Shown here: piece after piece, positions 1 to 64,000 of the stretch | How the letters are laid out: each line of letters begins with the position of its first letter | Position numbering within the stretch: position 1 is the stretch's first letter | Source: an uncultured Acidobacteriota bacterium | Lineage (GTDB): Bacteria; Acidobacteriota; Thermoanaerobaculia; Multivoradales; UBA5704 | Assembly (NCBI GenBank): GCA_963792575.1 | Contig: CAWBWZ010000023.1 | Coordinates: forward strand, 1,295,487-1,359,486 | DNA length: 64,000 nt | Reading direction: 5' to 3' | Program-made: the position numbers and the translations under genes | The notes under the pieces: generated by a model | What the model saw: the letters and a program-made list of their open reading frames with translations, nothing else | Databases searched by the model: none | Told to the model about the DNA's origin: nothing

Positions 1-623
1 GTATCCGTGCCGAGCGGGTGGTCGGGGTCGGCCACGCGCTGGGCTCCGCGATCACGATTCTCGAGGCGGCCTACTACGGCGACGTGGACGGCGTGGTCCT
101 GACCGGCCTGACGCACACTCCGGGCGCGGGCCTGATGGAGGCCTTTTCGTTCTTCTATCCGGCGAGCCTCGATCCGGTCCTCGCCGGCCGGGGGCTGACC
201 GCCGGCTATCTGACCGCCCGCCCGGGCCATCGAGCCGATCTCTTCTACCACCCGCCGTTCGATCCCCAGGTGGTCGCGCTCGACGAGCAGCTCAAGGAGA
301 CCGTCACCACGGGCGAGCTGAGCAATCCGTTCGTCTGGCTGCAGCCGTCGCGGGACATCCATGTCCCGGTGCTGGTGATCGTCGGCGACTACGACAGGGT
401 TTTCTGCGGCCTTCCGACCTGCTCGGCCGCGAACACCCTGGTCAACGAAGCACGCTTCTACGCCCCCGACGCCTGCCTGGAGACGGTGGCCATCCCCGAT
501 GCCGGGAACGACCTGAACCTGCATCCCAACGCTCAGATTTCCTACGGGGCCATCCTGGACTGGATCGACCGGCGCGTGGGCGGCGATCCGCGCGCGCCGG
601 CGCCGCAGCCCTGCCAGCCGTAA
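1..623 (+). CDS. alpha/beta-fold hydrolase, C-terminal part (5' end upstream of window)
   Basis: ORF 18..623 is open to the window edge. GHALGSAI...VLVIVGDYDRVF...IPDAGNDLNLH looks like the C-terminal half of an alpha/beta hydrolase. Confidence 0.55.
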   Translation, partial: IRAERVVGVGHALGSAITILEAAYYGDVDGVVLTGLTHTPGAGLMEAFSFFYPASLDPVLAGRGLTAGYLTARPGHRADLFYHPPFDPQVVALDEQLKETVTTGELSNPFVWLQPSRDIHVPVLVIVGDYDRVFCGLPTCSAANTLVNEARFYAPDACLETVAIPDAGNDLNLHPNAQISYGAILDWIDRRVGGDPRAPAPQPCQP

Positions 624-684
624 GCTGTGGTAGCTTGTTTGCCACGCAGAGAAACCCCATGAAGCTCAAACGACCACTCAATCC

Positions 685-1464
685 ATGAACATCGTTCTCG
701 CTCCCGGCGTTCTTGGGTTCGATCGGTTCAGCAAGATTGAGTATTTCAAGGGCGTCGCCAACCATCTGAGGACGACGCTGGGCGCCGATGTCCTGGCTGC
801 GACGACGGTGCCCCTGGGCACGATCGAGCAACGTGCCGAGCTGCTCGCCCAGCAGATCCTCGACGCGAAATTCGATGCGTCGCCGGTGCACATTCTGGCC
901 CACAGCATGGGCGGGCTCGACGCGCGCCTCCTGATCGCCAGGAACGTGCGCGGCGTCGCGCCCCGGATCGCGTCGCTCACCGCCATCGCGACTCCGCATT
1001 TCGGCTCGCCGATCGCGACCCTTCTCGACAAGGCCAATCCGTTCACGAAATTTCCCCACCTGGGAGCGCACAGCGAGTTTATCGCCGAGCTGCGCGAGAA
1101 CACCAACGCGGTGCATGACCTGTCGGAGGTGACGGCTCGCCGATTCAACGAAGAATGCCCGGATGATCCCCGCGTGCGGTATTTCGAGGTCGCCGGAGTC
1201 GGCCGGCAGGGGCTCGTCCTGCCGGTCTCGGCACTGTTCCTGCCGACCTTCGCGATCGTGAGTCACAAGGTTTCCGGCAAGAATGACGGCGTGGTGTCGG
1301 TGAAATCCGCGACGCGCAACGGCACCCGCAAGCCGATCGCGAAATGGCCGGGCGACCACGCGGACCTGATCGGCCACAATCTGGACAGCCCGACCCTGTC
1401 CGCCGACCCGCCTTTTCCATACCTCGAAAAGTATGAGGAGCTCGTCCGCCGCCTGATGGCTTGA
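685..1464 (+). CDS. lipase/esterase, alpha/beta hydrolase
   Basis: Intact 259-aa ORF with nucleophile elbow AHSMGG (A-x-S-x-G as in Bacillus LipA-type lipases) and GDHADLIGH near the C-terminus. Confidence 0.75.
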   Translation: MNIVLAPGVLGFDRFSKIEYFKGVANHLRTTLGADVLAATTVPLGTIEQRAELLAQQILDAKFDASPVHILAHSMGGLDARLLIARNVRGVAPRIASLTAIATPHFGSPIATLLDKANPFTKFPHLGAHSEFIAELRENTNAVHDLSEVTARRFNEECPDDPRVRYFEVAGVGRQGLVLPVSALFLPTFAIVSHKVSGKNDGVVSVKSATRNGTRKPIAKWPGDHADLIGHNLDSPTLSADPPFPYLEKYEELVRRLMA

Positions 1465-1491
1465 AGGGTCGGATGGCATAGACTTCGGTCC

Positions 1492-2853
1492 GTGCGCGTC
1501 GCCTACTACAGCCCCCTCCCCCCCATGAAGTCCGGCATCGCGGACTACAGCGCCGAGCTGTTGCCGCATCTCGCGGAGCATTGCGAGATCGAGCTGATCG
1601 TCGACGAGGGGTTCCGCCCGGAGGAGACGCGATTTCCAGTCCATGGCGTCCGGGCGCTGCCGGGGCTGCTGGCGCAAGGGCGGTTCGACGCCGTGCTCTA
1701 TCAGCTCGGCAACAACCGCGATTACCACGCGTCGATCTACAGGTCGCTGATCGATCATCCCGGCGTCGTGGTACTGCACGAATACGTGATCCATCACCTC
1801 GTGCGGGATCTGACCCTCTTCGCCGGCGACCCGCAGGCCTACGTGCGCGAGATGCGCTACGCCTACGGCAGGACCGGCGAGGCGATGGGCCGGCGGTGCG
1901 TCGCCACCGGTGTGCCGCTCGACCCCTGGAGCTATCCGCTGTTCGAGCGGGCGGTGGACGCCAGCCGCGGCGTGATCGTTCACAACCATTTCACCCGCGA
2001 CCGCGTGCTCGCCTCGCGGCCGCTGGCACGGATCGCGACCGTTCCCCACCATCTGAGCCTGGAGGGGATGCCGGAAGTCTCCCCCGAAGAGGCGCGGCGC
2101 GTGCTGGGGATCGAGCCGGGGACCTTCGCCGTGGCGACCTTCGGTTTCCTCACCGCCTCGAAACGTCCCGAGGTGCTGCTGCGCGCTTTCGCCCGCCTGC
2201 GCCGGGAGGTGCCGGACCCTCAGACGATGCGGCTGCTGATCGTCGGCGAGGTCTCGCCGCACTTCGAATTCGACCGCGTCTTCACCCCGGAGCTGCGCGC
2301 GGGGGTCACGATTACCGGCCGGCTGGAGATCGACCGCTTCCTTCTCTATATGCAGGCGTGCGACGTGGCGGTGAACCTGCGCCATCCGACGGCGGGGGAG
2401 ACCTCGGGCACGGTGATCCGCCTGCTGGGCCTCGGCAAGCCGCTGATCGTGAACGAGACCGGCTCGTTCGCCGAGCTCCCGGACGGCGCAGCCGCCAAGG
2501 TTCCCCTCGACGACACGGAAGAGGACCTGCTGCTGGCCTATCTCCGCGCCCTCGCCGCCGACGAGCCGCTGCGCCGCCGGATGGGGGAGAACGCCCGCCG
2601 GCACATGGAGCTCCATCACGGCCTCGCCGCCTCGGCCCGTGGCTACGCGGACTTCCTGCGCGAGACGATCGCGGCCGGCGCCGCGCCGTTTCGCGCCGTC
2701 CCGCCGCTCCTCGCCTATCCGGAGGACGATCTGCTGAGCGATCTCGTCCGCGACGCCAGCGCCGAGCTGGTGGATCTCGGGGTGGAGGAGGCGGAGGACG
2801 ACCTGCTGCGGGAGCTCGCGGCGGCGATCGTCGAGGTCGACCTGGACCGCTGA
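1492..2853 (+). CDS. glycosyltransferase, GT4/GT-B family
   Basis: Intact 453-aa ORF with a GTG start. It has the MRVAYYSPLPPMKSGIADY N-terminus and a GETSGTVIRLLGLGKPLIV donor-binding region. Confidence 0.75.
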   Translation: MRVAYYSPLPPMKSGIADYSAELLPHLAEHCEIELIVDEGFRPEETRFPVHGVRALPGLLAQGRFDAVLYQLGNNRDYHASIYRSLIDHPGVVVLHEYVIHHLVRDLTLFAGDPQAYVREMRYAYGRTGEAMGRRCVATGVPLDPWSYPLFERAVDASRGVIVHNHFTRDRVLASRPLARIATVPHHLSLEGMPEVSPEEARRVLGIEPGTFAVATFGFLTASKRPEVLLRAFARLRREVPDPQTMRLLIVGEVSPHFEFDRVFTPELRAGVTITGRLEIDRFLLYMQACDVAVNLRHPTAGETSGTVIRLLGLGKPLIVNETGSFAELPDGAAAKVPLDDTEEDLLLAYLRALAADEPLRRRMGENARRHMELHHGLAASARGYADFLRETIAAGAAPFRAVPPLLAYPEDDLLSDLVRDASAELVDLGVEEAEDDLLRELAAAIVEVDLDR

Positions 2854-2880
2854 GGGGGAACGGGCATGAACACCGCCTCC

Positions 2881-3081
2881 GCCCGCAGGGCGGAATCTAT
2901 CCAGCCTGGGGTGTCAACCCCAGGTAGGAGGCCGCCAAGGTCCCCAAGCCCCGAAGGGCCGGCATGTCATTGCCGGTTCGAAACTCCAGCCAGGAGTGTC
3001 GGCCCTTCGGGGCTCATGGGATTTTTGGGGGCTCCCACCTGGGGTTGACACCCCAGGCTGGATAGATTCCGCCCTACGGGC
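2881..3081. repeat. nested-palindrome REP/MITE-like element, family 1, copy A1
   Basis: The 45-nt arms GCCCGCAGGGCGGAATCTATCCAGCCTGGGGTGTCAACCCCAGGT (2881-2925) and 3037-3081 are inverted repeats with 1 mismatch. An inner inverted repeat is AGCCCCGAAGGGCCG / CGGCCCTTCGGGGCT. Confidence 0.85.
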
Positions 3082-3146
3082 GGTCGAGGCCGACGTATTC
3101 TGAGATCTGTACAAAGAGGCCCGGGCGTTCACGCCCGGCGCTGGAC

Positions 3147-4457
3147 ATGGTACCTTCCGGCGCCATGCGTCGGCTTCTTCGGCTCGCGGTGGTCCCGATT
3201 CTCCTGCTGGTGATCGCGGGGCACTTCTTCTATTGGTACTGGCCGCGCGAGCGGGCGTCGGTGCCGGCGGGACTGCCGGCGCGGCTGCTCGCCTCGGGGG
3301 AGTATGGCGCCTGCCTGTGGGTGCCCTACCCGCACCAGAATCTTGGCAAGCTGGAGGGGTCGATCGCCGACGGTCCGGCCTATCTGGCCGCGGCGGCGCG
3401 GGTGGCCGATCTGCCGGCGCCGGTGATGCGCTCGTTCGGCCCCTTCGCGGTGCCGCCGTCGAGCGAGATCGTGGCCTGCTCGGATCTCGACGGCGACCGC
3501 TTCCTGCTGGTGGCGCGGGTCTACCCCGGTCTCGCGGCGGTGGCGAAGCTCGCCGGCCGCCTGGCGGACAACCCCTGGCTGAAGGGGGGCACGATCCGCG
3601 AGGAGCGGGGGAAGCGCGACGAGGTCCAGGAGCGGGCCCTCCAGGTCGCCTGGCGGGACGGCTACTGGACGGTGCGCTCCGGCGCCGAGCCGGCGCTGCT
3701 GGCGGCACCGCCGGCAGGAACCGCGCCGGACTACCCCTCCAGCCTGGGGATCTTCCACCTCGGGGAGGAGGTCTCGGACTTCCCGGCCGGCGACTACATT
3801 CTCCAGCGGCAGGGGAAGGGGCTCGACCTGACGCTGGCGGGGAGCGCGCCGGTGCCGCCGCCGCCGGCCTTCGTGGAAGCCGCGGACCCTCCCGCCCTGC
3901 TCGCCGTGGCCGGGCCGGCCTGGCCGGCCGACGCGGAGCGGCCGCTGCCGCCGGCGGCGATGGTGCTGTTCAACGTCAAGGGGGGAGGGCTGCACCTCGG
4001 CCCCCTGGGGGACGTGCCGGGAATCGCGGTGCTCAACCCGCCGGGGGAGAAGCGGTGGGCGGTGCCGGCGCGGGGGCTCGCGGGGCTGCTGGCGCAGAAC
4101 ATGCCGCGGGGGAATGCGTCCGGATGGAGCATTGTTGCCGTGGATGACGCGAGTCTCGCGAGCGCCCAGGCTCTCGCTCCCCAGATCAATCGGCTGGTAT
4201 CGCCGGCCGGCGCGGGCGCGCAACCGGCTTCCGGCCAGATCATCCTGGGGTTGTGGGTGAAACCCCGGCCGGCCCTGCGGCTGGTCTCCCAGTTCCGCAA
4301 GGGGCTGGAGAAGTTTCCCCTGGCGGACCGGCGGCAGGTCGAGCGGTGGCGCAACTGGGAGACACTGCTCTCCCCCCTCGCCGCCTGCGAGCGGGCCTCG
4401 GTCCTGGCGACCCGGTCGCCTTCCGCCTTCCTCCTCCGTCTGCAGGAGTGCGATTGA
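3147..4457 (+). CDS. hypothetical protein with N-terminal membrane anchor
   Basis: Intact 436-aa ORF with high GC3. It has the hydrophobic segment LLRLAVVPILLLVIAGHFFYWYW. I recognise no family. Confidence 0.5.
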   Translation: MVPSGAMRRLLRLAVVPILLLVIAGHFFYWYWPRERASVPAGLPARLLASGEYGACLWVPYPHQNLGKLEGSIADGPAYLAAAARVADLPAPVMRSFGPFAVPPSSEIVACSDLDGDRFLLVARVYPGLAAVAKLAGRLADNPWLKGGTIREERGKRDEVQERALQVAWRDGYWTVRSGAEPALLAAPPAGTAPDYPSSLGIFHLGEEVSDFPAGDYILQRQGKGLDLTLAGSAPVPPPPAFVEAADPPALLAVAGPAWPADAERPLPPAAMVLFNVKGGGLHLGPLGDVPGIAVLNPPGEKRWAVPARGLAGLLAQNMPRGNASGWSIVAVDDASLASAQALAPQINRLVSPAGAGAQPASGQIILGLWVKPRPALRLVSQFRKGLEKFPLADRRQVERWRNWETLLSPLAACERASVLATRSPSAFLLRLQECD

Positions 4458-4512
4458 CAAGCGGGCGGGGAACCCTATAGCCTTCGCGGTTGCCCCGGTT
4501 GGAGATTTTCTC

Positions 4513-5043
4513 ATGAAGATTTGGCTGGATCAGGTTCGTGACGAACCTTTCAACTGGGACGAGACGCAGAACGTCTCTCCGGAGACCCTGGACCGCCCCG
4601 AGCTGCTGGCTCTCGGTCCAGTCCATTGGCGCGGCCAGGTGGTGTTCGCCGATCCCGGGTTTTTCCTGCGGGCGCGGCTTTCCTACGAGCAGACCCTGAG
4701 CTGTAACCGGTGCCTGAAGCCGATCGTCGAGCCCACCCGGGACGACATCGAGCTGATGGTCCTGGTGGACCGCCATCCGGAAGTGGAGAGCGAGCATGCG
4801 TTGCACGTGCAGGACCTGGGGCAGTTGTACATCAACGAGGAGATCCTCGAGACCGACCCCATCCTGATCGAGCAGCTTCAGCTCAACGTGCCGATGAAGC
4901 CGCTCTGCCGCGCCGACTGCAAAGGGCTCTGCCCGGAGTGCGGCGCCGACTTGAACGAGGGAGCCTGCTCTTGCGCGGAGACCAAGCCGGACCCCCGCTG
5001 GGAGGCTCTCGCCGCGCTGAAAAGCCGGTTTGAAGAGAAATAA
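4513..5043 (+). CDS. yceD: YceD/DUF177 family protein
   Basis: Intact 176-aa ORF directly upstream of rpmF, with the C-terminal Cys cluster CRADCKGLCPECGADLNEGACSC typical of DUF177. Confidence 0.8.
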   Translation: MKIWLDQVRDEPFNWDETQNVSPETLDRPELLALGPVHWRGQVVFADPGFFLRARLSYEQTLSCNRCLKPIVEPTRDDIELMVLVDRHPEVESEHALHVQDLGQLYINEEILETDPILIEQLQLNVPMKPLCRADCKGLCPECGADLNEGACSCAETKPDPRWEALAALKSRFEEK

Positions 5044-5070
5044 CACGATTCCTGAAGAGGCTCGACGACC

Positions 5071-5259
5071 ATGCCGAATCCGAAACGCCGCCATTCCAAA
5101 GCCCGCCGCGACAAGCGCCGCGCTCACGACGCTCTGGAGCATCCCGCCATGTCCACCTGCCCGAACTGCGGCGAGGTCAAGCTGCCGCACCGCGCGTGCC
5201 CGAGCTGCGGGCAGTACCGCGGCCGGCAGGTGATCGAGGGCAAAGAGGCTCCTAGCTGA
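5071..5259 (+). CDS. rpmF: 50S ribosomal protein L32
   Basis: [19 protein letters not shown] plus the zinc-ribbon CPNCGE...CPSCG. Confidence 0.95.
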
Positions 5260-5327
5260 CTCCTCGGGAGCACCGGGGATCAATCGTCCGGATCAACAAC
5301 GTCCGGCCATCCGAGGTTCAGCCCGTC

Positions 5328-6387
5328 ATGCCGATCGCCGTTGACGCCATGGGGGGGGACTTGCGCCGCAGTGCGCGGTGGAGGGTGCCTTCCGCGCCGC
5401 CCGCGAGGACGGCTGCTCGATTCTCCTCGTGGGCGACCGCGCCCGCCTGGAGGCGGAGCTGCGCCAGGCACGGTCTCCCTGCGGCTTCTCGGACGGGCGG
5501 ATCGAGATCGTCCACGCCGAGGAGGTGGTGGGCATGGACGAGCCGGCGATCACCCCGATCCGCAAGAAGCGCCGCTCCTCGATGCGCCTGGCCGCCGAGC
5601 TGGTCAAGGACGGGCGGGCGGCCAGGCGATGGTCACCGCCGGCAACACCGGCGCCGCGATGATCGCCGCCAAGATGGTGATCGGCACGGTCTCCGGCGTC
5701 GACCGGCCGGCGCTCGCCGCGGTGCTGCCCAACCCGCGCGGCCGCACGGTGCTCCTCGACGTCGGCGCCAACGTCGACACCAAGCCGGTCCACCTGCGCG
5801 AGTTCGCCGTCATGGGACACTTCTATGCGCAGGAGGTGATCGGCACCCCCTCGCCGCGCATCGGCCTGATGTCGATCGGCGAGGAGGAGGGGAAGGGGAC
5901 GGACCTCACCCGCGAGGTGTTCAAGGTGCTGAAGACGACCGGCCTCAACTTCGTCGGCAACGTCGAGGGGGGGGACCTGTTCAACGGCACGGTGGACGTC
6001 ATCGTCTGCGACGGCTTCGTCGGCAACGTGGTGCTGAAGAGCGCCGAGGCGCTCGCCGAGCTGCATCCTCCGCATGCTGCGCGAGGAGATCGCGGGGAGC
6101 CCGCGCGGCAAGCTCGGCTACCAGCTCGCCAAGCCCGCCTTCGACCGCTTCCGCGAGCGCACCGACTACAGCGAATACGGCGCGGCGCCGCTGCTCGGCT
6201 TGAACGGCGGCTGCTTCATCGGCCACGGCCGCTCGAACGCCCGCGCCATCCAGAACGCCATCCGCCGGGCCATCGGAGTTCTCGAACGCCCGGCTCGACC
6301 GCAAGATCAGCGACAAGCTCGCCGAGCTGCACAGCCAGGAGGAGCGGCTCCTCGGGCGACGATCGCCAGGAGGCCGAAGCCGGATGA
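5328..6387 (+). pseudogene. plsX: phosphate acyltransferase PlsX (frame disrupted as sequenced)
   Basis: MPIAVDAMGGD starts at 5328. The motifs EGAFRAAREDG, MVTAGNTGAAMIAAK, VLLDVGANVD and LNGGCFIGHGRSNARAIQNAI lie in three frames, giving about 4 switches near 5360, 5625, 6065 and 6285. The stop overlaps the fabD ATG (ATGA). Confidence 0.9.
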
Positions 6388-7359
6388 GTCTCGACCAGGC
6401 AAGAAGCTCGCGTTCGTCTTTCCCGGCCAGGGATCGCAGAAGGTCGGCATGGGCAAGGCGTGGGCCGAGGCCTCGCCCGCCGCCCGCGAGACCTTCGAGG
6501 AGGCCGACGAGGCGCTCGGCTTCCCGCTCTCCCGGCTCTGCTGGGAGGGGCCGGAGGAGGAGCTGAACCTCACCGCCAACACCCAGCCGGCGCTGGTGGC
6601 GGCGGCGACCGCCGTCCACCGCGCGCTCGCCGTCCTGGCGCCCGAGCTCGTGCCGGTCGCCATGGCGGGGCACAGCCTGGGCGAGTACTCGGCGCTGGTG
6701 GCGGCCGGCGCGCTCGGCTTCGCCGACGCGCTGCGCCTGGTGCGCCGGCGCGGCGAGCTCATGCAGGAGGCGGTGCCGGTGGGCAAGGGGGCGATGGCGG
6801 CGATCATCGGCCTCGACGCCGAGTACGATCGCCGGCGATCGCCGCCGAGGCGACCGCGCGAGGGACGAGGTCTGCGCGGTGGCCAACCTGAACGGCCCGG
6901 CGCAGACGGTGATCGCCGGCCACAAGGGGGCGGTCGACCGCGCCGTCGGCGCTCGCCAAGGAGCGGGGCGCCCGCAAGGCGACGCTGCTCGCCGTCTCCG
7001 CGCCCTTCCATTCGCCGCTGATGCGCCCGGCCCGCGAGGGGATGGCGCCGCTGCTCGCGGCGACCGACTTCCGCGATCCGCGGGTGCCGGTGGTGACCAA
7101 CGTCGACGCCGCCCCGGCCGACCACCGGGCGACGCGGCTCGCGACGCCCTGATCCGCCAGATCGACAGCCCGGTGCGCTGGGTCGAGTCGGTGCTCTGGA
7201 TGGAGGAAGTCCTCGGGGTCGAGGCGTTCGTGGAGGTGGGGCCGGGCAACGTGCTCTCGGGGCTCAACCGGCGGATCGTCCGCTCGGCCCGCGCGACCGG
7301 GATCTCGGATCCCGATCAGCTCCGGCAGCTGCTCGGCGGAGGACGGAGGCAGAGCATGA
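6384..7359 (+). pseudogene. fabD: malonyl-CoA:ACP transacylase (frame disrupted)
   Basis: KKLAFVFPGQGSQKVGMG, GHSLGEYSALVAAG, NLNGPAQTVIAGH, VSAPFHSPLM and IDSPVRWVESV are spread over three frames. The 3' end is approximate. Confidence 0.9.
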
Positions 7360-8106
7360 TGTTGAAGCTCGACGGCAAGACCGCGCTGGTGACCGGCGCC
7401 TCGCAGGGGATCGGCGAGGCGATCGCGAAGCTCGCTCGCGCCAGCAGGGCGCGCGCGTGGTGCTGGCGGCGCGCAACGAGGAGAAGCTGAAGTCGCTGGC
7501 CGCCTACATCGACGCCGGCGGCGGCTGCGCCCGGCCGCTGGCGCTCGACGTCTCGGCAGCCGGAGACCTTCGGCGAGCGGCTGAAGAGCCTGCCCGAGGA
7601 CTTCGCGGCGGTCGACATCCTGGTCAACAACGCCGGCATCACCGCCGACAACCTGCTCGCCCGCATGTCGCTCGACGACTGGGAGCGGGTGCTGCGCACC
7701 AACCTGACCGGCGCCTTCGCGCTCACCAAGGAGGTGGTGCGGGGGATGATGAAGCGGCGCTGGGGGCGGGTGATCAACGTCTCCTCGGTGGTCGGGATGA
7801 TGGGCAACGCCGGCCAGGCGAACTACGCGGCCTCGAAGGCCGGGCTGATCGGCTTCAGCAAGTCGCTCGCCCGCGAGCTGGGGAGCCGCAACATCACGGT
7901 CAACGTGGTGGCCCCCGGCTACATCGAGACCGCGATGACCGACGGGCTGCCGGCGGCGTCCAAGGAGGAGCTCGACCGGAGCGATCGCCTTGAAGCGCCT
8001 GGGCACGGTGGACGACATCGCCTGGGCCGTGCTCTTCCTCGCCAGCGAGGAGGCGGGGTACATCACGGGGCACACCCTGAACGTCTCGGGTGGCCTCTAC
8101 ATCTGA
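7356..8106 (+). pseudogene. fabG: 3-oxoacyl-ACP reductase (frame disrupted)
   Basis: LDGKTALVTGASQGIGEAIA, NNAGIT, SSVVGMMGNAGQANYAASKAG (YxxxK), and the end [12 protein letters not shown]. There are about 3 frame switches. Confidence 0.9.
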
Positions 8107-8251
8107 AGCGCCGGGCGGAGAAACGGGAAACGGAGCCGTTGCAGCGCCTGTAGTTGATGGACTCAACAAGGAGCTTTGTGCTAGAACCGCAGGTCGTGCG
8201 CGGGCGCGCCCCGGGCCGATCACGATAAGATCGACAAGGAGGGAATCATCG

Positions 8252-8495
8252 ATGGCCATTGCAGATAAGGTCAAGAGCATCATCGTCGAGCAGCTCGGGG
8301 TCGACGAAGAGGAAGTCACGCTGGATGCGTGCTTCACCGAGGACCTGGGAGCGGATTCCCTGGACATCGTGGAGCTGGTGATGGCGTTCGAGGAGGAGTT
8401 CGGGATCGAGATCCCGGACGAGGAGGCCGAGAAGATCAGTCAACGTTCGCGAGGCCGTGGACTACATCCAGAACAACGCCGGGGACCAGAACTAG
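8252..8495 (+). pseudogene. acpP: acyl carrier protein (one indel near 8438)
   Basis: [62 protein letters not shown] contains the DSL site. The tail [18 protein letters not shown] is in another frame. Confidence 0.9.
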
Positions 8496-8535
8496 GTCTC
8501 TCTCCACCGCCACTACCCTCGACAAAGATCCAGTC

Positions 8536-9759
<1,224 letters not shown>

Positions 9760-9788
<29 letters not shown>

Positions 9789-12018
9789 CTCCCCCTTCCA
9801 CCCCCAGCAGCTCGCGCTCGAAAAACTCGGTCGCCCGGGCGTAGAAGTGCCGGAGCTCCGCCGGCCGGAAGCCGTGCTTCTGGCCGGGGTAGAAGGCCTG
9901 CTCGACGGGGAGGCCGGCCTTGATCAGGGCGCCGCTCATCTGGACGGTGTTCTGCGGGTGGACGTTGTCGTCCGCGAGACCGTGGACGATCAGCAGCCGG
10001 TCCTTGAGGTTGGCGGCGTAGGTGAGGGGGGAGGAGTCGTGGTAGCCCTCCGCGTTGTCCTGCGGGCGGTCGAGATAGCGCTCGGTCCAGATCGAGTCGT
10101 AGAGCTTCCAGTCGGTCACCGGGGCGCCAGCGATGGCGGCCTTCCAGACCCCGGGGCGGTTGAGGATGCAGTAGAGCGTGTTGGCGCCGCCGCCCGACCA
10201 CCCCCAGAGGCCGAGGCGGGAGGGGTCCACCCAGGGGAGGCTCTTCAGGTAGTCGACCCCGGCGAGCTGGCCGGCGAGGTTGACCGGGCCGAAGCGGCGG
10301 TAGTCGCGGTCCTCCCCCGACTTGCCGAAGAAGATCGAGGACTGGTTGTCGACGCTGAAGACGGCGAACCCCCGCAGGGCCATCAGCTTGTGCCAGACCG
10401 ACCGGCCCCCCCAGTTGTTGTCCACCACCTGCGAGCCGGGGCCGCCATAGTGATAGATCAGCACTGGATAGCGCTTGGACGGGTCGAAGCCGGCGGGCTT
10501 GAGCAGGCGCGCCGGCAGGCGTGAGCCGTCCGGCCCGGGGATGGTGAGGAACTCCCATCGCGGCAGCGCCGCCGCGTCGAGCTTGGGCGCGCCGGCGGGG
10601 AAGGGGACGGCCGCGCCGGCCGCGAGCCGCACCTCGATGCGCGGCGGCGTGTTGGCGTCGCTCCAGACGTGCACCCAGGAGCCGGTGCGCGGCGAAACCA
10701 GGGCCTGGTGCCAGCCGGGCGCCGGGGTCAGCACCTCCCAGTCCCCGCTCCCGGGGGTGTCGAGGCGAACCCGGGCCACCTTGCGGTCGATCGCGCCCAG
10801 CTCGGAGGTGGGGAAGCCGGTGACCAGGGCCCAGGTGCCGTCCTCCGCCACGGAGTCGAGGGCGGTGATCGACCACCCTTCAGGGGTTACCGGGCGCACC
10901 AGCGTGCCGTTGGCGGCGTAGAGATAGAGGCGGCGCCAGCCGCCGCGCTCGGAGCCCCAGAGAAAGTGGCCGTCGGGGAGGAACCGGAAGTCACGGCCGA
11001 GGTTGATCCAGGTCCGCCATTGCTCGGTTACCAGGGTGACGCAGGCGCCGTCGGCGGCGTCGCAACGGAGGAGGTCGAGCCGGTTCTGGTCCCGGTTCAT
11101 GCGCTGGATGGCGACCGCGTCCCCACGCGGCGTCCATTCGAGCCGCGCCAGGTAGGAGGTGGGGTCGCCGGTCTTCATCCAGGTGGTTTTGGCGGTGGCG
11201 AGATCGGCGACGCCGATCCTCACCTGCGGGTTGTTGGTGCCGGCCTTGGGGTACTTCTGCAGGAGGATCTCCGGGTAGAGCGGAGAGTCGTTCAGCAGCG
11301 AGTAGATGCCGACCGAGCGCTCGTCGAAGCGGTAGTAGGCGAGGTGGGAGCTGTCCGGGCTCCACCAGTAGGCGCGGGGCTCGCGGTCCCAGATCTCCTC
11401 GCCGTAGACCCAGTCGACGATGCCGTTGAGCGTGTTGTTCTCCCGGCCGTCGCTGGTCAGCCGGGTCTCCTGCCCCTTCGCGATGTCGAGCACGTAGAGA
11501 TCCTGGGCGCGCACGAAGGCGATGCGGCGGCCGTCGGGCGAGAAGCGGGCGTCGGTCTCCTCGATCTCCGTGCGGGTCAGCCGGCGGAGCTTTCCGGCCT
11601 TGAGGGTGGAGGGAGCGAGCGGCAGCAGGTAGAGATCGCCCTTGGAGGCGAGGAGCAGAGAATCCCCCTGGGGGGACCAGGAGTAGGCGTCGAGATCGAA
11701 GTCCTTCCCACCTTCCCCCAGATCCGCGAGCTTCGCCAGGATCTCGCTGCGGCCGGTCGCGGCGTCGTAGAGCCAGAGGGAGTCCTTCGCATCCTTGCCA
11801 CTATTACCTTGGTTATCGCCGTCCCAGACGTAGATCAGGCGCTTGCCGTCCGGGGACCAGGCCTGCTGCAGCGGCCGGCGTCCGTAGGCGTCCGGCGCCA
11901 GGGCGGTCTCGATCGTGAGCGGGGCGGTCTGCTCCTGCGGCGGGACCTCCGGGGTCGCGGCACGGGGGGTGAGCGCCGCGGCGACGGCGAGGCAACAGGC
12001 GATGAGCGGATGACGCAT
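9760..12018 (-). CDS. dipeptidyl-peptidase IV / prolyl oligopeptidase S9 family, secreted
   Basis: Intact 752-aa ORF with a signal peptide ([16 protein letters not shown]), propeller repeats ([16 protein letters not shown]) and the catalytic GWSGGG and DDNVH motifs. Confidence 0.9.
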
Positions 12019-12122
12019 GCGTTCTCTCCTCCAGGGTGGTCGGAAGCGGGGGTGAGTTTACCGCGTGGGGCCTCCGGGGCCTCAAGACACCCTTTACAGG
12101 GCTCCTTCCCATCGGGGATGAC

Positions 12123-12259
12123 CTGCCCTCCGAGTCCTCACCCTCGGTCCCTCTCCCGGGGGGAGAGGGAGGGCCCTGCGGCGCAGGATTATGCCGAATC
12201 GTAGGGCCCTCCCTCTCCACGAAGTGGAGAGGGACCGAGGGTGAGGATTCGGAGGGCAG
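12123..12259. repeat. palindromic element, family 2, copy E1
   Basis: The ends CTGCCCTCCG (12123) and CGGAGGGCAG (12259) are inverted. Each arm holds its own hairpin, CCCTCTCCCGGGGGGAGAGGG and CCCTCTCCACGAAGTGGAGAGGG. Confidence 0.8.
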
Positions 12260-12379
12260 GGCGCTCCGCCCGGCAAGATGCCTATGAACCCGGGCTCTCC
12301 GCCTCCGGGGCCTCCTGCAACCTTTTCCTCCCCCCGCCCGTAGTGCTCAACGGAGAATGGAAAACCGGAGGCAAAAGCC

Positions 12380-13573
12380 ATGAAGCCAGAGACGAAGATT
12401 TCCGCGTTGGCCCTGGGGCTGGCGCTGGCGGCCGGGAGCACGGCCGCTCTTTTCGCGGAGCAGCAGGTCCGCTCCTTTCAGCAGCCCTTCCCGGCGACGG
12501 GCGAGGTGCGTCTCGCCAATCTCGCCGGCCACATCGAGATCGTGCGCGGCCAGGGGCCGAACGTGGTGGTCGACGCGACCGTCCACGCCGAGGCCGGCAG
12601 CGCCGCCGAGACGCAGCGGCTGCTCCAGGGGATGCGGTGGGTGAAGGGGCACGACAAGAAGGGGCGCCCGGAGTGGGCCCTCTCCTATCCGGTGGAAAAG
12701 TACCGGTCCTACAGCTATCCCACCGAGAAGAGGGGGGAGGGGGACGACTCGGGCCTGCCGTCCTTCCTGAGCTTCCTCAGCAACATCGGCAACACCACGA
12801 CGACCTACCGTGGCGAGCGGGTGAAGATCTACTACCGGAAGAGCTCGGCGCCGACGCTCTACACGGACCTGCGGATCTCGCTGCCGGCCGGCGCCAACCT
12901 GGCGTTCAGCAACGCGGTCGGCAAGGTGCGCGGGGGGGACCTCGAGGGCACCCTGGCGATCTCGACCGGCAGCGGCGACGTGCAGGTCGCCTCGCAGTCC
13001 GGCCAGCTGGGGATCGAAACCGGCTCGGGCGACGTCGTCGTCGGCTCGGCCCGCGGCGAGACCGCGATCAGCACCGGCTCGGGGGATGTGATCGTGCGGC
13101 GCTTCGTCGGCAACGGCTCGGTGGAGACCGGCTCGGGGGACGTGGTCGTCCAGAAGGTCTCCGCCGGCAAGCTGACCCTCGACACCGGCTCGGGCGACGT
13201 CACCCTGCAGGACGGCGAGGCCGGCCGGGTGGTCGCGAAGACCGGCTCCGGCGGCGTCCGGGTGCTCTCGGTCGAGCTCGAGGATCTGATCGCGGAGACG
13301 GGATCGGGCGACGTCACGGTGCAGAGCTCGCTCGCCAGGACCCGGCGGCTGAGCGCCGAGACGGGCAGCGGCGACATCGACATCAAGGCCGGTTCGAACG
13401 CCTCGTTCAACATCGACTCCGACCAGGGGAGCGGCGATCTTAATGTGCGCTACGGCGACGCCGTCCTCCGCAAGTCCGGCCACAAGGTGGTGGGCGCCAG
13501 GCGCGGCAACGGCCGCACCGAGATCCACGTCGAGACCGGCAGCGGGGACTGCACGATCCGGCCGCAGGGGTAG
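12380..13573 (+). CDS. DUF4097-type beta-strand repeat protein, secreted
   Basis: Intact 397-aa ORF with a signal peptide and about ten TGSGD(V/I) repeats between roughly 12960 and 13540. Confidence 0.75.
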   Translation: MKPETKISALALGLALAAGSTAALFAEQQVRSFQQPFPATGEVRLANLAGHIEIVRGQGPNVVVDATVHAEAGSAAETQRLLQGMRWVKGHDKKGRPEWALSYPVEKYRSYSYPTEKRGEGDDSGLPSFLSFLSNIGNTTTTYRGERVKIYYRKSSAPTLYTDLRISLPAGANLAFSNAVGKVRGGDLEGTLAISTGSGDVQVASQSGQLGIETGSGDVVVGSARGETAISTGSGDVIVRRFVGNGSVETGSGDVVVQKVSAGKLTLDTGSGDVTLQDGEAGRVVAKTGSGGVRVLSVELEDLIAETGSGDVTVQSSLARTRRLSAETGSGDIDIKAGSNASFNIDSDQGSGDLNVRYGDAVLRKSGHKVVGARRGNGRTEIHVETGSGDCTIRPQG

Positions 13574-13580
13574 GGGAGAA

Positions 13581-13732
13581 CCCTCACCCCTGGCCCCTCT
13601 CCCGTCCCCTCCCGCCCTCCCTCACCGGGAGAGGGGAACCCCCGCCCAGAAAATCGTTTTGACTAACTTCTCCCTCTTCTCCCGGTGAGGGAGGGGGGAG
13701 GGGACGGGAGAAGAGGGCCGGGGTGATGAGGG
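13581..13732. repeat. palindromic element, family 2, copy E2
   Basis: CCCTCACCCCTGGCCCCTCTCCCGTCCCCTCCCGCCCTCCCTCACCGGGAGAGG and its inverted copy fill the whole convergent gap between the stops at 13573 and 13733. Confidence 0.85.
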
Positions 13733-15397
13733 CTACATCTTCCCGTAGTTCGGCCCGTCGCCCCCCTCGGGGGGTACCCAGGTGATGATCTGGTAGGGGT
13801 CCATGATGTCGCAGGTCTTGCAGTGCACGCAGTTGCTGGCGTTGATCTGCAGCCGGCGGCCGGCGGGGGTGGTGGGGTCCTCCACCATCTCGTAGACGGC
13901 GGCGGGGCAGAAGCGCTGGCAGGGGTTGGCGTACTCGACGGTGCAGCGCTCGACGCAGATGCTGGTGTCATGCACCAGCAGGTGGACCGGCTGATCCTCG
14001 TCGTGGGCGGTGCCGGAGTTGTAGACGTCGGCCAGGCGGTCGAAGGTGAGCTTGCCGTCGATCGCGACCGGCGCCGGCTTTTCGAGCCGCTGCCCCTCGG
14101 GAGTGTTGAGCGGGACCATCCGCTCGTGCCCCGCCTCGGTCAGCAGCCGGTCCTTGACCCCCCAGCCGCGCCCGCCGGTCACGATCCCCAGGCCCCCCTG
14201 GAGGAAGCCGCCGAGCAGGCCGTGATCGAAGGACTGGTGGAAGTTGCGCACCGGCCAGAGCTCTTCCTTGACCCAGCTGGCGTCGACCTTGGCCTGATAG
14301 GCCGCCAGCCGCTCGGCGGTGGCGCCGCCGGCCTTCAGGGCCTCGACGATCGTCTCGGCGGCCAGCATGCCGGACTTCATGCCGAGGTGGATCCCCTTCA
14401 GGCGCTGGCTGTTGAGCATGCCCGCCGAGTCGCCGACGATCAGGAAGCCGTCGCCGTGCGGGCGCGGCATCGACCACCAGCCCCCCTCGGGGATCGCCTT
14501 GGCGCCGTAGAAGGACATCTTCCCGCCTTCGAGCATTTTGGCGATCTCGGGGTGGGTCTTCAGGCGCTGGAACTCGGCGTGCGGATCGAGCAGCGGGTTC
14601 TTGTAGTCGAGCCCGACGACGAGGCCGACGATGAGCTGGTCGTTCTGCATGCCGTAGATGAAGCCGCCGCCGAAGTTGTCGAAGCCCAGCGGCCAGTTCA
14701 TGGTGTGGATCACGCTGGCCGGCTGCGACCCGGCCCGGCAGGAAGGTCCCAGACCTCCTTGAGGCCGATGGCGTAGAGCTGCGGGTTCTTCCCCTTCCAG
14801 AGCTCGAACGGCTCGGCGAGCTGCTTGACCAGGGTGCCGCGCACCCCTTCGCCGAGCACCGTGACCTGGGCGCGGATGTCGACGCCCGGCTCGTAGTTGG
14901 CCTTCTTTTCGCCGGTGCGGGAGATCCCCTTGTCGCCGGTGCGGACGCCGACCACCCGGCCGTCCTCGACCAGGGCCTGGGCGGCGGGGAACTCGAAGAA
15001 GATGTCCACCCCCTCGGCCTCGACCTTCGGTGCCATCCACTTGAGGAGCTTGCCGAGGGAGGCGACGTAGTTGCCGTGGTTGTTCATCGGCGGCGGAACG
15101 GGGATCGAGTGCGCCTTCGTGGACGTCATCCAGAGCACCTTCTCCCCCTTGATCTCGCCTTCGAAGGGGGCGGACTGTCCAGTCGTCCGGGAAGAGCTCC
15201 TTGAGGGCCCGCGGGTCGACCACGGCTCCCGAGATCGCGTGGCTGGTGATCTCCCGCCCCTTCTCAAGGACGCCGATCGAAAGCTCCAGGCCGTTCTGCT
15301 TGGCCAGCCGGGCGAGGTGGCAGGCCCCCGCCAGGCTGGCCGGCCCGGCGCCTACGAAGACGACATCCAGCTCCAGAGTTTCGCGCTCGTCGCTCAT
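13733..15397 (-). pseudogene. electron-transfer flavoprotein:ubiquinone oxidoreductase (two compensating frameshifts)
   Basis: N-terminus LDVVFVGAGPASLAGA and C-terminal 4Fe-4S region CQRFCPAAVY...CVHCKTCD. The middle segment (NHGNYVASLGKLLKWM...GVRGTL) is read only in ORF 14710..15267. Confidence 0.9.
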
Positions 15398-15494
15398 TGA
15401 TGTGATTTCCTCCCCGAGGGATGAAACAGAACCGTCACTCGCGGGGCTTGAAAGCCCATCCAGGACGGCGCCGGGATGCTACCATGGCGCTTCC

Positions 15495-16555
15495 ATGGCC
15501 GTCATGGAGACCCAACTCAAAGCAGGTCCCAAGCTCCCGGACAGCGCGGTCGCCCCCGAGAGCCCCTCCACCGAGCGGCTCCGCCTCAGCCGCGTCGGCG
15601 CGGCGCGCGTCGCCCCGACCTTCGCGGAGGACGTCCGCCGCGGTCTCACCTCGTCCCCCAAGTTTCTCTATCCCAAGTACTTCTACGACGAGCTGGGCTC
15701 GCGCCTGTTCGAGGCGATCACCGCGCTGCCGGAGTACTACCCGACGCGGGCGGAGGCCGAGATCCTGCGCACCCACGCCAGCGAGATCGTCGCCACCCTC
15801 GGCGGGCCGGTCTGGCTGCTGGAGCTGGGGAGCGGCGACGGGCAGAAGACGCGGCTGGTGATCGAGGCGCTGCTGGCCCGCCAGGGGAAGCTCGAGTACG
15901 TGCCGGTGGACATCTCCGAGTCCGCCGTCGAGACGAGCAGCCGCTCGCTGCTCTTCTCCTATCCGGAGCTCCGCATCACCGGCTATATCGGGGAATACCA
16001 GACAGCGCTCCGCAAGATCCGGGAGGACCGGCGCGCGCCCGGGCTGACGCTCGTCCTCTTCCTCGGCTCCACCCTGGGCAACCTCGACCCGGAGGAGCGG
16101 CGGCGTCCTGCTGCGCGACGTGCGGGCGCTGCTCGAACCCCGGCGAGGGCTTGCTCCTCGGGGTGGACCTCAAGAAGCCCGAGAGCGTGCTGATTCCCGC
16201 CTACGACGACGCGCTGGGGGTGACCGCGGCGTTCAACCTCAATCTCCTCGTCCGCATCAACCGCGAGCTGGGGGGGGACTTCGATCTCGGCGCCTTCCGC
16301 CACCGGGCGGTCTACAACCGCGGGAAGGCCGGATCGAGATGCACCTGGAGAGCCGCCGCGCGCAGACGGTGGCGATCCGGGAGCTGGGAATCGAGGTTCC
16401 CTTCGCCGCCGGGGAGACGATCCACACCGAGAGCTCCTACAAGTTCGACCGCGAGCAGATCGCGGCGCTGGCCGCGGAGACCGGCTTCGAGCGTGCGCAA
16501 GACATGGACCGACTCCGAGGGGCGGTTCGCGTCGAATCTGCTGGTGGCGCGGTAG
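15495..16555 (+). pseudogene. egtD: EgtD-like L-histidine N-alpha-methyltransferase (frame disrupted)
   Basis: [60 protein letters not shown] and ESSYKF. There are about 3 frame switches near 16100, 16320 and 16505. Confidence 0.8.
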
Positions 16556-16611
16556 GCCCGCCGCGGGGCTCCTTTGACAAAGGCACCGCCCCGCATAGCA
16601 TTCCCCGTCCG

Positions 16612-16689
16612 GGCCGGCGTAGCTCAGTTGGTTAGAGCGCCTGACTGTGGCTCAGGAGGTCTCCGGTTCGAATCCGGACGCCGGTACCA
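16612..16689 (+). tRNA. tRNA-His (anticodon GTG at 16647-16649), CCA encoded
   Basis: Hand-folded cloverleaf: acceptor 16613-19/16679-85, D arm GCTC/GAGC, anticodon stem CCTGA/TCAGG with loop CTGTGGC, and T arm TCCGG-TTCGAAT-CCGGA. Base -1 is G, 72 is T and 73 is A. Confidence 0.9.
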
Positions 16690-16741
16690 AGCCCCTTCTT
16701 TTTTTGACGGCAGCACCTGCAGTCCGCTGGAGGACGTTCCC

Positions 16742-18188
16742 ATGACAGAGACCGTGGAACCGCGTATCTCGCGCGGGCTGCGCGACCTCCTGCCCGCCGA
16801 CATGCTGGCGCGGCAGTGGATGATCGACACCATTCGCGGCGTCTACGAGCTCTACGGCTTCGTGCCGATCGTCACCCCCGCGATCGAATACCTCGACGTG
16901 CTGCGCGGTTCCGCCGCTGGCTCCGAGGCCCAGCAGTCGATCTTCACCGTCGCAGAACCCGGAGAGAGAGGAGCTCGGGCTCCGCTTCGACCTCACCGTC
17001 CCGCTCGCCCGGGTGATCGCCCAATATCGCGACCTGCCGCGCCCCTTCCGCCGCTACCAGGTGTCGCCGGTCTGGCGCGCCGACAAGCCGGGACAAGGGG
17101 CGCTTCCGCGAGTTCACCCAGTTCGACCTCGACTCGGTCGGGCGTCGTCTCGGAGGTCGCCGACACCGAGATCCTCGCCGGCATGTGCGACACGCCTGAA
17201 CGCCCTCAAGGTGGGGCCGTTCCGGGTGCGCTACTCCTCGCGCGGCATCCTCAACAGCCTGCTCGCCTACTGCCGGCATCCCGCCGGAGCGGGGTGCGGA
17301 CGTCTTCCGCGTGCTCGACAAGCTGGACAAGGTGGGCGCCGGAGAAGGTCCGCCTGGAGCTGACCACCGGCTACTGTCGACGCCTCGGGAGATCCGATCT
17401 CCGGCGTCGGGCTCGCCGAGGAGCAGGTGGACAAGATCGAGCGCTTCCTGAAGATCCGCGCCGACGACCGCCGCGAGGTGGTGGCCCAGCTCCGCGACCT
17501 CTTCGCCGGCGTCGAGGGGGCGGAGGCTGAGATCGCGACCGTCGAACGGATCTCCAGCCATCTCTACTCCCTGGGCTACGGCGACGACCAGGTGTCGCTC
17601 GATCTCTCGATCGCCCGCGGCCTCGCCTACTACACCGGCCCGGTGTTCGAGGCGATCCTGCTCGACGCGCCGCAGTTCGGCTCCGTCTTCGGCGGCGGCC
17701 GCTACGACGATCTGGTGATGCGCTTCCTGGGCGAGAAGGTCCCGGCGGTGGGCGCCTCGATGGGCGTCGACCGCCTGCTCGCGGCGCTGATCCACCTCGG
17801 CCGGACCGGGCACCAGAAGTCGACCGCCAAGGTGCTGATCACCAACATGGACGCCGCCCTCCAGGACGACTACGTCGCGATGACCTGGGAGCTGCGCCGG
17901 GCGGGGATTCCGACCGAGCTCTACCTCGGCACGGCGAAAGGCCCCGGCAAGCAGCTCAAGTACGCCGACGCCTGGGGCGTGCCGATCGCTCTCCTCTACG
18001 GCTCGAACGAGAAGGAGAAGGGGATCGTCACCCTCAAGGACATGGAGATGGGGCGCCAGCGCGCCGAGGCGATCGCCAACCGGCAGGACTGGCTGGAGGA
18101 GCGCCCCGGGCAGCGCGAGGTCCCCCGCGGCGAGCTGGTGGCGACGATCCGCGCCATCCTCGACCAGATCGAGGCGCAGCGGCGATGA
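16742..18188 (+). pseudogene. hisS: histidyl-tRNA synthetase (frame disrupted about 7 times in the first half)
   Basis: [59 protein letters not shown], then the intact ORF 17427..18188 (ARGLAYYTGPVFE, GGGRYD). Confidence 0.9.
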
Positions 18189-19959
18189 GCGACCCGGGGC
18201 ATCCGAGTATCGTCCTCGACGGCTCTTCGCTCAGTCTCGCGGACCTCGCCCGCCTCGCCCGCGATCCGCGGGTGCGGGTGGAGATGCATCCTGAGGCCTG
18301 GGCGCGGGTCGACGCGAGCCGCACGCAGATCGAAGGGATCGTGGCGCGCTACGTCGAGGAGTGGGAGAAGGAGGGGGGACGGCCGGTCCTGGAGTACGGC
18401 GTCACCACCGGCTTCGGCGAGTTCAAGAACGTCCCCATCGCGCCCGACTGCCTGGAGGAGCTGCAGCGCAACATCCTGCTCAGCCACTCGGTGGGCGTGG
18501 GGGAGACGGCCGACGCCGGCAATCCGGCCAACTACTTCGAGCCGGACGTGGTGCGGGCGGCGCTCGTCATCCGGCTGAATGCCTTCCTCAAGGGGCACTC
18601 TGGAATCCGCCGCGCGGTGGTGCTCGCCGTCGAGGCAATGATCAACCGGGGGATCGTGCCGCTGGTGCCCATCCGCGGCTCGGTGGGATCGAGCGGCGAC
18701 CTCTGCCCGCTCTCCCAGCTCTTCGTCGTGCTGCTGGGGGAGAGCCGCTATTACGTCGTTCGCGAGCCAGGGGATTTTGCCTCATAAAACGCGCGAGCTG
18801 CGCTGCGGCCTGGAGCATCTCAAGGAAGACCTCGGCATGGAGGTCCCCGCGCTCAGCTACAAGGACGGGCTGGCGCTCACCAACGGCGCCACCTTCTCGG
18901 CGGCGCTGCTGGCGCTGGCGGTCCACGACGGCGAGCGTCTGGCCGACACCGCGGACGGCGCCCTGTCGCTCAGCCTTGAGGCGGTCTGCGGCTGCGCCCG
19001 CGCCTTCGACGCGCGCGTCCACCAGGCGCGCGGTCTCGCCGGGCAGATCGCGACGCGCGGCGAACATCCGCGCCGGCGATCCGCGGCAGCCAGCTGATCG
19101 AGCGGGCGGGCGCGGTGCAGGACGTCTACTCCCTGCGCTGCGCTCCGGCCGTCCACGGCGCCGCGCGGGACGCCATCGCCTACGCGCGGAAGGTGGCCGA
19201 GGCGGAGATCAACGCCGCGACCGACAATCCGCTCTTCTTTCCCGGGGACGATACGCGCCCCCTGGGATCACGAGTTCCGCGCCAACTGGCCGGCGGGGTA
19301 CGACGGCGGCGAGCGGATCTCCTACTCGGCCGGCAACTTCCACGGCGAGCCGGTGGGCATGGCGGCGGACGTCCTGGCGATCGCGCTGGCCGAGCTGGCC
19401 GACATCTCCGAGCGGCGCACCCAGATGCTGCTCGACGCCACCACAACCGCAACCTCCCCGGCAACCTGATCCCGCACCGCGGGGATCAACTCGGGGCTGA
19501 TGATCATCCAGTATTGCGCCGCCGGCATCGTCTCCGAGAACAAGGTGCTGACCCATCCGGCCACGCGTCGACTCGATCCCCACCTCCGCGAACTCCGAGG
19601 ACCACAACGCCATGGCCACCATCGCCGCCCGCAAGGTGCGGACGGTGCTGCGCAACGCCCAGGCGGTCCTGGCGATCGAGCTGCTGGTGGCCGCCCAGGC
19701 CGTCGAGTGGCGGGTGGCGATGGAGATCGATCCCGCCCGGCCGCGCCCCGCCGCCTCGACCGACTGGGAGCAGGCCAACCGCGAGGCCGAGCAGTTCGAG
19801 GAACGGACGCGTCCCGAGCGGCGGCAGGAGATCGCCGAGCCGCTCGGCGAAGGCACGCGGCGGCTCTATCTCCAGGTGCGGGAAGCGGCGCCGACGATGC
19901 TGCGGGACCGGATGCTGGAGGGGGATATCCGGGCGGTGCTGGGGCTGGTTCAGGGCTGA
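18185..19959 (+). pseudogene. hutH: histidine ammonia-lyase family MIO enzyme (frame disrupted about 5 times)
   Basis: YGVTTGFGEF, LLSHSVGVG (Ser-His as in HAL), [32 protein letters not shown] and [12 protein letters not shown]. Confidence 0.8.
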
Positions 19960-20018
19960 CCAAAGGCGGCTCTTAGCGTCTGCGTTCTGGTAGGGTATTC
20001 GTCAGATGGAGGACGCCC

Positions 20019-20279
20019 ATGGAATGGAACGAGATTCGCCAAACCTACCCGCATCGCTGGCTCCTCGTGGAAGCACTGGAAGCGCACAGTCAATCCGGAA
20101 AAAGAATCCTGGAAGATTTGGCCGTGGTGGATACCTTCCCCGATGGAACGGCGGCCATGCAGGGCTACAAGCAACTGCATCATCGCGCGCCAGAGCGTGA
20201 GCTTTACGTGCTCCACACGGATCGTGAAGACCTCGACGTCGACGAAGTAACCTGGTGGGGACTCCGGGCGGCTCGGTGA
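20019..20279 (+). CDS. small conserved hypothetical protein (possibly DUF5678-like, from memory)
   Basis: Intact 86-aa ORF with the RBS GGAGGA in a locally lower-GC stretch. Its stop overlaps a GTG of the next ORF (GTGA). Confidence 0.55.
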   Translation: MEWNEIRQTYPHRWLLVEALEAHSQSGKRILEDLAVVDTFPDGTAAMQGYKQLHHRAPERELYVLHTDREDLDVDEVTWWGLRAAR

Positions 20280-20671
20280 AGATCCGCATTGAAGGCGGTC
20301 TCCTCTACGTCAGTGCCGAGTTGGTCTACCAGTCCAGGAAGCTCACCTTGAGTGAAGTCATCCTGGATACGGGATCCGCGACGACTCTCTTTTCGGCGGA
20401 TGAAGTTTTCAAGCTCGGTCTCGTTCCTGGGCCAGACGATCCGATCCAGCGTGTCCGGGGAGTTGGAGGTTCCGAGTTCGTGCTTTCGAAGCGGCTCGAC
20501 TCTCTGTCTCTCGGGGATCTGGCCGTGAGCAGCTTTCCGATCCAGATCGGAGCGATGGATTACGGGTTTCCAATTCAGGGGCTGATAGGCCTGAACTTCC
20601 TGGTTCAGGCTGGGGCGGTGATCGATCTGGCCAATCTAGAGATCATTGCCAGTCGAGGTAAACGCTCCTAG
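20255..20671 (+). CDS. retropepsin-like aspartic protease
   Basis: Intact ORF with the D-T-G-S active-site motif (ILDTGSATTLFS) and GLIGLNFL. The GTG at 20276 is a likely alternative start. Confidence 0.7.
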   Translation: MGTPGGSVKIRIEGGLLYVSAELVYQSRKLTLSEVILDTGSATTLFSADEVFKLGLVPGPDDPIQRVRGVGGSEFVLSKRLDSLSLGDLAVSSFPIQIGAMDYGFPIQGLIGLNFLVQAGAVIDLANLEIIASRGKRS

Positions 20672-20680
20672 GATCAAGCC

Positions 20681-20878
20681 ATGACCGACAGAGAACGCCT
20701 GCACGTCCTGGTAGATGCTCTCCCCGACGTAGAGGTGCCTGCGGCTCTGCGCTTTGTGGAGCAGCTCGCGAAGTCCTTGCCTCCGCTTGACGAGCCTGTA
20801 GTTGAAGACGAAGACGCCAAGCACGGGCGGATCATCTCCCACGAAGGGATGCACCGCCGAATCTTCGGCAAGGACTGA
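20681..20878 (+). CDS. small antitoxin-like protein (DUF2281-like N-terminus)
   Basis: Intact 65-aa ORF with the RERLHVLVDALPDVEVPAALRFVEQL pattern. No toxin partner is adjacent. Confidence 0.4.
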   Translation: MTDRERLHVLVDALPDVEVPAALRFVEQLAKSLPPLDEPVVEDEDAKHGRIISHEGMHRRIFGKD

Positions 20879-20891
20879 GGTTCGTCGTTCA

Positions 20892-21043
20892 GCAGGACCC
20901 ATGGGTCGGGGCTGTTGACCTGCGGATTGCGGCGCAGGACCTATGGGGCAAGGTTGCTGACCCACTAATTACGACGCAGGACCCGTGGGTCGGAGTCGTT
21001 GACCCGTGGGTCGCGGAGCCGGGACCTTGGGTCGCTGTCCTGA
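20892..21043. repeat. 3.5 tandem copies of a 42-bp unit carrying GGACCC(A/G)TGGGTC palindromes
   Basis: Units begin at 20892, 20934 and 20976, with a partial unit at 21018. They lie in the convergent gap between the stops at 20878 and 21046. Confidence 0.85.
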
Positions 21044-21045
21044 AT

Positions 21046-22554
21046 TCACCCGCGCAGCCGCGGAATCTCTCTCCGGATCTCCTCCCGGGTGAGCCCCAGC
21101 AACCCGGCATTCTCCGCCAGAGGCTCCATGTCCACCGGATAGAGCCGGTTCCGCGCCGGATCGGCCAGCCCCGCCAGGTTGCGCGGCGCGATGGCGTTCC
21201 GGATCTCCTCCTCGAAGTCCGGTCCGTGGAGTGCGGCGAGGACACGGTCGAGCATCTCCCTCGTCACCGGATCGGTGCTCCCCAGGAACCCGTTCCAGGC
21301 CCAGCCGTCCGCAGGACCGGGGAGGAGGCGCTGGCTGGCCTCGGCGAAGCTGGCGGCGGCGAAGTAGAGGAGGGAGCCGGCGGCGAAGCGGTCGAAGTCC
21401 CGCATCGTTCCGTAGGCTCCGGCGACGAGCTTCTGGACGTGGTCCGCTTCTGTTTCCAAGAGATCGCCGTAGCGTTGGAGCCCCTCAGGGCCTTTTTCCA
21501 GCAGCAGGGCCAGGCGCTCGACCGCCAGCAGGCTCCAGGCGATCCCCGTCGAGAAGAGCGGCGAGAGGAAGCAGAAGGCGTGCGGGAGGAGGGCCCAGCC
21601 GTTCCCGGACGCCCGCGCGAGGCGGTTCTGGAGGCGGGGGATCTTGCCGATCGGCCGCGTTGGACGGGCTGGAGCGAACTGCTCCCGCAGCGTGGGATAG
21701 CGGGCCAGGAGGCGCTCCCAGGCACGGTCCGGCGCGCAGGAAGACAGCTCTTCGCGGGCGCGCTCCCCGGCGATCACGAAGCCGGCGCTCGCCGTTCCAT
21801 GGTCGAAGGGGAGGACGTACATCCACCCTTCCTCCAGGATGTGGTGGACGGCCGCCTGCTCGTCCGGATAAGGACCGGCAGGGAGTGCCGCGTTTCCCGC
21901 GACCTCGGAGAAGCCGGCCATCCCCTCGAAGTGCCCGAAGACCAGGGAGGTATGTAGCCCGGTCTCGACCCTGGGGATCGGGAGGTGCCGCGCCAGAAAG
22001 CCGCCCGGTCCGGAGGCGTCGATCAGGAGATCGGCCTCGAAGTGGACGGACCGCCCCTGGTGCGTTCCCGAGAGACGCCAGCCGCCGGGCAGCTTCTCCA
22101 GACCGGTCAGATCGACCTCTTCCAGCACCTCGACTCCCGCCGCTCCGGCTTCCTGGGCGAGGTGGTGATCCACATCCTCCCGCAGCCAGTGGGTGTCGGC
22201 GATGCGGTCCGTGGGGCTGGCGGCTACCAGCAGCCGGCGCTCGTTGGCGGGGCCGTTCTTGAACCGTCGTCCCGGCTCGTGGCCGTAGAAGGTGAACCCC
22301 CGCTTGAGCCCCCGGCGCAGATGGGGGAGCCGCTCCATCCAGCGACCCCAGGCGGCGAGGGCGTGGAGGTCTTCGAGACCGTAGCGCGCGGCGAGGCGTT
22401 CCAGGCAGATCGCGGCGAGCGGAGTGGAGGACTCGCCGAGGGCGAAGCGGGGGTGCTTCTGCCGGTCGAGGAGGAGCACCCGGTGCCCCTGAATCTGGAG
22501 GATGCGGGCGAGGATCGAGCCTGCGAAACCAGAGCCGACGATGGCGATCCTCAA
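21046..22554 (-). CDS. FAD-dependent oxidoreductase, flavin-halogenase / geranylgeranyl-reductase-like
   Basis: Intact 502-aa ORF with N-terminal IAIVGSGFAGS (GxGxxG), ALGESSTP and GWMYVLPF. Confidence 0.65.
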   Translation of the reverse strand: MRIAIVGSGFAGSILARILQIQGHRVLLLDRQKHPRFALGESSTPLAAICLERLAARYGLEDLHALAAWGRWMERLPHLRRGLKRGFTFYGHEPGRRFKNGPANERRLLVAASPTDRIADTHWLREDVDHHLAQEAGAAGVEVLEEVDLTGLEKLPGGWRLSGTHQGRSVHFEADLLIDASGPGGFLARHLPIPRVETGLHTSLVFGHFEGMAGFSEVAGNAALPAGPYPDEQAAVHHILEEGWMYVLPFDHGTASAGFVIAGERAREELSSCAPDRAWERLLARYPTLREQFAPARPTRPIGKIPRLQNRLARASGNGWALLPHAFCFLSPLFSTGIAWSLLAVERLALLLEKGPEGLQRYGDLLETEADHVQKLVAGAYGTMRDFDRFAAGSLLYFAAASFAEASQRLLPGPADGWAWNGFLGSTDPVTREMLDRVLAALHGPDFEEEIRNAIAPRNLAGLADPARNRLYPVDMEPLAENAGLLGLTREEIRREIPRLRG

Positions 22555-22590
22555 GATCCTCCTCCACAGACGACACAGCCAACCCGCGGC

Positions 22591-23511
22591 TCAGACACAG
22601 CCTGAGCGGTTCATGCGATCGAGCCGGGCGAGGCGCGCATCCGCGCAGTGCGGGCAACTCGCGAAGCGGCGGACATCCCAGAGATCGGCGGTCACGATTC
22701 CGAGATCCAGAGAGCGTTCCAGGGCCTCTTCAAGCTGATCGAGCCGGGGCGGGATGAAGTCCCCGGCTTCCCGGAGGGCCTCCATGGCGCCGTTGCCGCC
22801 GCGGACGGGGATCAGCGAGACGCGCTCCGCCCCCTGCTCGAAGGCGTGAATAGCGGAGCGGACCGCCCACTCGGCCGCCTCCTCCGGCGGCACGAAGGGG
22901 GCGCCCACCAGCACGAAGGCCCGCATGCCGATCCCCGCGTGTCGCAAGGTCCCGGCGGCGCGGTCGAAGTCGTCGAGGGTCAGCCCCTTGTTCAGGCGGG
23001 GCAGGGCCTCGGGATGGACCGTCTCCAGTCCCATCGCCACCTCCAGCCGGCCGGCGAGCCGTTCGGCGAAGCGCAGGCAGCGGTCGCCGATGAGGCGGGG
23101 GTGGCATTCCACGGTGACGCGGGCGAAGGGGGCGGCGAGAGCGAGGATCTCGTCCTCGTCCTCGACCGGCACCGCCCGTGGCTCGAAGAAGTTGCTGGCG
23201 TTGTAGAGCTTCACCGCCGCCGGGCTCGGGAGGGGACCCGCCGCGGCGAGGGCCTTGCGGAACTGGGCGGGCAGCGCGCCCGGGGGCGTCGGGCCGTCGA
23301 GGGTCTCGCGCCAGAGGTCGCAGAAGACGCAGGTGAAGGGGCACTCGGCGCCGGCGAGGAAGATGGTGAAGGCGGGGAGGACCCCGCCGTCCGGCGTGCG
23401 CTCCTCCTCCCAGAGGTGCCCGATGGGCTCTTGGGGATCGATCAGCCGTCGGGGGGCCCGCAGCGAGCGGACCCAGCGCGAGGACGCTTCCTTCACCCGC
23501 TTAGCTCCCAC
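22591..23511 (-). CDS. radical SAM protein, unassigned subfamily
   Basis: Intact 306-aa ORF with Cx3Cx2C in AGAECPFTCVFCDLW (23320-23343) and a C-terminal CPHC. Confidence 0.7.
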   Translation of the reverse strand: MGAKRVKEASSRWVRSLRAPRRLIDPQEPIGHLWEEERTPDGGVLPAFTIFLAGAECPFTCVFCDLWRETLDGPTPPGALPAQFRKALAAAGPLPSPAAVKLYNASNFFEPRAVPVEDEDEILALAAPFARVTVECHPRLIGDRCLRFAERLAGRLEVAMGLETVHPEALPRLNKGLTLDDFDRAAGTLRHAGIGMRAFVLVGAPFVPPEEAAEWAVRSAIHAFEQGAERVSLIPVRGGNGAMEALREAGDFIPPRLDQLEEALERSLDLGIVTADLWDVRRFASCPHCADARLARLDRMNRSGCV

Positions 23512-23534
23512 GCTGTTCGTTGAAGGCGCTCTGA

Positions 23535-23780
23535 ACGTAGGGGAGGGGCTTGTCCCCTCCCTCGCCCCGAAGGGGCGGAATTTATCCAGCCTGGGGTGTC
23601 AACCCCAGGTAGGAAGGCACCCCGGAATCCAAACCCTGTAAGGGTGGCCGATTCCAGCCCGATCGGCCACCCCTTCGGGGTTTGGGTGGGTTGGGCCACC
23701 CAACCTGGGGTTGACACCCCAGGCTGGATAAATTCGCCCCCTTTGGGGGCGAGGGAGGGGACAAGCCCCTCCCCTACGTA
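23535..23780. repeat. nested-palindrome REP/MITE-like element, family 1, copy A2
   Basis: Inverted arms of about 70 nt, ACGTAGGGGAGGGGCTTGTCCCC...GCCCCGAAGGGGCGGAATTTATCCAGCCTGGGGTGTCAACCCCAGGT. The core is near-identical to A1. Confidence 0.85.
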
Positions 23781-23810
23781 TAAAAACGTCTTGGGCAAGC
23801 TGTATTGCAC

Positions 23811-25140
23811 TTAGCTCTGGTAGAGGCTCAGCAGGTGGCTCCGGTACTTCACGGGGCGGAGATCGAACCGGCCGCGGAAGGTCTCCTCCGATACCGCGCC
23901 GTGCTGGAACCGCCGCTTGGGGAAGACGGGAAGATCGAGCCCGGTCACCTTTTGGATGCCTCGCCGCAAGACTTCCCCCTTCAGGCTGTAGAGCGCCTCG
24001 TGGGAGCCGCGGGTCAGCTCGGCGAAGGGGATGGCCTCGGCCACCGCGATCACCTGCGGGCGGCTGTAGGGGCTGAAGGGGAGGAAGCCGTGGCGCCGGG
24101 CGGGGGCGTAACCCCGGACGCAGCCGCGGCTCAGGCCCCCGCTGTAGGTGAGCGAGTGCTTGATCGCCTCCACCCCCCAACCCTCCTGGTAGAGCATGCG
24201 GTTGTTGACCACGCTGCGGATGGTCAGCTCGGGGTTCTCCTCGATCGGATAGTCCTTGAGGTTCTCGTCGCCGCCGTCGCCGTCGGCGAGGTGGCGCCAG
24301 TCGGGGTAGCGCTCGCGGATGCCCTGGCAGCAGGGCGAGGTTCATCGCCGCGCACTCGACGTCGAGCGGCTTGTAGTCCTCGATCGCCGCGACGGCCGCG
24401 AAGGGGTCGATATCGGCGCTCCTGGCCTCGATCACCTCGCCGAAGAGCTGGAGATCGGTACGGCGGAGGAACTCCCGGGCCTGCTCGAGATCGGCGCCGC
24501 CGCCGTCGACGGCGAGGGTGAACGCCTTGAGCCGGGCCGGACTCTGTCCGGCGGCGAGCAGCTCGTGGTAGAGGGCGAGCAGCAGCGCGCCGCTGTCGAT
24601 GCCGCCGGAGAAGAGGACGCCCAGGGGCTCGGCCGCGGGCAGGGCGGCCAGCCAGAGGCGGATCTCCTCGCAGAGGGCGCGGACGTAGGCCTCGCCGATG
24701 ACGTCGAGGTCCGGCGGCAGCACCTCGCGCGGCGGATCGAAGAAGCGCCGGTAGACCGGGTTGGGATCGGGGCAGCCGACGAGCTGGATCTCGGTGACGT
24801 GGTGGGCCGGGATCATCCGCGTGTAGGAGGGATGGAACTGGTCGCCGTGCCCCTCGCGCTCCAGCGCGTCGCGGATCTGGTCGATGCGGTCGGCGACCAC
24901 CAGCATCGGGCCGTCCTTCTCCTTGGCCAGGAAGTAGCGCAGCGGGCGGTCGAGGCTGCGCGCCAGGCGCACCCGCTGGCCGTCGCGGGCGAGGAGGGCG
25001 AAGGAGCCCTCGATCCGCAGGACGTCGGCGGGGTCCTCCGAGAGCAGGAGGGCGCGGGCGTCGTCCACGGAAAGATTGAGGATCTGCTGGTCGTCGTCGG
25101 CGACGAGGTTGAGGATGCGGGCGATGGTCTGGTGTCGCAA
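23811..25140 (-). pseudogene. asparagine-synthase-like PP-loop enzyme lacking the N-terminal Cys nucleophile (one frameshift near 24325)
   Basis: TTG start at 25140, about 10 nt after GAGGAG. LFSGGIDSG at 24565-24582. The C-terminal part is in ORF 23811..24212. Confidence 0.75.
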
Positions 25141-25172
25141 GGTGGTGCGTCTCCTCTTCGTTGGAGGGGATT

Positions 25173-26177
25173 CTAGCCTGGACGCCGGATCGCCACGATC
25201 GTCTCGTCCTCGGTGTAATACCCGGCGTCCGACCAGGCGTCCAGCCCCCCTTCGAGGGGGCGGACCCGGGTGAAGCCTTTGTCCATCAGAGCGCGAGCCA
25301 CACGGGCCGCGGAGGCTTCGCTCGGTCAGGCACAGTAGAGGACGATCTCGCGCTCCCGCGGCAACTCGCCGAGCCGGACGTCGATCTCGTCGATCGTCAT
25401 CCGCAACGCTCCGGGGAGGCGCCGCGGGTCGTGGAGATGGGAGGAACGGTTGCGGACGTCGACGATGGTCGGCGCGTTGCCGCTGTCCATCAGGCTCTTC
25501 AGCTCGGCGACCGAGATGCGGGCGAGCCGCAGGATCTTCCGGATCCGCCGCCGCTGCCACCATTTCACCAGGATGACCAGCGCCAGCACCACGCCCACGA
25601 CCACGCCGGCCCAGAAGCCGAGATCCTCCAGATGGCGGAGAACCTCGTTCACGGCATGATGGAAGACGTAGCCGAGCAGCAGGCCGGAGCTCAGCCAGAG
25701 GAGGCTGCCGAGGCCGTCCCAGAAGAGGAAGGAGGGGATGGTCTTGTTCATCGCTCCGGCGAGCGGCGGCGCGATGGTGTTGTAGCCGGGGAGGAACTTG
25801 GCGTAGAGCAGGGACGGCATGCCGGCCCGCTCGAAGAGATCCTCGGTGCCGCGGACGCAGGAGTCGGGGGAGAGCGAGAGGCGGCAGACCGTGCGGAGCA
25901 CGCGGTGCCCCTGCCAGCGGCCGATCAGGAACCAGATGGTGTCGGCGAGCAGCGACGCCGCGAGGGCCACGGCGAGCACCGGGACGACGGCCATTTTCCC
26001 CCCCTGCGCCAGCGCCCCGGCGACGATCAGCGTCGGCAGCGCGGGGATCGGCGCGCCGATCTGCTCCAGGAAGACGTTGCCGAAGACGACCGCGAGGCCA
26101 TAGCGGAGGAGGTAGGTGACGAGCTTGTGCATGGCGGGGGGTATTGTCGCATGGGGCGGAGGGAGGTGAGCCTGCAT
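25173..26177 (-). CDS. DedA-family membrane protein fused to a rhodanese domain; in-frame TGA at 25326-25328
   Basis: ORF 25326..26177 has the DedA core (VFLEQIGAPIP...LYAKFLPG) and a rhodanese start (TIVDVR...IVLYCA). After the TGA the same frame continues PSEASAARVARALMDKGFTRVRPLEGGLDAW to a TAG at 25173. The true start may be ATG 26132. Confidence 0.65.
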
Positions 26178-26318
26178 CCCGCCCGGGGATCAATCCCCGG
26201 GCTACGCTGGAAACGAAAAGCCGGCTGAAGCCGGCTCCCAGGTTAGCAGCTGTCTCCTTGAGCCGGCTTCAGCCGGCTTTTTGGTTGGGACGTAGCCCGG
26301 GCATTGATGCCCGGGCGG
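26178..26318. repeat. palindromic element D carrying two terminator-like hairpins
   Basis: The outer arms CCCGCCCGGGGATCAATCCCCGGGCTACG / CGTAGCCCGGGCATTGATGCCCGGGCGG enclose AAAAGCCGGCTGAAGCCGGCT and AGCCGGCTTCAGCCGGCTTTTT. Confidence 0.8.
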
Positions 26319-26324
26319 CCCCGC

Positions 26325-26355
26325 TTGACATCCCCGCCGTCTCGTGGGATATCCT
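26325..26355 (+). promoter_or_regulatory. candidate sigma70-type promoter of the aro-his-trp leader
   Basis: Perfect TTGACA at 26325-30. GATATC or TATCCT follows after a 17 or 19 nt spacer, about 20 nt upstream of the leader ATG. Confidence 0.45.
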
Positions 26356-26376
26356 TGAATCTCAACGGGATTTTAG

Positions 26377-26463
26377 ATGATGCGCCAAAACACCACCCGC
26401 CGCCCCGAGATCGCCACCGCCTGGGGCTGGCGTGCGCAGAGCCATCATCACTCCGTGAACTGA
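26377..26463 (+). CDS. 28-codon leader peptide MMRQNTTRRPEIATAWGWRAQSHHHSVN
   Basis: Translated by hand because it is below the ORF-track cutoff. TGG codons are at 26422 and 26428, and CAT CAT CAC is at 26443-51. Attenuator hairpins follow directly. Confidence 0.7.
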   Translation: MMRQNTTRRPEIATAWGWRAQSHHHSVN

Positions 26464-26534
26464 GCCGGGCACGTCCCGGCGTCACGGACCCGGGACGAGA
26501 GACCGCCTGCCGCCACACGTCGCCTCCTTCCGGG
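26464..26534 (+). promoter_or_regulatory. alternative antiterminator / anti-antiterminator hairpins
   Basis: The pairs 26464-69:26475-80, 26473-79:26490-96 and 26489-99:26524-34 overlap one another and are mutually exclusive. Confidence 0.6.
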
Positions 26535-26556
26535 TCTGGAAGGAGGTTTTCGTTTT
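26523..26556 (+). terminator. intrinsic terminator of the leader; its 3' arm is the aroD/E Shine-Dalgarno
   Basis: 9-bp stem CCTCCTTCC / GGAAGGAGG, loop GGGTCT, then TTTTCGTTTT. Confidence 0.75.
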
Positions 26557-28045
26557 GGAGACATCGCCCGCGCGGGCACGCGCCACACTGGTCGCGACCG
26601 TCACGACCCTCCCCGCGGGGAGCGCCGTGCCCATGGTCTCCGACCTGGAGGGGGTCGACTGGCTGGAGATCCGCGCCGATCTCGTCGGCGACCTCGACGC
26701 CGCGCGTCTGGCCCGCGTCTTCCCCGGCAAGCTGCTCTACACGCTGCGCAGCCGGGCCGAGGGGGGCGGGTCCGAGGGGACGCCCGAGCGCCGCCGACAG
26801 CGGCTTGATCGAGGCCGCCAGCCGCTACGACTATGTGGACCTCGAGGCGGCGCGCGATCTCACTCCCGATATCCTCAAGGGCGTGCCGGCCGAGAAGCGG
26901 GTGATCTCCTGGCATGGGCCGGCCCCGGGGCTCGACGGCCTCACCGCCACCTTCGAGCGGATGGCCGCCGTCCCCGCCGCGCTCTACAAGCTGGTGCCCA
27001 CCGCCGCCCAGGCGGGGGAGGAGGTGCAGGCGCTGCTGCTGCTCGCCTCGCTCGGCCGCCGCGACGTCGCCGCCTTCGCCGCCGGCGCCATCGGCGCCTG
27101 GACGCGGCTGGTGGCCCCCCGCCTGGGCGCCCCGGTGGTCTACGGCGCGCTCGGTGAGGTGCCGGGGGCGCCAGGGCAGATCTCGATCGAGCGCCTGCGG
27201 CGCGACTACGGCCTGCCGGAGTTGCCGCCCATCGAAGCGCTGTTCGGCCTGGTCGGCAACCCCGTCACCCACTCGCTCTCCCCCCGCATCCACAACACCG
27301 CCTACCGCGCGCTGGGCATCCCGGCGGTCTATCTGCCGTTCCACGCCGACTCCTTCGGCGACTTCTGGCTGGAGGTGATGGAGAACGCGGGGCTGGAGGC
27401 GATCGGGCTCTCCATCCGCGGGCTCTCGGTGACCGCGCCGTTCAAGGAGTCGACGCTGGCGGTCTGCGGCGCGGAGAGCCCGCTGGTCAGCCTGATCGGC
27501 GCCGCCAATACGCTGGTCTGCAACCAGGGGGTGTGGGAGGCGGAGGCCACCGATCCGGACGGCGTCGTGCTGCCCCTGCGCGATCGCGGCCTCGCGATCG
27601 AGGGGATGGAGGTGGCGGTGGTCGGCGCCGGCGGTGCCGGGCGATCGGCGGCGGCGGGGCTCGACCGCGCCGGCGCGCGGGTGACGATGTTCAACCGCGA
27701 TCCGCAACGCGGCAAGAGCTCCGCGCGATCATCTGCATGTCACCTTCCGGCCGCTCGCGGATCTCGACCCCTCCCGGTTCGACCTGCTGGTCAACGCCAC
27801 CTCGCTCGGCCGCGGCGCGGACGATCCGCTGCCGTTCGACGTCTCGCGGCTCCGCGAGGGCGCGGTGGTGATCGACCTCGTCTACTTCCCGGACCGGCCG
27901 ACCCGCCTGCTGACGGCGGCGGCGGCGCGGGGCGCGGTGGCGATCGACGGCCGCGAGGTGCTGGTGGATCAGGCCCGCGGGCAGTTCCGGCTGATGACCG
28001 GGCGCGACCTGCCGCTCGAGCTGGCCCGCCGGGCCGCCGGATTGA
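26555..28045 (+). pseudogene. aroD/aroE: fused 3-dehydroquinate dehydratase (type I) / shikimate dehydrogenase (frame disrupted; 3' end uncertain)
   Basis: TTG start. VDWLEIRADLVGDL (DHQase I). LVGNPVTHSLSPRIHN, SVTAPFK and VVGAGGAGRSAA (AroE). Frame switches near 26800 and 27715. Confidence 0.8.
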
Positions 28046-28056
28046 GAGGACGCCCC

Positions 28057-29016
28057 GTGAGAGTCTCCGCTGCCCTTCCCACCGGCGTCGCCGCCCTGCT
28101 CTTCGAGAGCGCCCGGCGGCGGCGCGATGCCGAGGAGCGGCTGGTGGCGCGGCTGATCGAGGCCGGCTACTCCGAGGTGATCCTGCCGATCCTCGACTAC
28201 CTGGAGCCCTACGAATCGCTGCTGACCCTGGCGACGCGCGGCGAGCTCTACCGCTTCGTCGACCGCGACGGCGAGCTGCTCGCCCTGCGCGCCGACTTCA
28301 CGCCGATGCTGGCGCGGCTGCTGGCGCCCCGGCTGGAGTCGCTGGAGCTGCCGCTGCGCCTCTACTACCGGGGGGACGTCATTCGCTATCAGGAGGAACG
28401 GGCGGGTCGGGCGCGGGAGTTCTACCAGATCGGCGCCGAGCTGCTCGGCCTCGCCGGCGAGCGGGCCGAGCGAGAGGTACTGCGGCTTTTCCTGGAGCTG
28501 GCCACGGCCGGCGGCGGCAACGGGCTGCAGGTGGTGCTGGGCTTCGCCGGGGCGCTCGACGAACTGCTGCTCGCGGCGGGCGCGGAGGATCCCACCCGCC
28601 TCGCGGCGGCTGTGGCGCGGCGCGAGCGCGGGGAGGTGCGGCGGGCGGGCTCGACCCTCCTCCAGGTGGTGGAGAACGGCGTTCCGGACCGGCCGGAGGA
28701 GCTGGGAGGAGAAGCGGCGGACCGGCTGCGCGGCCTTTATGCCCTGCGCGATGAGCTCGCCGCTGACTTCCCCGGCGTGCTGCTGACGATCGATCTCGCC
28801 GAGTTCGCGTGCAGCAACCTCGACCCGCTCCTGGCGGGAGGCGAGGGGGACCGCCCCTACTACGACGGCCTCGTCTTTCATGCCTACGCCGGTCCCGCCG
28901 CGCTGCCGGTGGGCGGCGGCGGGCGCTACGACCGCCTGTTCCGCGCCCTCGGCGCCGAGGTGCCCGCGGCGGGCTTCTCGCTCAGCCTGGAGCGATTGCT
29001 GGAGGCGTCGGCGTGA
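28057..29016 (+). CDS. hisZ: ATP phosphoribosyltransferase regulatory subunit
   Basis: GTG start after GAGAGGA. LIEAGYSEVILPILDY, LRADFTPMLAR, EFYQIGAELLG, GGGGRYD. The frame is uninterrupted inside ORF 27865..29016. Confidence 0.8.
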   Translation: MRVSAALPTGVAALLFESARRRRDAEERLVARLIEAGYSEVILPILDYLEPYESLLTLATRGELYRFVDRDGELLALRADFTPMLARLLAPRLESLELPLRLYYRGDVIRYQEERAGRAREFYQIGAELLGLAGERAEREVLRLFLELATAGGGNGLQVVLGFAGALDELLLAAGAEDPTRLAAAVARRERGEVRRAGSTLLQVVENGVPDRPEELGGEAADRLRGLYALRDELAADFPGVLLTIDLAEFACSNLDPLLAGGEGDRPYYDGLVFHAYAGPAALPVGGGGRYDRLFRALGAEVPAAGFSLSLERLLEASA

Positions 29017-29638
29017 TCCGCCTCGCTCTCCCCAAGGGGCGAAATCTCGACGCCGCGCTGGCCGCTTTCCGGGCGGCGGGGATCGGCCTCGACGGCCTCG
29101 ACGGCTCCGGCCGGAGCCTGCGCACGCGCCTTCCCGACGAGGGGATCGAGGTGCTCTCCCTGAAGGATTGGGACCTGCCGCTCTACGTCACGCACGGGAT
29201 CGCCGATTGCGGCATCGTCGGCAGCGACGTGCTGGAGGAGGTGGACGGCGACCTGCTGGTGCCGGTGCGCCTGCTCCAGGGGCGGTCGCGGCTCTCGCTT
29301 CATCGGCCGCGAAGACGCGCCTCCCGGCGGCGGGGACCCAGGTGCGCCTGGCGACCAAGTATCCGAACACGGCGCGGCGGATGGTGGCCGAGCGCGCCTG
29401 GGGGGCGGAGATCGTCAAGCTCTCGGGCTCGATCGAGCTCGCGCCGATCCTGCGCCTGGCCGAGCTGGCGCTCGACATCGTCCAGACCGGGCGCACGCTC
29501 GCCGAGAACCACCTGGTGGAGATCGAGACCGTCGCCGAGGTCGCCGCCTGCCTGGTGGTCAACCGCGCGTCCTACCAGCGCCACCGGGCGTCTCCTCAAC
29601 GACTGGATCGGCCGCCTTGAAGCGGCGGGGGTGGTCTC

Positions 29639-29642
<4 letters not shown>
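29013..29642 (+). pseudogene. hisG: ATP phosphoribosyltransferase, short form (2 frame switches)
   Basis: IRLALPKGRNLD, GIADCGIVGSDVL, RLATKYPN and DIVQTGRTLAENHL. GTGA overlap with hisZ. Confidence 0.9.
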
Positions 29643-30942
<1,300 letters not shown>

Positions 30943-30953
30943 ATCCGTTGTTT

Positions 30954-31114
30954 CCAGCCCCGAAGGGGCGGCATTTGAATAGCCTGGGGCGTAAGCCCCA
31001 GGTAGGAGTGTCCCCAATACCCCCGAGCCCCGAAGGGGCGACACACAATGTGCCGGCGGGGTTTACCTGGGGCTCACGCCCCAGGCTATTCAAATGCCGC
31101 CCCTTCGGGGCTGG
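30954..31114. repeat. nested-palindrome element, family 1, copy B (hisD|hisC gap)
   Basis: CCAGCCCCGAAGGGGCGGCATTTGAATAGCCTGGGGCGTAAGCCCCAGGTA and its inverted copy, 30954-31004 / 31064-31114. Confidence 0.85.
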
Positions 31115-31141
31115 GGATGGGGTGGCTCGGAGGGTGGCCGC

Positions 31142-32215
31142 ATGACCTCCCCTCTCGATCCCGCCCTCTTCGTCCGTCCCGAGCTGCGGGCGCTCGGGGC
31201 CTATCACCTCGACCTGACCCCCAGCCGGCACAAGCTGGACCAGAACGAGGTGCCCTGGGATCTCCCGCGCCGCTTCAAGGGCGAGATGGCGGCGCGGCTC
31301 CTGGCGGCGGACTGGGCGCGATACCCGGATTTCCACGCGGACGAGCTGCGCCGGGACCTCGGCCGCCTGCACGGTCACCCGTTCGAGGGGGTGCTGGTGG
31401 GAAACGGCTCCAACGAGCTGCTCTCCGTGGCGCTGACGGCGCTGGTCGCTCCCGGGACCGAGGTGCTGGGAGCCGAGCCGAGCTTCGGGCTCTATCGCAG
31501 CTTCGTCCTCAAGGCCGGCGGCATTCCCCGGTTCCTGCCGCCGCGGGCGGACCTCAAGATCCCCATCGATGAGCTGGAGGACGAGGTCGAGCGCGATCCC
31601 CGCCGGCCGCTCCTCCTCTGCACGCCGAACAATCCGACCGGCGATGCCCTCGCCGGTCGAGCGCGTGGAGCGGCTGCTCGAACGGTTGGAGGCGCCGCTG
31701 CTGCTCGACAACGCCTACGGCGAGTTCTGCCGGTACGACTACCGGCCACTGCTGGCGCGCTACCCCCACCTGATCGTCTTCCGCACCTTCTCCAAGGCGT
31801 GGTCGCTCGCCGGGATGCGGCTCGGGTACCTGCTGGCCGATCCCCGGCTGGTGACCGAGCTGATCAAGGTGAAGCTGCCCTACAACCTCGGCCATGCCGG
31901 GGTGATCGCCGGCCGGGTGGCCCTGGAGGCGGACGCGGAGGCGCGGCGCCGGGTACGGCTGCTCGTGGCCCGCCGGCCGCAGTGGGCGGCGATGCTGGCG
32001 GAAGAAGGCTTCGAGGTCTTCCCCTCTGAGGCGAACTTCCTGCTCGTCCGCTGCTCGCCGCCGGAGCGGGCGCGCGAGGTGCGGGAGATGCTGGAGGCGC
32101 GGAGCATCCGGGTGCGCGACGTCAGCGGCTATCCGGGGCTCGCCGGGTGCATCCGGGTGTCGATCGGCACCGGGGCGTCGCTGCGGGCGACGCGGGCGGC
32201 GATTGCGGGGCGAAC
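31142..32215 (+). pseudogene. hisC: histidinol-phosphate aminotransferase (frame switch near 31645; no stop before element E3)
   Basis: KLDQNEVPW, VGNGSNELL, NNPTG, FRTFSKAWSLAGMRLGY (PLP Lys) and IRVSIGT. Confidence 0.85.
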
Positions 32216-32275
32216 CCTCACCCCCCGGCCCCCTCTCCCGTCCCCTCCCGCCCTCCCTCACCGGGAGAGGGGGAG
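32212..32275. repeat. family 2 element, solo arm E3 at the hisC|hisB junction
   Basis: About 60 nt near-identical to the left arm of E2 (GAACCCTCACCCC...CCCTCCCTCACCGGGAGAGGGG). Confidence 0.85.
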
Positions 32276-32290
32276 AAGGAGAGGACAGGG

Positions 32291-32876
32291 ACGGTCGAGC
32301 GCGCGACCGGCGAGACCCGGATCCATCTCAGTCTCCATCTCGACGGCGGCGCGCGGCGCATCCAGGTCCCCAACGGCTTCTTCGCCCACATGCTGACGGC
32401 GCTCGCGACTCACGCCGGGCTGGGGATCGATCTCGTTGCCGAGGGGGACACCCACGTCGACCTCCATCACACGGTCGAGGATGTGGGGATCGCCCTCGGC
32501 GAGGCGCTGGCCGGCGGCGCTGGGGGACCGGCGGGGGATCGTCCGCTTCGCCCACGCCTACGCGCCGCTCGACGAGGCGCTGGCGCGGGCGGTGATCGAT
32601 CTCTCCGGACGCGGCACCTTCCACTACGCGGCGCCGCCCGAGATCGCCGGCGGCTGGGTGACGGCGGACTTCCCACTCACCCTGGTCGCCGACTTCTTCC
32701 AGGCGCTCGCCGACCGCGGGCGGTTGACGCTCCATCTCGACATCCTCGCCGCCCGCAACGGCCATCACGCCGCCGAGGCCGCTTTCAAGGCCGCGGCTCT
32801 GGCGCTTCGCCAGGCGATCGCGCGGCGTTCGGGATCCACGGATGTGCCGAGCACCAAGGGGACGCTGTCGGCATGA
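32291..32876 (+). pseudogene. hisB: imidazoleglycerol-phosphate dehydratase (start unclear; frame switch near 32520)
   Basis: VERATGETRIHLSLHLDG, HMLTALATHAG, DLHHTVEDVGIALG, GHHAAEAAFKA. No ATG, GTG or TTG is present; ACG at 32291 follows AAGGAGAGG. Confidence 0.8.
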
Positions 32877-33492
32877 ACGCAGCTCTGTCATCGACGCCGG
32901 AGTCGGCAACCTCGGCAACCTCGTCCGCGCCGTCGAGCGGGTGGGCGGGCAGGCCGGGATCAGCGCCGATCCGGAGCGGATCGCCGGCGCCCGCTGCCTG
33001 CTGCTGCCCGGGGTCGGCGCCTTCGCGCCCCCTCGCGAGGCGGTGCGCGGCGGTGTCGAGGAGGCGCTGCGCGAGGCGCTGGCGCGAGGGGCGTGGCTGC
33101 TCGGCATCTGCGTCGGCTTCCAGATCCTGTTCGACGAGGGGGAGGAGTTCGGCGCCACCGACGGTCTCGGCCTGCTCCCCGGCCGCGTCACCCGCCTGCC
33201 GGCGACCGTGCCGGTGCCGCACATCGGCTGGAACCGGCTGCACGGCGTCACGGCTCATCCGCTGCTGGAAGGTCTGGCCGATCGCTACGTCTACTTCGTC
33301 CACAGCTACGCCCCCGAGGGGGTGCCGGACGACCTCTGTCTCGCCCGCTGCACTCACGGCCGCGCCTTCCCGGCGGCCGCCGGGCGCGAGCGGGTGATGG
33401 GCACGCAGTTCCACCCCGAGCGCAGCGGTCCGGCCGGGCTGCGGCTGCTCACTAATTTTCTGAAGATGCCTGGAGATGGCGCATGGAGCTGA
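32873..33492 (+). pseudogene. hisH: imidazole glycerol phosphate synthase, glutaminase subunit (indel near 32888)
   Basis: VIDAGVGNLGNLVRAVE, LLPGVGAF, GICVGFQIL (Cys nucleophile), and HSY / FHPERS. Confidence 0.9.
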
Positions 33493-34192
33493 TCCCCGCG
33501 ATTGACCTCCGTCACGGCCAGGCCGTCCGTCTCCGCCAGGGGGACGACGCCCAGGCCACGGTCTATGGCGACGATCCGGTCGCCGTGCTGGAGTCGTACG
33601 CCCGCGCCGGCGTGGCCCGGGTCCACGTCGTGGATCTCGACGCCGCGCTGGGCGAGGCGCCGCAGCGGGAGCTGGTCGAGCGCATGCTGGCTGTGGGCGC
33701 CAAGGTCCAGCTCGGCGGCGGCCTGCGCGACCGCGAGGCGATCGACTGGGCACTCGGCGCCGGCTGCGACCGGGTGGTGATCGGCTCCATGGTGGCGCGG
33801 GACGTCGACGGCTTCCGCGCCCTGGCGGAGGAGCGGCCCGGCTGGCTGGTCCCCGCCCTCGACGTGGCGAACGGCGAGGTGCGGATCGCCGGCTGGCGGG
33901 AAGGGGCGTCCCGCGGTCTCGGGGATCTCTGCGGCCATCTCATGGGCGTGCCCTGCCCGGCTATCCTGGTGACCGACGTCGAGCGCGACGGCATGATGAC
34001 CGGCCCGAACCTCGGGCTGTCTCTGCGGGTGGCGCGCACCTCCGGGCTGCCGGTGCTCCTCTCCGGCGGGGTCCACGCTCTCTGCGATCTGGAGGCGGCG
34101 CGGCGGCTCCCCGAGATCGCCGGCGCGATCGTGGGGCGGGCGCTCTACGAGGGGCGTTCACGCTGGAAGAGGCGCTGGCCGTATGTTCTTGA
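33483..34192 (+). pseudogene. hisA: ProFAR isomerase (indel near 34155)
   Basis: [38 protein letters not shown] and SGGV. Confidence 0.9.
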
Positions 34193-34965
34193 ATGGACCC
34201 ACGGGGCTCGCGCGGCGGGTGATCCCCTGCCTCGACGTCGCCGCCGGCCGGGTGGTCAAGGGGGTGCGCTTCGAGAACCTGCGCGACCAGGGGGACCCCG
34301 CCGAGTCGGCGCTCCGCTATGCGGAGCAGGGGGCGGACGAGATCGTCTTCCTCGACATCAGCGCCGCCCCCGAGGAGCGGGATACTGACGTCGAATGGGT
34401 CCGCCGCACCGCCGAGCAGGTCTTCATGCCGCTCACCGTGGGCGGCGGCGTGCGCAGCGAGGCGGACGCCAAACGGCTGCTGCGCTCCGGGGCCGACAAG
34501 GTCGGGATCAACTCCGCCGCCGTCGAGCGGCCGGAGCTGATCCGCGAGCTCGCCCGCCGCTTCGGCAGCCAGTGCGTGGTGCTCTCCGTGGATGCCCGCA
34601 AGCGCGAGGGTGGCTGGGAGGTGGTCACCCGCGGCGGGAGAAACGCAACCGGCATCGACGCCTTGGCCTGGATCCGCGAGGGGGTCGAGCGCGGCGCCGG
34701 GGAGATCCTGCTGACCAGCATCGACCGCGACGGCACCCAGGGTGGATATGACCTGGCGCTGATCGAGGAGGTTTCCGCGGCCGTTCCCGTGCCGGTGATC
34801 GCCTCCGGGGGCGCCGGCGAGGCCGCGCATCTCGTGACAGCCCTCGCCGCCGGGGCCGCGGCCGTGCTCGCCGCCTCTATCTTCCATCAGGGGACTTATA
34901 CCGTGGGGGAGGTGAAGCGGGAGATCGCGGCGGCGGGGTTTCCCGTGCGGGAGGAGATGGAATGA
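34183..34965 (+). CDS. hisF: imidazole glycerol phosphate synthase, cyclase subunit
   Basis: Intact 260-aa ORF: [42 protein letters not shown]. Confidence 0.95.
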
Positions 34966-34973
34966 AAGTCTTT

Positions 34974-35178
34974 TCAGCCCCGCAGGGGCGTCATGAATTA
35001 GCCCGGGGCGTGAGCCCCGGGGAGGTGATGATGGTTTCCCCACCAGCCCCGCAGGGGCGGCAGGGCGACCGCGCCGGTGAATTTCCTGCCGCCCCTGCGG
35101 GGCTGGCGTTTGGAATTGCGGACCGCCTTTCCCGGGCCTCACGGCCCGGGCTAATTCATGACGCCCCTGCGGGGCTGA
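34974..35178. repeat. nested-palindrome element, family 1 architecture, copy C (hisF|hisIE gap)
   Basis: TCAGCCCCGCAGGGGCGTCATGAATTAGCCCGGG... and its inverted copy, plus the inner inverted repeat CAGCCCCGCAGGGGCGGCAGG / CCTGCCGCCCCTGCGGGGCTG. Confidence 0.85.
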
Positions 35179-35194
35179 TTCCGGAGACCCGGCG

Positions 35195-35843
35195 ATGATC
35201 GATCTCGCGGCTCTCCGCTTCGACGACCGCGGCCTGATCCCCGTCGTCGTCCAGGACGTCGGCAGCGGCGCGGTGCTGATGCTCGCGTACGCCGACCGCG
35301 AGGCGGTCGAGAAGACGCTCTCCACCGGCCAGGCGCACTTCTGGAGCCGCTCGCGGCAGTCGCTCTGGAAGAAGGGGGAGACCTCCGGCAATACCCTGCA
35401 GGTGGTGGAGATGACCGCCGACTGCGACGGCGACGCCCTGCTGGTGCGCGCGCGGCCGGCCGGGCCGACCTGCCACCGCGGCACGCGGAGCTGCTTCGAG
35501 CCCAACGCCGCCCGGCTGGAGCTCGGATGGCTGGCGGCGGTGCTCGAATCCCGGCGGGACGCCGACCCGGAGACGAGCTACACGGCGCGGCTGCTCGCCT
35601 GCGGCATCGAGCGGATCGCCCAGAAGGTGGGGGAGGAGGGGGTCGAGACGGCGATCGCGGCGGTTTCCGCAGTCTCTTCGGGGGCCGGGTGAGGAGGGAG
35701 AACGGCGCCAGGCCCTGGTCGGAGAGGCGGCGGATCTCCTCTATCACCTGCTGGTTCTGCTGCAGGCGAGCGGGGTCGATCCGGGGGAAATCACAGAAGA
35801 GTTGATTCGGCGGCACGGTTTTGCTTCCTCGGGACACTCCTAA
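35195..35843 (+). pseudogene. hisIE: bifunctional phosphoribosyl-AMP cyclohydrolase / phosphoribosyl-ATP pyrophosphatase (frame disrupted near 35670-35700)
   Basis: LIPVVVQD, FWSRSRQSLWKKGETSGN, DCDGDALL (HisI); TSYTARLL and EAADLLYHLLVLL (HisE). Confidence 0.85.
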
Positions 35844-35894
35844 TGCGTAGCTCGATTCATTGCTGTCTTTTATTTTTGTTTTGGAGGTCATCCC

Positions 35895-37351
35895 ATGTCT
35901 GAGGGGGGTTCGCGCCGGCCGCGCCGGGCCGTGCCGCACGTTCGTGAATTTCTTGCCGACAGCCTGACGCCGCTCGGCGGTCTACCGGCGGCTCACCGCG
36001 ATTTCGCCGTACCGCTTCCTGTTCGAGAGCGTGGCCGGCGGCGAGCCGGGTCTCCCGCTTCAGCTTCCTCGGCGCCGCGCCGCGGGAGATCTACCGGCTC
36101 TATCCCGACCGCCTGGAAGTCGAGCGCAAGGGGCAGAGCGAGACACTGCCCGGCGAGCCGCTCGCGGCCCTGCACGCGGTCCTCCAGGGGGTCCACAGCG
36201 AGCCCGGGCCGATCCCGTTCACCGGCGGTTTCGTCGGCTACTTCGGCTACGACCTGATCCGCCTCGTCGAGCGCCTGCCCAACCGTCCCGCCGATCCCTT
36301 CGACCTCCCCGTCGCCCTGCTCGCCCGCTTCGACACCCTGGTGGTCTTCGACCACGCGCACCAGCGGGTGCTGGCGATCGCCAACGAGATCGAGGGGGAG
36401 GTGAGCGTCGACGAGGCGGAGAAGGAGCTGGCGCGGCTGTCGGGGCTGATCACCGAGGAATCAGGAGGCGGCGGCGTCGCCATGCCGGGGCAGTCCCCCG
36501 GGCCGGCCGCCACCGACCTGCCGAGCCTCGACAGCGCCGAGCTTCCGCCGCGCCGTGCAGAAGGCCAAGGAGCACATCGCCGCCGGCGACATCTTCCAGG
36601 TCGTGCTGGCGCGCCGCTGGCGGGTGCCGCGGCGGATCGAGCCGCTCGCCCTCTACCGCGCGCTGCGGATGGTCAATCCGAGCCCCTACATGGTGCTGCT
36701 CGAATCCCCGGACGTGTCGCTGGTCGGCGCCTCGCCCGAGATGCTGGTGCGCAAGCAGGGGCGGCACATCGAGACCCGCCCGATCGCCGGCACCCGGCCG
36801 CGCGGCATGGACGCCGAGGGGGACAAGCGGCTGGCGCGAGGACCTGCTGGCCGATCCCAAGGAGCGCGCCGAGCACGTGATGCTGGTCGACCTCGGCCGC
36901 AACGACCTCGGCCGCGTGGCCGTGCCGGGCAGCGTGCGGGTGCCGACCTTCATGGAGATCGAGCGCTACAGCCACGTCATGCACCTGGTCTCCAGCGTCG
37001 AGGCCGAGCTGGCGACCGGCAAGGACGCGCTCGACGCCCTGCTCGCCTGCTTCCCGGCCGGCACCGTCTCGGGCGCGCCGAAGATCCGGGCGATGGAGAT
37101 CATCGACGAGCTCGAGCCGATGGCGCGCGGGCCCTACGCCGGCGCGGTCGGCTACCTCTCCTTCTCGGGGGACCTCGACACCTGCATCGCCATCCGCACC
37201 CTGGTGGTCCGCGCGGGGGAGACCTCGGTCACCGCCGGCGCCGGCATCGTCGCCGACTCCGATCCCGCCGCCGAGGAGGCGTGAGACCCGAGAACAAGGC
37301 GGCGGCGCTGCTCACCGCGGTGGCGCTCGCCGAGGAACTGGAGAGACGGTC

Positions 37352-37355
<4 letters not shown>
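35895..37355 (+). pseudogene. trpE: anthranilate synthase component I (about 5 frame switches)
   Basis: [69 protein letters not shown]. Confidence 0.9.
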
Positions 37356-38960
<1,605 letters not shown>

Positions 38961-38964
<4 letters not shown>

Positions 38965-39761
38965 GCGCCCCCGACATCCTGCTGCGCATCACCGAGCGCC
39001 GCCGGCAGCGGATCGCCGAGGTGGGCGGCGCCGATGCCTCCGATTGGGACGAGGGGGACGCCGCGCACGCCCTCGAACAACGCCTTCCTCGGACATCTGC
39101 AGGCGCGGCGGCGCGATCCGGCGATCATCGCCGAGGTCAAGATGGGCTCCCCCCGGCTCGGCTCGCTGCACGGCCGGGTCGATCCCATCGCCCAGGCCCG
39201 CCTCTACGCCGAGAACGGCGCGGCGGCGCTGTCGGTGGTCGTCGAGCCCGACTTCTTCCACGGCGGCTACGACCTGCTCGCCGCCTGCCGCGCGGCCTCG
39301 GGGCTGCCGGCGATCGCCAAGGACTTCATCGTCGATCCGGTCCAGCTCATCTGGGCGCGCGACGCCGGGGCCGACGCCATCCTGCTGATCGCCGCCCTCT
39401 ACGAGCCGGAGGAGATGGCGCGCTACGCCCGCCTCGCCCGCGGCCTCGGGCTGGTGCCGCTGGTCGAGACCCACGACGCGGAGGACATCGCCAAGCTCGG
39501 CGGCGAGCCGTGGGAGATGGTCGGCATCAACAACCGCGAACCTGCGCACCTTCGACGTCGACCTGGAGAACTCGATCGCGCTGCTCGCCGGCCTGCCGGC
39601 CGAGGCGGTCAAGGTGGCCGAGAGCGGCATCCGCGACGCGCCTCGACGTCGCCCTGCTCGCCGAGAGCGGCTTCGACGCCTTCCTGATCGGCGAGACCCT
39701 GCTGCTCGCCGGCGACCCGGCGGCGAAGCTCCGCGAGCTGCTGATCGGAGCGGAGGTCTGA
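38961..39761 (+). pseudogene. trpC: indole-3-glycerol phosphate synthase (about 3 frame switches)
   Basis: AIIAEVKMGSP, LSVVVEPDFFHG, AKDFIVDPVQ, ILLIAA, GINNR, AESGI. Confidence 0.9.
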
Positions 39762-39762
39762 C

Positions 39763-40385
39763 GTGGCGGTCAAAGGTCAAGGTCTGCGGCGTCACCGATC
39801 CCGGCCAACGCGCTGGCGGCGGTTGAAATGGGCGCCGACTACCTGGGGTTAAACTTCTATCCGGGCAGCCCGCGGTACGTCAGCATCGAGCGGGCCCGGG
39901 AGATCGCCGGGGCGGTGGGCGGCCGGGTGCCGCTGGTGGGCGTGTTCGTCAACGCGCCGGCCGCCGAGATCGCCGAGACCGTCGGAGCGCGTCGGTCTCG
40001 ACCTCGTCCAGCTCAGCGGCGACGAGGGGCCGGAGACGGTGGCCCCGTTCGCCGGCGCGGGCGATCAAGGCCTTCCGCACCGGCGGGCTGCCCGGCGCGC
40101 GCGGAGCTGGCGGCCTGCGGCGAGGTCTGGGGGGTCCTGATCGACGCCCCGCACGGCGCGCTCTACGGCGGCACCGGCGAGGCATGGAAGTATGACTCGG
40201 TCGCCGGCCGCCGGCGCGCTGCGGGCCGGCGGCTCTTCCTGGCCGGCGGCATCGGCCCGGACAACGCGCGGCGCGCGGTCGAGGCCGCCCGCCCCTATGC
40301 GATCGACGTCTGCTCGCGGGTGGAGTCCGCCCCCGGGATCAAGGATCTGCGAGCTGCTGCGGCGGCTCTTTCAGGAGGTGAGAGC

Positions 40386-40390
<5 letters not shown>
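39763..40390 (+). pseudogene. trpF: phosphoribosylanthranilate isomerase (frame disrupted; both ends approximate)
   Basis: [63 protein letters not shown]. Confidence 0.8.
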
Positions 40391-41655
<1,265 letters not shown>

Positions 41656-41659
<4 letters not shown>

Positions 41660-42481
41660 GCGCGATCGACGAAGTCTTCTTCAACTGCGCCCGCGAGAAC
41701 CGGGGCGCCTTCATCCCCTTCCTGATGGCGGGCGATCCGGACCTGAACGCCACCGCCGAGTACCTCGACGGCGCTCGCCGCCGGCGGCGCCGACATCATC
41801 GAGCTCGGCGTGCCGTTCAGCGATCCGATCGCCGACGGGCCGATCAACCAGCGGGCCGCCGTCGCGGGCGCTCGCCGCGGGCACCAAGATGTCGGGCATC
41901 CTGCAGCTCGTGGCCCGGCACCGCGACAAGCTCGGCGTGCCGATCGTCCTCTTCACCTACTTCAACCCGATCCACGCCCGCGGCGTCGAGCGCTTCGCCG
42001 AGCAGGCGGCCGCCTCCGGCGTCGACGGCGTGCTCTGCGTCGACCTGCCGCCGGAGGAGGGGGAGCGGGAGTTCATCCCGGCGCTGCGCGAGCAGGGGGT
42101 GGACACCATCTTTCTGCTCGCCCCCACCAGCACCCGCGACCGGGTGACCAAGGTGGCCGAGGCCTCGACCGGCTTCGTCTACTACGTCTCGCGCACCGGG
42201 GTCACCGGCGAGCGCTCCGCCCTGGCGACCGATCTCGCGCGCGACGTCAAGCGGCTGCGCAAGCGGCTCGACCAGCCGCTCGCCGTGGGCTTCGGCATCT
42301 CGACCCCGCAGCAGGTCGCGGCGGTGGGCGAGGTCGCCGACGGCGTGGTGGTGGGGAGCGCGCTGGTGCGGCTGATCGAGGAGCAGGGGAGCGAGCCCGG
42401 CTTTCCGCGCACTGCTCGAGGAGCGGGTGCGCGAGCTCGCGGCCGCCGCTGCGCCAGCGCGCCGAGAGGCGGCGGGCTTGA
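41656..42481 (+). pseudogene. trpA: tryptophan synthase alpha chain (about 3 frame switches; 3' end approximate)
   Basis: [66 protein letters not shown] overlap with trpB. Confidence 0.9.
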
Positions 42482-43158
42482 GCGGCGAGCGCGCGCGAGG
42501 AGCGGGAGATCGCGGCCCTCGTCCACGGCCGCTACCTCCTCGAAGCCCCGGCGGAGCCGGCGGGGTGCCCGCTGCTGGTCGGATTCCACGGCTACGGCGA
42601 GAACGCCGAGAAGCAGCCTGGAGGAGTTGCGCACGCATCCCCGGGGCCTCCCGCTGGGTGCTGTGCGCCGTGCAGGCCCTCCACCCCTTCTACAACCGGA
42701 CGGGGGACGTCATCGCGAGCTGGATGACCCGCCAGCAGCGCGAGCTGGCGATCCTCGACAACATCCGCTACGTCGGCGAGCGTGGTCGCCGAGGTGAAGC
42801 GCGAGCTCCCGCGTCTCCGAGCGGCTGGTCTTCCTCGGCTTCTCGCAGGGGGCGGCCATGGCCTACCGCGCCGCCGCCGGCTCCGGCCACGCCTGCCGCG
42901 GCGTGATCGTGCTCGGCGGCGACGTGCCGCCGGAGCTCGAGAGCCGCGACCTCGGCCATTTCCCGCCCGTCCTGCTGGGGCGCGGCACGCAGCGAGGAGT
43001 GGTACGACGCCGCCAAGATGGAGCACGACGTCGAGCTCCTGCGCGGCCGGGGGATCGACGTCCGCCCCTGCGTCTTCGAGGGCGGGCACGAGTGGACGAA
43101 CGAATTCCGCGCCGCCGCCGGGCGGTTCCTGCGCGAGGTGTTCCAGCCGGCTTCGTAG
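42478..43158 (+). pseudogene. phospholipase/carboxylesterase-family alpha/beta hydrolase (frame disrupted; start unclear)
   Basis: [28 protein letters not shown] (GxSxG), VIVLGGD, FEGGHEW. Confidence 0.65.
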
Positions 43159-43210
43159 GCCGGACCGGCGAAGAAATTCTTACAGGAGATCTGGGGGAGG
43201 GGAAGGCAAA

Positions 43211-43242
43211 CAAAAAGGGCGCCCGACTCGCGAGCGCCCTTC
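43211..43242 (-). terminator. intrinsic terminator of the lipoprotein operon
   Basis: The minus strand reads GAAGGGCGC-TCGCGAGTCG-GGCGCCCTT followed by TTTTTGTTTG. Confidence 0.75.
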
Positions 43243-43266
43243 AGATCCAATCTGCGACCGCGACTA

Positions 43267-43552
43267 CTACTTGCCGCCGGCGGCTGGGTGGTGTCGGTAC
43301 CCATCGGCGAGGACGTGGTCATGTCGGTACCCATGCCCATGCCGGTGTCCGTGGAGCCCATCGTGCCCATGCCGGTGTACGTGGTCATCGTGCTCGTGGA
43401 GGTCTCGGTGCTCACCGACGTCGAAGTCGTGGTGTCGGTCGTGGTCGCGGGGGTCTCCTCGACTCGGTCTCTTCCTTCTTGCAGCCGGCGAACGGAACCA
43501 GCAGGATCGCGAGCAGACAGAGAAGCGAAAGGTGAACGGACAGCTTCTTCAT
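43267..43552 (-). pseudogene. Thr/Met/Gly-rich lipoprotein (2 frame switches)
   Basis: MKKLSVHLSLLCLLAILLVPFAGC lipobox, then TGMGTMGSTDTGMGMGTDMTTSSPMGTD in the frame whose codons nearly all end in G or C. TAG TAG sits just before the terminator. Confidence 0.6.
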
Positions 43553-43604
43553 TTTGTTTTCTCCCTTGTTAAATGGAACTGATGAAAGACGAGGAGGGCG
43601 ACGG

Positions 43605-43928
43605 CCTACCCGTTATCGCCCACCTTGATCAGGTTGATCACTCTCTTCACTCCGTCGGTGTCACGCGGCATACTGCTCGGCCTTCGTGCGGGTGTCATCC
43701 TTCTTGACGGTCCCTGCAGGACACCTCGCCCTCGTTGGTGTCGACGTCGATATTGAACGGGTTGATGTCTCCATCAGCCGCCAGCTTCGCCTTGACCTTG
43801 GCGGTGATGGCGGCGTCGTCTACCTGCGTACCGGCCGACTTGGTCGAGCTGCAGGCACTCAGCGCCAGGGCCATGATCAGCGCCAGGCAAATGACCTGCA
43901 GGCGTAGCATCCAAGAGTTACGGTTCAT
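43605..43928 (-). pseudogene. BON-domain lipoprotein (2 frame switches)
   Basis: Lipobox LALSAC. DDAAITAKVKAKLAADGDINPFNIDVDTNEGEV...GTVKKDDTRTKAEQYA...TDGVKRVINLIKV. RBS GAGGAGGAGGA. Confidence 0.7.
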
Positions 43929-44017
43929 TGCGTCCTCCTCCTCACTGTTGACTTGGTTTGACTTGTTGTCTCGTTCGAGTCTGTGGCTTCAGGTTCTCAC
44001 CTGCAGAGTTGCTCTGA

Positions 44018-44033
44018 AGCAGAATTTGTGCCA
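44018..44033 (-). promoter_or_regulatory. sigma54 -24/-12 promoter TGGCAC-AAATT-CTGCT
   Basis: GG and GC have consensus spacing. It lies about 80 nt upstream of the BON ATG and directly downstream of the NtrC-type regulator gene. Confidence 0.6.
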
Positions 44034-44167
44034 CAGCCTCCCTTGTCCAAGTCATCAGTGAGTCGTCGGACGGCGTCGGAGTATACAACCTCCCGAGGGG
44101 CTCCTCAAGGGGCGAGGGACCCAAAGCCGTTCCCAAGGTGTCGAAGCGTACCACTCCCCGGCCGCCG

Positions 44168-45519
44168 TCACTCTACGCGGTAGGTGTTGAGGCGATTGTA
44201 CAGCGTCTTGAGGCTGACTCCCAGGATATCGGCCGTCTTCCGCTTGTTTCCCGCGTAGGCGTCCAGGGTCGCCATGATCAGCCGGCGCTCCACCTCCTCG
44301 ATCGAGGTGCCGACCTGGAAGTTGAGGCTGCGGATCGAGCCGGAGTCCCCGCCCACCTCCCGCGGCAGGCAGCGCGGGGTGATCTCCTGGTCGGCCATGA
44401 TGAAGGCGCGGTGCACGACGTTCTTGAGCTCGCGCACGTTGCCGGGCCAGGAGTGGGTGCGCAGCCGCTCGAGCGAGTCCTCGGTCGAAACTCTTGCCGG
44501 TGCCCTGGCGCTCGTTGAGCTGGCCGAGGAAGTAGTCGGCGAGCAGCTGGATGTCGTCGCCGCGCTCGCGCAGCGGCGGCATGTGGATCGGGAAGACCTG
44601 CAGGCGGTAGAGCAGGTCCTCGCGCAGCTTGCCGTCGCTGCACCGCCTTGTGCGGGTCGCGGTTGGTGGCGGCGATCACCCGCACGTCGACGTCGACCGG
44701 CCTGGTCGCCGCCGACGCGCACCACGGTGCCGGTCTCGAGCACGCGCAGCAGCTTGACCTGCAGCTCGATCGGCATCTCGGTGATCTCGTCGAGGAAGAG
44801 CGTGCCGCCGTGGGCGCGCTCGAAGTAGCCCTTGTGCCGGCGGTGCGGCGCCGGTGAAGCTGCCGCGCTCGTGGCCGAACAGCTCGCTCTCGATCAGCGT
44901 CGGCGAGATCGCGCCGCAGTTGAGCGGCAGGAAGGGTGCCTTCGCCCGCCGGCGACAGCAGGTGGAGCGTCTGCGCGGCCAGCTCCTTGCCGGTGCCGCT
45001 CTCGCCGATCAGGAAGACCGAGGCGTCGGTCGGCGCCACCCGGTTGAGCATCTCGTAGAGCGCCTGCATCGGCGGCGAGGCGCCCAGCAGCAGGCCGAGG
45101 CGGCCGACCTCCTGCGTCTCGGTCGACCGCCGCGCAGGCGGCCTGCGCGGCAGGGCTGGCACGCTCGCCACGTTGGCGAGGATGCTCTTCAGCCGCCCGA
45201 TGTCGAGCGGCTTGGTCAGGTAGTCGCTGGCGCCGAGGCGCAGCGCCTGGACCGCGCTCTCGACGTCGGCGTGGCCGGTCATCAGCACCACTTCGGTCGA
45301 AGCCCGAGCTCGAGGTCCTTGAGCAGCTCGATGCCGCTGCCGTCCGGGAGATAGAGGTCGACCAAGCGCCACGTCCGGCGTCCGGTGACTGACCTGGGTG
45401 CGGGCGTCGCGCAGCGTGCAGGCGGTATTGGTGGTGAAACCCTGCCCCTCGATCAGCTCGGCGAGCGCTGAGAGAAAATTGGGATCGTCATCGACCGCGA
45501 GCGCATGTGGCATGGTCAC
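44168..45519 (-). pseudogene. sigma54-dependent response regulator, NtrC family (about 8 frame switches)
   Basis: Receiver domain (ALAVDDDPNF...MTGHADVESAVQALRLGASDYLTKP), Walker [22 protein letters not shown] (44847-44864), and a C-terminal HTH ([21 protein letters not shown]). Confidence 0.9.
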
Positions 45520-46721
45520 CTCACTCCTTTGTTCCCGTTACTCGGGTTCTCTGAGATCGTCAATTCTACCTCATATACCCTAGAGCCCCCGGTCATTCCT
45601 TCACCTTCCTGCCCAACGGCCCGCGCTTCGCCGCCGTAAGCGGCAAGAATTGCGCGCGCTACCCAGAGCTGGGCGAGCGCGCCACCCGCCGAAAAGCTGA
45701 GGTCGAACCCGGGGGCCGGCGGTTCCGGCTGCGCCGCGTCCGCCTCCGCCGGGCTGTCCGCGCCCCGCACGCCGTACAGGCGCAGCCGGGCGCGGCCGTC
45801 CTGGCGCTCCAGCAGCACGTGGAGCACCCCCTGCTTCGGCACGCCGGTCAGGGCGGCGAGCGCGAGGTGCAGCAGCGCCTGCCGCAGCAGATAGCGGTTG
45901 GCGTCCACCGGCACCGGCTCGGCCGGCAGCTCGGACTTCACCTGCGCCTGCTGCTTGCGGGCGGGGGCCACCAGCAGCGCCGCCAGCTCCTCGGCCATCT
46001 CGCGCAGGTCGAGGGTCTCGTCGCGGTCGCCGCGCGGCGAGATGTAGGCCAGGAAGTTCTCCATCCCGCGATGCAGCCGCGAGAGCTCCTCCTTGAGCAC
46101 GTTGACGTAGCGCAGCAGCTTGTCCTTGTTGGCCGGATCGGTGGCCCGGCCGGAGGCCAGCATCTCCTTGAGGATCTCGATGTTGAAGACCATCGCGTTG
46201 ATCGGCGCCCGCAGGTCGTGGGCCACCGCCGGCGAGATCTGCGACACCGACCGCATCTGCGAGGTCAGCCGGAGATCGCTCTCCAGCCCGGTCAGGGTCT
46301 CCAGGCTGTGCACGAGCAGCACGCCGCCGCTCTCGGGCTCGCGGCGCAGATCGAAGAGGAGGCGGCGCGCCCCCTCGGCGGCGCCCTCCTCCTCCACAGC
46401 GAGGTCGAGCACGGCGCGCTGTTCCTGGCCACCGCCGCCGGCGCCGTTCCAGCTCAGGCCGGCGCCTTCCAGGCGCCCCTTGAGCCGTTCCCACAGGCGC
46501 TCCAGCTCGAAGCCGTCGGCGCAGCCGAGCAGCTCGAGCGCCCGCGTGTCCGCGAAGCGCACGCCTCCCTGAGGATCCAGGGTTACGACGCCGGGGCCGA
46601 GCAGCCCCGCGAGATCGTTGCTCGTCGCGCCGGACTGCGAGTTTTTCAGCGAGTTCTCGGGGGCATCCATGTCTCGTTCTCCATCAGGCCTCGCGACCGG
46701 GGTCGCCGGCGCGGCGGACAT
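45516..46721 (-). CDS. sensor histidine kinase-like protein, cytoplasmic, ATP-lid motifs poorly conserved
   Basis: Intact 401-aa ORF with H-box SPAVAHDLRAPINAM. Where the N box is expected it reads LLHLALAAL, and there is no clear DxGxG or GxGxGL. Confidence 0.65.
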   Translation of the reverse strand: MSAAPATPVARPDGERDMDAPENSLKNSQSGATSNDLAGLLGPGVVTLDPQGGVRFADTRALELLGCADGFELERLWERLKGRLEGAGLSWNGAGGGGQEQRAVLDLAVEEEGAAEGARRLLFDLRREPESGGVLLVHSLETLTGLESDLRLTSQMRSVSQISPAVAHDLRAPINAMVFNIEILKEMLASGRATDPANKDKLLRYVNVLKEELSRLHRGMENFLAYISPRGDRDETLDLREMAEELAALLVAPARKQQAQVKSELPAEPVPVDANRYLLRQALLHLALAALTGVPKQGVLHVLLERQDGRARLRLYGVRGADSPAEADAAQPEPPAPGFDLSFSAGGALAQLWVARAILAAYGGEARAVGQEGEGMTGGSRVYEVELTISENPSNGNKGVR

Positions 46722-46965
46722 TTATAGAAGGTCGACGCGCCACGCGCAAGCGAACGGCGACATTTCCCCCACGCGGAGGGAAAAAATTGTTGTTCATTGG
46801 ATTCCGAAATGTAGTTTCGCGGCACTTTCGTCCAGCCGTCCGGCGGCCGGCCAGCCGATCCAGACCCCGCGCCGGTCGCGCAGCACGGTGGTCAGGGCCG
46901 AGATCGGTGCCCCGCTGGACGGCGACACGCGCCACCCCCGGCCCCTGCCGCACGCAGCACTAAAG

Positions 46966-46981
46966 TGCAGTTTGTGTGCCA
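46966..46981 (-). promoter_or_regulatory. sigma54 -24/-12 promoter TGGCAC-ACAAA-CTGCA
   Basis: Consensus spacing; about 235 nt upstream of the kinase ORF. Confidence 0.5.
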
Positions 46982-47105
46982 CGGGCACGGCCGATGCAAG
47001 AGACGCCGATTCGTGGGGCGCGACGGCCGAGAGGAGCCGGTCCGCCTCCTCCCCGGGGCGTCCTCCGGGTAAGAGTTGCAACAGGGTGCCGGAAGCCCGT
47101 AAAAG

Positions 47106-48225
47106 GTGACCCCAATGCCTACCGCCATCGCCGTCGACGAGAGCGAGAAGCTCGATACCGGCCTGACCATCGCCGTTTTCGTCGACCCCCTGGAGAGCGC
47201 CAAGGCCGCCGGCCTGCGCTACGTCACCGACGACGAGCCCGGCATCCGCCGCCGGAAGCGCGGCAAGGGCTTCACCTACCTCGATCCGCAGGGCAAGGCG
47301 GTCAAGGACGAGAAGACGCTGGAGCGCATCCGGAAGCTGGCCATCCCGCCCGCCTGGACCGACGTCTGGATCTGCCCCCGCGCCGAACGGCCACCTCCAG
47401 GCGACCGGCCGCGACGCCCGGGGCCGCAAGCAGTACCGCTACCACGCCGACTGGCGCGAGGTGCGCGACGAGACCAAGTACGGCCGCATGATCGCCTTCG
47501 GCGACGCGCTGCCGAAGATCCGCGAGCGGGTCGACCGCGACCTGGCGCAGCGCGGCCTGCCGCGCGAGAAGGTGCTGGCCGCCGTCGTCCGGCTGCTGGA
47601 GACGACGCTGATCCGCGTCGGCAACGAGGAGTACGCCAAGCAGAACAACTCCTTCGGCCTGACCACGCTGCGCGACCGGCACGTCGACGTCGACGGCGCG
47701 ACGCTGCGCTTCGAGTTCCGCGGCAAGAGCGGCAAGGAGCACGCGGTCGAGGTCCAGCGACCGGCGCCTGGCGCGCATCGTCAAGCAGTGCCAGGACCTG
47801 CCCGGCCAGGAGCTGTTCCAGTACCTCGACGACGACGGCGAGCGCCAGAGCGTCAGCTCCGACGACGTCAACGCCTACCTGCGCGAGATCACCGGCGAGG
47901 ACTTCACGGCCAAGGACTTCCGCACCTGGGGCGGGACCGTGCTCGCCCTCTCGGCCCTGCTCGAGGTCGGCGCCTGCGAGAGCGAGCGGAGGCCAACAAG
48001 GCGGTGGTCGAGGCGATCAAGCACGTCTCCGGCCAGCTCGGCAACCCGCCGGCGATCTGCCGCAAGTACTACGTCCACCCGGTGGTGATCCAGAGCTTCC
48101 TCGAGGGGACCCTGCGGGACACCCTGGAGGATGCCGTCGAGGATTCGCCCGAGGACGAGTCCAACGGCCTGCGCCGGCTGGAGGCGCAGGTGCTGCGGCT
48201 GCTCAAGGGGCGGGCCGAGGGGTAA
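47106..48225 (+). pseudogene. DNA topoisomerase IB (about 4 frame switches)
   Basis: GLRYVTDDEPGIRRRKRGKGFTY, IPPAWTDVWIC, QATGRDARGRKQYRYH, RFEFRGKSGKEH, AKDFRTWGGT, AICRKYYVHP (active-site Tyr region). Confidence 0.85.
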
Positions 48226-48234
48226 AATGAAAAA

Positions 48235-48254
48235 GGCGGGGACAGGTCCCCGCC
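48235..48254. terminator. hairpin GGCGGGGAC-AG-GTCCCCGCC between convergent genes
   Basis: On the minus strand it is followed by TTTTTCATTTT. It also lies 10 nt after the topoisomerase stop. Confidence 0.7.
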
Positions 48255-48281
48255 TTCACGTCTTCCACATCCAGAAGCGCC

Positions 48282-48536
48282 TCAACAAACCATCTCCTCT
48301 TGGAAGATGAACGTCAGGTTCTCTTCCTCGAAGCGATCGAAGAACTCTGTCCAGGTGATCTCCTGCAGAGGCTCCCCGCTGTCATAGTCAGGGAAGTCGA
48401 TCCGCAGGCCCCCGGCGGGGATATCTTCGTTGTTCTGAGAATTGACCACCGCCGCCGGGCGCCCACCGCGCTCTTCGGCCCAACGGCGGATCTCTTCGTG
48501 GTCGGTGGTGGTCCTGTTTTCCGGCATGGTTTTCAC
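48282..48536 (-). CDS. small conserved hypothetical protein
   Basis: Intact 84-aa ORF with TTDHEEIRRWAEERGGRPA. Confidence 0.5.
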   Translation of the reverse strand: MKTMPENRTTTDHEEIRRWAEERGGRPAAVVNSQNNEDIPAGGLRIDFPDYDSGEPLQEITWTEFFDRFEEENLTFIFQEEMVC

Positions 48537-48723
48537 CCCTTCCTTTGGATTGGCTGCTACCTGTTGACGACTTCACCTCCGTTGGGGTGTAGCACTTGGC
48601 CCGTTCCTCTACGACGGAGCGTCCGAAGCTGAGAACACAGAATAGAGGCCTCTTCTTCCTTCCCAGGGACGGCGAACGCTCCCGCGGAGGGGCGCGCTCG
48701 CTATCCCCGCGATGGACCGCTTC

Positions 48724-49218
48724 TCAGCGGACCTGCGCTTCCTGGTTGATGTGGCTCTCGGCGAGCTCAGTCAGACGCTCGTCGGTCTCCTCCTCCTCCT
48801 GGAGCGTGCGCTCGAGGAGCGTGACGTGATCGTCCTTGCCGAGCATCTCGGCGTAGGTGCGCACCGTGCCGTAGCCGGCGATCTCGTAATGCTCCACCCG
48901 CTGGGCGCAGGCGATCAGGCCGGCGTCGATCACCGACGGCTCGCCTTTCATCTTGGTCATCTCGGCACCCTCCTTGAGCAGGCCCTTCATCCCCTCGCAG
49001 GTATGTCCCTTGGGGCTCTCGTCGAGGTTCTGGAAGATCTTCTCGAGGCGGCGGACATGCTCCTCGGTCTGCCGCAGATGATCGTTGAACGCCTTCCGCA
49101 GGTCCGCGGAATGGGCCGCCTCGGCCATCTTCGGCAGCGCGTCGACGATCTGCGTCTCGGCGGAATAGAGGTCTTTGAGCTGTTCGAGGTAAAGATCCTT
49201 GAGGGATTCGAGCTTCAT
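48724..49218 (-). CDS. yciE: YciE/YciF-type ferritin-like protein (DUF892)
   Basis: Intact 164-aa ORF: LYLEQLKDLYSAETQIVDALPKMAEAA...HLRQTEEHVRRLE...VEHYEIAGYG. Confidence 0.85.
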   Translation of the reverse strand: MKLESLKDLYLEQLKDLYSAETQIVDALPKMAEAAHSADLRKAFNDHLRQTEEHVRRLEKIFQNLDESPKGHTCEGMKGLLKEGAEMTKMKGEPSVIDAGLIACAQRVEHYEIAGYGTVRTYAEMLGKDDHVTLLERTLQEEEETDERLTELAESHINQEAQVR

Positions 49219-49349
49219 CTTGAGTTCCTCCTGTTGCTGGTCCTGGTTGTAGCCCGGAGCCCGTCGTTGCAGGCCCCGGTGGAGCTCATGCGGGAAGAGG
49301 CCACCGCAAGATCCGTGCCGAATCGATCAGCGAAGAAAATTGATCGAAT

Positions 49350-50148
49350 CTATTCGCTGCTGGAGCGGATGTGCCCGAACTTGATCAGCGCGATCGCCTG
49401 CCAGGCCAGGGCGGCCTCGAGCGCGTCGCCGGTCGAGGCCGTTGGCGATGACGGCGGGGATCCCCGCCGCGGTCGCCATCTCGGCGGCGACGACCTTCGA
49501 GCGCATCCCGCCCGAGCCCAGCGGCGAGGTCGGCGTGCGCCGATGTCCAGCTCGCGCAGGCCCTCGAAGTCGGCGACCTCCTCCACCAGCTCGGCGTCGG
49601 GGTCCGCGCGCGGGTCGGCGGTGAACAGGCCGTCGATGTCGGTGAGCAGCACGAGCAGGTCGGCGCCGATGAGGATCGCCACCTGCGCGGCGAGGAAGTC
49701 GTTGTCGCCGAAGGAGATCTCGTCGGTCGTCGTGGTGTCGTTCTCGTTGATCACCGGCACCACGCGCCAGTCGAGCAGCTTGCGCAGCGTCTGGCGGGCG
49801 TTGAGGTAGTGCGTGCGCGCGCTCATGTCGAAGAACGTCAGCAGCACCTGCGCGCTGGTCACGCCGCGGCTCGCGCAGCAGCTCGTCGTAGACGCGGTAG
49901 AGCTTGCCCTGGCCGACGGCGCTGGCGGCCTGCAGCTCCTCGATCGCGCGCGGGCGCAGCGGCAGGCCCATGAGCTGCGCATCCCGCGCGCGATCGCGCC
50001 GCTGGTGACGATCGACGACGTCGTCGCCGGCGCGCGTGCCGCGCGGCGACCTCGTCGCACACGCGCGCGAGCACGTCGCGCGCGCAGCTCGCCGGACTCG
50101 TCGGCGACGATGCTCGAACCGAGCTTGATGACGGTCGCGGACGGCCAT
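49350..50148 (-). pseudogene. proB: glutamate 5-kinase, short form without a PUA domain (frame disrupted)
   Basis: [71 protein letters not shown]. Confidence 0.85.
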
Positions 50149-50249
50149 GCGGCCCGGCGCGCTACGACGGCGGCGTCGCGCAGCGGGTCCGCCGCCGCGC
50201 GACGCCGCCGCGGAGCCCGGCGGGCCGCTCGGGCGACCGCCGGTGCGCG

Positions 50250-52291
<2,042 letters not shown>

Positions 52292-52392
52292 GCAGCGTCG
52301 GCTGCCCTAGCGGCCGAGGCCCGGCGCAGCGGACGCATGCCGAGGCGCGCGATGCAGCGCGGGCGACTCCGCGGGAGGCCGCGCGCGGCGCG

Positions 52393-52652
52393 CTACTCGG
52401 CCGCCGGCACGACCGAGATCACGCGGCCGCGGCGGCCGGTCGCTGAACTCGACCGTGCCCGGCCGCGCTGGCGAAGATCGTGTCGTCCTTGCCGATGCCG
52501 ACGCCGTCGCCGGGCTTGAAGCGGGTGCCGCGCTGGCGCACGATGATCTCGCCGCCGGTGACGGTCTGGCCGGCGAAGACCTTCACGCCGAGGCGCTTGG
52601 CGTTCGAGTCGCGGCCGTTGCGGGTGGAGCCGAGGCCCTTCTTATGCGCCAT
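52393..52652 (-). pseudogene. rpmA: 50S ribosomal protein L27 (2 frame switches near the 3' end)
   Basis: [48 protein letters not shown]. Confidence 0.9.
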
Positions 52653-53085
52653 CCGAGCCTCCTTCTTCTCGCGCGTGCGCGTCGCGGCTTCGCGGTCGTC
52701 GGCGGGCTTCGCGCCGGCTTGCGGCGGCTTCTGCCGGGCCTCGCGTGGCTTCGCCGGCCGCTTGCGCGGCGCGCGCCCCAGCTTGATCTCGGTGATCTCG
52801 ATCCGCGTGAGCTCCTGGCGGTGGCCGGTGCGCCGCTTGTAGCCGCGCTTGGGCTTGAACTTGACCACGCGCAGCTTCGGGCCGCGCTCGTGGCCGACGA
52901 CCTTGGCCTCGACCTTGACCTTCGCGAGGTCGGCGCCGTCGAGCGACGTCGTCGTCGCCGCGGAAGAGCAGCGGCTCGAGCGCGACCTTCGCGCCCTCGT
53001 CGTCGGGCAGCCGCTCGACGAGCAGGGTCTGGCCCTCCTCGACGCGGTACTGCTTGCCGCCGGTCTTGACGATCGCGTAGGTCAT
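52642..53085 (-). pseudogene. rplU: 50S ribosomal protein L21 (frame disrupted; 3' end uncertain)
   Basis: [26 protein letters not shown], then [27 protein letters not shown] in another frame. Confidence 0.85.
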
Positions 53086-53097
53086 GGTACTCGTCGG

Positions 53098-55031
53098 TCA
53101 GTCGGAGGCCGCCGGCGGCGGCGTCCGCCTTGGCGCGGGAACGGCGCCGTCCGCCTCTGCGGCCGCGGCGCCGAGGCGCGATTCTACGCCATCGGCCGCC
53201 GTCGTCGCCGGTCTCGTCGCCGGTCGGCCGCGACTCGGCGTCGACCAGCGAGGCGGTGGCCGCGGTGCGGCCCGACCTCCTCGATGCGCACCAGCCGCTT
53301 CTCGCCGACGTAGCGGGCCGCCGCCGGCGACCGAGATGATGTAGCCGTCGATCTTGGCCACGGCGTCGTCGACGTTGTACATGTGCGGCTCGACGATCTG
53401 GACGAGCACCTCGTCGCCCTCGCGGAACGGCAGCGCGCGCTCCTCGACCTCGCTCGCGCGAGCCCTCCAGCGTGACCGCGAAGTGGTCGAGCGGCAGGCC
53501 CTCGGAGCCCTCGAAGTGGAAGAGCTTGCCGGTCTCGTCCTCGAGCGCCGTGCAGCATGCCGCGCGCCGTTGCCGGTGAACTGCGGCGGTCACGCGCGGG
53601 TTGACCTGGACCAGGAACGCCTCGGGCGTCCGTGCGCTCCGCGGCGAGCTCGCGCAGCTGGCGCTCGACCTCGATCGCGATCGTCTCCTCGGACTGGATC
53701 ACGCCCTCGCCGTCGCAGGTCGGGCAGGCGCGGGTCATGATCTCGCGCACGCCCTCGGTGACGTTCTGGCGCGTCATCTCGACCAGGCCGAGCGGCGAGA
53801 TCTCGACCACGAAGGTCTTCGTGCGGTCCTCGTCGAGCGCCTTGCGCAGCGTCTTGAGCACCGCGTCGCGGTTGCGCGCCCGCGCCATGTCGATGAAGTC
53901 GATGACGATGATCCCGCCGATGTCGCGCAGCCGCAGCTGGTGGACGACCTCCTCGGCCGCCTCGAGGTTGGTCTTCGTGATCGTGTCCTCCAGGCGCGCG
54001 CCCTTGCCGCGGCCGATGAACGAGCCGGAGTTGACGTCGATGACCGTCAGCGCCTCGGCGTAGTCGATCATCAGGTAGCCGCCGCTGGGCAGGTCGACGC
54101 GGCGCGAGAGCACGCCCTCGATCACCTGCTCGACGCCGTAGCGCTCGAACAGCGGCTCGCTCGTCCTCCTAGAGCTCGACGCGGTCGACCAGCTCGGGCG
54201 CGGTGCGGGTGAAGAACGAGACCAGCCGGTGGTGCTGCTTCGGGTCGTCGACGATCGCGCGCTCGAACTCGGCCGAGAAGATGTCGCGCACGACGCGCAC
54301 CGACAGGTCGGCCTCCTGGAAGACCATCGCCGGGGCCGGTCGGTCTCCTCGACGCGCTTCTGGAGCACCTCGTGGAGCTTGTACAGGTACTGCAGCTCGC
54401 GCTCGAAGTCCTCGCGCTTGGCGCCGTGGGCCGCGGTGCGGATGATCGCGCCGCCGCCGCTGGAGGTCGAGCTTGGCGACCTCCTTGCGCAGGCGGTCGC
54501 GCTCCTTGTCGTCGAGCCGGCGCGAGACGCCGACGCCCTCGCCCGGTCGGCGCGTAGACCAGGTAGCGGCCGGCGATCGAGAGCTCCATCGACAGGCGCG
54601 CGCCCTTGGTCTTCAGCGGGTCCTTGACGACCTGGACGACGATCTCCTGGCCGGGCTTGAGCAGGTCGGTGATCTTCTGCCGCCCTTGCCGCGCGCCGCG
54701 GCCGCGGCGGGCGCCTCGACGCCGGGCAGCACGATCTCGTCGACGTGCAGGAAGCCGTTCTTGTCGAGGCCGATGTCGACGAACGCGGCCTCGAGGCCGG
54801 CGCAGGACGTTGTCGACCTTGCCCTTGTAGATGTTGCCGACGATCGAGCGCGCGCCGCGGCGCTCGATGTAGAGCTCGGCGACGCGGTAGCCCTCGCGCT
54901 GGGCGTCGGCGGCTTCTTGCGGCGCCTGCGCGCGCCGTGCGCCTTCGGCGGCGGCCGGCTTGCCCGTCGCCTCGAGCAGCGCGACGCGGGTCTCCGCCGC
55001 GGTCGACGCTGACCAGTACTTGCTTTTTCAC
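53098..55031 (-). pseudogene. rne: ribonuclease E/G family (many frame switches and an in-frame TAG)
   Basis: GTG start after AAAGGAAGAG. NIYKGKVDNV (S1 domain), GFLHVDE, IDVNSGSFIG, GGIIVIDFIDM, CPTCDGEG. Confidence 0.85.
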
Positions 55032-55048
55032 GATGAGATTCTCTTCCT

Positions 55049-56270
55049 TTAGAGGTCGAGCGCCCGGCCCTTGAGGCGGCATGCCGATGCGCGCGCCTTG
55101 CACGTAGATCGACTGCAGGAGGCCGAGCGGCCAGGAAGGTGACGAGGACCGAGGAGCCGCCGTAGCTCATCAGCGGCAGCGGGACGCCGGTGATGGGCAT
55201 GATCCCGATGGTCATGCCGACGTTGACGAAGACCTGGAACATCAGCATCGCGACGATGCCGCCGGCGATCAGCGCGCCGTACAGGTTCTTCGCCATGGTG
55301 AGGATGCGCAGCGCCCGCCAGATCAGCAGCGCGTAGAGCGAGAGCACGAGCGCCGCGCCCAGCGAAGCCGTACGTCTCCCCGACCACGGCGAAGACGAAG
55401 TCCGTGTGGTGCTCGGGGAGGAAGTTGCAGCTTCGTCTGCGTCGCGCCGTGCGACGCCGCGGCCGGTCTTCTGGCCGGCGCCGATCGCGATCCGCGACTG
55501 GTTGAGCTGGTAGCCCTGGCTCTGCGGGTTGTCGGACGGGTTGAGGAACGCCGTCAGGCGCTGCACCTGGTAGGGCTTGCAGCACGCTGCACGCCGACCG
55601 CGGGCGCGACGACGAGCACCAGGGTGATCGCGACCGCGAACGTCGCGCCGAGCACCGCGAAGTGCTTCCACGAGGTGCCGGCCACGAACAGCACGGCGAC
55701 GGCGATGACCACGTAGACCATGCCGCTGCCGAGGTCGGGCTGGACGATCACGAGCACCGCCGGCACCAGCGCGAGCAGCATCATCCGCGCCGTGGTGTCG
55801 CGCTCCTGCAGCCGGCGCGAGCGGTCGACCACGAAGGCCGACGAGCGCGAGCACGAGCAGCAGCTTGCCCAGCTCGGACGGCTGGAAGCGGAAGAACGGC
55901 GAGGTCGATCGCAGCGCTCGCGACCCGCGCGACGCGGCGCCGAGCGCGAGCACGAGCAGGATCGACGCCGATCATGACGCCGTAGAGGCCGTACTTCAGC
56001 TCGCGCAGGCGCGAGTAGTCGAAGCGGCTGACGCCGAGCATCAGGACGAGCCCGACGCCCGCGAACAGCGGCCTGGCGGTCGACGTAGTAGTGCGGCGAC
56101 GCCGGGGATGTCGTCGCGCGTCGCGCCGCCGACCGTGACCAGCGAGCAGACGACCAGGCCGAGCGCGGCGAGCAGCAGCAGCGGGTCGATCCGCAGCAGC
56201 GGCGGGCGCGGCGGCGGCCGTCGTCGCCGTCCTCCGTCGCGGCCTGTGGATCGGGCTGCGGCGTGCTCAT
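55049..56270 (-). pseudogene. rodA: SEDS-family peptidoglycan glycosyltransferase RodA (frame disrupted)
   Basis: FQPSELGKLLLVL, HTDFVF, MFQVFVNVGMTIGIMPITGVPLPLMSYGGSS. Confidence 0.85.
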
Positions 56271-58172
56271 CGGGTCGTCGACGAGTCCCGGCGACGAACT
56301 TCTTCTGCACGCCGAACCACTGCGACAGGATCAGGCGCGCCGCCGGGCGCCGCCGCCTCGGCGCCGAAGCCGCCCTGCTCGATCGGTGACGGCGACCACG
56401 ATCGGCGTGCTCGGGTCGGGCGCGTAGGCGACGTACCAGGACTGGTCGGCCTGGCCCGGGCGCTCGGCGGTGCCGGTCTTGCCGTAGACCTGGTGCGGGA
56501 AGCCGCGCGAACACGTCGGCCGAGGTGCCGCCCGGCTGCGTGGCGGCCGCGTGCAGGCCGTCGAGGATCGCCTGGCGGTTAGCCGGGTCGATGTGCGATC
56601 TTGCGGCCGCGCCGGGCTGGATCGATCTGCAGCACGCGGCCGGCCGCGTCCTCGACCTCGCAGGCCGACGTGCGGCGTGCACGACGGCCGCCGTTGGCGA
56701 CGTCGAGTAGGCGACGGCCATCTGCAGCGGCGTGGCCTGCAGGTCGCCCTGGCCGACGGCGAGGTTGACGTTGTCGCCGACCGACCACGGGCGGTCGGTG
56801 CAGCGTTCTTGCTGGAACAGGCTGGTCGCGCCACGCGCGGCGTCGGCAGCAGGCCCGGCGAACTCGCCGGGCAGGTCGATGCCGGTGCGGCGGCCGATGC
56901 CGAGGCGGTGGCGCCCACGTCTGCAGCGCCTGGTCGCCGCCGTTGCTGTTCAGCCGCGCGCCGAGCGTGTAGAAGAAGACGTCCGAGGACACCTGCAGCG
57001 CCTGCGCGCAGCGCGATCGCGCCGTGGCGGCGTGCCGCCCGAGTTCTGGAAGACGATGTTGCCGATCTGCACCGAGCCGGGGTCGTCGATGACCGTGTCC
57101 GGGCGTGAATGCGCCCGCTCTGGAGCGCCGGCCGATCGCGGTGATCGGCTTGAACGTCGACCCGGTCGGGTACACGCCGCTGGATCGCGCGGTTGAGCAG
57201 CGGCGCGCCGTTGTTCGGCGACGTGCAGCGCCTTGTAGCGCGCGCTCGGTCAGCGGCTTGGCGAACACGTTCGGGTCGAAGCTCGGCGTGGAGCCCAGGG
57301 CGAGGACCTCGCCGTTGCGCGGGTCCATCGCGACGAACGCGCCGCGGCCGTTGCCGCAGGCCGGCGATCGCCTGCTGCGCCCTCGCTCTGCAGGCCGAGG
57401 TCGATCGACAGCTTGAGGTTCTTGCCCTGCGTCGGGCTCGCGCAGCGAGAGCTCGCCGGTCGGCCGGCCCGAGCGCGTCGACCTGGACGCGGGTGGCGCC
57501 GTCGCGGCCGCGCAGGTAGCGGTCGTAGGTGTACTCGATCCCGCCTGGCCCACGACCGTCGCCCTGCTGGACGCCCCGGAACTTGAGGAGCTTCAGCTCG
57601 CCCGGGCTGATCTGGCCGACGGTGCCGAGCATGTGCGCGCCGACTGTCTCGTACGGGTACTGGCGCAGGTACACGCTGCGCGACCGTGACGCCGGGGAAG
57701 GAGTCCTGGCGCTCGAAGAGGTACGAGTAGCACGTCGCGCGAGGCGTCGGACTTCACCGTCGCGGGCGCGTAGGGCAGCGAGCTTGCGCTGGCGTTGCAC
57801 CTCCTGGTCGATCTGGCTGGGCGTCTCGCCGATGATCTGGCCCAGGCGGCGGTACACGCCGGCGCGCCGGGGCCCGGCCGGCGGCAGCTTGCGCGGGTCG
57901 ACCTGCACGGCGATCGACACGCGGTTGTCCACCAGCACCTTGCCGTTGCGGTCGACGATGTCGCCGCGCGGCGCCGGCACGTCGACGTCGCGGACGCGGT
58001 TGTTGTTCGCCTGCGCGCGGTACTTGTCGCCCGACAGCACCTGGAGGAACCACAGGCGGAAGAAGATGATCGCGAACATCGTCAGGGCGATCCCGCCGAG
58101 GATCGCCACGCGCAGCGCGAGCTGCGGCGTGATCGGCGGGCGGCGCTCGTCGGGCAGCTGGAGCTGGAGCAT
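56267..58172 (-). pseudogene. mrdA: penicillin-binding protein 2 (heavily frame disrupted)
   Basis: FFRLWFLQVLSGDKYRAQANNNRVR, PAPRGDIVDRNG, YGKTGTAE. ATGA overlap with rodA. Confidence 0.8.
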
Positions 58173-58181
58173 CGGCGGCCG

Positions 58182-58747
58182 CTACGCCCTCGAGATCGGG
58201 CTGAGCCCGCCGGTCGTGTAGGCGCGCCGGCGACGGCGGCGCGGGTCGTCGGGCAGCAGCGGCAGCAGCACGCGGCGGACGACGCGTAGACCGGCAGCGC
58301 GATGATCGTGTTGACGGCGATCGTCACGAGGATGTCGCGGAGCAGCAGCCAGCTCACGGGCGCGTCGACGCCGAGCAGGAACTGGATCACCGAGAACCCG
58401 AGCGCGGCGATCGCGGTGGCGGCGGCGCCGACCGCGACCGGCGTCAGCGCGTGGGCGGGGTCGCGCAGCTCGCGCAGCGCGCCCGGCGCCGTAGCCGATC
58501 GCGATGTAGACCAGCGACGACACGCCGAGCGTCTCCACGAGCGCCGAGTCCACCAGCAGCCCCATGCCGAATCCCATCAGCGCGCCCGGGATCGAGCCGG
58601 TCAGCAGGCCGACCGACATGACCACGAGCGGGGCGAGGTCGGCGCTCACGCCGAAGACCGAGATCTGCGACACGGCGGCGATCTGCACGATCACCGTCAC
58701 GAGGCCGAGCGATCGGCCAGGCGCAGGCGTCAGCTGGGCGCCGTCGC

Positions 58748-58751
<4 letters not shown>
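58182..58751 (-). pseudogene. mreD: rod shape-determining protein MreD (frame disrupted)
   Basis: Polytopic hydrophobic ORF directly after mreC (ATGA overlap), read in two frames. Confidence 0.7.
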
Positions 58752-60728
<1,977 letters not shown>

Positions 60729-60848
60729 TTAAGCGGCGGAGGAATGCCGTCACGCCGAAAGCACCGTCGCGCCCGGCGCCAGTGTAGCGAACGCCCTCGT
60801 GCCGATCCGGCACGGCCGTTGCCGTGATTGCGGGGAAAACGCCCGATA

Positions 60849-61408
60849 TCAGGGCCCCGGCTGGCGGGATCGCGCAGGTCCGGCACCAGCTCGATGAGCG
60901 TCGGCCACGGAGAGCCCGACGACGTTGAGGTAGTCGCCCTCGATCGTCCGCACCAGCGTCGGCCCCGCGACCCTGGATCGCGTAGCCGCCCGGCGCGGCT
61001 CGCGCCATTCTCCGGACGCGACGTAGCAGTCGAGCTCCGCGGAGCCGAGATTGCGGAACGTCACGCTGGTGGCGACCGCCGCGCTGCGCTGCGCGCCGTC
61101 GCGGCGAACCGCGAGGCCGCCGACCACGACGTGGGTCCGGGAGGCGAGCGCCTCGAGGAACTCGCGGGCCTGCGTCCTCGTCGGTCGGGCTTGCCGAGGA
61201 TCCGGCCCTCCAGCGCGACGACGGTGTCGGCGCCCAGGACCAGCGTCGCCCGGCCACCGCGCCGGCCTTGCGCGCCGCGTTCTCGGTCGCCACCGCGAAC
61301 GGATCGCCCTCCTCCAGCTCCTCGACGTCGGCCGGGCCGGACCTCGAAGGGCACGCCCGAGCTGCTCGAGGATCGCCCGGCGCTGCGGCGAGCGCGACGC
61401 CAGGATCA
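60849..61408 (-). pseudogene. maf: Maf-like nucleoside triphosphate pyrophosphatase (frame disrupted; ends approximate)
   Basis: [53 protein letters not shown]. Confidence 0.75.
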
Positions 61409-61810
61409 GAGGTCCGGGAAGAACAGGCCGACCTCGCGCGCCGCGGACTCGTTGGAGTCCGAGCCGTGGACCATGTTCTGCCCGACCTCGAGCGCGAAGT
61501 CGCCGCGGATCGAGCCGGGCGCGGCCTCGAGCGGGTTCGTCGCGCCGATGACCTGGCGCGCGGCGACCACCGCCTCGTGGCCCTCGAGCACCATCGCCAC
61601 GAGCGGGCCCGAGGTGATGAACTCGACCAGCTCGCCGAAGAACGGCTTGCCCTCGTGCTCGGCGTAGTGCTGCTCGGCCAGCGCGCGGTCCATGGTCATG
61701 AGCTTCAGCGCGGCGATCCGCAGGCCCTTGCGCTCGAAGCGGGCGACGATCTCGCCGGTCAGGCCGCGGGCGAAGGCGTCTGGCTTGACCAGGATCAGGG
61801 TGCGGTCCAT
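61406..61810 (-). CDS. ndk: nucleoside diphosphate kinase
   Basis: Intact 134-aa ORF: [11 protein letters not shown]...GSIRGDF...NMVHGSDS. Confidence 0.95.
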
Positions 61811-61835
61811 GCGTGAGTTCCTCAGTTCTCAGTTG

Positions 61836-62462
61836 TTAGTTCTCAGTTGTCAGAGCGGCGCGGCGCCAGTTCTGACGACTGACGACTCGACGACTGACGA
61901 ACTCGAGCCCTAGGAGCTCGGTGGCGCCTGAGCCTCGGTGCACTTCGGCCACCGCCGCTGCTCGGGCGTCGTGCCGGTCCTTCGCCGGCGCCGGCGGGTC
62001 GGCTGCGGCTCGCCCTGGGCCGACCTCGGCCTCGCAGAACGGGCAGACCTTCCAGCGCGGGTCGAGCGGGCGCGAGCAGTTCGCGCACGGGCTCTTGAGC
62101 CGGCGCATGCAGTTGGGGCAGCGGAGGAAGTCGCGCTCGATCTCGGCGTCGCAGTGCGGGCAGAGCATGTAGCCGAGCTGGGCCACGCGCGCCTCGGCGG
62201 CCTGCATCTCGAGCTCGCGCTCGCGGACGTCGTCGAGGTACTCGGGCGGGCGCACGATCATGTAGACGACGCAGCCGACGAACGGGAAGAGCGACGCGGC
62301 GGTCGCGCACCCGATCAGCATCGGGTCCTCCATGCGCCGGCGGGCGTCGGCGTACGTCCAGTAGACCATCGCCAGCCAGATCACGACCAGGCAGAGGATC
62401 AGCAGGTTGACCGCCAGGTTCAGGCCGTCGCTGTCGATCCCGAAGATCCCGAACGGGAACAT
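61836..62462 (-). CDS. membrane protein with C-terminal double zinc ribbon
   Basis: Intact 208-aa ORF with two TM segments, then CPHC...CPNC...CANC...CPFC. The last ~20 codons run through a repeat/hairpin region. Confidence 0.6.
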   Translation of the reverse strand: MFPFGIFGIDSDGLNLAVNLLILCLVVIWLAMVYWTYADARRRMEDPMLIGCATAASLFPFVGCVVYMIVRPPEYLDDVRERELEMQAAEARVAQLGYMLCPHCDAEIERDFLRCPNCMRRLKSPCANCSRPLDPRWKVCPFCEAEVGPGRAAADPPAPAKDRHDARAAAVAEVHRGSGATELLGLEFVSRRVVSRQNWRRAALTTEN

Positions 62463-62534
62463 CGTGGCGCGCGAGTGTAGCCGCCCGCCGGCGTCCGCGA
62501 TACAGCCGGTAAGCGGATTGCAGCGGTCCGTCGT

Positions 62535-62654
62535 CTACAGGAACAGCCGCCCGAAGGCGTAGCCGATCCCGAAGAACACGAGGATCACGAGGGCGACGAT
62601 GACCGCCACCAGGGCGATCATCGGCAGGAAGTGCGGGACGTCGTCGTCGTTCAT
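62535..62654 (-). CDS. 39-aa single-pass membrane peptide (tentative)
   Basis: MNDDDVPHFLPMIALVAVIVALVILVFFGIGYAFGRLFL. Its ATG overlaps the folC stop (ATGA). Confidence 0.4.
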   Translation of the reverse strand: MNDDDVPHFLPMIALVAVIVALVILVFFGIGYAFGRLFL

Positions 62655-63915
62655 GGCATTCGGGCCCGCGCCGCCCGGCGAGCGTGCGCGAGGCCCGCGA
62701 CAAGATAGATGGAGCCGGTGGCCAGCACCATCCCGGCCGGTCCCGCGATGCGCGCGCGCCCGCTCCAGGGCGCGCTCCGGGTCGCCCACCACCTCGGCGT
62801 CGCCGGTGAAGTCGAGCTGGCGCGCGAGCGACTCGAGCGTGGCGGGCGGAAGCGCGCGCGGGTTGGGGTTGGAGGTGAACACCACCGCGCGGCAGGCGGG
62901 CAGCAGCGCGCGCAGCATCCCGGCGGCGTCCTTGTCGTCGAGGATCGACACGACCGCCACGAGCGACTCCCGCGGCGGCGGCGGGCAGCGACGCGACCAG
63001 CGCGGCCACCCCGCTGGGGTTGTGGGCGCCGTCGACGATCGTCAGCGGCTCGCGCGCCACGACCTCGAAGCGGCCCGGGCACGCGTGACCTCGGCGGCCG
63101 CGCGCGGCGCACCGCGGCGTCGTCGAGCTCGCCCAGGAACGCCTCGGCGGCGGCGCGCGCGAGCGCGAAGTTCGGCCGCTGGAAGGCGCCGCCGGCGGCC
63201 AGCGTCGACGCCCGGCGTCGGCGGGCGCGTGCACGAGCCGCGCGCCGTGGCGGGCGGCGGCCGCGCGCGCCTCCGCCTCGGCCTCCGGCGTCGAGCGTCG
63301 CCGACGACCAGCGTCGCGCCGTCGCGCACCACCGCCAGCTTCTCGCGCGCGATGTCGGTGACCGTCGGCCCGAGCCAGCGCGTGTGCTCGAGGCCGACGT
63401 TGGTCAGCACCTGCACGCGCGAGGGGATCACGTTGGTGGCGTCGTAGCGCCCGCCGAGGCCGGCCTCGACCACGGCGACGTCCACGCCGCGCGCCGCCAG
63501 CTCGCAGTAGGCCGCGGCGGTCAGCGCCTCGAACTGCGTGACGCGGTCGCCCTCGGCCAGCGTGCGGTCGACCAGCGCGGCGGCGTGGGCGGCGCGCTCG
63601 ACCGCGGCGGCGAACGCGGCCTCGTCGAGGTCGCGCTCGCCGACGCGCACGCGCTCGGCGAAGCTCGCCAGGTGCGGCGACAGGTAGGCGCCGCGTGCGC
63701 ACGCCGTGGCGCTCGAGGATCGCGGCGATCATGCGCACGGTCGAGGACTTGCCGTTCGTGCCGACGACGTGGATCGACGTCGAAGCGGCGCTGCGGCGAG
63801 CCCAGCGCCGTCATCAGCCGGTGCATGCGGTCGAGGCCGAAGCGCATCCCGAACAGCTCGAGGGAGCGCAGGTAGCGCCTCGGCCTGCGCCGGCGTCCAG
63901 GGCTCGCCGCGTCAC
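62651..63915 (-). pseudogene. folC: dihydrofolate synthase / folylpolyglutamate synthase (frame disrupted)
   Basis: LELFGMRFGLDRM, VVGTNGKSST, EAGLGGRYDATNV, VLTNVGLEH, ILDDKD, TGSIYLV. GTGA overlap with the upstream gene. Confidence 0.85.
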
Positions 63916-64000
63916 AGCGCCTCCAGCTCGCCGCGCAGCGCGCGCGAGCTTGGCGCGCTCGGCCTCGACCACGTGCGCGGGCGCGCGCTGCGACGAAGCC
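63912..64000 (-). CDS. valS: 3' end of a gene, probably valyl-tRNA synthetase (coiled-coil tail)
   Basis: APAHVVEAERAKLA...GELEAL-stop, located upstream of folC. The fragment is short and contains one indel. Confidence 0.4.
   Translation of the reverse strand, partial: LRRSARPRTWSRPSAPSSRALRGELEAL

Follow-up and report, generated by a model that had tools for sequence, protein, structure and literature searches.

The broken genes in the window (the whole stretch of DNA analysed here, 64,000 nucleotides long) are artefacts, and nothing in their frame breaks is biological. Comparison with related assemblies indicates that they most probably arose during assembly, when two lineages were collapsed into one sequence and both of their alleles were kept in tandem; a chimeric tail at the end of the contig is a separate matter. 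The genome comprises 8.05 Mb in 26 contigs with 68% GC and is scored by markers as 76% 'complete' with 3.3% 'contamination'.

Number and type of the frame disruptions

As a reference for 5.3–49.3 kb we used G001, a congener of ~94% nucleotide identity with intact genes. Its alignment with the window contains 268 gap events; in 144 of them the window has a single base more than G001, and in 68 a single base fewer. When gap events no more than 15 nt apart are merged, ~121 net frameshifting events are left (94 in genes and 27 intergenic), at a mean density of ~2.6/kb. A further ~126 net frameshifting clusters were counted in the tail (49.4–64 kb) against G021, an MFD 'uncultured Actinomycetes' MAG, which brings the total nearer to 250 than to the 100–170 frame switches given in the initial annotation. 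Its statement that the disruptions are numerous and very unevenly spread holds: eleven genes or gene parts, ~9.8 kb altogether, are free of events where ~25 would be expected at ~2.6/kb.

The disruptions had also been described as mostly 1-nt deletions or insertions, some of them in homopolymers. Single-base changes do prevail, but they are mostly insertions and mostly lie outside homopolymers: against G001 the inserted base is the same as its neighbour in 25 of 118 cases, and ~75–80% of the frame-shifting events of the window are located outside homopolymers. In a 216-kb genome-wide sample, isolated coding events comprise 232 of the +1 type versus 39 of the −1 type (~6:1), and 76% of the isolated +1 events are non-homopolymer. 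Both in the window and in this sample the commonest insertion contexts are GcG and CgC. Counts of insertion sites by codon position are 48/43/27, so that insertions are only slightly under-represented between codon positions 1 and 2.

Homopolymer errors of Nanopore sequencing are similar in that single-base indels fragment genes and lower completeness in long-read MAGs (PMC12313526; PMC9262707). Such errors occur within runs, consist mainly of deletions and become more frequent with homopolymer content and at low GC. Our main event class does not have this profile: 76–79% of the insertions lie outside homopolymers, insertions exceed deletions 6:1, and the genome has 68% GC.

Gene finding relied on codon log-odds learned from the genome itself, and gene identities were confirmed via NCBIfam on the intact G001 orthologues (plsX, fabD, fabG, acpP, fabF, hisS, hutH, aroDE, hisZ, hisG, hisD and others). 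Frameshifts hit 81 of 155 genes genome-wide; in the window, hisS and trp, fab and his genes are among those affected. Comparison with a close relative had been proposed as a check, and the one with G001 confirms the frameshifts: orthologues of the disrupted genes are all intact there, and the disruptions are not common to the genome and its closest relative. Neither sharing with relatives, nor slippery sites, nor sparing of essential genes was observed, as would be expected from pseudogenes or programmed frameshifting; essential genes carry ~2–3 artificial frameshifts per kb genome-wide, in patches. Pseudogene-rich genomes produced by reductive evolution, such as that of Mycobacterium leprae, also have many disrupted conserved genes. 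Real decay, however, leaves essential genes alone, combines deletions with stops and insertion sequences and is common to close relatives, while here essential genes are hit at 3–9/kb, nearly all events are +1, the genes of the closest relative are intact and the extra base corresponds to a known alternative allele.

Blocks of damage along the window

In the 216-kb sample the frameshifts have a dispersion index of 3.3, and 57 of the 1-kb bins are empty versus 16.6 expected. Their autocorrelation is 0.45 at 1 kb, extends to ~3–5 kb and is gone by 6 kb. This clustering is carried by the +1 non-homopolymer class (dispersion 2.4), whereas the homopolymer-type events form a minor background of 0.1–0.3/kb with a dispersion of ~1.2. 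The damage comes in contiguous blocks of 1–10 kb, whose edges fall within genes.

Alignment to G001 resolves the Acidobacterial part of the window into three insertion-dense blocks separated by clean or sparse zones. The first block (5313..8522) covers plsX, fabD, fabG and acpP, as identified by NCBIfam on the G001 orthologues, at 4.0–5.5 net frameshifts/kb. It is followed by a clean block (8523..14725) with fabF, an S9/DPP-IV-like peptidase, DUF4097/LiaG and the 3′ two-thirds of ETF-QO. Here fabF has a single −1 at 9212, and positions 9808–13573 are devoid of net frameshifts versus G001; this interval takes in most of the peptidase (9760–12018, 92% identity to G001 over its full length) and the whole of DUF4097/LiaG (12380–13573). 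The second dense block (14726..20485) contains the 5′ part of ETF-QO, egtD, tRNA-His, hisS and hutH, and its edge at 14726 is inside ETF-QO. In the next zone (20486..35674), with radical-SAM, asnB-like, DedA-rhodanese, aroDE, hisZ, hisG, hisD, hisC, hisB, hisH, hisA and hisF genes, events are sparse where G001 provides a reference, that is, outside 20.6–22.4 and 30.1–32.2 kb; hisZ and hisF have none, the asnB-like gene has one +1 at 24331, and a small insertion cluster is located at 29296–29882. The third dense block (35675..45363; 3–9 net frameshifts/kb) runs from the end of hisIE through trpE-G-D-C-F-B-A, a hydrolase and a small lipoprotein to an ntrC-like regulator. Events become sparse again in 45364..49393, with which the Acidobacterial part of the contig ends: topoisomerase IB has three, while a histidine kinase, yciE and an ORF of 84 aa have none.

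The event-free set thus consists of a 436-aa hypothetical gene, a yceD-like gene, the S9/DPP-IV peptidase (2.2 kb), DUF4097/LiaG, DedA-rhodanese, hisZ, the start of hisD, hisF, the histidine kinase, the 84-aa ORF and yciE. Of the genes that had been listed as intact, the 436-aa hypothetical, DPP-IV, DUF4097, hisF, the kinase and yciE are found here, but the radical-SAM gene has a +1 at 22597 and the FAD enzyme is not intact either. The latter, an ETF-QO-like oxidoreductase (13733..15397, minus strand), is an open ORF of 554 aa; alignment and BLASTP against the 553-aa G001 protein show that its residues ~74–224 (about 150) are out of frame, with a +2 at 14726/14734 and a +1 at 15177. An open ORF is therefore not the same as an intact gene at 70% GC, and hidden frameshifts should be reckoned with inside open ORFs as well.

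The initial annotation had seen a contrast between conserved and less conserved genes as the organizing principle and had suggested tabulating indels against conservation. This did not hold up: fabF, hisZ and hisF are clean, and across 155 genes genome-wide frameshift density shows no correlation with divergence at non-synonymous sites (rho −0.04, P-value 0.65), the most conserved tertile having 1.68/kb and the least conserved one 2.49/kb. The result bears on the possibility that reads of other species cross-mapped onto conserved housekeeping genes, so that conservation decided which sequence was corrupted. In the window, insertion density does rise modestly with the nucleotide identity between G001 and congeners (rho 0.46, 0.32 and 0.35), and every 1-kb bin with <85% identity to the congener G003 holds no more than two insertions. 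However, besides the genome-wide result, such cross-mapping does not agree with block edges within genes or with the clean state of the highly conserved fabF, hisZ, hisF and half of ETF-QO, and we think it improbable. It should be noted that one locus, L127, is only 73–81% identical to congeners and yet is among the densest loci; it is a large paralogous family, poorly conserved among congeners and frameshift-rich, and is better taken as a counter-example than as a proper test. Two other candidate drivers of the blocks were discarded, GC or GC3 content (rho 0.06 and 0.13) and divergence from G001 (rho −0.09).

Inserted bases and alternative alleles

Congeners often carry the inserted base as their own allele at the adjacent site (33% of cases for G003, 36% for G007 and 48% for G006; classes Lx, xR and LxR). 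Among 549–630 simulated non-homopolymer random insertions, used as a control, the corresponding values are 5%, 7% and 10%, i.e. the observed match is 5–7 times more frequent. A clean gap in the congeners, in turn, is seen for 15–32% of real insertions versus 58–71% of simulated ones. Individual alignment columns illustrate the effect at 16492 (GTG/CTG), 17193 (AGC/ACC) and 36835 (GGC/GCC). The allele pair is C/G at 27 of 34 identifiable sites (79%) versus 31% of ordinary mismatches. The indels are not biological, as the initial annotation had concluded: the G001 orthologues are intact and the inserted bases are alternative alleles. Among the causes it had listed, the best fit is a consensus of co-assembled related lineages that was collapsed or mis-polished, given the allele match at 5–7 times the simulated level and the 79% of C/G pairs.

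Random long-read errors offer a different account: they would have been left in chunks of very low coverage or skipped by the polisher, with blocks reflecting coverage fluctuations on the scale of read length. Blocks of 1–10 kb are indeed close to the length of soil Nanopore reads, the highest density (8.6/kb) is reached in the chimeric tail, which plausibly has the support of very few reads, and the MFD long-read paper ties gene-calling trouble to lower-coverage MAGs (PMC12313526). But random errors would match congener alleles no more often than the simulated insertions do, and would not give 79% of C/G pairs. Homopolymer deletions would be expected from them, and not a +1 to −1 ratio of 6:1 with 76% of events outside homopolymers. 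They should also bring more unique substitutions into dense zones, where we see fewer: window-unique substitutions make up 15–19% in dense zones versus 28–34% in clean ones, so the dense zones are not of raw-read quality. We consider this account unlikely, though a little less so than cross-mapping. Strand-specific basecalling errors at DNA-modification motifs, turned into pseudo-heterozygous sites and doubled by the consensus, are a far fainter prospect. While a 50:50 split between strands would supply the allele balance needed for doubling, and G/C-rich contexts dominate, the event listing of the window shows no motif recurring around the sites, such errors would spread evenly and not in blocks, and the inserted bases are real alleles of congeners.

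Allele doubling thus remains the reading in line with what was found, namely the allele match, contiguous stretches independent of gene function and the lack of a substitution excess. Under it, reads from two or more related lineages, collapsed onto a single path, would have gone into a long-read metagenome consensus. Wherever these lineages differ, chiefly by C/G transversions, both alleles would be kept next to each other (C/G becoming CG or GC), and each doubled allele would add one base and shift the frame. Doubling would be limited to kilobase stretches with reads of both lineages and would leave single-lineage stretches clean, so that patchy two-lineage coverage would put heavily damaged and untouched genes side by side, whatever their function. 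Ordinary +1/−1 errors of the homopolymer type would add a low background on top, spread more or less evenly. Presumably, with both alleles near 50%, a rare C↔G mismatch is less acceptable to the polisher than 'two deletions in reads'; sequencing was probably by Nanopore, with Flye and Medaka as the pipeline. That the +1 doubling at C/G sites is a systematic, sequence-specific failure of likelihood-based consensus when two lineages have near-equal depth is a more tentative proposal, to which we give somewhat less than even credence. The two haplotypes themselves are deduced from comparison of assemblies, and a separately assembled haplotype with a second copy of the window was not found in the bin.

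Several features fit this model less tightly. The congener-allele match covers only a third to half of the insertions, and the remaining ones could be private alleles of the second lineage or another type of error. Of the inferred polymorphic sites, 14 of 33 fall at third codon positions; this amounts to no enrichment, whereas natural polymorphism should have given a stronger signal. Mismatches of the C/G type to G001 are raised in dense bins (from 15.4 to 22.5/kb) while transitions are not, and a collapse of lineages accounts for this only loosely. A second lineage resembling G001 found no support, as it predicted fewer ordinary C/G mismatches in dense bins and the opposite is seen.

Mixed haplotypes at heterozygous sites are the target of haplotype-aware polishers and of the strain-resolving Strainberry and Strainy (cited in PMC13087279). 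Our case is like other collapsed-haplotype consensus errors in its merged path, its errors at differing sites and the confinement of damage to collapsed stretches, and unlike generic ones in the tandem alleles, the +1 frameshifts and the strong bias to C/G transversions. A literature search on allele doubling in MAG consensus sequences returned general context only, and the signature was not found described. If our interpretation is true, this consensus failure touches a share of the public long-read soil MAGs that serve as species representatives, and strain mixing, collapsed blocks and the alleles of a second lineage can be read from an assembly alone. A non-homopolymer +1 that makes CG or GC at a site variable among relatives would then be a cheap, read-free diagnostic of strain-collapsed stretches, whereas quality checks focused on homopolymers will miss doubled-allele errors.

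The Actinomycetota tail

Homology to G001 and G007 stops at 49393 and homology to Actinomycetota begins at 49405. The ~11 bases between them (49394..49404) make up the junction, at which no shared repeat or tRNA was found. From 49405 through the last position of the window (64000) and on to the end of contig C23, the sequence is Solirubrobacterales-like, 83–89% identical to G021 at the nucleotide level all the way, and no match above 72% was found for it in same-genus genomes. This part of the window (49405..64000) contains proB, obg, an SDR gene, the rpmA region, rne, rodA, mrdA, mreD, mreC, mreB, maf, ndk, a gene for a 208-aa membrane protein and the folC/valS region, with ~8.6 net frameshifts/kb. 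The CTCTAGGAGGAC motif, cited earlier for an in-frame stop in rne, is at 54163–54174 on the minus strand. The intact ndk (61406..61810, minus strand) is 92% identical to that of Solirubrobacterales-type MAGs and ~40% identical to its counterpart in the host genus. Copies belonging to the host lie elsewhere, ndk on contig C2, mreB on C10 and obg/rne on C9, and the synteny of G001 beyond the junction maps to C16:1013-11648, at the start of contig C16.

An abrupt taxonomic switch is thus combined with the presence of the true neighbour and of host gene copies elsewhere in the assembly. Judged by homology, 49405–64000 is DNA of another phylum wrongly joined to the contig end, and by synteny the true continuation of the Acidobacterial contig is the start of C16. 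The initial annotation had listed proB, obg, rne, rodA, mrdA, mreBC, maf, ndk and folC together with the other genes; they lie on the chimeric tail, and the proB-obg-rne-rodA-mrdA-mreBCD-maf-ndk-folC cluster is actinomycete DNA not attributable to the Acidobacterium. The misjoin would have lengthened the contig by 21.9 kb of DNA from the same sample, probably via a chimeric read or an error in the assembly graph. The insertion profile is as in the rest of the window (142 insertions, 40 deletions, CgC and GcG at the top), and the tail appears to be itself a heavily collapsed consensus.

One could still suppose that everything is real, the frameshifts through mass pseudogenisation or recoding and the actinomycete segment through horizontal transfer of a 22-kb housekeeping cluster. 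Nothing beyond the deposited sequence speaks for this, and its probability is negligible in view of ~2–3 frameshifts/kb across essential genes genome-wide, inserted bases that are alternative alleles, a tail placed exactly at the contig end with the authentic neighbour at the start of C16, and a host that keeps its own ndk, mreB and obg.

The abrupt switch of phylum within one contig is a feature in common with chimeric contigs and misjoins of long-read metagenome assemblies (error classes evaluated in PMC13087279; GUNC-type chimerism). Particular to this chimera is its size: a terminal tail of 21.9 kb on a contig of 1.37 Mb is too small to be caught by whole-contig statistics. The duplicate ndk, mreB and obg contribute to the 3.3% of 'contamination'. 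Patches with ~2–3 artificial frameshifts/kb have to be taken into account in gene calling, in counts of pseudogenes, in the completeness value (76%) and in any reading of recoding or attenuators in this genome. Other few-contig congeners with depressed completeness have a split peptidase gene.

Distribution of frame disruptions

The genome to which the window belongs (8.05 Mb, 26 contigs, 68% GC) has a marker-gene completeness of 75.7%, versus 97–100% in short-read congeners. The closest relative among the genomes compared, G001 (540 contigs, ∼94% nucleotide identity), has intact genes and is collinear with the window from 3.4 to 49.3 kb; G003, G006 and G007, further members of the genus, are likewise collinear at 78–90% identity. 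A codon-usage gene finder trained on the genome under study finds whole genes across the G001 loci versus mere fragments in the window, whose gene names were verified via the intact G001 orthologues.

Alignment of the window to G001 shows 268 gap events, including 144 single-base insertions in the window and 68 single-base deletions. After merging of events no more than 15 nt apart, 121 net frameshifting events are left (+1: 81; +2: 15; –1: 13), 94 of them in genes. Our data show that these are distributed non-randomly, as the initial annotation had proposed: plsX-fabD-fabG-acpP (5.3–8.5 kb), egtD-hisS-hutH (14.7–20.5 kb) and the stretch from trpEGDCFBA to ntrC (35.7–45.4 kb) carry 4–9 net frameshifts per kb, versus none in ∼9.8 kb of other genes, where ∼25 would be expected at the mean rate. 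Among the latter are the S9/DPP-IV peptidase (2.2 kb), DUF4097/LiaG, hisZ, hisF, a histidine kinase and yciE. Not every ORF that is open is intact, however: the 554-aa ETF-QO ORF is open and yet out of frame at residues ∼74–224 (insertions at 14726/14734 and 15177). At 70% GC, finding a frame without stops says little about whether the gene is intact. The earlier tally of 100–170 frame switches was also incomplete: the region 49.4–64 kb adds ∼126 net frameshifting clusters, which brings the window total near 250. Nor was the type of indel, described as 1-nt deletions or insertions partly in short homopolymers, correctly given. Insertions prevail and lie mainly outside homopolymers, the inserted base being identical to a neighbour in just 25 of 118 cases, with GcG and CgC as the commonest contexts.

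The same picture extends genome-wide. When 20 further G001 contigs and the window loci were aligned to the whole genome (216 kb aligned), single insertions in coding sequence numbered 2.98 per kb, against 1.48 per kb for single deletions. Counted in 1-kb bins, net frameshift clusters are strongly uneven (dispersion index 3.3): 57 bins are free of any cluster versus 16.6 expected, and the autocorrelation of the counts falls from 0.45 at 1 kb to ∼0.1 at 3–5 kb and is nil by 6 kb. Gene conservation, by which damaged and intact genes had been set apart, is not supported as the explanation. Over 155 genes frameshift density is not correlated with non-synonymous-site divergence (rho –0.04, P = 0.65; 1.68, 1.50 and 2.49 frameshifts per kb from the most to the least conserved tertile), and we found no relation to divergence from G001 in the 216-kb sample, or to GC or GC3. 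Inside the window insertion density rises modestly with nucleotide identity to congeners (rho 0.32–0.46) and every bin less than 85% identical to G003 is nearly clean; as a counter-example, locus L127 (G001:C3:1-20000) is only 73–81% identical to congeners, yet it is among the densest loci for frameshifts. Because the edges of dense blocks in the window lie within genes, the conserved fabF, hisZ and hisF are undamaged and L127 is dense, the pattern is a mosaic of blocks; genes are not separated by how important they are.

L127, which corresponds to C5:116676-136701 of the genome under study, is a 20-kb locus made up of members of a very large family of paralogues; each congener genome contains dozens of 2–3 kb matches at 66–70% identity. 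Frameshift density at this locus reaches 15 per kb. In the largest clean block of the window, the DUF4097/LiaG region (11586-13735) is common to G001, G003 and G007 and absent from G006, a structural variation among congeners. Upstream of the aro-his-trp cluster lies a histidine-themed neighbourhood (15495-19959) with egtD (ergothioneine histidine methyltransferase), tRNA-His(GTG), hisS and hutH in tandem order. A dispersed repeat of ∼250–290 bp at 23497-23795, between radical-SAM and asnB-like genes, may be a MITE-like element; it has >20 copies (86–95% identity) on contigs of this genome and is multi-copy in G001 too.

Nature of the inserted bases

For non-homopolymer insertions, where the window reads L-x-R and G001 reads L-R, the base x is found at the adjacent position in G003, G007 and G006 in 33%, 36% and 48% of cases, respectively, and a clean gap in just 15–32%. 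As a control, the real insertions were removed and 549–630 others, matched in base usage, were placed at random outside homopolymers; here congeners carry x in 5–10% and a clean gap in 58–71%. Column views show G in G001, C in congeners and CG in the window (e.g. 16492, 17193, 36835), and the allele pair is C/G at 27 of 34 identifiable polymorphic sites versus 31% of ordinary mismatches. The congener match and the column views together indicate that the window holds both alleles in tandem, and on this comparative evidence we read it as a common supersequence of two related haplotypes. The indels are then not biological, as had been concluded, and the suggestion of a collapsed consensus of co-assembled lineages gains support.

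Dense zones might alternatively be merely noisy, unpolished sequence. This is argued against by window-unique substitutions, which are fewer there (15–19% versus 28–34% in clean zones). Splitting isolated coding events by type separates two processes: a dominant class of non-homopolymer +1 events (0.93/kb) that is clustered (dispersion 2.4), and a thin, nearly Poisson background (dispersion ∼1.2) in which +1 and –1 events of the homopolymer type occur at 0.1–0.3/kb.

A foreign tail and a probable misjoin

No match above 72% was found for window positions 49–64 kb in four same-genus genomes. Acidobacterial homology ends at 49393; an alignment to G021, an 'uncultured Actinomycetes' MAG, starts at 49405 and continues at 83–89% nucleotide identity up to the end of contig C23, on which the window occupies positions 1295487-1359486. 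The intact ndk found here shares ∼40% identity with its counterpart in each genome of the genus and order and 92% with that of 'uncultured Actinomycetes' and Solirubrobacterales MAGs; the native ndk sits on contig C2. G001 sequence downstream of the breakpoint maps to the start of contig C16. From these observations, the proB-obg-rne-rodA-mrdA-mreDCB-maf-ndk-folC cluster appears to be a 21.9-kb chimeric tail, the last 14.6 kb of the window coming from another organism. Neither a repeat nor a tRNA is present at the junction after 49393. The error profile of the tail is the same as elsewhere, insertion-dominated and of CgC/GcG type (142 single insertions versus 40 deletions), with 8.6 net frameshifts per kb. 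C16:1-11648 is the authentic chromosomal continuation of the Acidobacterial part, and C23, trimmed at ∼1,344,880, can probably be joined to it.

Possible mechanism and related cases

We infer from the comparative data that alleles may have been doubled by a likelihood-based polisher. Such a consensus scores reads against candidate sequences and could favour 'CG' over 'C' or 'G' near a 50:50 mixture, because charging every read a single deletion costs less than assuming that half of them miscall C↔G. In nanopore data C↔G is the rarest substitution. Transition polymorphisms would be cheap mismatches, so that one allele wins without doubling. Costly C↔G mismatches and cheap transitions would explain both the C/G bias and the need for balanced depth, and the latter would explain the blocks: damage where two lineages collapsed onto one path, clean sequence where one lineage alone maps. 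The lack of enrichment of inferred polymorphic sites at third codon positions fits this model less well, as do the raised C/G mismatches in dense bins and the failure to find an alternative copy of the window in the bin. A Nanopore/Flye/Medaka pipeline is plausible for this genome, since the MAGs most closely related to the foreign tail come from the Microflora Danica Nanopore set, which was built using Flye followed by a single Medaka round (PMC12313526).

As judged by these comparisons, the finding amounts to an assembly artefact plus a misjoin, of low biological interest; it serves as a warning for GCA_963792575.1 and could also provide an error signature that is recognisable. Other species representatives may carry similar consensus damage. 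Among few-contig genomes of the genus and order, two more have an S9 peptidase orthologue broken over different frames, at G005:C11:404244-406445 and G013:C7:227562-229760. Completeness is 91% for G005, only 81% for G009, another few-contig genome, and 99% for G013 despite its split peptidase gene.

What the first reader, a model, noticed from the sequence alone, without database searches (positions are those of the whole stretch)
21046..26177. Compact minus-strand operon of unknown function: DedA-rhodanese, Cys-less AsnB paralogue, radical SAM, flavin-halogenase-like enzyme
Four genes are co-directional with short gaps: about 30 nt between the rhodanese stop (25173) and the AsnB-like TTG (25140), and 36 nt between the radical SAM and FAD genes. 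The one larger gap is filled by repeat A2. The enzyme set is an ATP-dependent amide- or ring-forming PP-loop enzyme, a small radical SAM protein with CPFTCVFC, a 502-aa FAD protein with GxGxxG/GESSTP/GWMYVLPF, and a membrane sulfurtransferase-like protein. I cannot map this set to a characterised pathway. It sits beside a histidine ammonia-lyase. It is the best candidate in the window for an undescribed small-molecule or cofactor-modification cassette.
Basis: inference. Interest (0 to 1): 0.6.

Follow-up and report, generated by a model that had tools for sequence, protein, structure and literature searches.

The report
Orphan ligase, radical-SAM, halogenase cassette
Three of the four genes form an uncharacterised enzyme cassette that soil bacteria of several phyla gain and lose as a unit, while the fourth gene (a membrane selenoprotein) is only a resident neighbour; the cassette's product is unknown and may involve new amide-forming chemistry.

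Summary
The four minus-strand genes exist at the stated coordinates. Two details were missed. The AsnB-like frame is broken by one extra base at 24327. The DedA-rhodanese gene has an in-frame TGA in an LYCAU motif, which is a selenocysteine codon.

The real unit is three genes: a Cys-less AsnB-like PP-loop ligase, a RaSEA/MnmL/Elp3-type radical SAM enzyme, and a PltM/CtcP-like flavin halogenase.
- 70 of 80 loci from at least five phyla keep this order, mostly with overlapping junctions.
- In 401 Acidobacteriota genomes the counts are 38, 37 and 35. The ligase and radical SAM enzyme co-occur almost perfectly, and the halogenase-like gene never occurs without them.

DedA-rhodanese is not part of the cassette. 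It stays at the same chromosomal site in 10 relatives that lack the trio, one of them 93-95% identical in DNA.

The 299-nt gap is a palindromic repeat with about 40 genomic copies. It is absent at this junction in relatives. The frameshift is probably an assembly error, because hisD and aroE are also frameshifted and dN/dS is 0.05-0.2.

No database family, paper or solved structure explains the trio. My preferred mechanism, an ArcS-RaSEA-like ligation followed by radical N-dealkylation and then halogenation, is inference only. The trio is linked to secreted FG-GAP/ASPIC proteins.

The parts
21046..22554 (-). Flavin-dependent halogenase-like protein, 502 aa (third gene of the cassette)
   Evidence: Intact ORF. 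Pfam Trp_halogenase 2e-14. Best solved relatives are CtcP (7xgb) and PltM (6bzt), E 2e-37 over residues 3-350. GxGxxG and Lys84 (GLKRGFxF) are invariant in 67 homologues; the WxWxIP motif is degenerate.
22591..23511 (-). Radical SAM enzyme, 306 aa, CX3CX2C = C57/C61/C64 (second gene, hub of the cassette)
   Evidence: Pfam Radical_SAM. TIGR01210 RaSEA scores 66 bits against a cut-off of 212; TIGR01212 MnmL E 1e-4. AF2 pLDDT 96.9; the best folds are Elp3 radical-SAM domains. More than 6000 database relatives carry only generic names.
23512..23810 (.). Inserted palindromic repeat element (MITE/REP-like), core 23535-23780, splitting the normally overlapping ligase/radical-SAM junction
   Evidence: Self-complementary at 84% over about 245 nt, with copies at 2876-3074 and 30957-31121. 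RNA fold -232 kcal/mol, z = -18. 81 matches over both strands (about 40 places) in the genome. Absent at this junction in syntenic L096 and L101. 54 of 70 loci have junctions within 30 nt.
23811..24326 (-). AsnB-like ligase, C-terminal part (171 codons plus stop), read in the second frame
   Evidence: Aligns to residues 270-440 of the family profile. dN/dS is 0.11 against L096.
24327..24327 (-). Extra base that breaks the AsnB-like frame; probably an assembly indel
   Evidence: Contigs of close relatives in three metagenomes lack one base here. All 69 homologues are unbroken. hisD and aroE in the same window are also frameshifted. Genome completeness is only 75.7%.
24328..25140 (-). AsnB-like ligase, N-terminal part (271 codons, TTG start, GAGGAG about 8 nt upstream). 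It has a truncated Ntn domain without Cys2 and the PP-loop SGGIDS.
   Evidence: Pfam Asn_synthase 9e-9. The AF2 model of the 90%-identical L003 copy has pLDDT 89; the best fold is beta-lactam synthetase 1mbz, E 3e-12, followed by ASNS, AsnB, TsnB9 and CarA.
25173..26177 (-). DedA(VTT)-rhodanese fusion selenoprotein, TGA = Sec at 25326-25328. It is a resident neighbour, not part of the cassette.
   Evidence: Pfam VTT_dom and Rhodanese. NF041203 rhodanese_LYCAU scores 85 bits. The TGA is conserved in all 5 + 26 orthologous loci. selA, tRNA-Sec and selB pieces are in the genome. The gene persists at the same site without the trio.

Best explanation
The real feature is a self-contained three-gene accessory cassette. 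The order is AsnB-like ligase, then radical SAM enzyme, then flavin-halogenase-like enzyme.

Shown:
- The three genes are inherited, gained, lost and degraded as a unit.
- The ligase and the radical SAM enzyme are an obligate pair. The halogenase-like enzyme is a frequent partner that never occurs without them.
- The cassette is under purifying selection in this lineage.

Inferred mechanism:
1. The ligase keeps the ATP-pyrophosphatase (PP-loop) half of asparagine synthetase but has no glutaminase nucleophile. It adenylates a carboxylate and couples it to the amino group of a donor molecule, probably an amino acid.
2. The radical SAM enzyme's nearest families (RaSEA, MnmL) remove alkyl groups from nitrogen. 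It would cut the donor's carbon skeleton away and leave an amide or amidine nitrogen.
3. The PltM/CtcP-like flavoenzyme has an invariant catalytic lysine. It would halogenate, or otherwise oxidise, an electron-rich ring of the same substrate.

The product is unknown. It is probably a small metabolite or cofactor, and it may be functionally tied to secreted FG-GAP/ASPIC beta-propeller proteins.

In this genome:
- A palindromic repeat has been inserted between genes 1 and 2.
- The single frameshift in gene 1 is most likely a consensus error.
- The DedA-rhodanese selenoprotein next door is an independent resident gene.
For: Conservation:
- 437 relatives of the radical SAM gene were confirmed in one-genome-per-species contigs. 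70 of the best 80 loci carry all three genes in the same order and strand. They come from Acidobacteriota, Gemmatimonadota, Planctomycetota, Verrucomicrobiota, Armatimonadota and a 'Deltaproteobacteria' MAG.
- 54 of 70 ligase/radical-SAM junctions lie within 30 nt, and many are 4-nt overlaps.

Co-occurrence in one sample of 401 Acidobacteriota genomes:
- Radical SAM 37, ligase 38, halogenase-like 35.
- All three 35; the pair alone 2; the ligase alone 1 (a 510-contig MAG); the halogenase-like gene alone 0.
- Fisher p about 1e-51 and 2e-48.
- The complete Singulisphaera sp. PoT genome has the pair but no halogenase-like gene.

Unit behaviour in close relatives:
- At a conserved site, the trio lies after DedA-rhodanese in some genomes and before it in others.
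- It is absent in 10 genomes, one of them 93-95% identical in DNA.
- It is reduced to short remnants in L105 and L106.

Selection: dN/dS is 0.05-0.22 for every gene, including both halves of the ligase.

Enzyme assignments:
- Ligase: SGGxDS and DGDGGDENLKDYP are invariant and no Cys2 is present. The fold is closest to beta-lactam synthetase and AsnB.
- Radical SAM: the best family hits are RaSEA and MnmL and the best folds are Elp3.
- Flavoenzyme: CtcP and PltM at 2e-37, with Lys84 aligned to their G-x-K-x-G-F lysine and invariant in 67 of 67 sequences.

The ArcS-RaSEA chemistry (lysine added, then removed by RaSEA) is taken from PMC11298593.
Against: - No experiment, paper or named family bears on the product. 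The ligate-then-dealkylate mechanism rests on analogy with families that the radical SAM protein does not formally join (66 bits against a cut-off of 212).
- The WxWxIP halogenase motif is degenerate: W-x-[Y/W]-x-L-[R/P]. The flavoenzyme could therefore be a monooxygenase.
- The ligase could simply use free ammonia or act as a cyclase, as beta-lactam synthetase does.
- No transporter, regulator, carrier protein or flavin reductase is consistently linked.
- I found no RNA evidence of expression.
- The link to FG-GAP/ASPIC proteins fits a protein-maturation role as well as a small-molecule role.
Confidence: 0.4

Rival explanations
1. The trio is a protein or peptide maturation system. It modifies a residue of a secreted FG-GAP/ASPIC (CRTAC1-family) beta-propeller protein, or of an unlinked peptide, before export. 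The precedents are QhpD (radical SAM) with QhpG (flavoprotein) building the quinone cofactor of QhpC, and LodB/GoxB.
For: - FG-GAP/ASPIC genes lie within 8 kb of the trio in 22 of 80 loci from several phyla. In 14 of these an RnfD/NqrB-like membrane protein is also present.
- All 37 trio-bearing Acidobacteriota genomes have ASPIC-domain genes, against 184 of 364 without the trio. Fisher p is 6e-11, or 1.5e-5 by genus, not corrected for phylogeny.
- One ORF found on two independent contigs runs from the radical SAM domain straight into an FG-GAP/ASPIC lipoprotein-like protein.
- The flavoenzyme gives weak hits to QhpG (62 bits), GoxB and LodB.
Against: - 58 of 80 loci, including this 64-kb window, have no such neighbour.
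- ASPIC genes are common: 55% of the phylum has them, often in more than 10 copies.
- No conserved short ORF flanks the trio.
- The flavoenzyme is far closer to the small-molecule halogenases PltM and CtcP (132 bits) than to QhpG.
Confidence: 0.2
2. The cassette modifies a nucleic-acid base in tRNA or DNA. The PP-loop enzyme and the radical SAM enzyme would act on a 7-deazaguanine-like or uridine-derived intermediate, as in archaeosine or mnm5U synthesis.
For: - The three nearest relatives of the radical SAM enzyme by family or fold (RaSEA, MnmL/YtqA, Elp3) are all tRNA-modifying enzymes.
- PP-loop ATPases are common in tRNA modification. The fold search also returns TtuA and LarE at lower rank.
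Against: - The distribution is patchy: 9% of Acidobacteriota genomes and 22 of 228 genera.
- The trio is lost between relatives that are 93-95% identical, and decays to remnants. That is unusual for a translation-related function.
- The ArcS domain DUF5591 is absent from the genome.
- The obligate association of a PltM-like halogenase with RNA or DNA modification has no precedent that I know of.
- No tRNA or tgt gene is linked.
Confidence: 0.1
3. One reading: all four genes are one functional operon. The DedA-rhodanese selenoprotein would deliver sulfur or selenium to the PP-loop enzyme, or move the product across the membrane.
For: - The genes are co-directional, with a 32-nt gap to the ligase gene.
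- In 14 of 26 orthologous loci the trio abuts DedA-rhodanese, in two different arrangements, both co-directional with short spacers.
- PP-loop plus rhodanese is the ThiI logic for thiolation (established knowledge).
Against: - DedA-rhodanese is next to the trio in only 5 of the 80 trio loci.
- It persists at the same aro-his | DedA-rhodanese | HAL site in 10 of 26 loci that have no trio. Examples are L094 (93-95% DNA identity) and L097, where only 25 nt separate it from the HAL side.
- It stays intact, with its TGA, next to trio remnants in L105 and L106.
Confidence: 0.07
4. The cassette is dead or dying in this particular genome. On this reading the frameshift in the ligase and the 299-nt hairpin element between genes 1 and 2 are real lesions.
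For: - The frameshift at 24327 is in the sequence.
- The repeat insertion replaces a normally overlapping junction and would fold at -232 kcal/mol in the mRNA.
- Relatives L105 and L106 show that the trio does decay in this clade.
Against: - hisD, aroE and selB are also frameshifted, and genome completeness is only 75.7%. This points to consensus indel errors.
- dN/dS is 0.11 downstream of the frameshift.
- The other two genes are intact and 92-97% identical to those of L092 and L096.
- The reads of the source sample could not be found, so the base itself was not checked.
Confidence: 0.15

Closest known systems
ArcS-RaSEA archaeosine synthase (Euryarchaeota; RaSEA = NCBIfam TIGR01210)
   Same: A group-adding enzyme is paired with a small radical SAM enzyme of the same branch of the superfamily. 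In the archaeal system lysine is added to preQ0 and RaSEA then removes its carbon skeleton, leaving nitrogen (PMC11298593). Here the ligase and radical SAM genes are translationally coupled and co-occur in 37 of 38 genomes.
   Different: The radical SAM protein scores 66 bits against a cut-off of 212. The partner is an ATP-dependent AsnB-like PP-loop enzyme, not ArcS, and DUF5591 is absent from the genome. The system is bacterial, patchy in distribution and associated with a halogenase. The substrate is unknown.
Beta-lactam synthetase (BLS) and carbapenam synthetase (CarA)
   Same: These are the best structural matches of the ligase model: 1mbz E 3e-12, TM about 0.6, with CarA also listed. Both are AsnB descendants that have lost the N-terminal Cys nucleophile and use ATP to form an amide bond.
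   Different: Sequence identity is only 11-20%. The ligase is shorter (442 aa). No clavulanate or carbapenem genes are nearby. The BLS catalytic Tyr/Glu/Lys residues were not examined. The obligate radical SAM partner has no counterpart.
Phenolic flavin-dependent halogenases PltM (6bzt) and CtcP (7xgb)
   Same: E 2e-37 over about 350 residues. GxGxxG, the GESxxP region and the catalytic lysine in G-x-K-x-G-F are all conserved.
   Different: WxWxIP is replaced by W-x-[Y/W]-x-L-[R/P]. The C-terminal 150 residues are unrelated. There is no polyketide or pyoluteorin context. Halogenation has not been shown.
MnmL/YtqA (TIGR01212) and Elp3 radical-SAM domains
   Same: MnmL is the second-best family hit and Elp3 gives the best structural matches, E 1.6e-7. 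All belong to one branch of small radical SAM enzymes.
   Different: The scores are far below the cut-offs. There is no acetyltransferase domain and no tRNA-linked context.
Ammosamide tailoring enzymes Amm3 (flavin halogenase) and Amm20 (asparagine-synthetase-like amidotransferase)
   Same: This is a precedent for a flavin halogenase and an AsnB-type enzyme decorating one small aromatic acid with chlorine and a primary amide (PMC12715798).
   Different: Amm20 is annotated as an ordinary asparagine synthase. The pathway depends on a scaffold peptide and PEARL enzymes that are absent here. It has no RaSEA-type radical SAM enzyme.
rhodanese_LYCAU (seleno)protein family, NF041203 (for the neighbouring gene)
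   Same: The exact LYCAU motif, with U encoded by TGA. The TGA is conserved in 31 orthologous loci. selA, tRNA-Sec and selB pieces are present in the genome.
   Different: Here the rhodanese domain is fused to an N-terminal DedA/VTT membrane domain. The score is 85 bits against a cut-off of 115, obtained with Cys substituted for Sec.

Membership tests
RaSEA (TIGR01210, archaeosine biosynthesis radical SAM protein) | Score at or above the curated cut-off of 212 bits | tested here: not met
   66.3 bits. The whole-genome search gives 65.7 bits as the only match, while three control genomes exceed the cut-off.
RaSEA (TIGR01210, archaeosine biosynthesis radical SAM protein) | An ArcS partner (DUF5591 domain) in the same genome | tested here: not met
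   PF17884 has no match in the genome. It is found in the three euryarchaeal controls.
Radical SAM superfamily | CX3CX2C cluster motif and the partial TIM-barrel fold | tested here: met
   C57, C61 and C64 are invariant in 54 sequences. Pfam PF04055 scores 31 bits against a cut-off of 29.5. The AF2 model has pLDDT 96.9 and matches Elp3, LipA and PFL-AE.
Flavin-dependent halogenase | GxGxxG FAD-binding motif | tested here: met
   G7, G9 and G12 are invariant in 67 of 67 sequences.
Flavin-dependent halogenase | Catalytic lysine that carries or guides the hypohalous acid | tested here: met
   K84 in G-L-K-R-G-F aligns with the K of PltM 'GIKLGF' and CtcP 'GQKSNF'. It is invariant in 67 of 67 sequences. 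Its role in PltM and CtcP is taken from established knowledge.
Flavin-dependent halogenase | WxWxIP motif | tested here: inconclusive
   The window reads W-M-Y-V-L-P. Across the family the first W is invariant, the second position is Y in 47 and W in 20, I is replaced by an invariant L, and P is R in 37 and P in 18.
Flavin-dependent halogenase | Halide-dependent halogenating activity | not testable with these tools
   This needs an enzyme assay.
Asparagine synthetase B (TIGR01536, glutamine-hydrolysing) | N-terminal Cys nucleophile of the Ntn glutaminase domain | tested here: not met
   The protein starts MRHQTIARI. No Cys is conserved near the N-terminus in 50 sequences.
Asparagine synthetase B (TIGR01536, glutamine-hydrolysing) | Score at or above the curated cut-off of 267 bits | tested here: not met
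   26.3 bits.
AsnB superfamily (PP-loop synthetase domain) | SGGxDS PP-loop and the two-domain AsnB fold | tested here: met
   S178-G-G-x-D-S183 is invariant. Foldseek matches BLS, ASNS, AsnB, TsnB9 and CarA at E 3e-12 to 7e-10.
Beta-lactam synthetase / carbapenam synthetase | Catalytic Tyr-Glu dyad and Lys, and a beta-lactam gene cluster context | not tested
   The residues were not mapped. No clavulanate or carbapenem genes occur among the conserved neighbours.
Lasso peptide cyclase (AsnB-like C protein) | An adjacent precursor peptide and a B-protein protease or RRE | tested here: not met
   No conserved short ORF lies within 700 nt of the trio in the 80 loci. No such neighbour appears in the ORF clustering.
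rhodanese_LYCAU (seleno)protein NF041203 (neighbouring gene) | LYCAU motif with TGA-encoded Sec, and Sec machinery in the genome | tested here: met
   The motif and TGA are present. The TGA is conserved in 31 loci, followed by about 30 invariant nt. selA scores 548 bits, tRNA-Sec 72 bits, and selB is present in pieces.
rhodanese_LYCAU (seleno)protein NF041203 (neighbouring gene) | Score at or above the cut-off of 115 bits | tested here: not met
   85.3 bits with Cys in place of Sec. The domain is fused to a DedA domain.
   DedA-rhodanese is next to the trio in 5 of 80 trio loci. In 10 of 26 DedA-rhodanese loci the trio is absent at the same syntenic site.
Known anti-phage defence systems (PADLOC) | A match to any PADLOC model | tested here: not met
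   None of the three proteins gives a hit.

The most novel reading that the evidence does not exclude
The AsnB-like ligase and the RaSEA-type radical SAM enzyme together would be a previously unrecognised, glutamine-independent way of installing an amide or amidine nitrogen.
1. The ligase adenylates a carboxylate and couples it to a whole amino acid.
2. The radical SAM enzyme excises the donor's carbon skeleton. This is ArcS-RaSEA logic moved onto an ATP-activated carboxylate.
3. The halogenase-like enzyme tailors the same scaffold.

The product would serve, or be attached to, the secreted FG-GAP/ASPIC beta-propeller proteins with which the cassette co-occurs.
Probability: 0.2. Interest if true: 0.8.

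Novelty: new variant of a known kind. Interest (0 to 1): 0.55.

Why it matters
- **A family-sized gap.** The three enzymes come from well-studied superfamilies, but they form a fixed combination that no described pathway uses. The radical SAM family has 573 clusters at 50% identity with E <= 1e-30, from soil, rhizosphere, sponge and freshwater bacteria of at least five phyla.
- **Possible new chemistry.** If the ligase and radical SAM pair works as proposed, it would add a new route of nitrogen transfer to those known for amidotransferases. It would also give RaSEA-type enzymes a role outside archaeal tRNA.
- **An unusually widespread halogenase.** The halogenase-like partner would be one of the most widely distributed flavin halogenases that has no known product.
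- **A natural experiment.** The presence, absence and remnant states found here among near-identical genomes offer ready material for comparative metabolomics.
- **A concrete place to look.** The link to FG-GAP/ASPIC proteins points to where the biological role might be found.

Tried and rejected
- **Literature.** Six full-text searches combined TIGR01210, RaSEA, asparagine synthase, halogenase, Acidobacteria, ASPIC and FG-GAP. None found a paper on the trio. The sponge-halogenase preprint and the ammosamide paper describe other systems.
- **Curated families.** Every NCBIfam hit for the three enzymes is far below its cut-off. PADLOC gave nothing.
- **Solved structures by sequence.** Nothing was found for the radical SAM enzyme. 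The ligase matched only the PP-loop core of ASNS and AsnB.
- **RiPP precursor.** No conserved short ORF lies beside the trio.
- **Other conserved neighbours.** Apart from the FG-GAP/ASPIC and RnfD-like set, the recurrent neighbours are clade-specific housekeeping genes (holB, tmk, moeA, pilC and others) and are therefore uninformative.
- **Expression.** No RNA run holds the stretch.
- **Source reads.** The best public run holds only 36% of the sampled words. The extra base at 24327 could therefore be compared only with relatives.
- **Promoters and terminators.** The counts do not exceed the shuffled expectation.
- **Gap repeat against plasmids.** No match.
- **SECIS fold.** The simple fold of the 71 nt around the TGA is no better than shuffles (z = -0.46). 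The support for selenocysteine comes from conservation and from the machinery genes instead.
- **My own gene caller.** A GC3-based caller failed on the lower-GC loci and was dropped.

Full report
**1. What is in the sequence**

- **FAD protein:** 22554..21046, 502 aa.
- **Radical SAM protein:** 23511..22591, 306 aa, with CPFTCVFC.
- **AsnB-like protein:** starts at TTG 25140.
- **DedA-rhodanese fusion:** 26177..25173.

The stated gaps are correct: 36 nt and 32 nt. Two things were not stated.

- The AsnB-like frame changes at base 24327. It reads ...AAMNLALL in one frame and QGIRERYPDW... in the next. The whole-genome search also finds the gene in two pieces.
- The rhodanese domain has an in-frame TGA at 25326-25328, in the context LYCA-TGA-PSE.

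**2. Family assignments**

FAD protein:
- Pfam Trp_halogenase, E 2e-14.
- The best solved relatives are the phenolic halogenases CtcP and PltM, E 2e-37 over residues 3-350.

Radical SAM protein:
- The only family hits are RaSEA (TIGR01210, 66 bits against a cut-off of 212) and MnmL/YtqA.
- No solved relative was found by sequence.
- The AF2 model (pLDDT 96.9) is closest to Elp3 radical-SAM domains.

AsnB-like protein:
- Only the PP-loop core matches Pfam Asn_synthase and the PDB sequences of ASNS and AsnB.
- An AF2 model of the unbroken, 90%-identical L003 copy (pLDDT 89, pTM 0.90) is closest to beta-lactam synthetase. Human ASNS, E. coli AsnB, TsnB9 and carbapenam synthetase follow.

DedA-rhodanese:
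- VTT domain plus Rhodanese domain.
- The best NCBIfam hit is 'rhodanese_LYCAU, rhodanese-related (seleno)protein'.

Public sources give the first three proteins only generic or automatic names.

**3. The conserved unit is three genes**

A scan of one genome per species confirmed 437 relatives of the radical SAM protein. I kept the best 80 loci.

- 70 of the 80 carry ligase, radical SAM and flavoenzyme genes in that order on one strand. They come from Acidobacteriota (several classes), Gemmatimonadota, Planctomycetota, Verrucomicrobiota, Armatimonadota and a 'Deltaproteobacteria' MAG.
- 54 of 70 ligase/radical-SAM junctions are within 30 nt, and many are 4-nt overlaps.

I searched one evenly drawn sample of 401 Acidobacteriota genomes with each of the three proteins.

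| Gene set | Genomes |
|---|---|
| Radical SAM | 37 |
| Ligase | 38 |
| Halogenase-like | 35 |
| All three | 35 |
| Ligase and radical SAM pair only | 2 |
| Ligase only (a 510-contig MAG) | 1 |
| Halogenase-like only | 0 |

- Fisher p is about 1e-51 and 2e-48.
- Where a gene was missing from a locus, the ligase was usually elsewhere in the same genome.
- The halogenase-like gene is truly absent from the complete Singulisphaera sp. PoT genome and from two MAGs.

So the ligase and the radical SAM enzyme are an obligate pair. The flavoenzyme is a dependent, dispensable third member. The cassette occurs in only 9% of the phylum (22 of 228 genera), so it is accessory rather than housekeeping.

**4. 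The fourth gene is a resident neighbour**

Only the five closest trio loci have DedA-rhodanese nearby, and the trio lies on either side of it. I searched with the DedA-rhodanese protein itself and found 26 orthologous loci, all with the TGA. DNA synteny with the window shows a conserved site: aro-his operon | DedA-rhodanese | HAL side. At that site the trio has four states.

| State of the trio | Loci |
|---|---|
| After DedA-rhodanese | window, L092, L093, L095, L096, L098-L101, L108, L109, L113 |
| Before DedA-rhodanese | L103, L104, L116 |
| Absent | L094, L097, L102, L107, L110-L112, L114, L115, L117 |
| Short ordered remnants | L105, L106 |

- L094 is 93-95% identical to the window in DNA on both flanks, yet it lacks the trio.
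- In L097 only 25 nt separate DedA-rhodanese from the HAL side.

It also shows that the three genes are gained, lost and degraded together.

**5. Selenocysteine**

- The TGA is conserved in all 31 orthologous loci, as [LV]YC[AT]-TGA-P-[NS]-E. In the six closest sequences it is followed by about 30 invariant nucleotides.
- The genome has selA (548 bits, over the cut-off), a tRNA-Sec (72 bits, over the gathering score) and a selB gene in frameshifted pieces.
- A simple fold of the downstream RNA is no better than shuffled sequence.

**6. Peculiarities of this copy**

The gap repeat:
- The 299-nt gap between ligase and radical SAM genes is an imperfect palindrome. It is 84% self-complementary and folds at -232 kcal/mol, z = -18.
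- It belongs to a dispersed family with 81 matches over both strands, about 40 places, in the genome. Two more copies lie in the window.
- Syntenic relatives L096 and L101 lack it, and their two genes nearly abut.

The frameshift:
- Contigs of close relatives in three independent metagenomes lack one base at this spot.
- All homologues are unbroken.
- hisD (about 30460) and aroE (about 27700) in the same window are also frameshifted, and HAL has at least five frame changes.
- The assembly is only 75.7% complete by marker genes.
- dN/dS against the nearest relatives is 0.05-0.22 for all parts, including 0.11 downstream of the shift.

I therefore read the frameshift as a consensus error, with perhaps a 15% chance that it is real. 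The source reads were not available to me.

**7. Conserved residues**

- **Flavoenzyme (67 sequences):** GxGxxG and K84 in G-L-K-R-G-F are invariant. K84 aligns with the lysine in the G-x-K-x-G-F stretch of PltM and CtcP. WxWxIP is degenerate: W invariant, then Y in 47 or W in 20, L invariant, then R in 37 or P in 18.
- **Ligase (50 sequences):** SGGxDS and DGDGGDENxKDYP are invariant, along with many other residues. Mean column identity is 65%. There is no N-terminal Cys.
- **Radical SAM (54 sequences):** C57, C61 and C64 are invariant.

**8. Clues to function**

- No conserved short ORF flanks the trio.
- No defence-system model matches.
- No transporter, regulator or carrier protein is conserved across the loci.

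The one recurrent partner set is secreted-type FG-GAP/ASPIC (CRTAC1-family) proteins, some with TPR repeats, together with an RnfD/NqrB-like membrane protein.

- FG-GAP/ASPIC genes lie within 8 kb in 22 of 80 loci from several phyla. The RnfD-like gene is present in 14.
- All 37 trio-bearing Acidobacteriota genomes have ASPIC-domain genes, against 184 of 364 others. Fisher p is 6e-11, or 1.5e-5 by genus, with no phylogenetic correction.
- An 896-aa ORF on two independent contigs runs from the radical SAM domain into an FG-GAP/ASPIC protein with its own lipoprotein-like leader.
- This window has no such gene. The genome has at least seven elsewhere.

**9. Mechanism: inference only**

The preferred reading rests on three points.
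- The ligase has no glutaminase.
- The nearest families of the radical SAM enzyme are N-dealkylating enzymes. RaSEA removes the lysine skeleton from preQ0-lysine (PMC11298593). The MnmL role is from my own knowledge of the NCBIfam name and the recent literature.
- The two genes are coupled and co-occur almost perfectly.

This suggests ligation of an amine donor to an adenylated carboxylate, followed by radical removal of the donor's skeleton. The flavoenzyme would then halogenate or oxidise the scaffold. Membership in RaSEA is not met: the score is below the cut-off and no ArcS domain is in the genome. The claim is 'works like', not 'is'.

The rivals are listed with odds: protein maturation tied to FG-GAP/ASPIC proteins, nucleic-acid modification, a true four-gene unit, and a dead copy.

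**10. Relation to earlier notes of this scan**

At least ten earlier follow-ups on other genomes described the same trio and the same ArcS-RaSEA analogy. These are not independent evidence.
- the three-way co-occurrence table;
- the presence, absence and remnant series at one syntenic site;
- the exclusion of DedA-rhodanese from the cassette;
- the genome-wide ASPIC co-occurrence and the read-through ORF;
- the finding that this assembly carries many frameshifts, which bears on other notes about this window.

**Verdict**

The trio is a real, uncharacterised enzyme cassette built from known superfamilies in a combination that has not been described. Interest is moderate to high. The fourth gene, the repeat and the frameshift are ordinary.

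Noticed in passing
window 30400-30560 (hisD), 27650-27760 (aroE part of aroD/E), 18185-19959 (HAL); also G000 contig C11:15572-17465 (selB): Housekeeping genes in this assembly carry frameshifts. hisD changes frame near 30460 and aroE near 27700. HAL changes frame at least five times, and selB is found in three pieces. Marker completeness is only 75.7%. The aro-his-trp block is therefore not a run of intact frames as deposited. Indel errors of a long-read consensus are the likely cause. HAL's higher density of breaks could mean a true pseudogene.
   Followed up: partly
window 23535-23780, 2876-3074, 30957-31121: A dispersed palindromic repeat family of about 245 nt. It gives 81 matches over both strands (about 40 places) in the genome at 72-93% identity. 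It would form a hairpin of about -230 kcal/mol in RNA, so it looks MITE- or REP-like. It has no match in the plasmid collection.
   Followed up: partly
window 25173-26177; loci L001-L005, L092-L117: The DedA(VTT)-rhodanese fusion has a selenocysteine codon in [LV]YC[AT]U-P-[NS]-E in all 31 orthologous loci. In the six closest sequences about 30 invariant nucleotides follow the TGA, which makes a likely SECIS. A membrane-anchored LYCAU rhodanese appears to be a clade-specific architecture of Thermoanaerobaculia.
   Followed up: partly
L118:6001-8691 and L119:6001-8691 (protein P0382): An 896-aa ORF, identical on contigs from two different samples, joins a trio-type radical SAM domain (residues 5-307) to an FG-GAP/ASPIC protein. 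The second part starts with its own Met and a lipoprotein-like leader (..LFGC..). It looks like two adjacent genes with no stop codon between them. No ligase or halogenase-like gene is among the genes called on that contig.
   Followed up: partly
L024:10652-15843, L060:10382-16052 and 12 further loci: Next to the trio, in Gemmatimonadaceae, Acidobacteriaceae, Gemmataceae, Singulisphaera and Bryobacteraceae, there is a conserved block. It holds an RnfD/NqrB-like membrane protein (about 300 aa, motifs NPTNF and FFMITDP) and one or two FG-GAP/ASPIC proteins, some with TPR repeats.
   Followed up: partly
L105:5035-5973 and L106:1838-2529: Short, ordered remnants of the trio lie directly upstream of an intact DedA-rhodanese gene: radical SAM and flavoenzyme in L105, all three genes in L106. 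They are deletion scars showing that the cassette decays in some lineages.
   Followed up: yes
window 18600-18650 (HAL): The HAL-like gene reads GSVGSSGDLCPLS where histidine ammonia-lyases usually have the Ala-Ser-Gly triad that forms the MIO cofactor. Here it is Ser-Ser-Gly. I did not check whether this is a known variant or another sequence error.
   Followed up: no
window 20255-20671: The small ORF in the lower-GC islet between the trio and HAL is a retropepsin-like aspartyl protease (Pfam Asp_protease_2, E 7e-10). Its 86-aa upstream partner and the 109-aa ORF on the other strand have no Pfam match. The islet is absent together with the trio in L097, but partly present in L112 and L105.
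   Followed up: partly

Follow-up and report, generated by a model that had tools for sequence, protein, structure and literature searches.

A conserved leader with Trp and His codons ahead of an aro-his-trp operon of Acidobacteriota as a putative two-input attenuator

How could a single transcript, carrying genes of two separate amino acid pathways, be adjusted to the supply of both amino acids? This question is raised by an operon in a 64,000-nt window (the whole stretch of DNA analysed here) from an uncultured Acidobacteriota bacterium, for which the initial annotation had proposed a leader with alternative hairpins sensing both Trp and His. The aro-his-trp operon that it described is indeed present and comprises 17 genes, aroD/E being followed by hisZGDCBHAF-IE and then by trpEGDCFBA (Table 1). 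The start of aroD/E is the TTG at 26555, as read from the sequence and from the consensus N-terminus of the homologues (MET..), and the reading frame of this gene is broken in the assembly. No second leader or terminator was observed before trpE, the hisIE-trpE gap of 60 nt being T-rich and containing no hairpin; the leader is, judging from the sequence, the single control point of the operon.

Table 1. Features of the aro-his-trp operon and its leader (positions in the window)
Feature	Position	Strand	Remarks
-35 box TTGACA of the leader promoter	26325-26330	+	Read directly; almost all relatives have CTTGACA at the corresponding position
Probable extended -10 box TGgGATATC	26345-26353	+	17 nt past the -35 box
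Leader ORF, 28 codons and TGA	26377-26463	+	Peptide MMRQNTTRRPEIATAWGWRAQSHHHSVN, then stop; read directly; conserved in relatives
Trp regulatory codons TGG GGC TGG	26422-26430	+	TGG at 26422-24 and 26428-30
His regulatory codons CAT CAT CAC	26443-26451	+	Read directly
Helix P1	26452-26488	+	Outer stem 26452-58:26482-88; inner stem S1:S2 26464-69:26475-80, 6 bp; -20 kcal/mol
Helix P2 (S2:S3), anti-antiterminator	26472-26497	+	26472-79:26490-97, 8 bp; -18 kcal/mol
Helix P3 (S3:S4), antiterminator and anti-sequestor	26487-26536	+	26487-99:26524-36; -20.9 kcal/mol
Helix P4 (S4:S5) and U-tract, intrinsic terminator	26522-26556	+	26522-32:26537-47, 11 bp, 4-nt loop; U-tract TTTTCGTTTT; -18.1 kcal/mol
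aroD-aroE fusion gene (3-dehydroquinate dehydratase / shikimate dehydrogenase); opens the operon	26555-28066	+	PF01487, PF08501; 97% identity with a protein from Thermoanaerobaculia
hisZ, G, D, C, B, H, A, F, IE	28063-35830	+	
trpE, G, D, C, F, B, A	35895-42797	+	trpB by position and motif only

The proposed leader ORF, its Trp and His codons and the TTGACA box were all found upon reading the sequence. The ORF ends with a TGA at 26461-63 and is preceded by a weak SD-like GGGA (26367-70). Two Trp and three His codons out of 28 constitute an enrichment over the background, which in 1282 codons from genes of the window itself is 0.9% for Trp and 1.3% for His. The -10 hexamer, GATATC at 26348-53 with a TG just 5' of it (26345-46), is weak, and in relatives this position is occupied by TAAGCT, TAATCG or TCGAAT. 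Because of the weak -10 box, a consensus promoter scanner made no call for the leader promoter, and we infer the promoter from the conserved TTGACA.

The chain of hairpins formed by segments S1-S5 was borne out as well. P1, P2, P3 and P4 are four successive, mutually exclusive helices sharing arms pairwise, and in isolation they are nearly equally stable (Table 1). In the alignment of 63 distinct homologous elements, the inner stem of P1 is paired in 98.7% of cells, and its outer stem, which the initial annotation had missed, in 72-77%, with compensatory changes. P2 is paired in 99.8% of cells, with two pairs changed on both sides, and P4 in 98.6% (63 sequences), with five such pairs. In P3, 12 of the 13 positions pair here, with one G.U and one C.C mismatch; across the alignment, 86% of its cells are paired, and one mismatch is conserved. 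As expected of an attenuator, a GC-rich hairpin with a U-tract is situated past the leader ORF and ahead of the first structural gene, and the antiterminator is exclusive with this terminator, a choice that the upstream segments would govern. The 3' arm of P4 contains GGAGG, the Shine-Dalgarno sequence of aroD/E (26542-46), and the U-tract contains its TTG start (26555-57); this sequestration by the terminator stem had also escaped the initial annotation.

A further pairing, between GCCTGG (26419-24) and S1, had been suggested. It does not hold in that register, and only CCUGG at 26420-24 can pair with CCGGG at 26465-69 (5 bp, including one G.U). RNAalifold, which independently yields the configuration with S2:S3 and the terminator, chooses a comparable helix, also of 5 bp, which covers the second Trp codon (26427-31:26464-68). 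Such a helix over a Trp codon is the only candidate upstream partner of S1; it is weak and shows no covariation.

Taken alone, the sequence has an unexceptional folding energy (z = -1.13 compared to shuffles), which is uninformative at 67% GC; the significance of the element comes from its conservation. Folding under alternative constraints, which had been suggested as a check, was run with ribosome masks, and the switch was not reproduced at equilibrium. For the full leader, the terminator had a probability of about 0.95 at every ribosome position, and equilibrium folding with masks was rejected as a model of the switch. P3 dominates the ensemble as long as S5 is not yet transcribed, and, once S4 has been transcribed and the ribosome stands at the stop codon, S3:S4 is preferred to a truncated S2:S3 at equilibrium. 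As the terminator wins at equilibrium whatever the position of the ribosome, the switch would have to be kinetic, that is, co-transcriptional.

The mechanism that we propose is as follows. Transcription would start approximately 20 nt 5' of the 28-codon ORF, and the outcome would be set by the position of the leading ribosome. If both charged tRNAs are plentiful, the ribosome would reach the stop codon abutting S1, and its footprint would mask S1; then S2:S3 would form, S4 would be left free for S5, and the hairpin with the U-tract would terminate transcription, the same S4:S5 hairpin burying the aroD/E Shine-Dalgarno sequence in the transcripts that escape termination. If Trp-tRNA is scarce, the ribosome would stall 9-11 codons ahead of the stop, where the Trp codons lie, and if His-tRNA is scarce, it would stall at the His run, with three codons between the last His and the stop. 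In either case S1 would lie outside the footprint, S1:S2 and then the antiterminator S3:S4 would form, S5 and the Shine-Dalgarno sequence would remain free, and the whole aroD/E-his-trp operon would be transcribed and translated. In the absence of translation S1:S2 should form first, leading to read-through by default, unlike the situation in E. coli trp. What the sequences show directly is the features themselves, their conservation and geometry, and the co-variation of leader codons with gene content, while ribosome stalling, the kinetic choice of helices and the relative weight of termination and sequestration are what we infer; a ribosome-mediated (leader-peptide) attenuator that works as a two-amino-acid OR gate is, in our opinion, the likely identity of the element, with considerable confidence. 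It very probably senses both Trp and His, and it probably acts on transcription as well as on translation.

The position of GGAGG in the hairpin arm and of the TTG start in the U-tract would also be consistent with purely translational control, where S4:S5 only sequesters the aroD/E Shine-Dalgarno sequence and start and is opened by translation of the leader, without any regulated termination. The same is suggested by one relative (L057) that retains the terminator hairpin alone, directly 3' of the promoter, and has no leader ORF. However, throughout the family the GC-rich 11-bp stem with a 4-nt loop is followed immediately by UUUUCGUUUU, the canonical form of an intrinsic terminator, and governing 17 genes via translation of the first one would require polarity or coupling. 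Control by translation only thus seems unlikely to us, while the translational and termination modes are compatible, and the best explanation takes in both.

Conservation upstream of orthologous operons, another check suggested initially, was observed for the short ORF, the Trp and His codons, the stop and the hairpins, with compensatory changes: the ORF, the stop position and the helices were conserved together in more than 70 loci of Thermoanaerobaculia (Acidobacteriota). The covariance model built from 63 relatives matches every related operon, and in the 64,000-nt window it has one match (E = 1e-41), with no further copies of the element. In the 63-sequence alignment, changes on both sides of a pair exceed those in shuffled and slid controls, covariation being limited, with the core RNA highly conserved. 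In 62 relatives there is likewise a leader ORF that starts with ATG and has 19-37 codons; the N-terminus of the peptide varies in sequence and length, and the W..HHH tail is fixed.

The geometry of the leader is also retained. The distance from the end of the stop codon to S1 is 0 nt in 41 of 58 leaders and falls between -1 and +4 nt in 56 of 58, and such abutment fits a switch driven by the ribosome position. The last His codon stands four codon positions before the stop (three codons between) in 44 of 62 leaders and 12 nt 5' of S1 in most of them. The ribosome footprint extends approximately 12-13 nt downstream of the A site. As expected of an attenuator, a ribosome at the stop codon would cover the first arm, and one at the regulatory codons would leave it free. 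In a distant clade (L066, L073, L076), the leader ATG is only about 9-10 nt past the -10 box, and the ORF there may be leaderless.

The pattern of peptide conservation bears on the possibility of a nascent-peptide arrest similar to that of TnaC, in which W-x-W-R...HHH-S-V would stall the ribosome on a free amino acid or another ligand, not upon scarcity of charged tRNA. Residues other than Trp and His are indeed fairly conserved (R after W; S-V before the stop). However, the S-V codons fall in the outer P1 stem, the site of compensatory changes, several clades have WW or WC in place of WR, and neither the length of the peptide nor its N-terminus is conserved. Besides, biosynthetic operons need to be induced upon scarcity, and that is supplied by codon-level sensing. 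We consider such arrest very improbable compared to attenuation governed by the regulatory codons.

Likewise, the very high conservation of the core (GCCGGG..GTCCCGG..CCCGGGACGAG..CCTCCTTCCGGG) could point to an RNA binding a ligand or a protein (a riboswitch or a TRAP-like target), with the ORF being incidental. Yet each conserved block is accounted for by its two alternative partners, there is neither a multi-stem junction nor a conserved unpaired pocket, and it is the start, frame, stop position and codon content of the ORF that are conserved, the latter tracking the gene content of the operon. Nor is there an Rfam match: cmscan yielded no leader family, RF00514 and RF00513 included, either in the window at gathering thresholds or in 26150-26700 at E <= 10. 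This explanation is hardly credible to us. The microRNA-like Rfam matches at 26179-26318 were discarded as part of an adjacent palindromic insertion.

A leader responding to several amino acids is expected to contain codons for each of those made by the genes downstream, and here codons for both amino acids match the trp and his genes. Across lineages, in about 75 relatives, the presence of Trp and His codons in the leader tracks that of trp and his genes in the operon, and this comparison provides the decisive evidence. A His run (at least two codons) is present in 60 of 61 his-containing operons vs. 3 of 12 his-less ones (Fisher p = 2e-8, uncorrected, that is, ignoring phylogeny), and the his-less operons have 5-6 or more separate origins on the AroDE tree. 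At least one Trp codon is found in all trp-containing operons (n = 51), and Trp codons persist in operons without his genes. In the his-only operons (n = 2), there are zero (L201) and one (L204) Trp codons, compared to two or three in the his+trp sisters (L202, L203, L205, L206, L207). Loss of the His run is illustrated by two pairs of sisters, CWRSSAHHHAH in L076 vs. CWRSSVIIACVR in L077, and GWRGMAHHHVS in L078 vs. GWRGLIQNRMS in L125, and within a single his-less clade a gradual decay of the run is seen, from HHH to HHR and then to PHR. Against this trend, his-less L015 and L028 keep HHH, and his-only L204 has its remaining Trp codon. The second copy in L125, preceding a trpE-first operon, has WW and no His run. 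No element was observed at aroD/E genes followed by neither his nor trp genes, including hisZ-first lineages such as L035/L039, with one exception, the stand-alone aroD/E of L125, which has a reduced, W-only copy ahead.

These observations also bear on an attenuator with a single specificity, His only or Trp only, where the other residue would be kept for reasons of RNA pairing or of the peptide: the UGG codons overlap the possible 5-bp partner of S1, and there is complementarity between the CAT codons and the region of the ATG start (repeat I11). However, once the his genes are gone, the His runs decay, while the RNA switch is retained together with the Trp codons; conversely, in his-only operons the Trp codons drop to none or one, while the switch and the His run persist. 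In addition, the His codons vary synonymously (CAT/CAC) among relatives. Single specificity is accordingly quite improbable. Since the codon content co-varies with the gene content, the leader would sense Trp and His, and the initial proposal of dual sensing by an alternative-hairpin leader is supported at the level of comparative sequence data, none of the computational checks capable of refuting it having done so.

Among the known systems, the element resembles the enterobacterial hisL (His_leader, RF00514) in having a short ORF that ends soon after consecutive His codons, alternative hairpins arranged in a chain (A:B, C:D, E:F vs. B:C, D:E) and an intrinsic terminator before the his genes. 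It differs from hisL in the absence of sequence or model similarity, in the sparse regulatory codons (2-4 His across the family instead of 7, with 1-3 Trp added), in the terminator doubling as a sequestor of the Shine-Dalgarno sequence, and in the phylum and the operon, which also contains aro and trp genes. With E. coli trpL (Trp_leader, RF00513) and the actinobacterial trpE leaders it shares 1-3 Trp codons in or near the first pairing segment and the selection of the antiterminator or the terminator by the ribosome position; in contrast to them, it has five or six segments rather than four, a stop abutting the first strong stem, His codons, and no model match.

Leaders for several amino acids are known, namely those of thr (Thr and Ile) and ilvGMEDA / ilvBN (Ile, Leu, Val), where starvation for any of them relieves termination. 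As in these cases, one leader ORF here contains regulatory codons for more than one amino acid; however, the amino acids of thr and ilv belong to one branched pathway family, whereas here the pathways are separate and share only PRPP, matching the fused super-operon. In the aromatic supraoperon of Bacillus subtilis, aroFBH-trpEDCFBA-hisC-tyrA-aroE, which is controlled by TRAP, aro, trp and a his-named gene are likewise co-transcribed, and a leader attenuator precedes the trp genes, but the sensor is a Trp-activated RNA-binding protein and not the ribosome, and there is neither a complete his pathway nor sensing of His. Mycobacterial leaderless poly-Cys short ORF attenuators are reported to sense Cys via codon runs (bioRxiv 10.1101/834739). 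These ORFs are similar in sensing an amino acid via codon runs outside Proteobacteria, and possibly in being leaderless, as in the distant clade here, and differ in the single amino acid (Cys) and in the RNA architecture.

Neither a Trp+His leader nor an acidobacterial attenuator was found in the literature searched, which covered subscription papers in part, and an earlier mention is possible. Within that coverage, the initial claim that no such dual leader is known stands for the Trp+His pair but not for multi-amino-acid leaders as such, given thr and ilv. What we observe is a new combination, not a new principle, and probably an attenuator of the classical type in a phylum for which the literature searched gave no described case. 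Leader-peptide attenuation is a textbook mechanism that, to our knowledge, has hardly been documented beyond Proteobacteria, Actinobacteria and a few Firmicutes, and it would be extended to the class Thermoanaerobaculia of Acidobacteriota, a major but poorly studied soil phylum.

More broadly, we somewhat favour the following interpretation: segments S1-S5 form a conserved RNA-switch chassis, and a few codons of the leader alone determine its amino-acid specificity. With the fusion and splitting of operons and the loss of genes from them, this chassis would have been reprogrammed repeatedly among Trp+His, Trp-only and His-only sensing, and, acting on two levels at once (termination and sequestration of the Shine-Dalgarno sequence), it would represent a modular two-input OR-gate sensor of natural origin and, within Acidobacteriota, the first family of leader-peptide attenuators to be characterised. 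Starvation for either amino acid should then turn on all 17 genes. One chassis precedes operons of differing content (his+trp, trp-only, his-only and aro-only), and the leader codons differ accordingly; this amounts to a natural experiment, providing unusually direct comparative evidence that sensing resides in the regulatory codons, which point mutations can re-tune. The element also offers synthetic biology a compact design of a two-input attenuator, and annotators gain a covariance model for a cis-regulatory element missed by current databases. As a search tool, a loose DNA pattern (GTCCCGG..CCGGGRC..CTCYTTCC) applied to metagenome contigs was rejected, with approximately 8 true elements among the 120 matches listed; these true elements are still informative.

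The short ORF with its Trp and His codons and the TTGACA box, all proposed in the initial annotation, are present in the sequence, and an inverted-repeat search and folding confirmed the proposed chain of alternative hairpins ending in a terminator; overlooked had been the Shine-Dalgarno sequence (SD) of the first gene, situated in the 3' arm of the terminator itself. Adjacent helices have an arm in common and hence are mutually exclusive, and in isolation they are nearly isoenergetic on folding (P1, -20.0; P2, -18.0; P3, -20.9; P4, -18.1 kcal/mol). A consensus promoter scanner made no call at the leader promoter; comparison of upstream sequences showed CTTGACA kept at the same position in relatives.

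Features of the leader and the operon (S1-S5, successive RNA arms)
Feature	Position	Strand	Basis
-35 box TTGACA, perfect	26325-30	+	read from sequence
-10 hexamer GATATC, weak, TG before, 17 nt after TTGACA		+	read from sequence
Leader ORF MMRQNTTRRPEIATAWGWRAQSHHHSVN and stop, 28 codons, ATG start	26377-26463	+	read from sequence
Trp codons	26422-24, 26428-30	+	read from sequence
His codons CAT CAT CAC	26443-51	+	read from sequence
Stop TGA of leader ORF	26461-63	+	read from sequence
P1 inner stem, S1:S2	26464-69 with 26475-80	+	inverted-repeat search, folding
P1 outer stem	26452-58 with 26482-88	+	inverted-repeat search, folding
P2, S2:S3	26472-79 with 26490-97	+	inverted-repeat search, folding
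P3, S3:S4, antiterminator	26487-99 with 26524-36	+	12/13 positions paired, one G.U, one C.C mismatch
P4, S4:S5, terminator, 11 bp, 4-nt loop, then TTTTCGTTTT	26522-32 with 26537-47	+	inverted-repeat search, folding
SD GGAGG of aroD/E, inside P4 3' arm	26542-46	+	sequence, homologue N-terminus
TTG start of aroD/E, within U-tract	26555	+	sequence, homologue N-terminus
aroD-aroE fusion, first operon gene			ORF reading, tblastn, Pfam
hisZ, G, D, C, B, H, A, F, IE, after aroD-aroE			ORF reading, tblastn, Pfam
trpE, G, D, C, F, B, A, after 60-nt gap	end near 42797		ORF reading, tblastn, Pfam

A profile scan for AroD/E with one genome per species yielded 80 loci, 62 of them with an ATG-started ORF of 19-37 codons upstream of aroD/E. 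The N-terminal part of this leader is free to vary, and its tail reads W(G/A)W(R)..HHH(S/A)V(N/S) and stop. In 51 of the 62 leaders the last Trp codon is placed 9-11 codons ahead of the stop, three codons follow the last His codon in 44, and the distance from the end of the stop codon to S1 is 0 nt in 41 of 58 leaders and between -1 and +4 nt in 56. The His codons vary synonymously (148 CAT, 76 CAC). All helices are retained in the alignment of 63 distinct elements, the fraction of paired cells being 98.7% for S1:S2, 99.8% for S2:S3, 98.6% for the terminator, 86% for the antiterminator (with one conserved mismatch) and 72-77% for the outer P1 stem, where compensatory changes are seen. The conservation of both ORF and hairpins in relatives, which the initial annotation had named as a check, thus holds.

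Changes on both sides of a pair were more numerous than in the shuffled and slid controls. The excess was clearest for S2:S3 together with the terminator (8 both-side-changed pairs vs an expectation of 1.7, a count that none of 500 shuffles reached), and unguided RNAalifold returned the same two helices. It also gave a 5-bp helix of the second Trp codon (26427-31) with S1, which is weak, contains a G.U pair and shows no covariation in the alignment of relatives. The core blocks are nearly invariant, as expected where each arm must fit two partners. The covariance model of the element had one match in the window (E = 1e-41) and recovered the element in every related operon.

We then compared the leader codons with the downstream gene content, which was established either by tblastn or from Pfam hits to called genes. 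All (aroD/E-)his-trp operons (n = 40) have 1-3 Trp codons and a run of at least two His codons. Where his genes are present and the contig ends before the trp position (n = 19), there are again 1-3 Trp codons, and such a run is found in 18, the exception being HAHRH. In operons with trp genes and no his genes (n = 11), Trp codons are kept in all, and a His run of at least two in only three. The single element before aroD/E alone (the first in locus L125; GWRGLIQNRMS and stop) has one Trp codon and no His run; this reduced copy is the only exception to the lack of the element at aroD/E genes without downstream his or trp. Vice versa, two his-only operons (L201 and L204, hisIE being followed by convergent genes) have HHH with zero and one Trp codon, and their sisters have trp genes and leaders with 2-3 Trp codons (LAWRWWGPAHHSVT, GLGWWAGAHHHSAD).

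Pooled, His runs of at least two occur in 60 of 61 his-containing vs 3 of 12 his-less operons (Fisher p = 2e-8, uncorrected for phylogeny), the latter occupying at least 5-6 separate spots on the AroD/E neighbour-joining tree, each beside his-containing sisters. In one trp-only clade the run decays stepwise from HHH (L015, L028) via HHR (L156) to PHR (L142); other trp-only tails are CWRRHVQRRAS, CWRGRAQHRLS, CWRSSGQGHALS, SWQWCAHLQAI, PWRWRGVVHAFGVS and GWWRRSVHRVA, and that of L077 (CWRSSVIIACVR) is one base away from its sister's CWRSSAHHHAH. These reciprocal losses contradict models in which only His or only Trp is sensed. As codons are lost with the switch retained, the RNA switch itself is independent of either codon set. 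It would be difficult to account for such tracking of the operon content if the Trp and the His codons did not each act as functional sensors of their own pathway. Neither a TnaC-like arrest peptide nor a ligand-binding RNA explains it, nor do they account for the variable N-terminus, the synonymous His codons and the placement of the stop.

The leader is quite likely a ribosome-mediated attenuator responding to both Trp and His. Counted from the first base in the A site, the ribosome footprint reaches approximately 12-13 nt in the 3' direction. A ribosome whose A site holds the stop codon would therefore cover S1, masking 26464 to about 26473; S2 would then pair with S3 once the latter emerges, leaving S4 to pair with S5, which would cause termination at the U-tract and SD occlusion in escaping transcripts. 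When the A site holds a His or a Trp codon instead, the footprint would end at 26455-61 or 26434-40, respectively, and in either case S1 would be free to form the tight local hairpin with S2, joined by the outer stem upon a stall at Trp; S3 would then be left for S4, forming the antiterminator. Its probability is 0.88-0.99 in transcripts folded to the end of S4. Thus, a stall at either kind of codon would give read-through, as in an OR gate. The terminator is always the preferred state of the full-length leader at equilibrium (0.95 on folding), hence the choice must be co-transcriptional. In the absence of translation, read-through should be the default, unless the weak helix of the Trp codon with S1 matters. 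Purely translational control of the first gene is a possible alternative, although the canonical form of the terminator speaks for termination as well.

Judged from sequence, the leader has every feature of a ribosome-mediated attenuator. It belongs to none of the curated Rfam leader families, with no family at the site either at gathering thresholds or when the cut-off was E <= 10, and a full-text literature search found neither a Trp+His leader nor a characterised acidobacterial attenuator. Multivalent leaders are known for thr (Thr/Ile) and ilv (Ile/Leu/Val); the present one is similarly multivalent but differs in pairing Trp with His, matching the fused aro-his-trp operon. Also new are the phylum, the combination of a predicted terminator and SD sequestor in one hairpin, and the apparent reprogramming of specificity across lineages.

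The 60-nt gap between the his genes and trpE contains no hairpin and no ORF, thus the leader is the sole recognisable control point for approximately 17 genes. Rfam Acido-Lenti-1 matches and the best first-gene homologues, at 97% identity, point to a high-GC host from the class Thermoanaerobaculia of Acidobacteriota. Many genes of the window have frames broken relative to homologues; in 26555-42797, most operon genes (aroD/E, hisG, hisD, hisC, hisB, hisIE, trpE, trpD, trpC and trpF/B/A) are split over 2-3 frames relative to intact homologues, probably by indel or consensus errors of long-read assembly rather than by pseudogenisation. The leader is nearly identical to that of the Illumina-derived relatives L001, L003 and L022.

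Several loci deviate from the common arrangement. In L007 the operon is broken after hisD by an opposite-strand gene of 975 aa, and the distal remnant is preceded by another complete copy of promoter and leader (MMSLNSPRRSITSDDWGWRGSGHHHSVN and stop; L007:15945-16180, and L007:9855-10005), hence the leader was duplicated upon operon splitting. The aroD/E-trp operon of L057 (9845-9995) has lost the leader ORF and S1-S3; its promoter is immediately followed by the retained S4:S5 hairpin, whose 3' arm holds the SD. In one lineage (L201:718-5693, L202:1-4725, L203:2325-7348, L207:5244-8542) hisZ is the first gene of the his(-trp) operon, which has a leader of its own; at these loci aroD/E has no leader and is followed by genes for a full-length histidyl-tRNA synthetase and an aromatic/histidine ammonia-lyase. 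In the most distant clade (L066, L073, L076, L079) the leader ATG follows the -10 box (TCGAAT or TGGAAT) at a distance of only about 9-10 nt, and the ORF may be translated from leaderless or nearly leaderless mRNA.

The inverted-repeat search also showed that the leader start region GAUGAUG (26376-26382) is the exact complement of the His codons CAUCAUC (26443-26449), the counterpart in relatives being GAUGCGC opposite GCGCAUC. CAT is favoured in the leaders, and CAC in the GC-rich genes of the window (6 CAT vs 11 CAC); a helix of start codon and His codons, or deliberate choice of the rarer codon, may underlie these observations.

Acido-Lenti-1 'sRNA' matches form inverted pairs at 30956-31002(-)/31066-31112(+) and 34976-35021(-)/35131-35176(+) (within 30950-31115 and 34968-35180), with a further match at 23563-23609. 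Each pair delimits an insertion of approximately 160-210 nt missing from the 96-97% identical L022, where hisD/hisC and hisF/hisIE abut; thus the behaviour of the motif resembles that of terminal inverted repeats in a MITE-like mobile palindrome, here residing inside the aro-his-trp operon. A near-perfect palindrome of 140 nt (26176-26318; arms 26179-26237 and 26260-26318, 86% complementary), carrying terminator-like AAAGCCGGCT...AGCCGGCTTTTT hairpins and likewise missing in L022, forms an insertion that ends 6 nt ahead of the leader -35 box; it produced spurious microRNA-family matches in a permissive Rfam scan.
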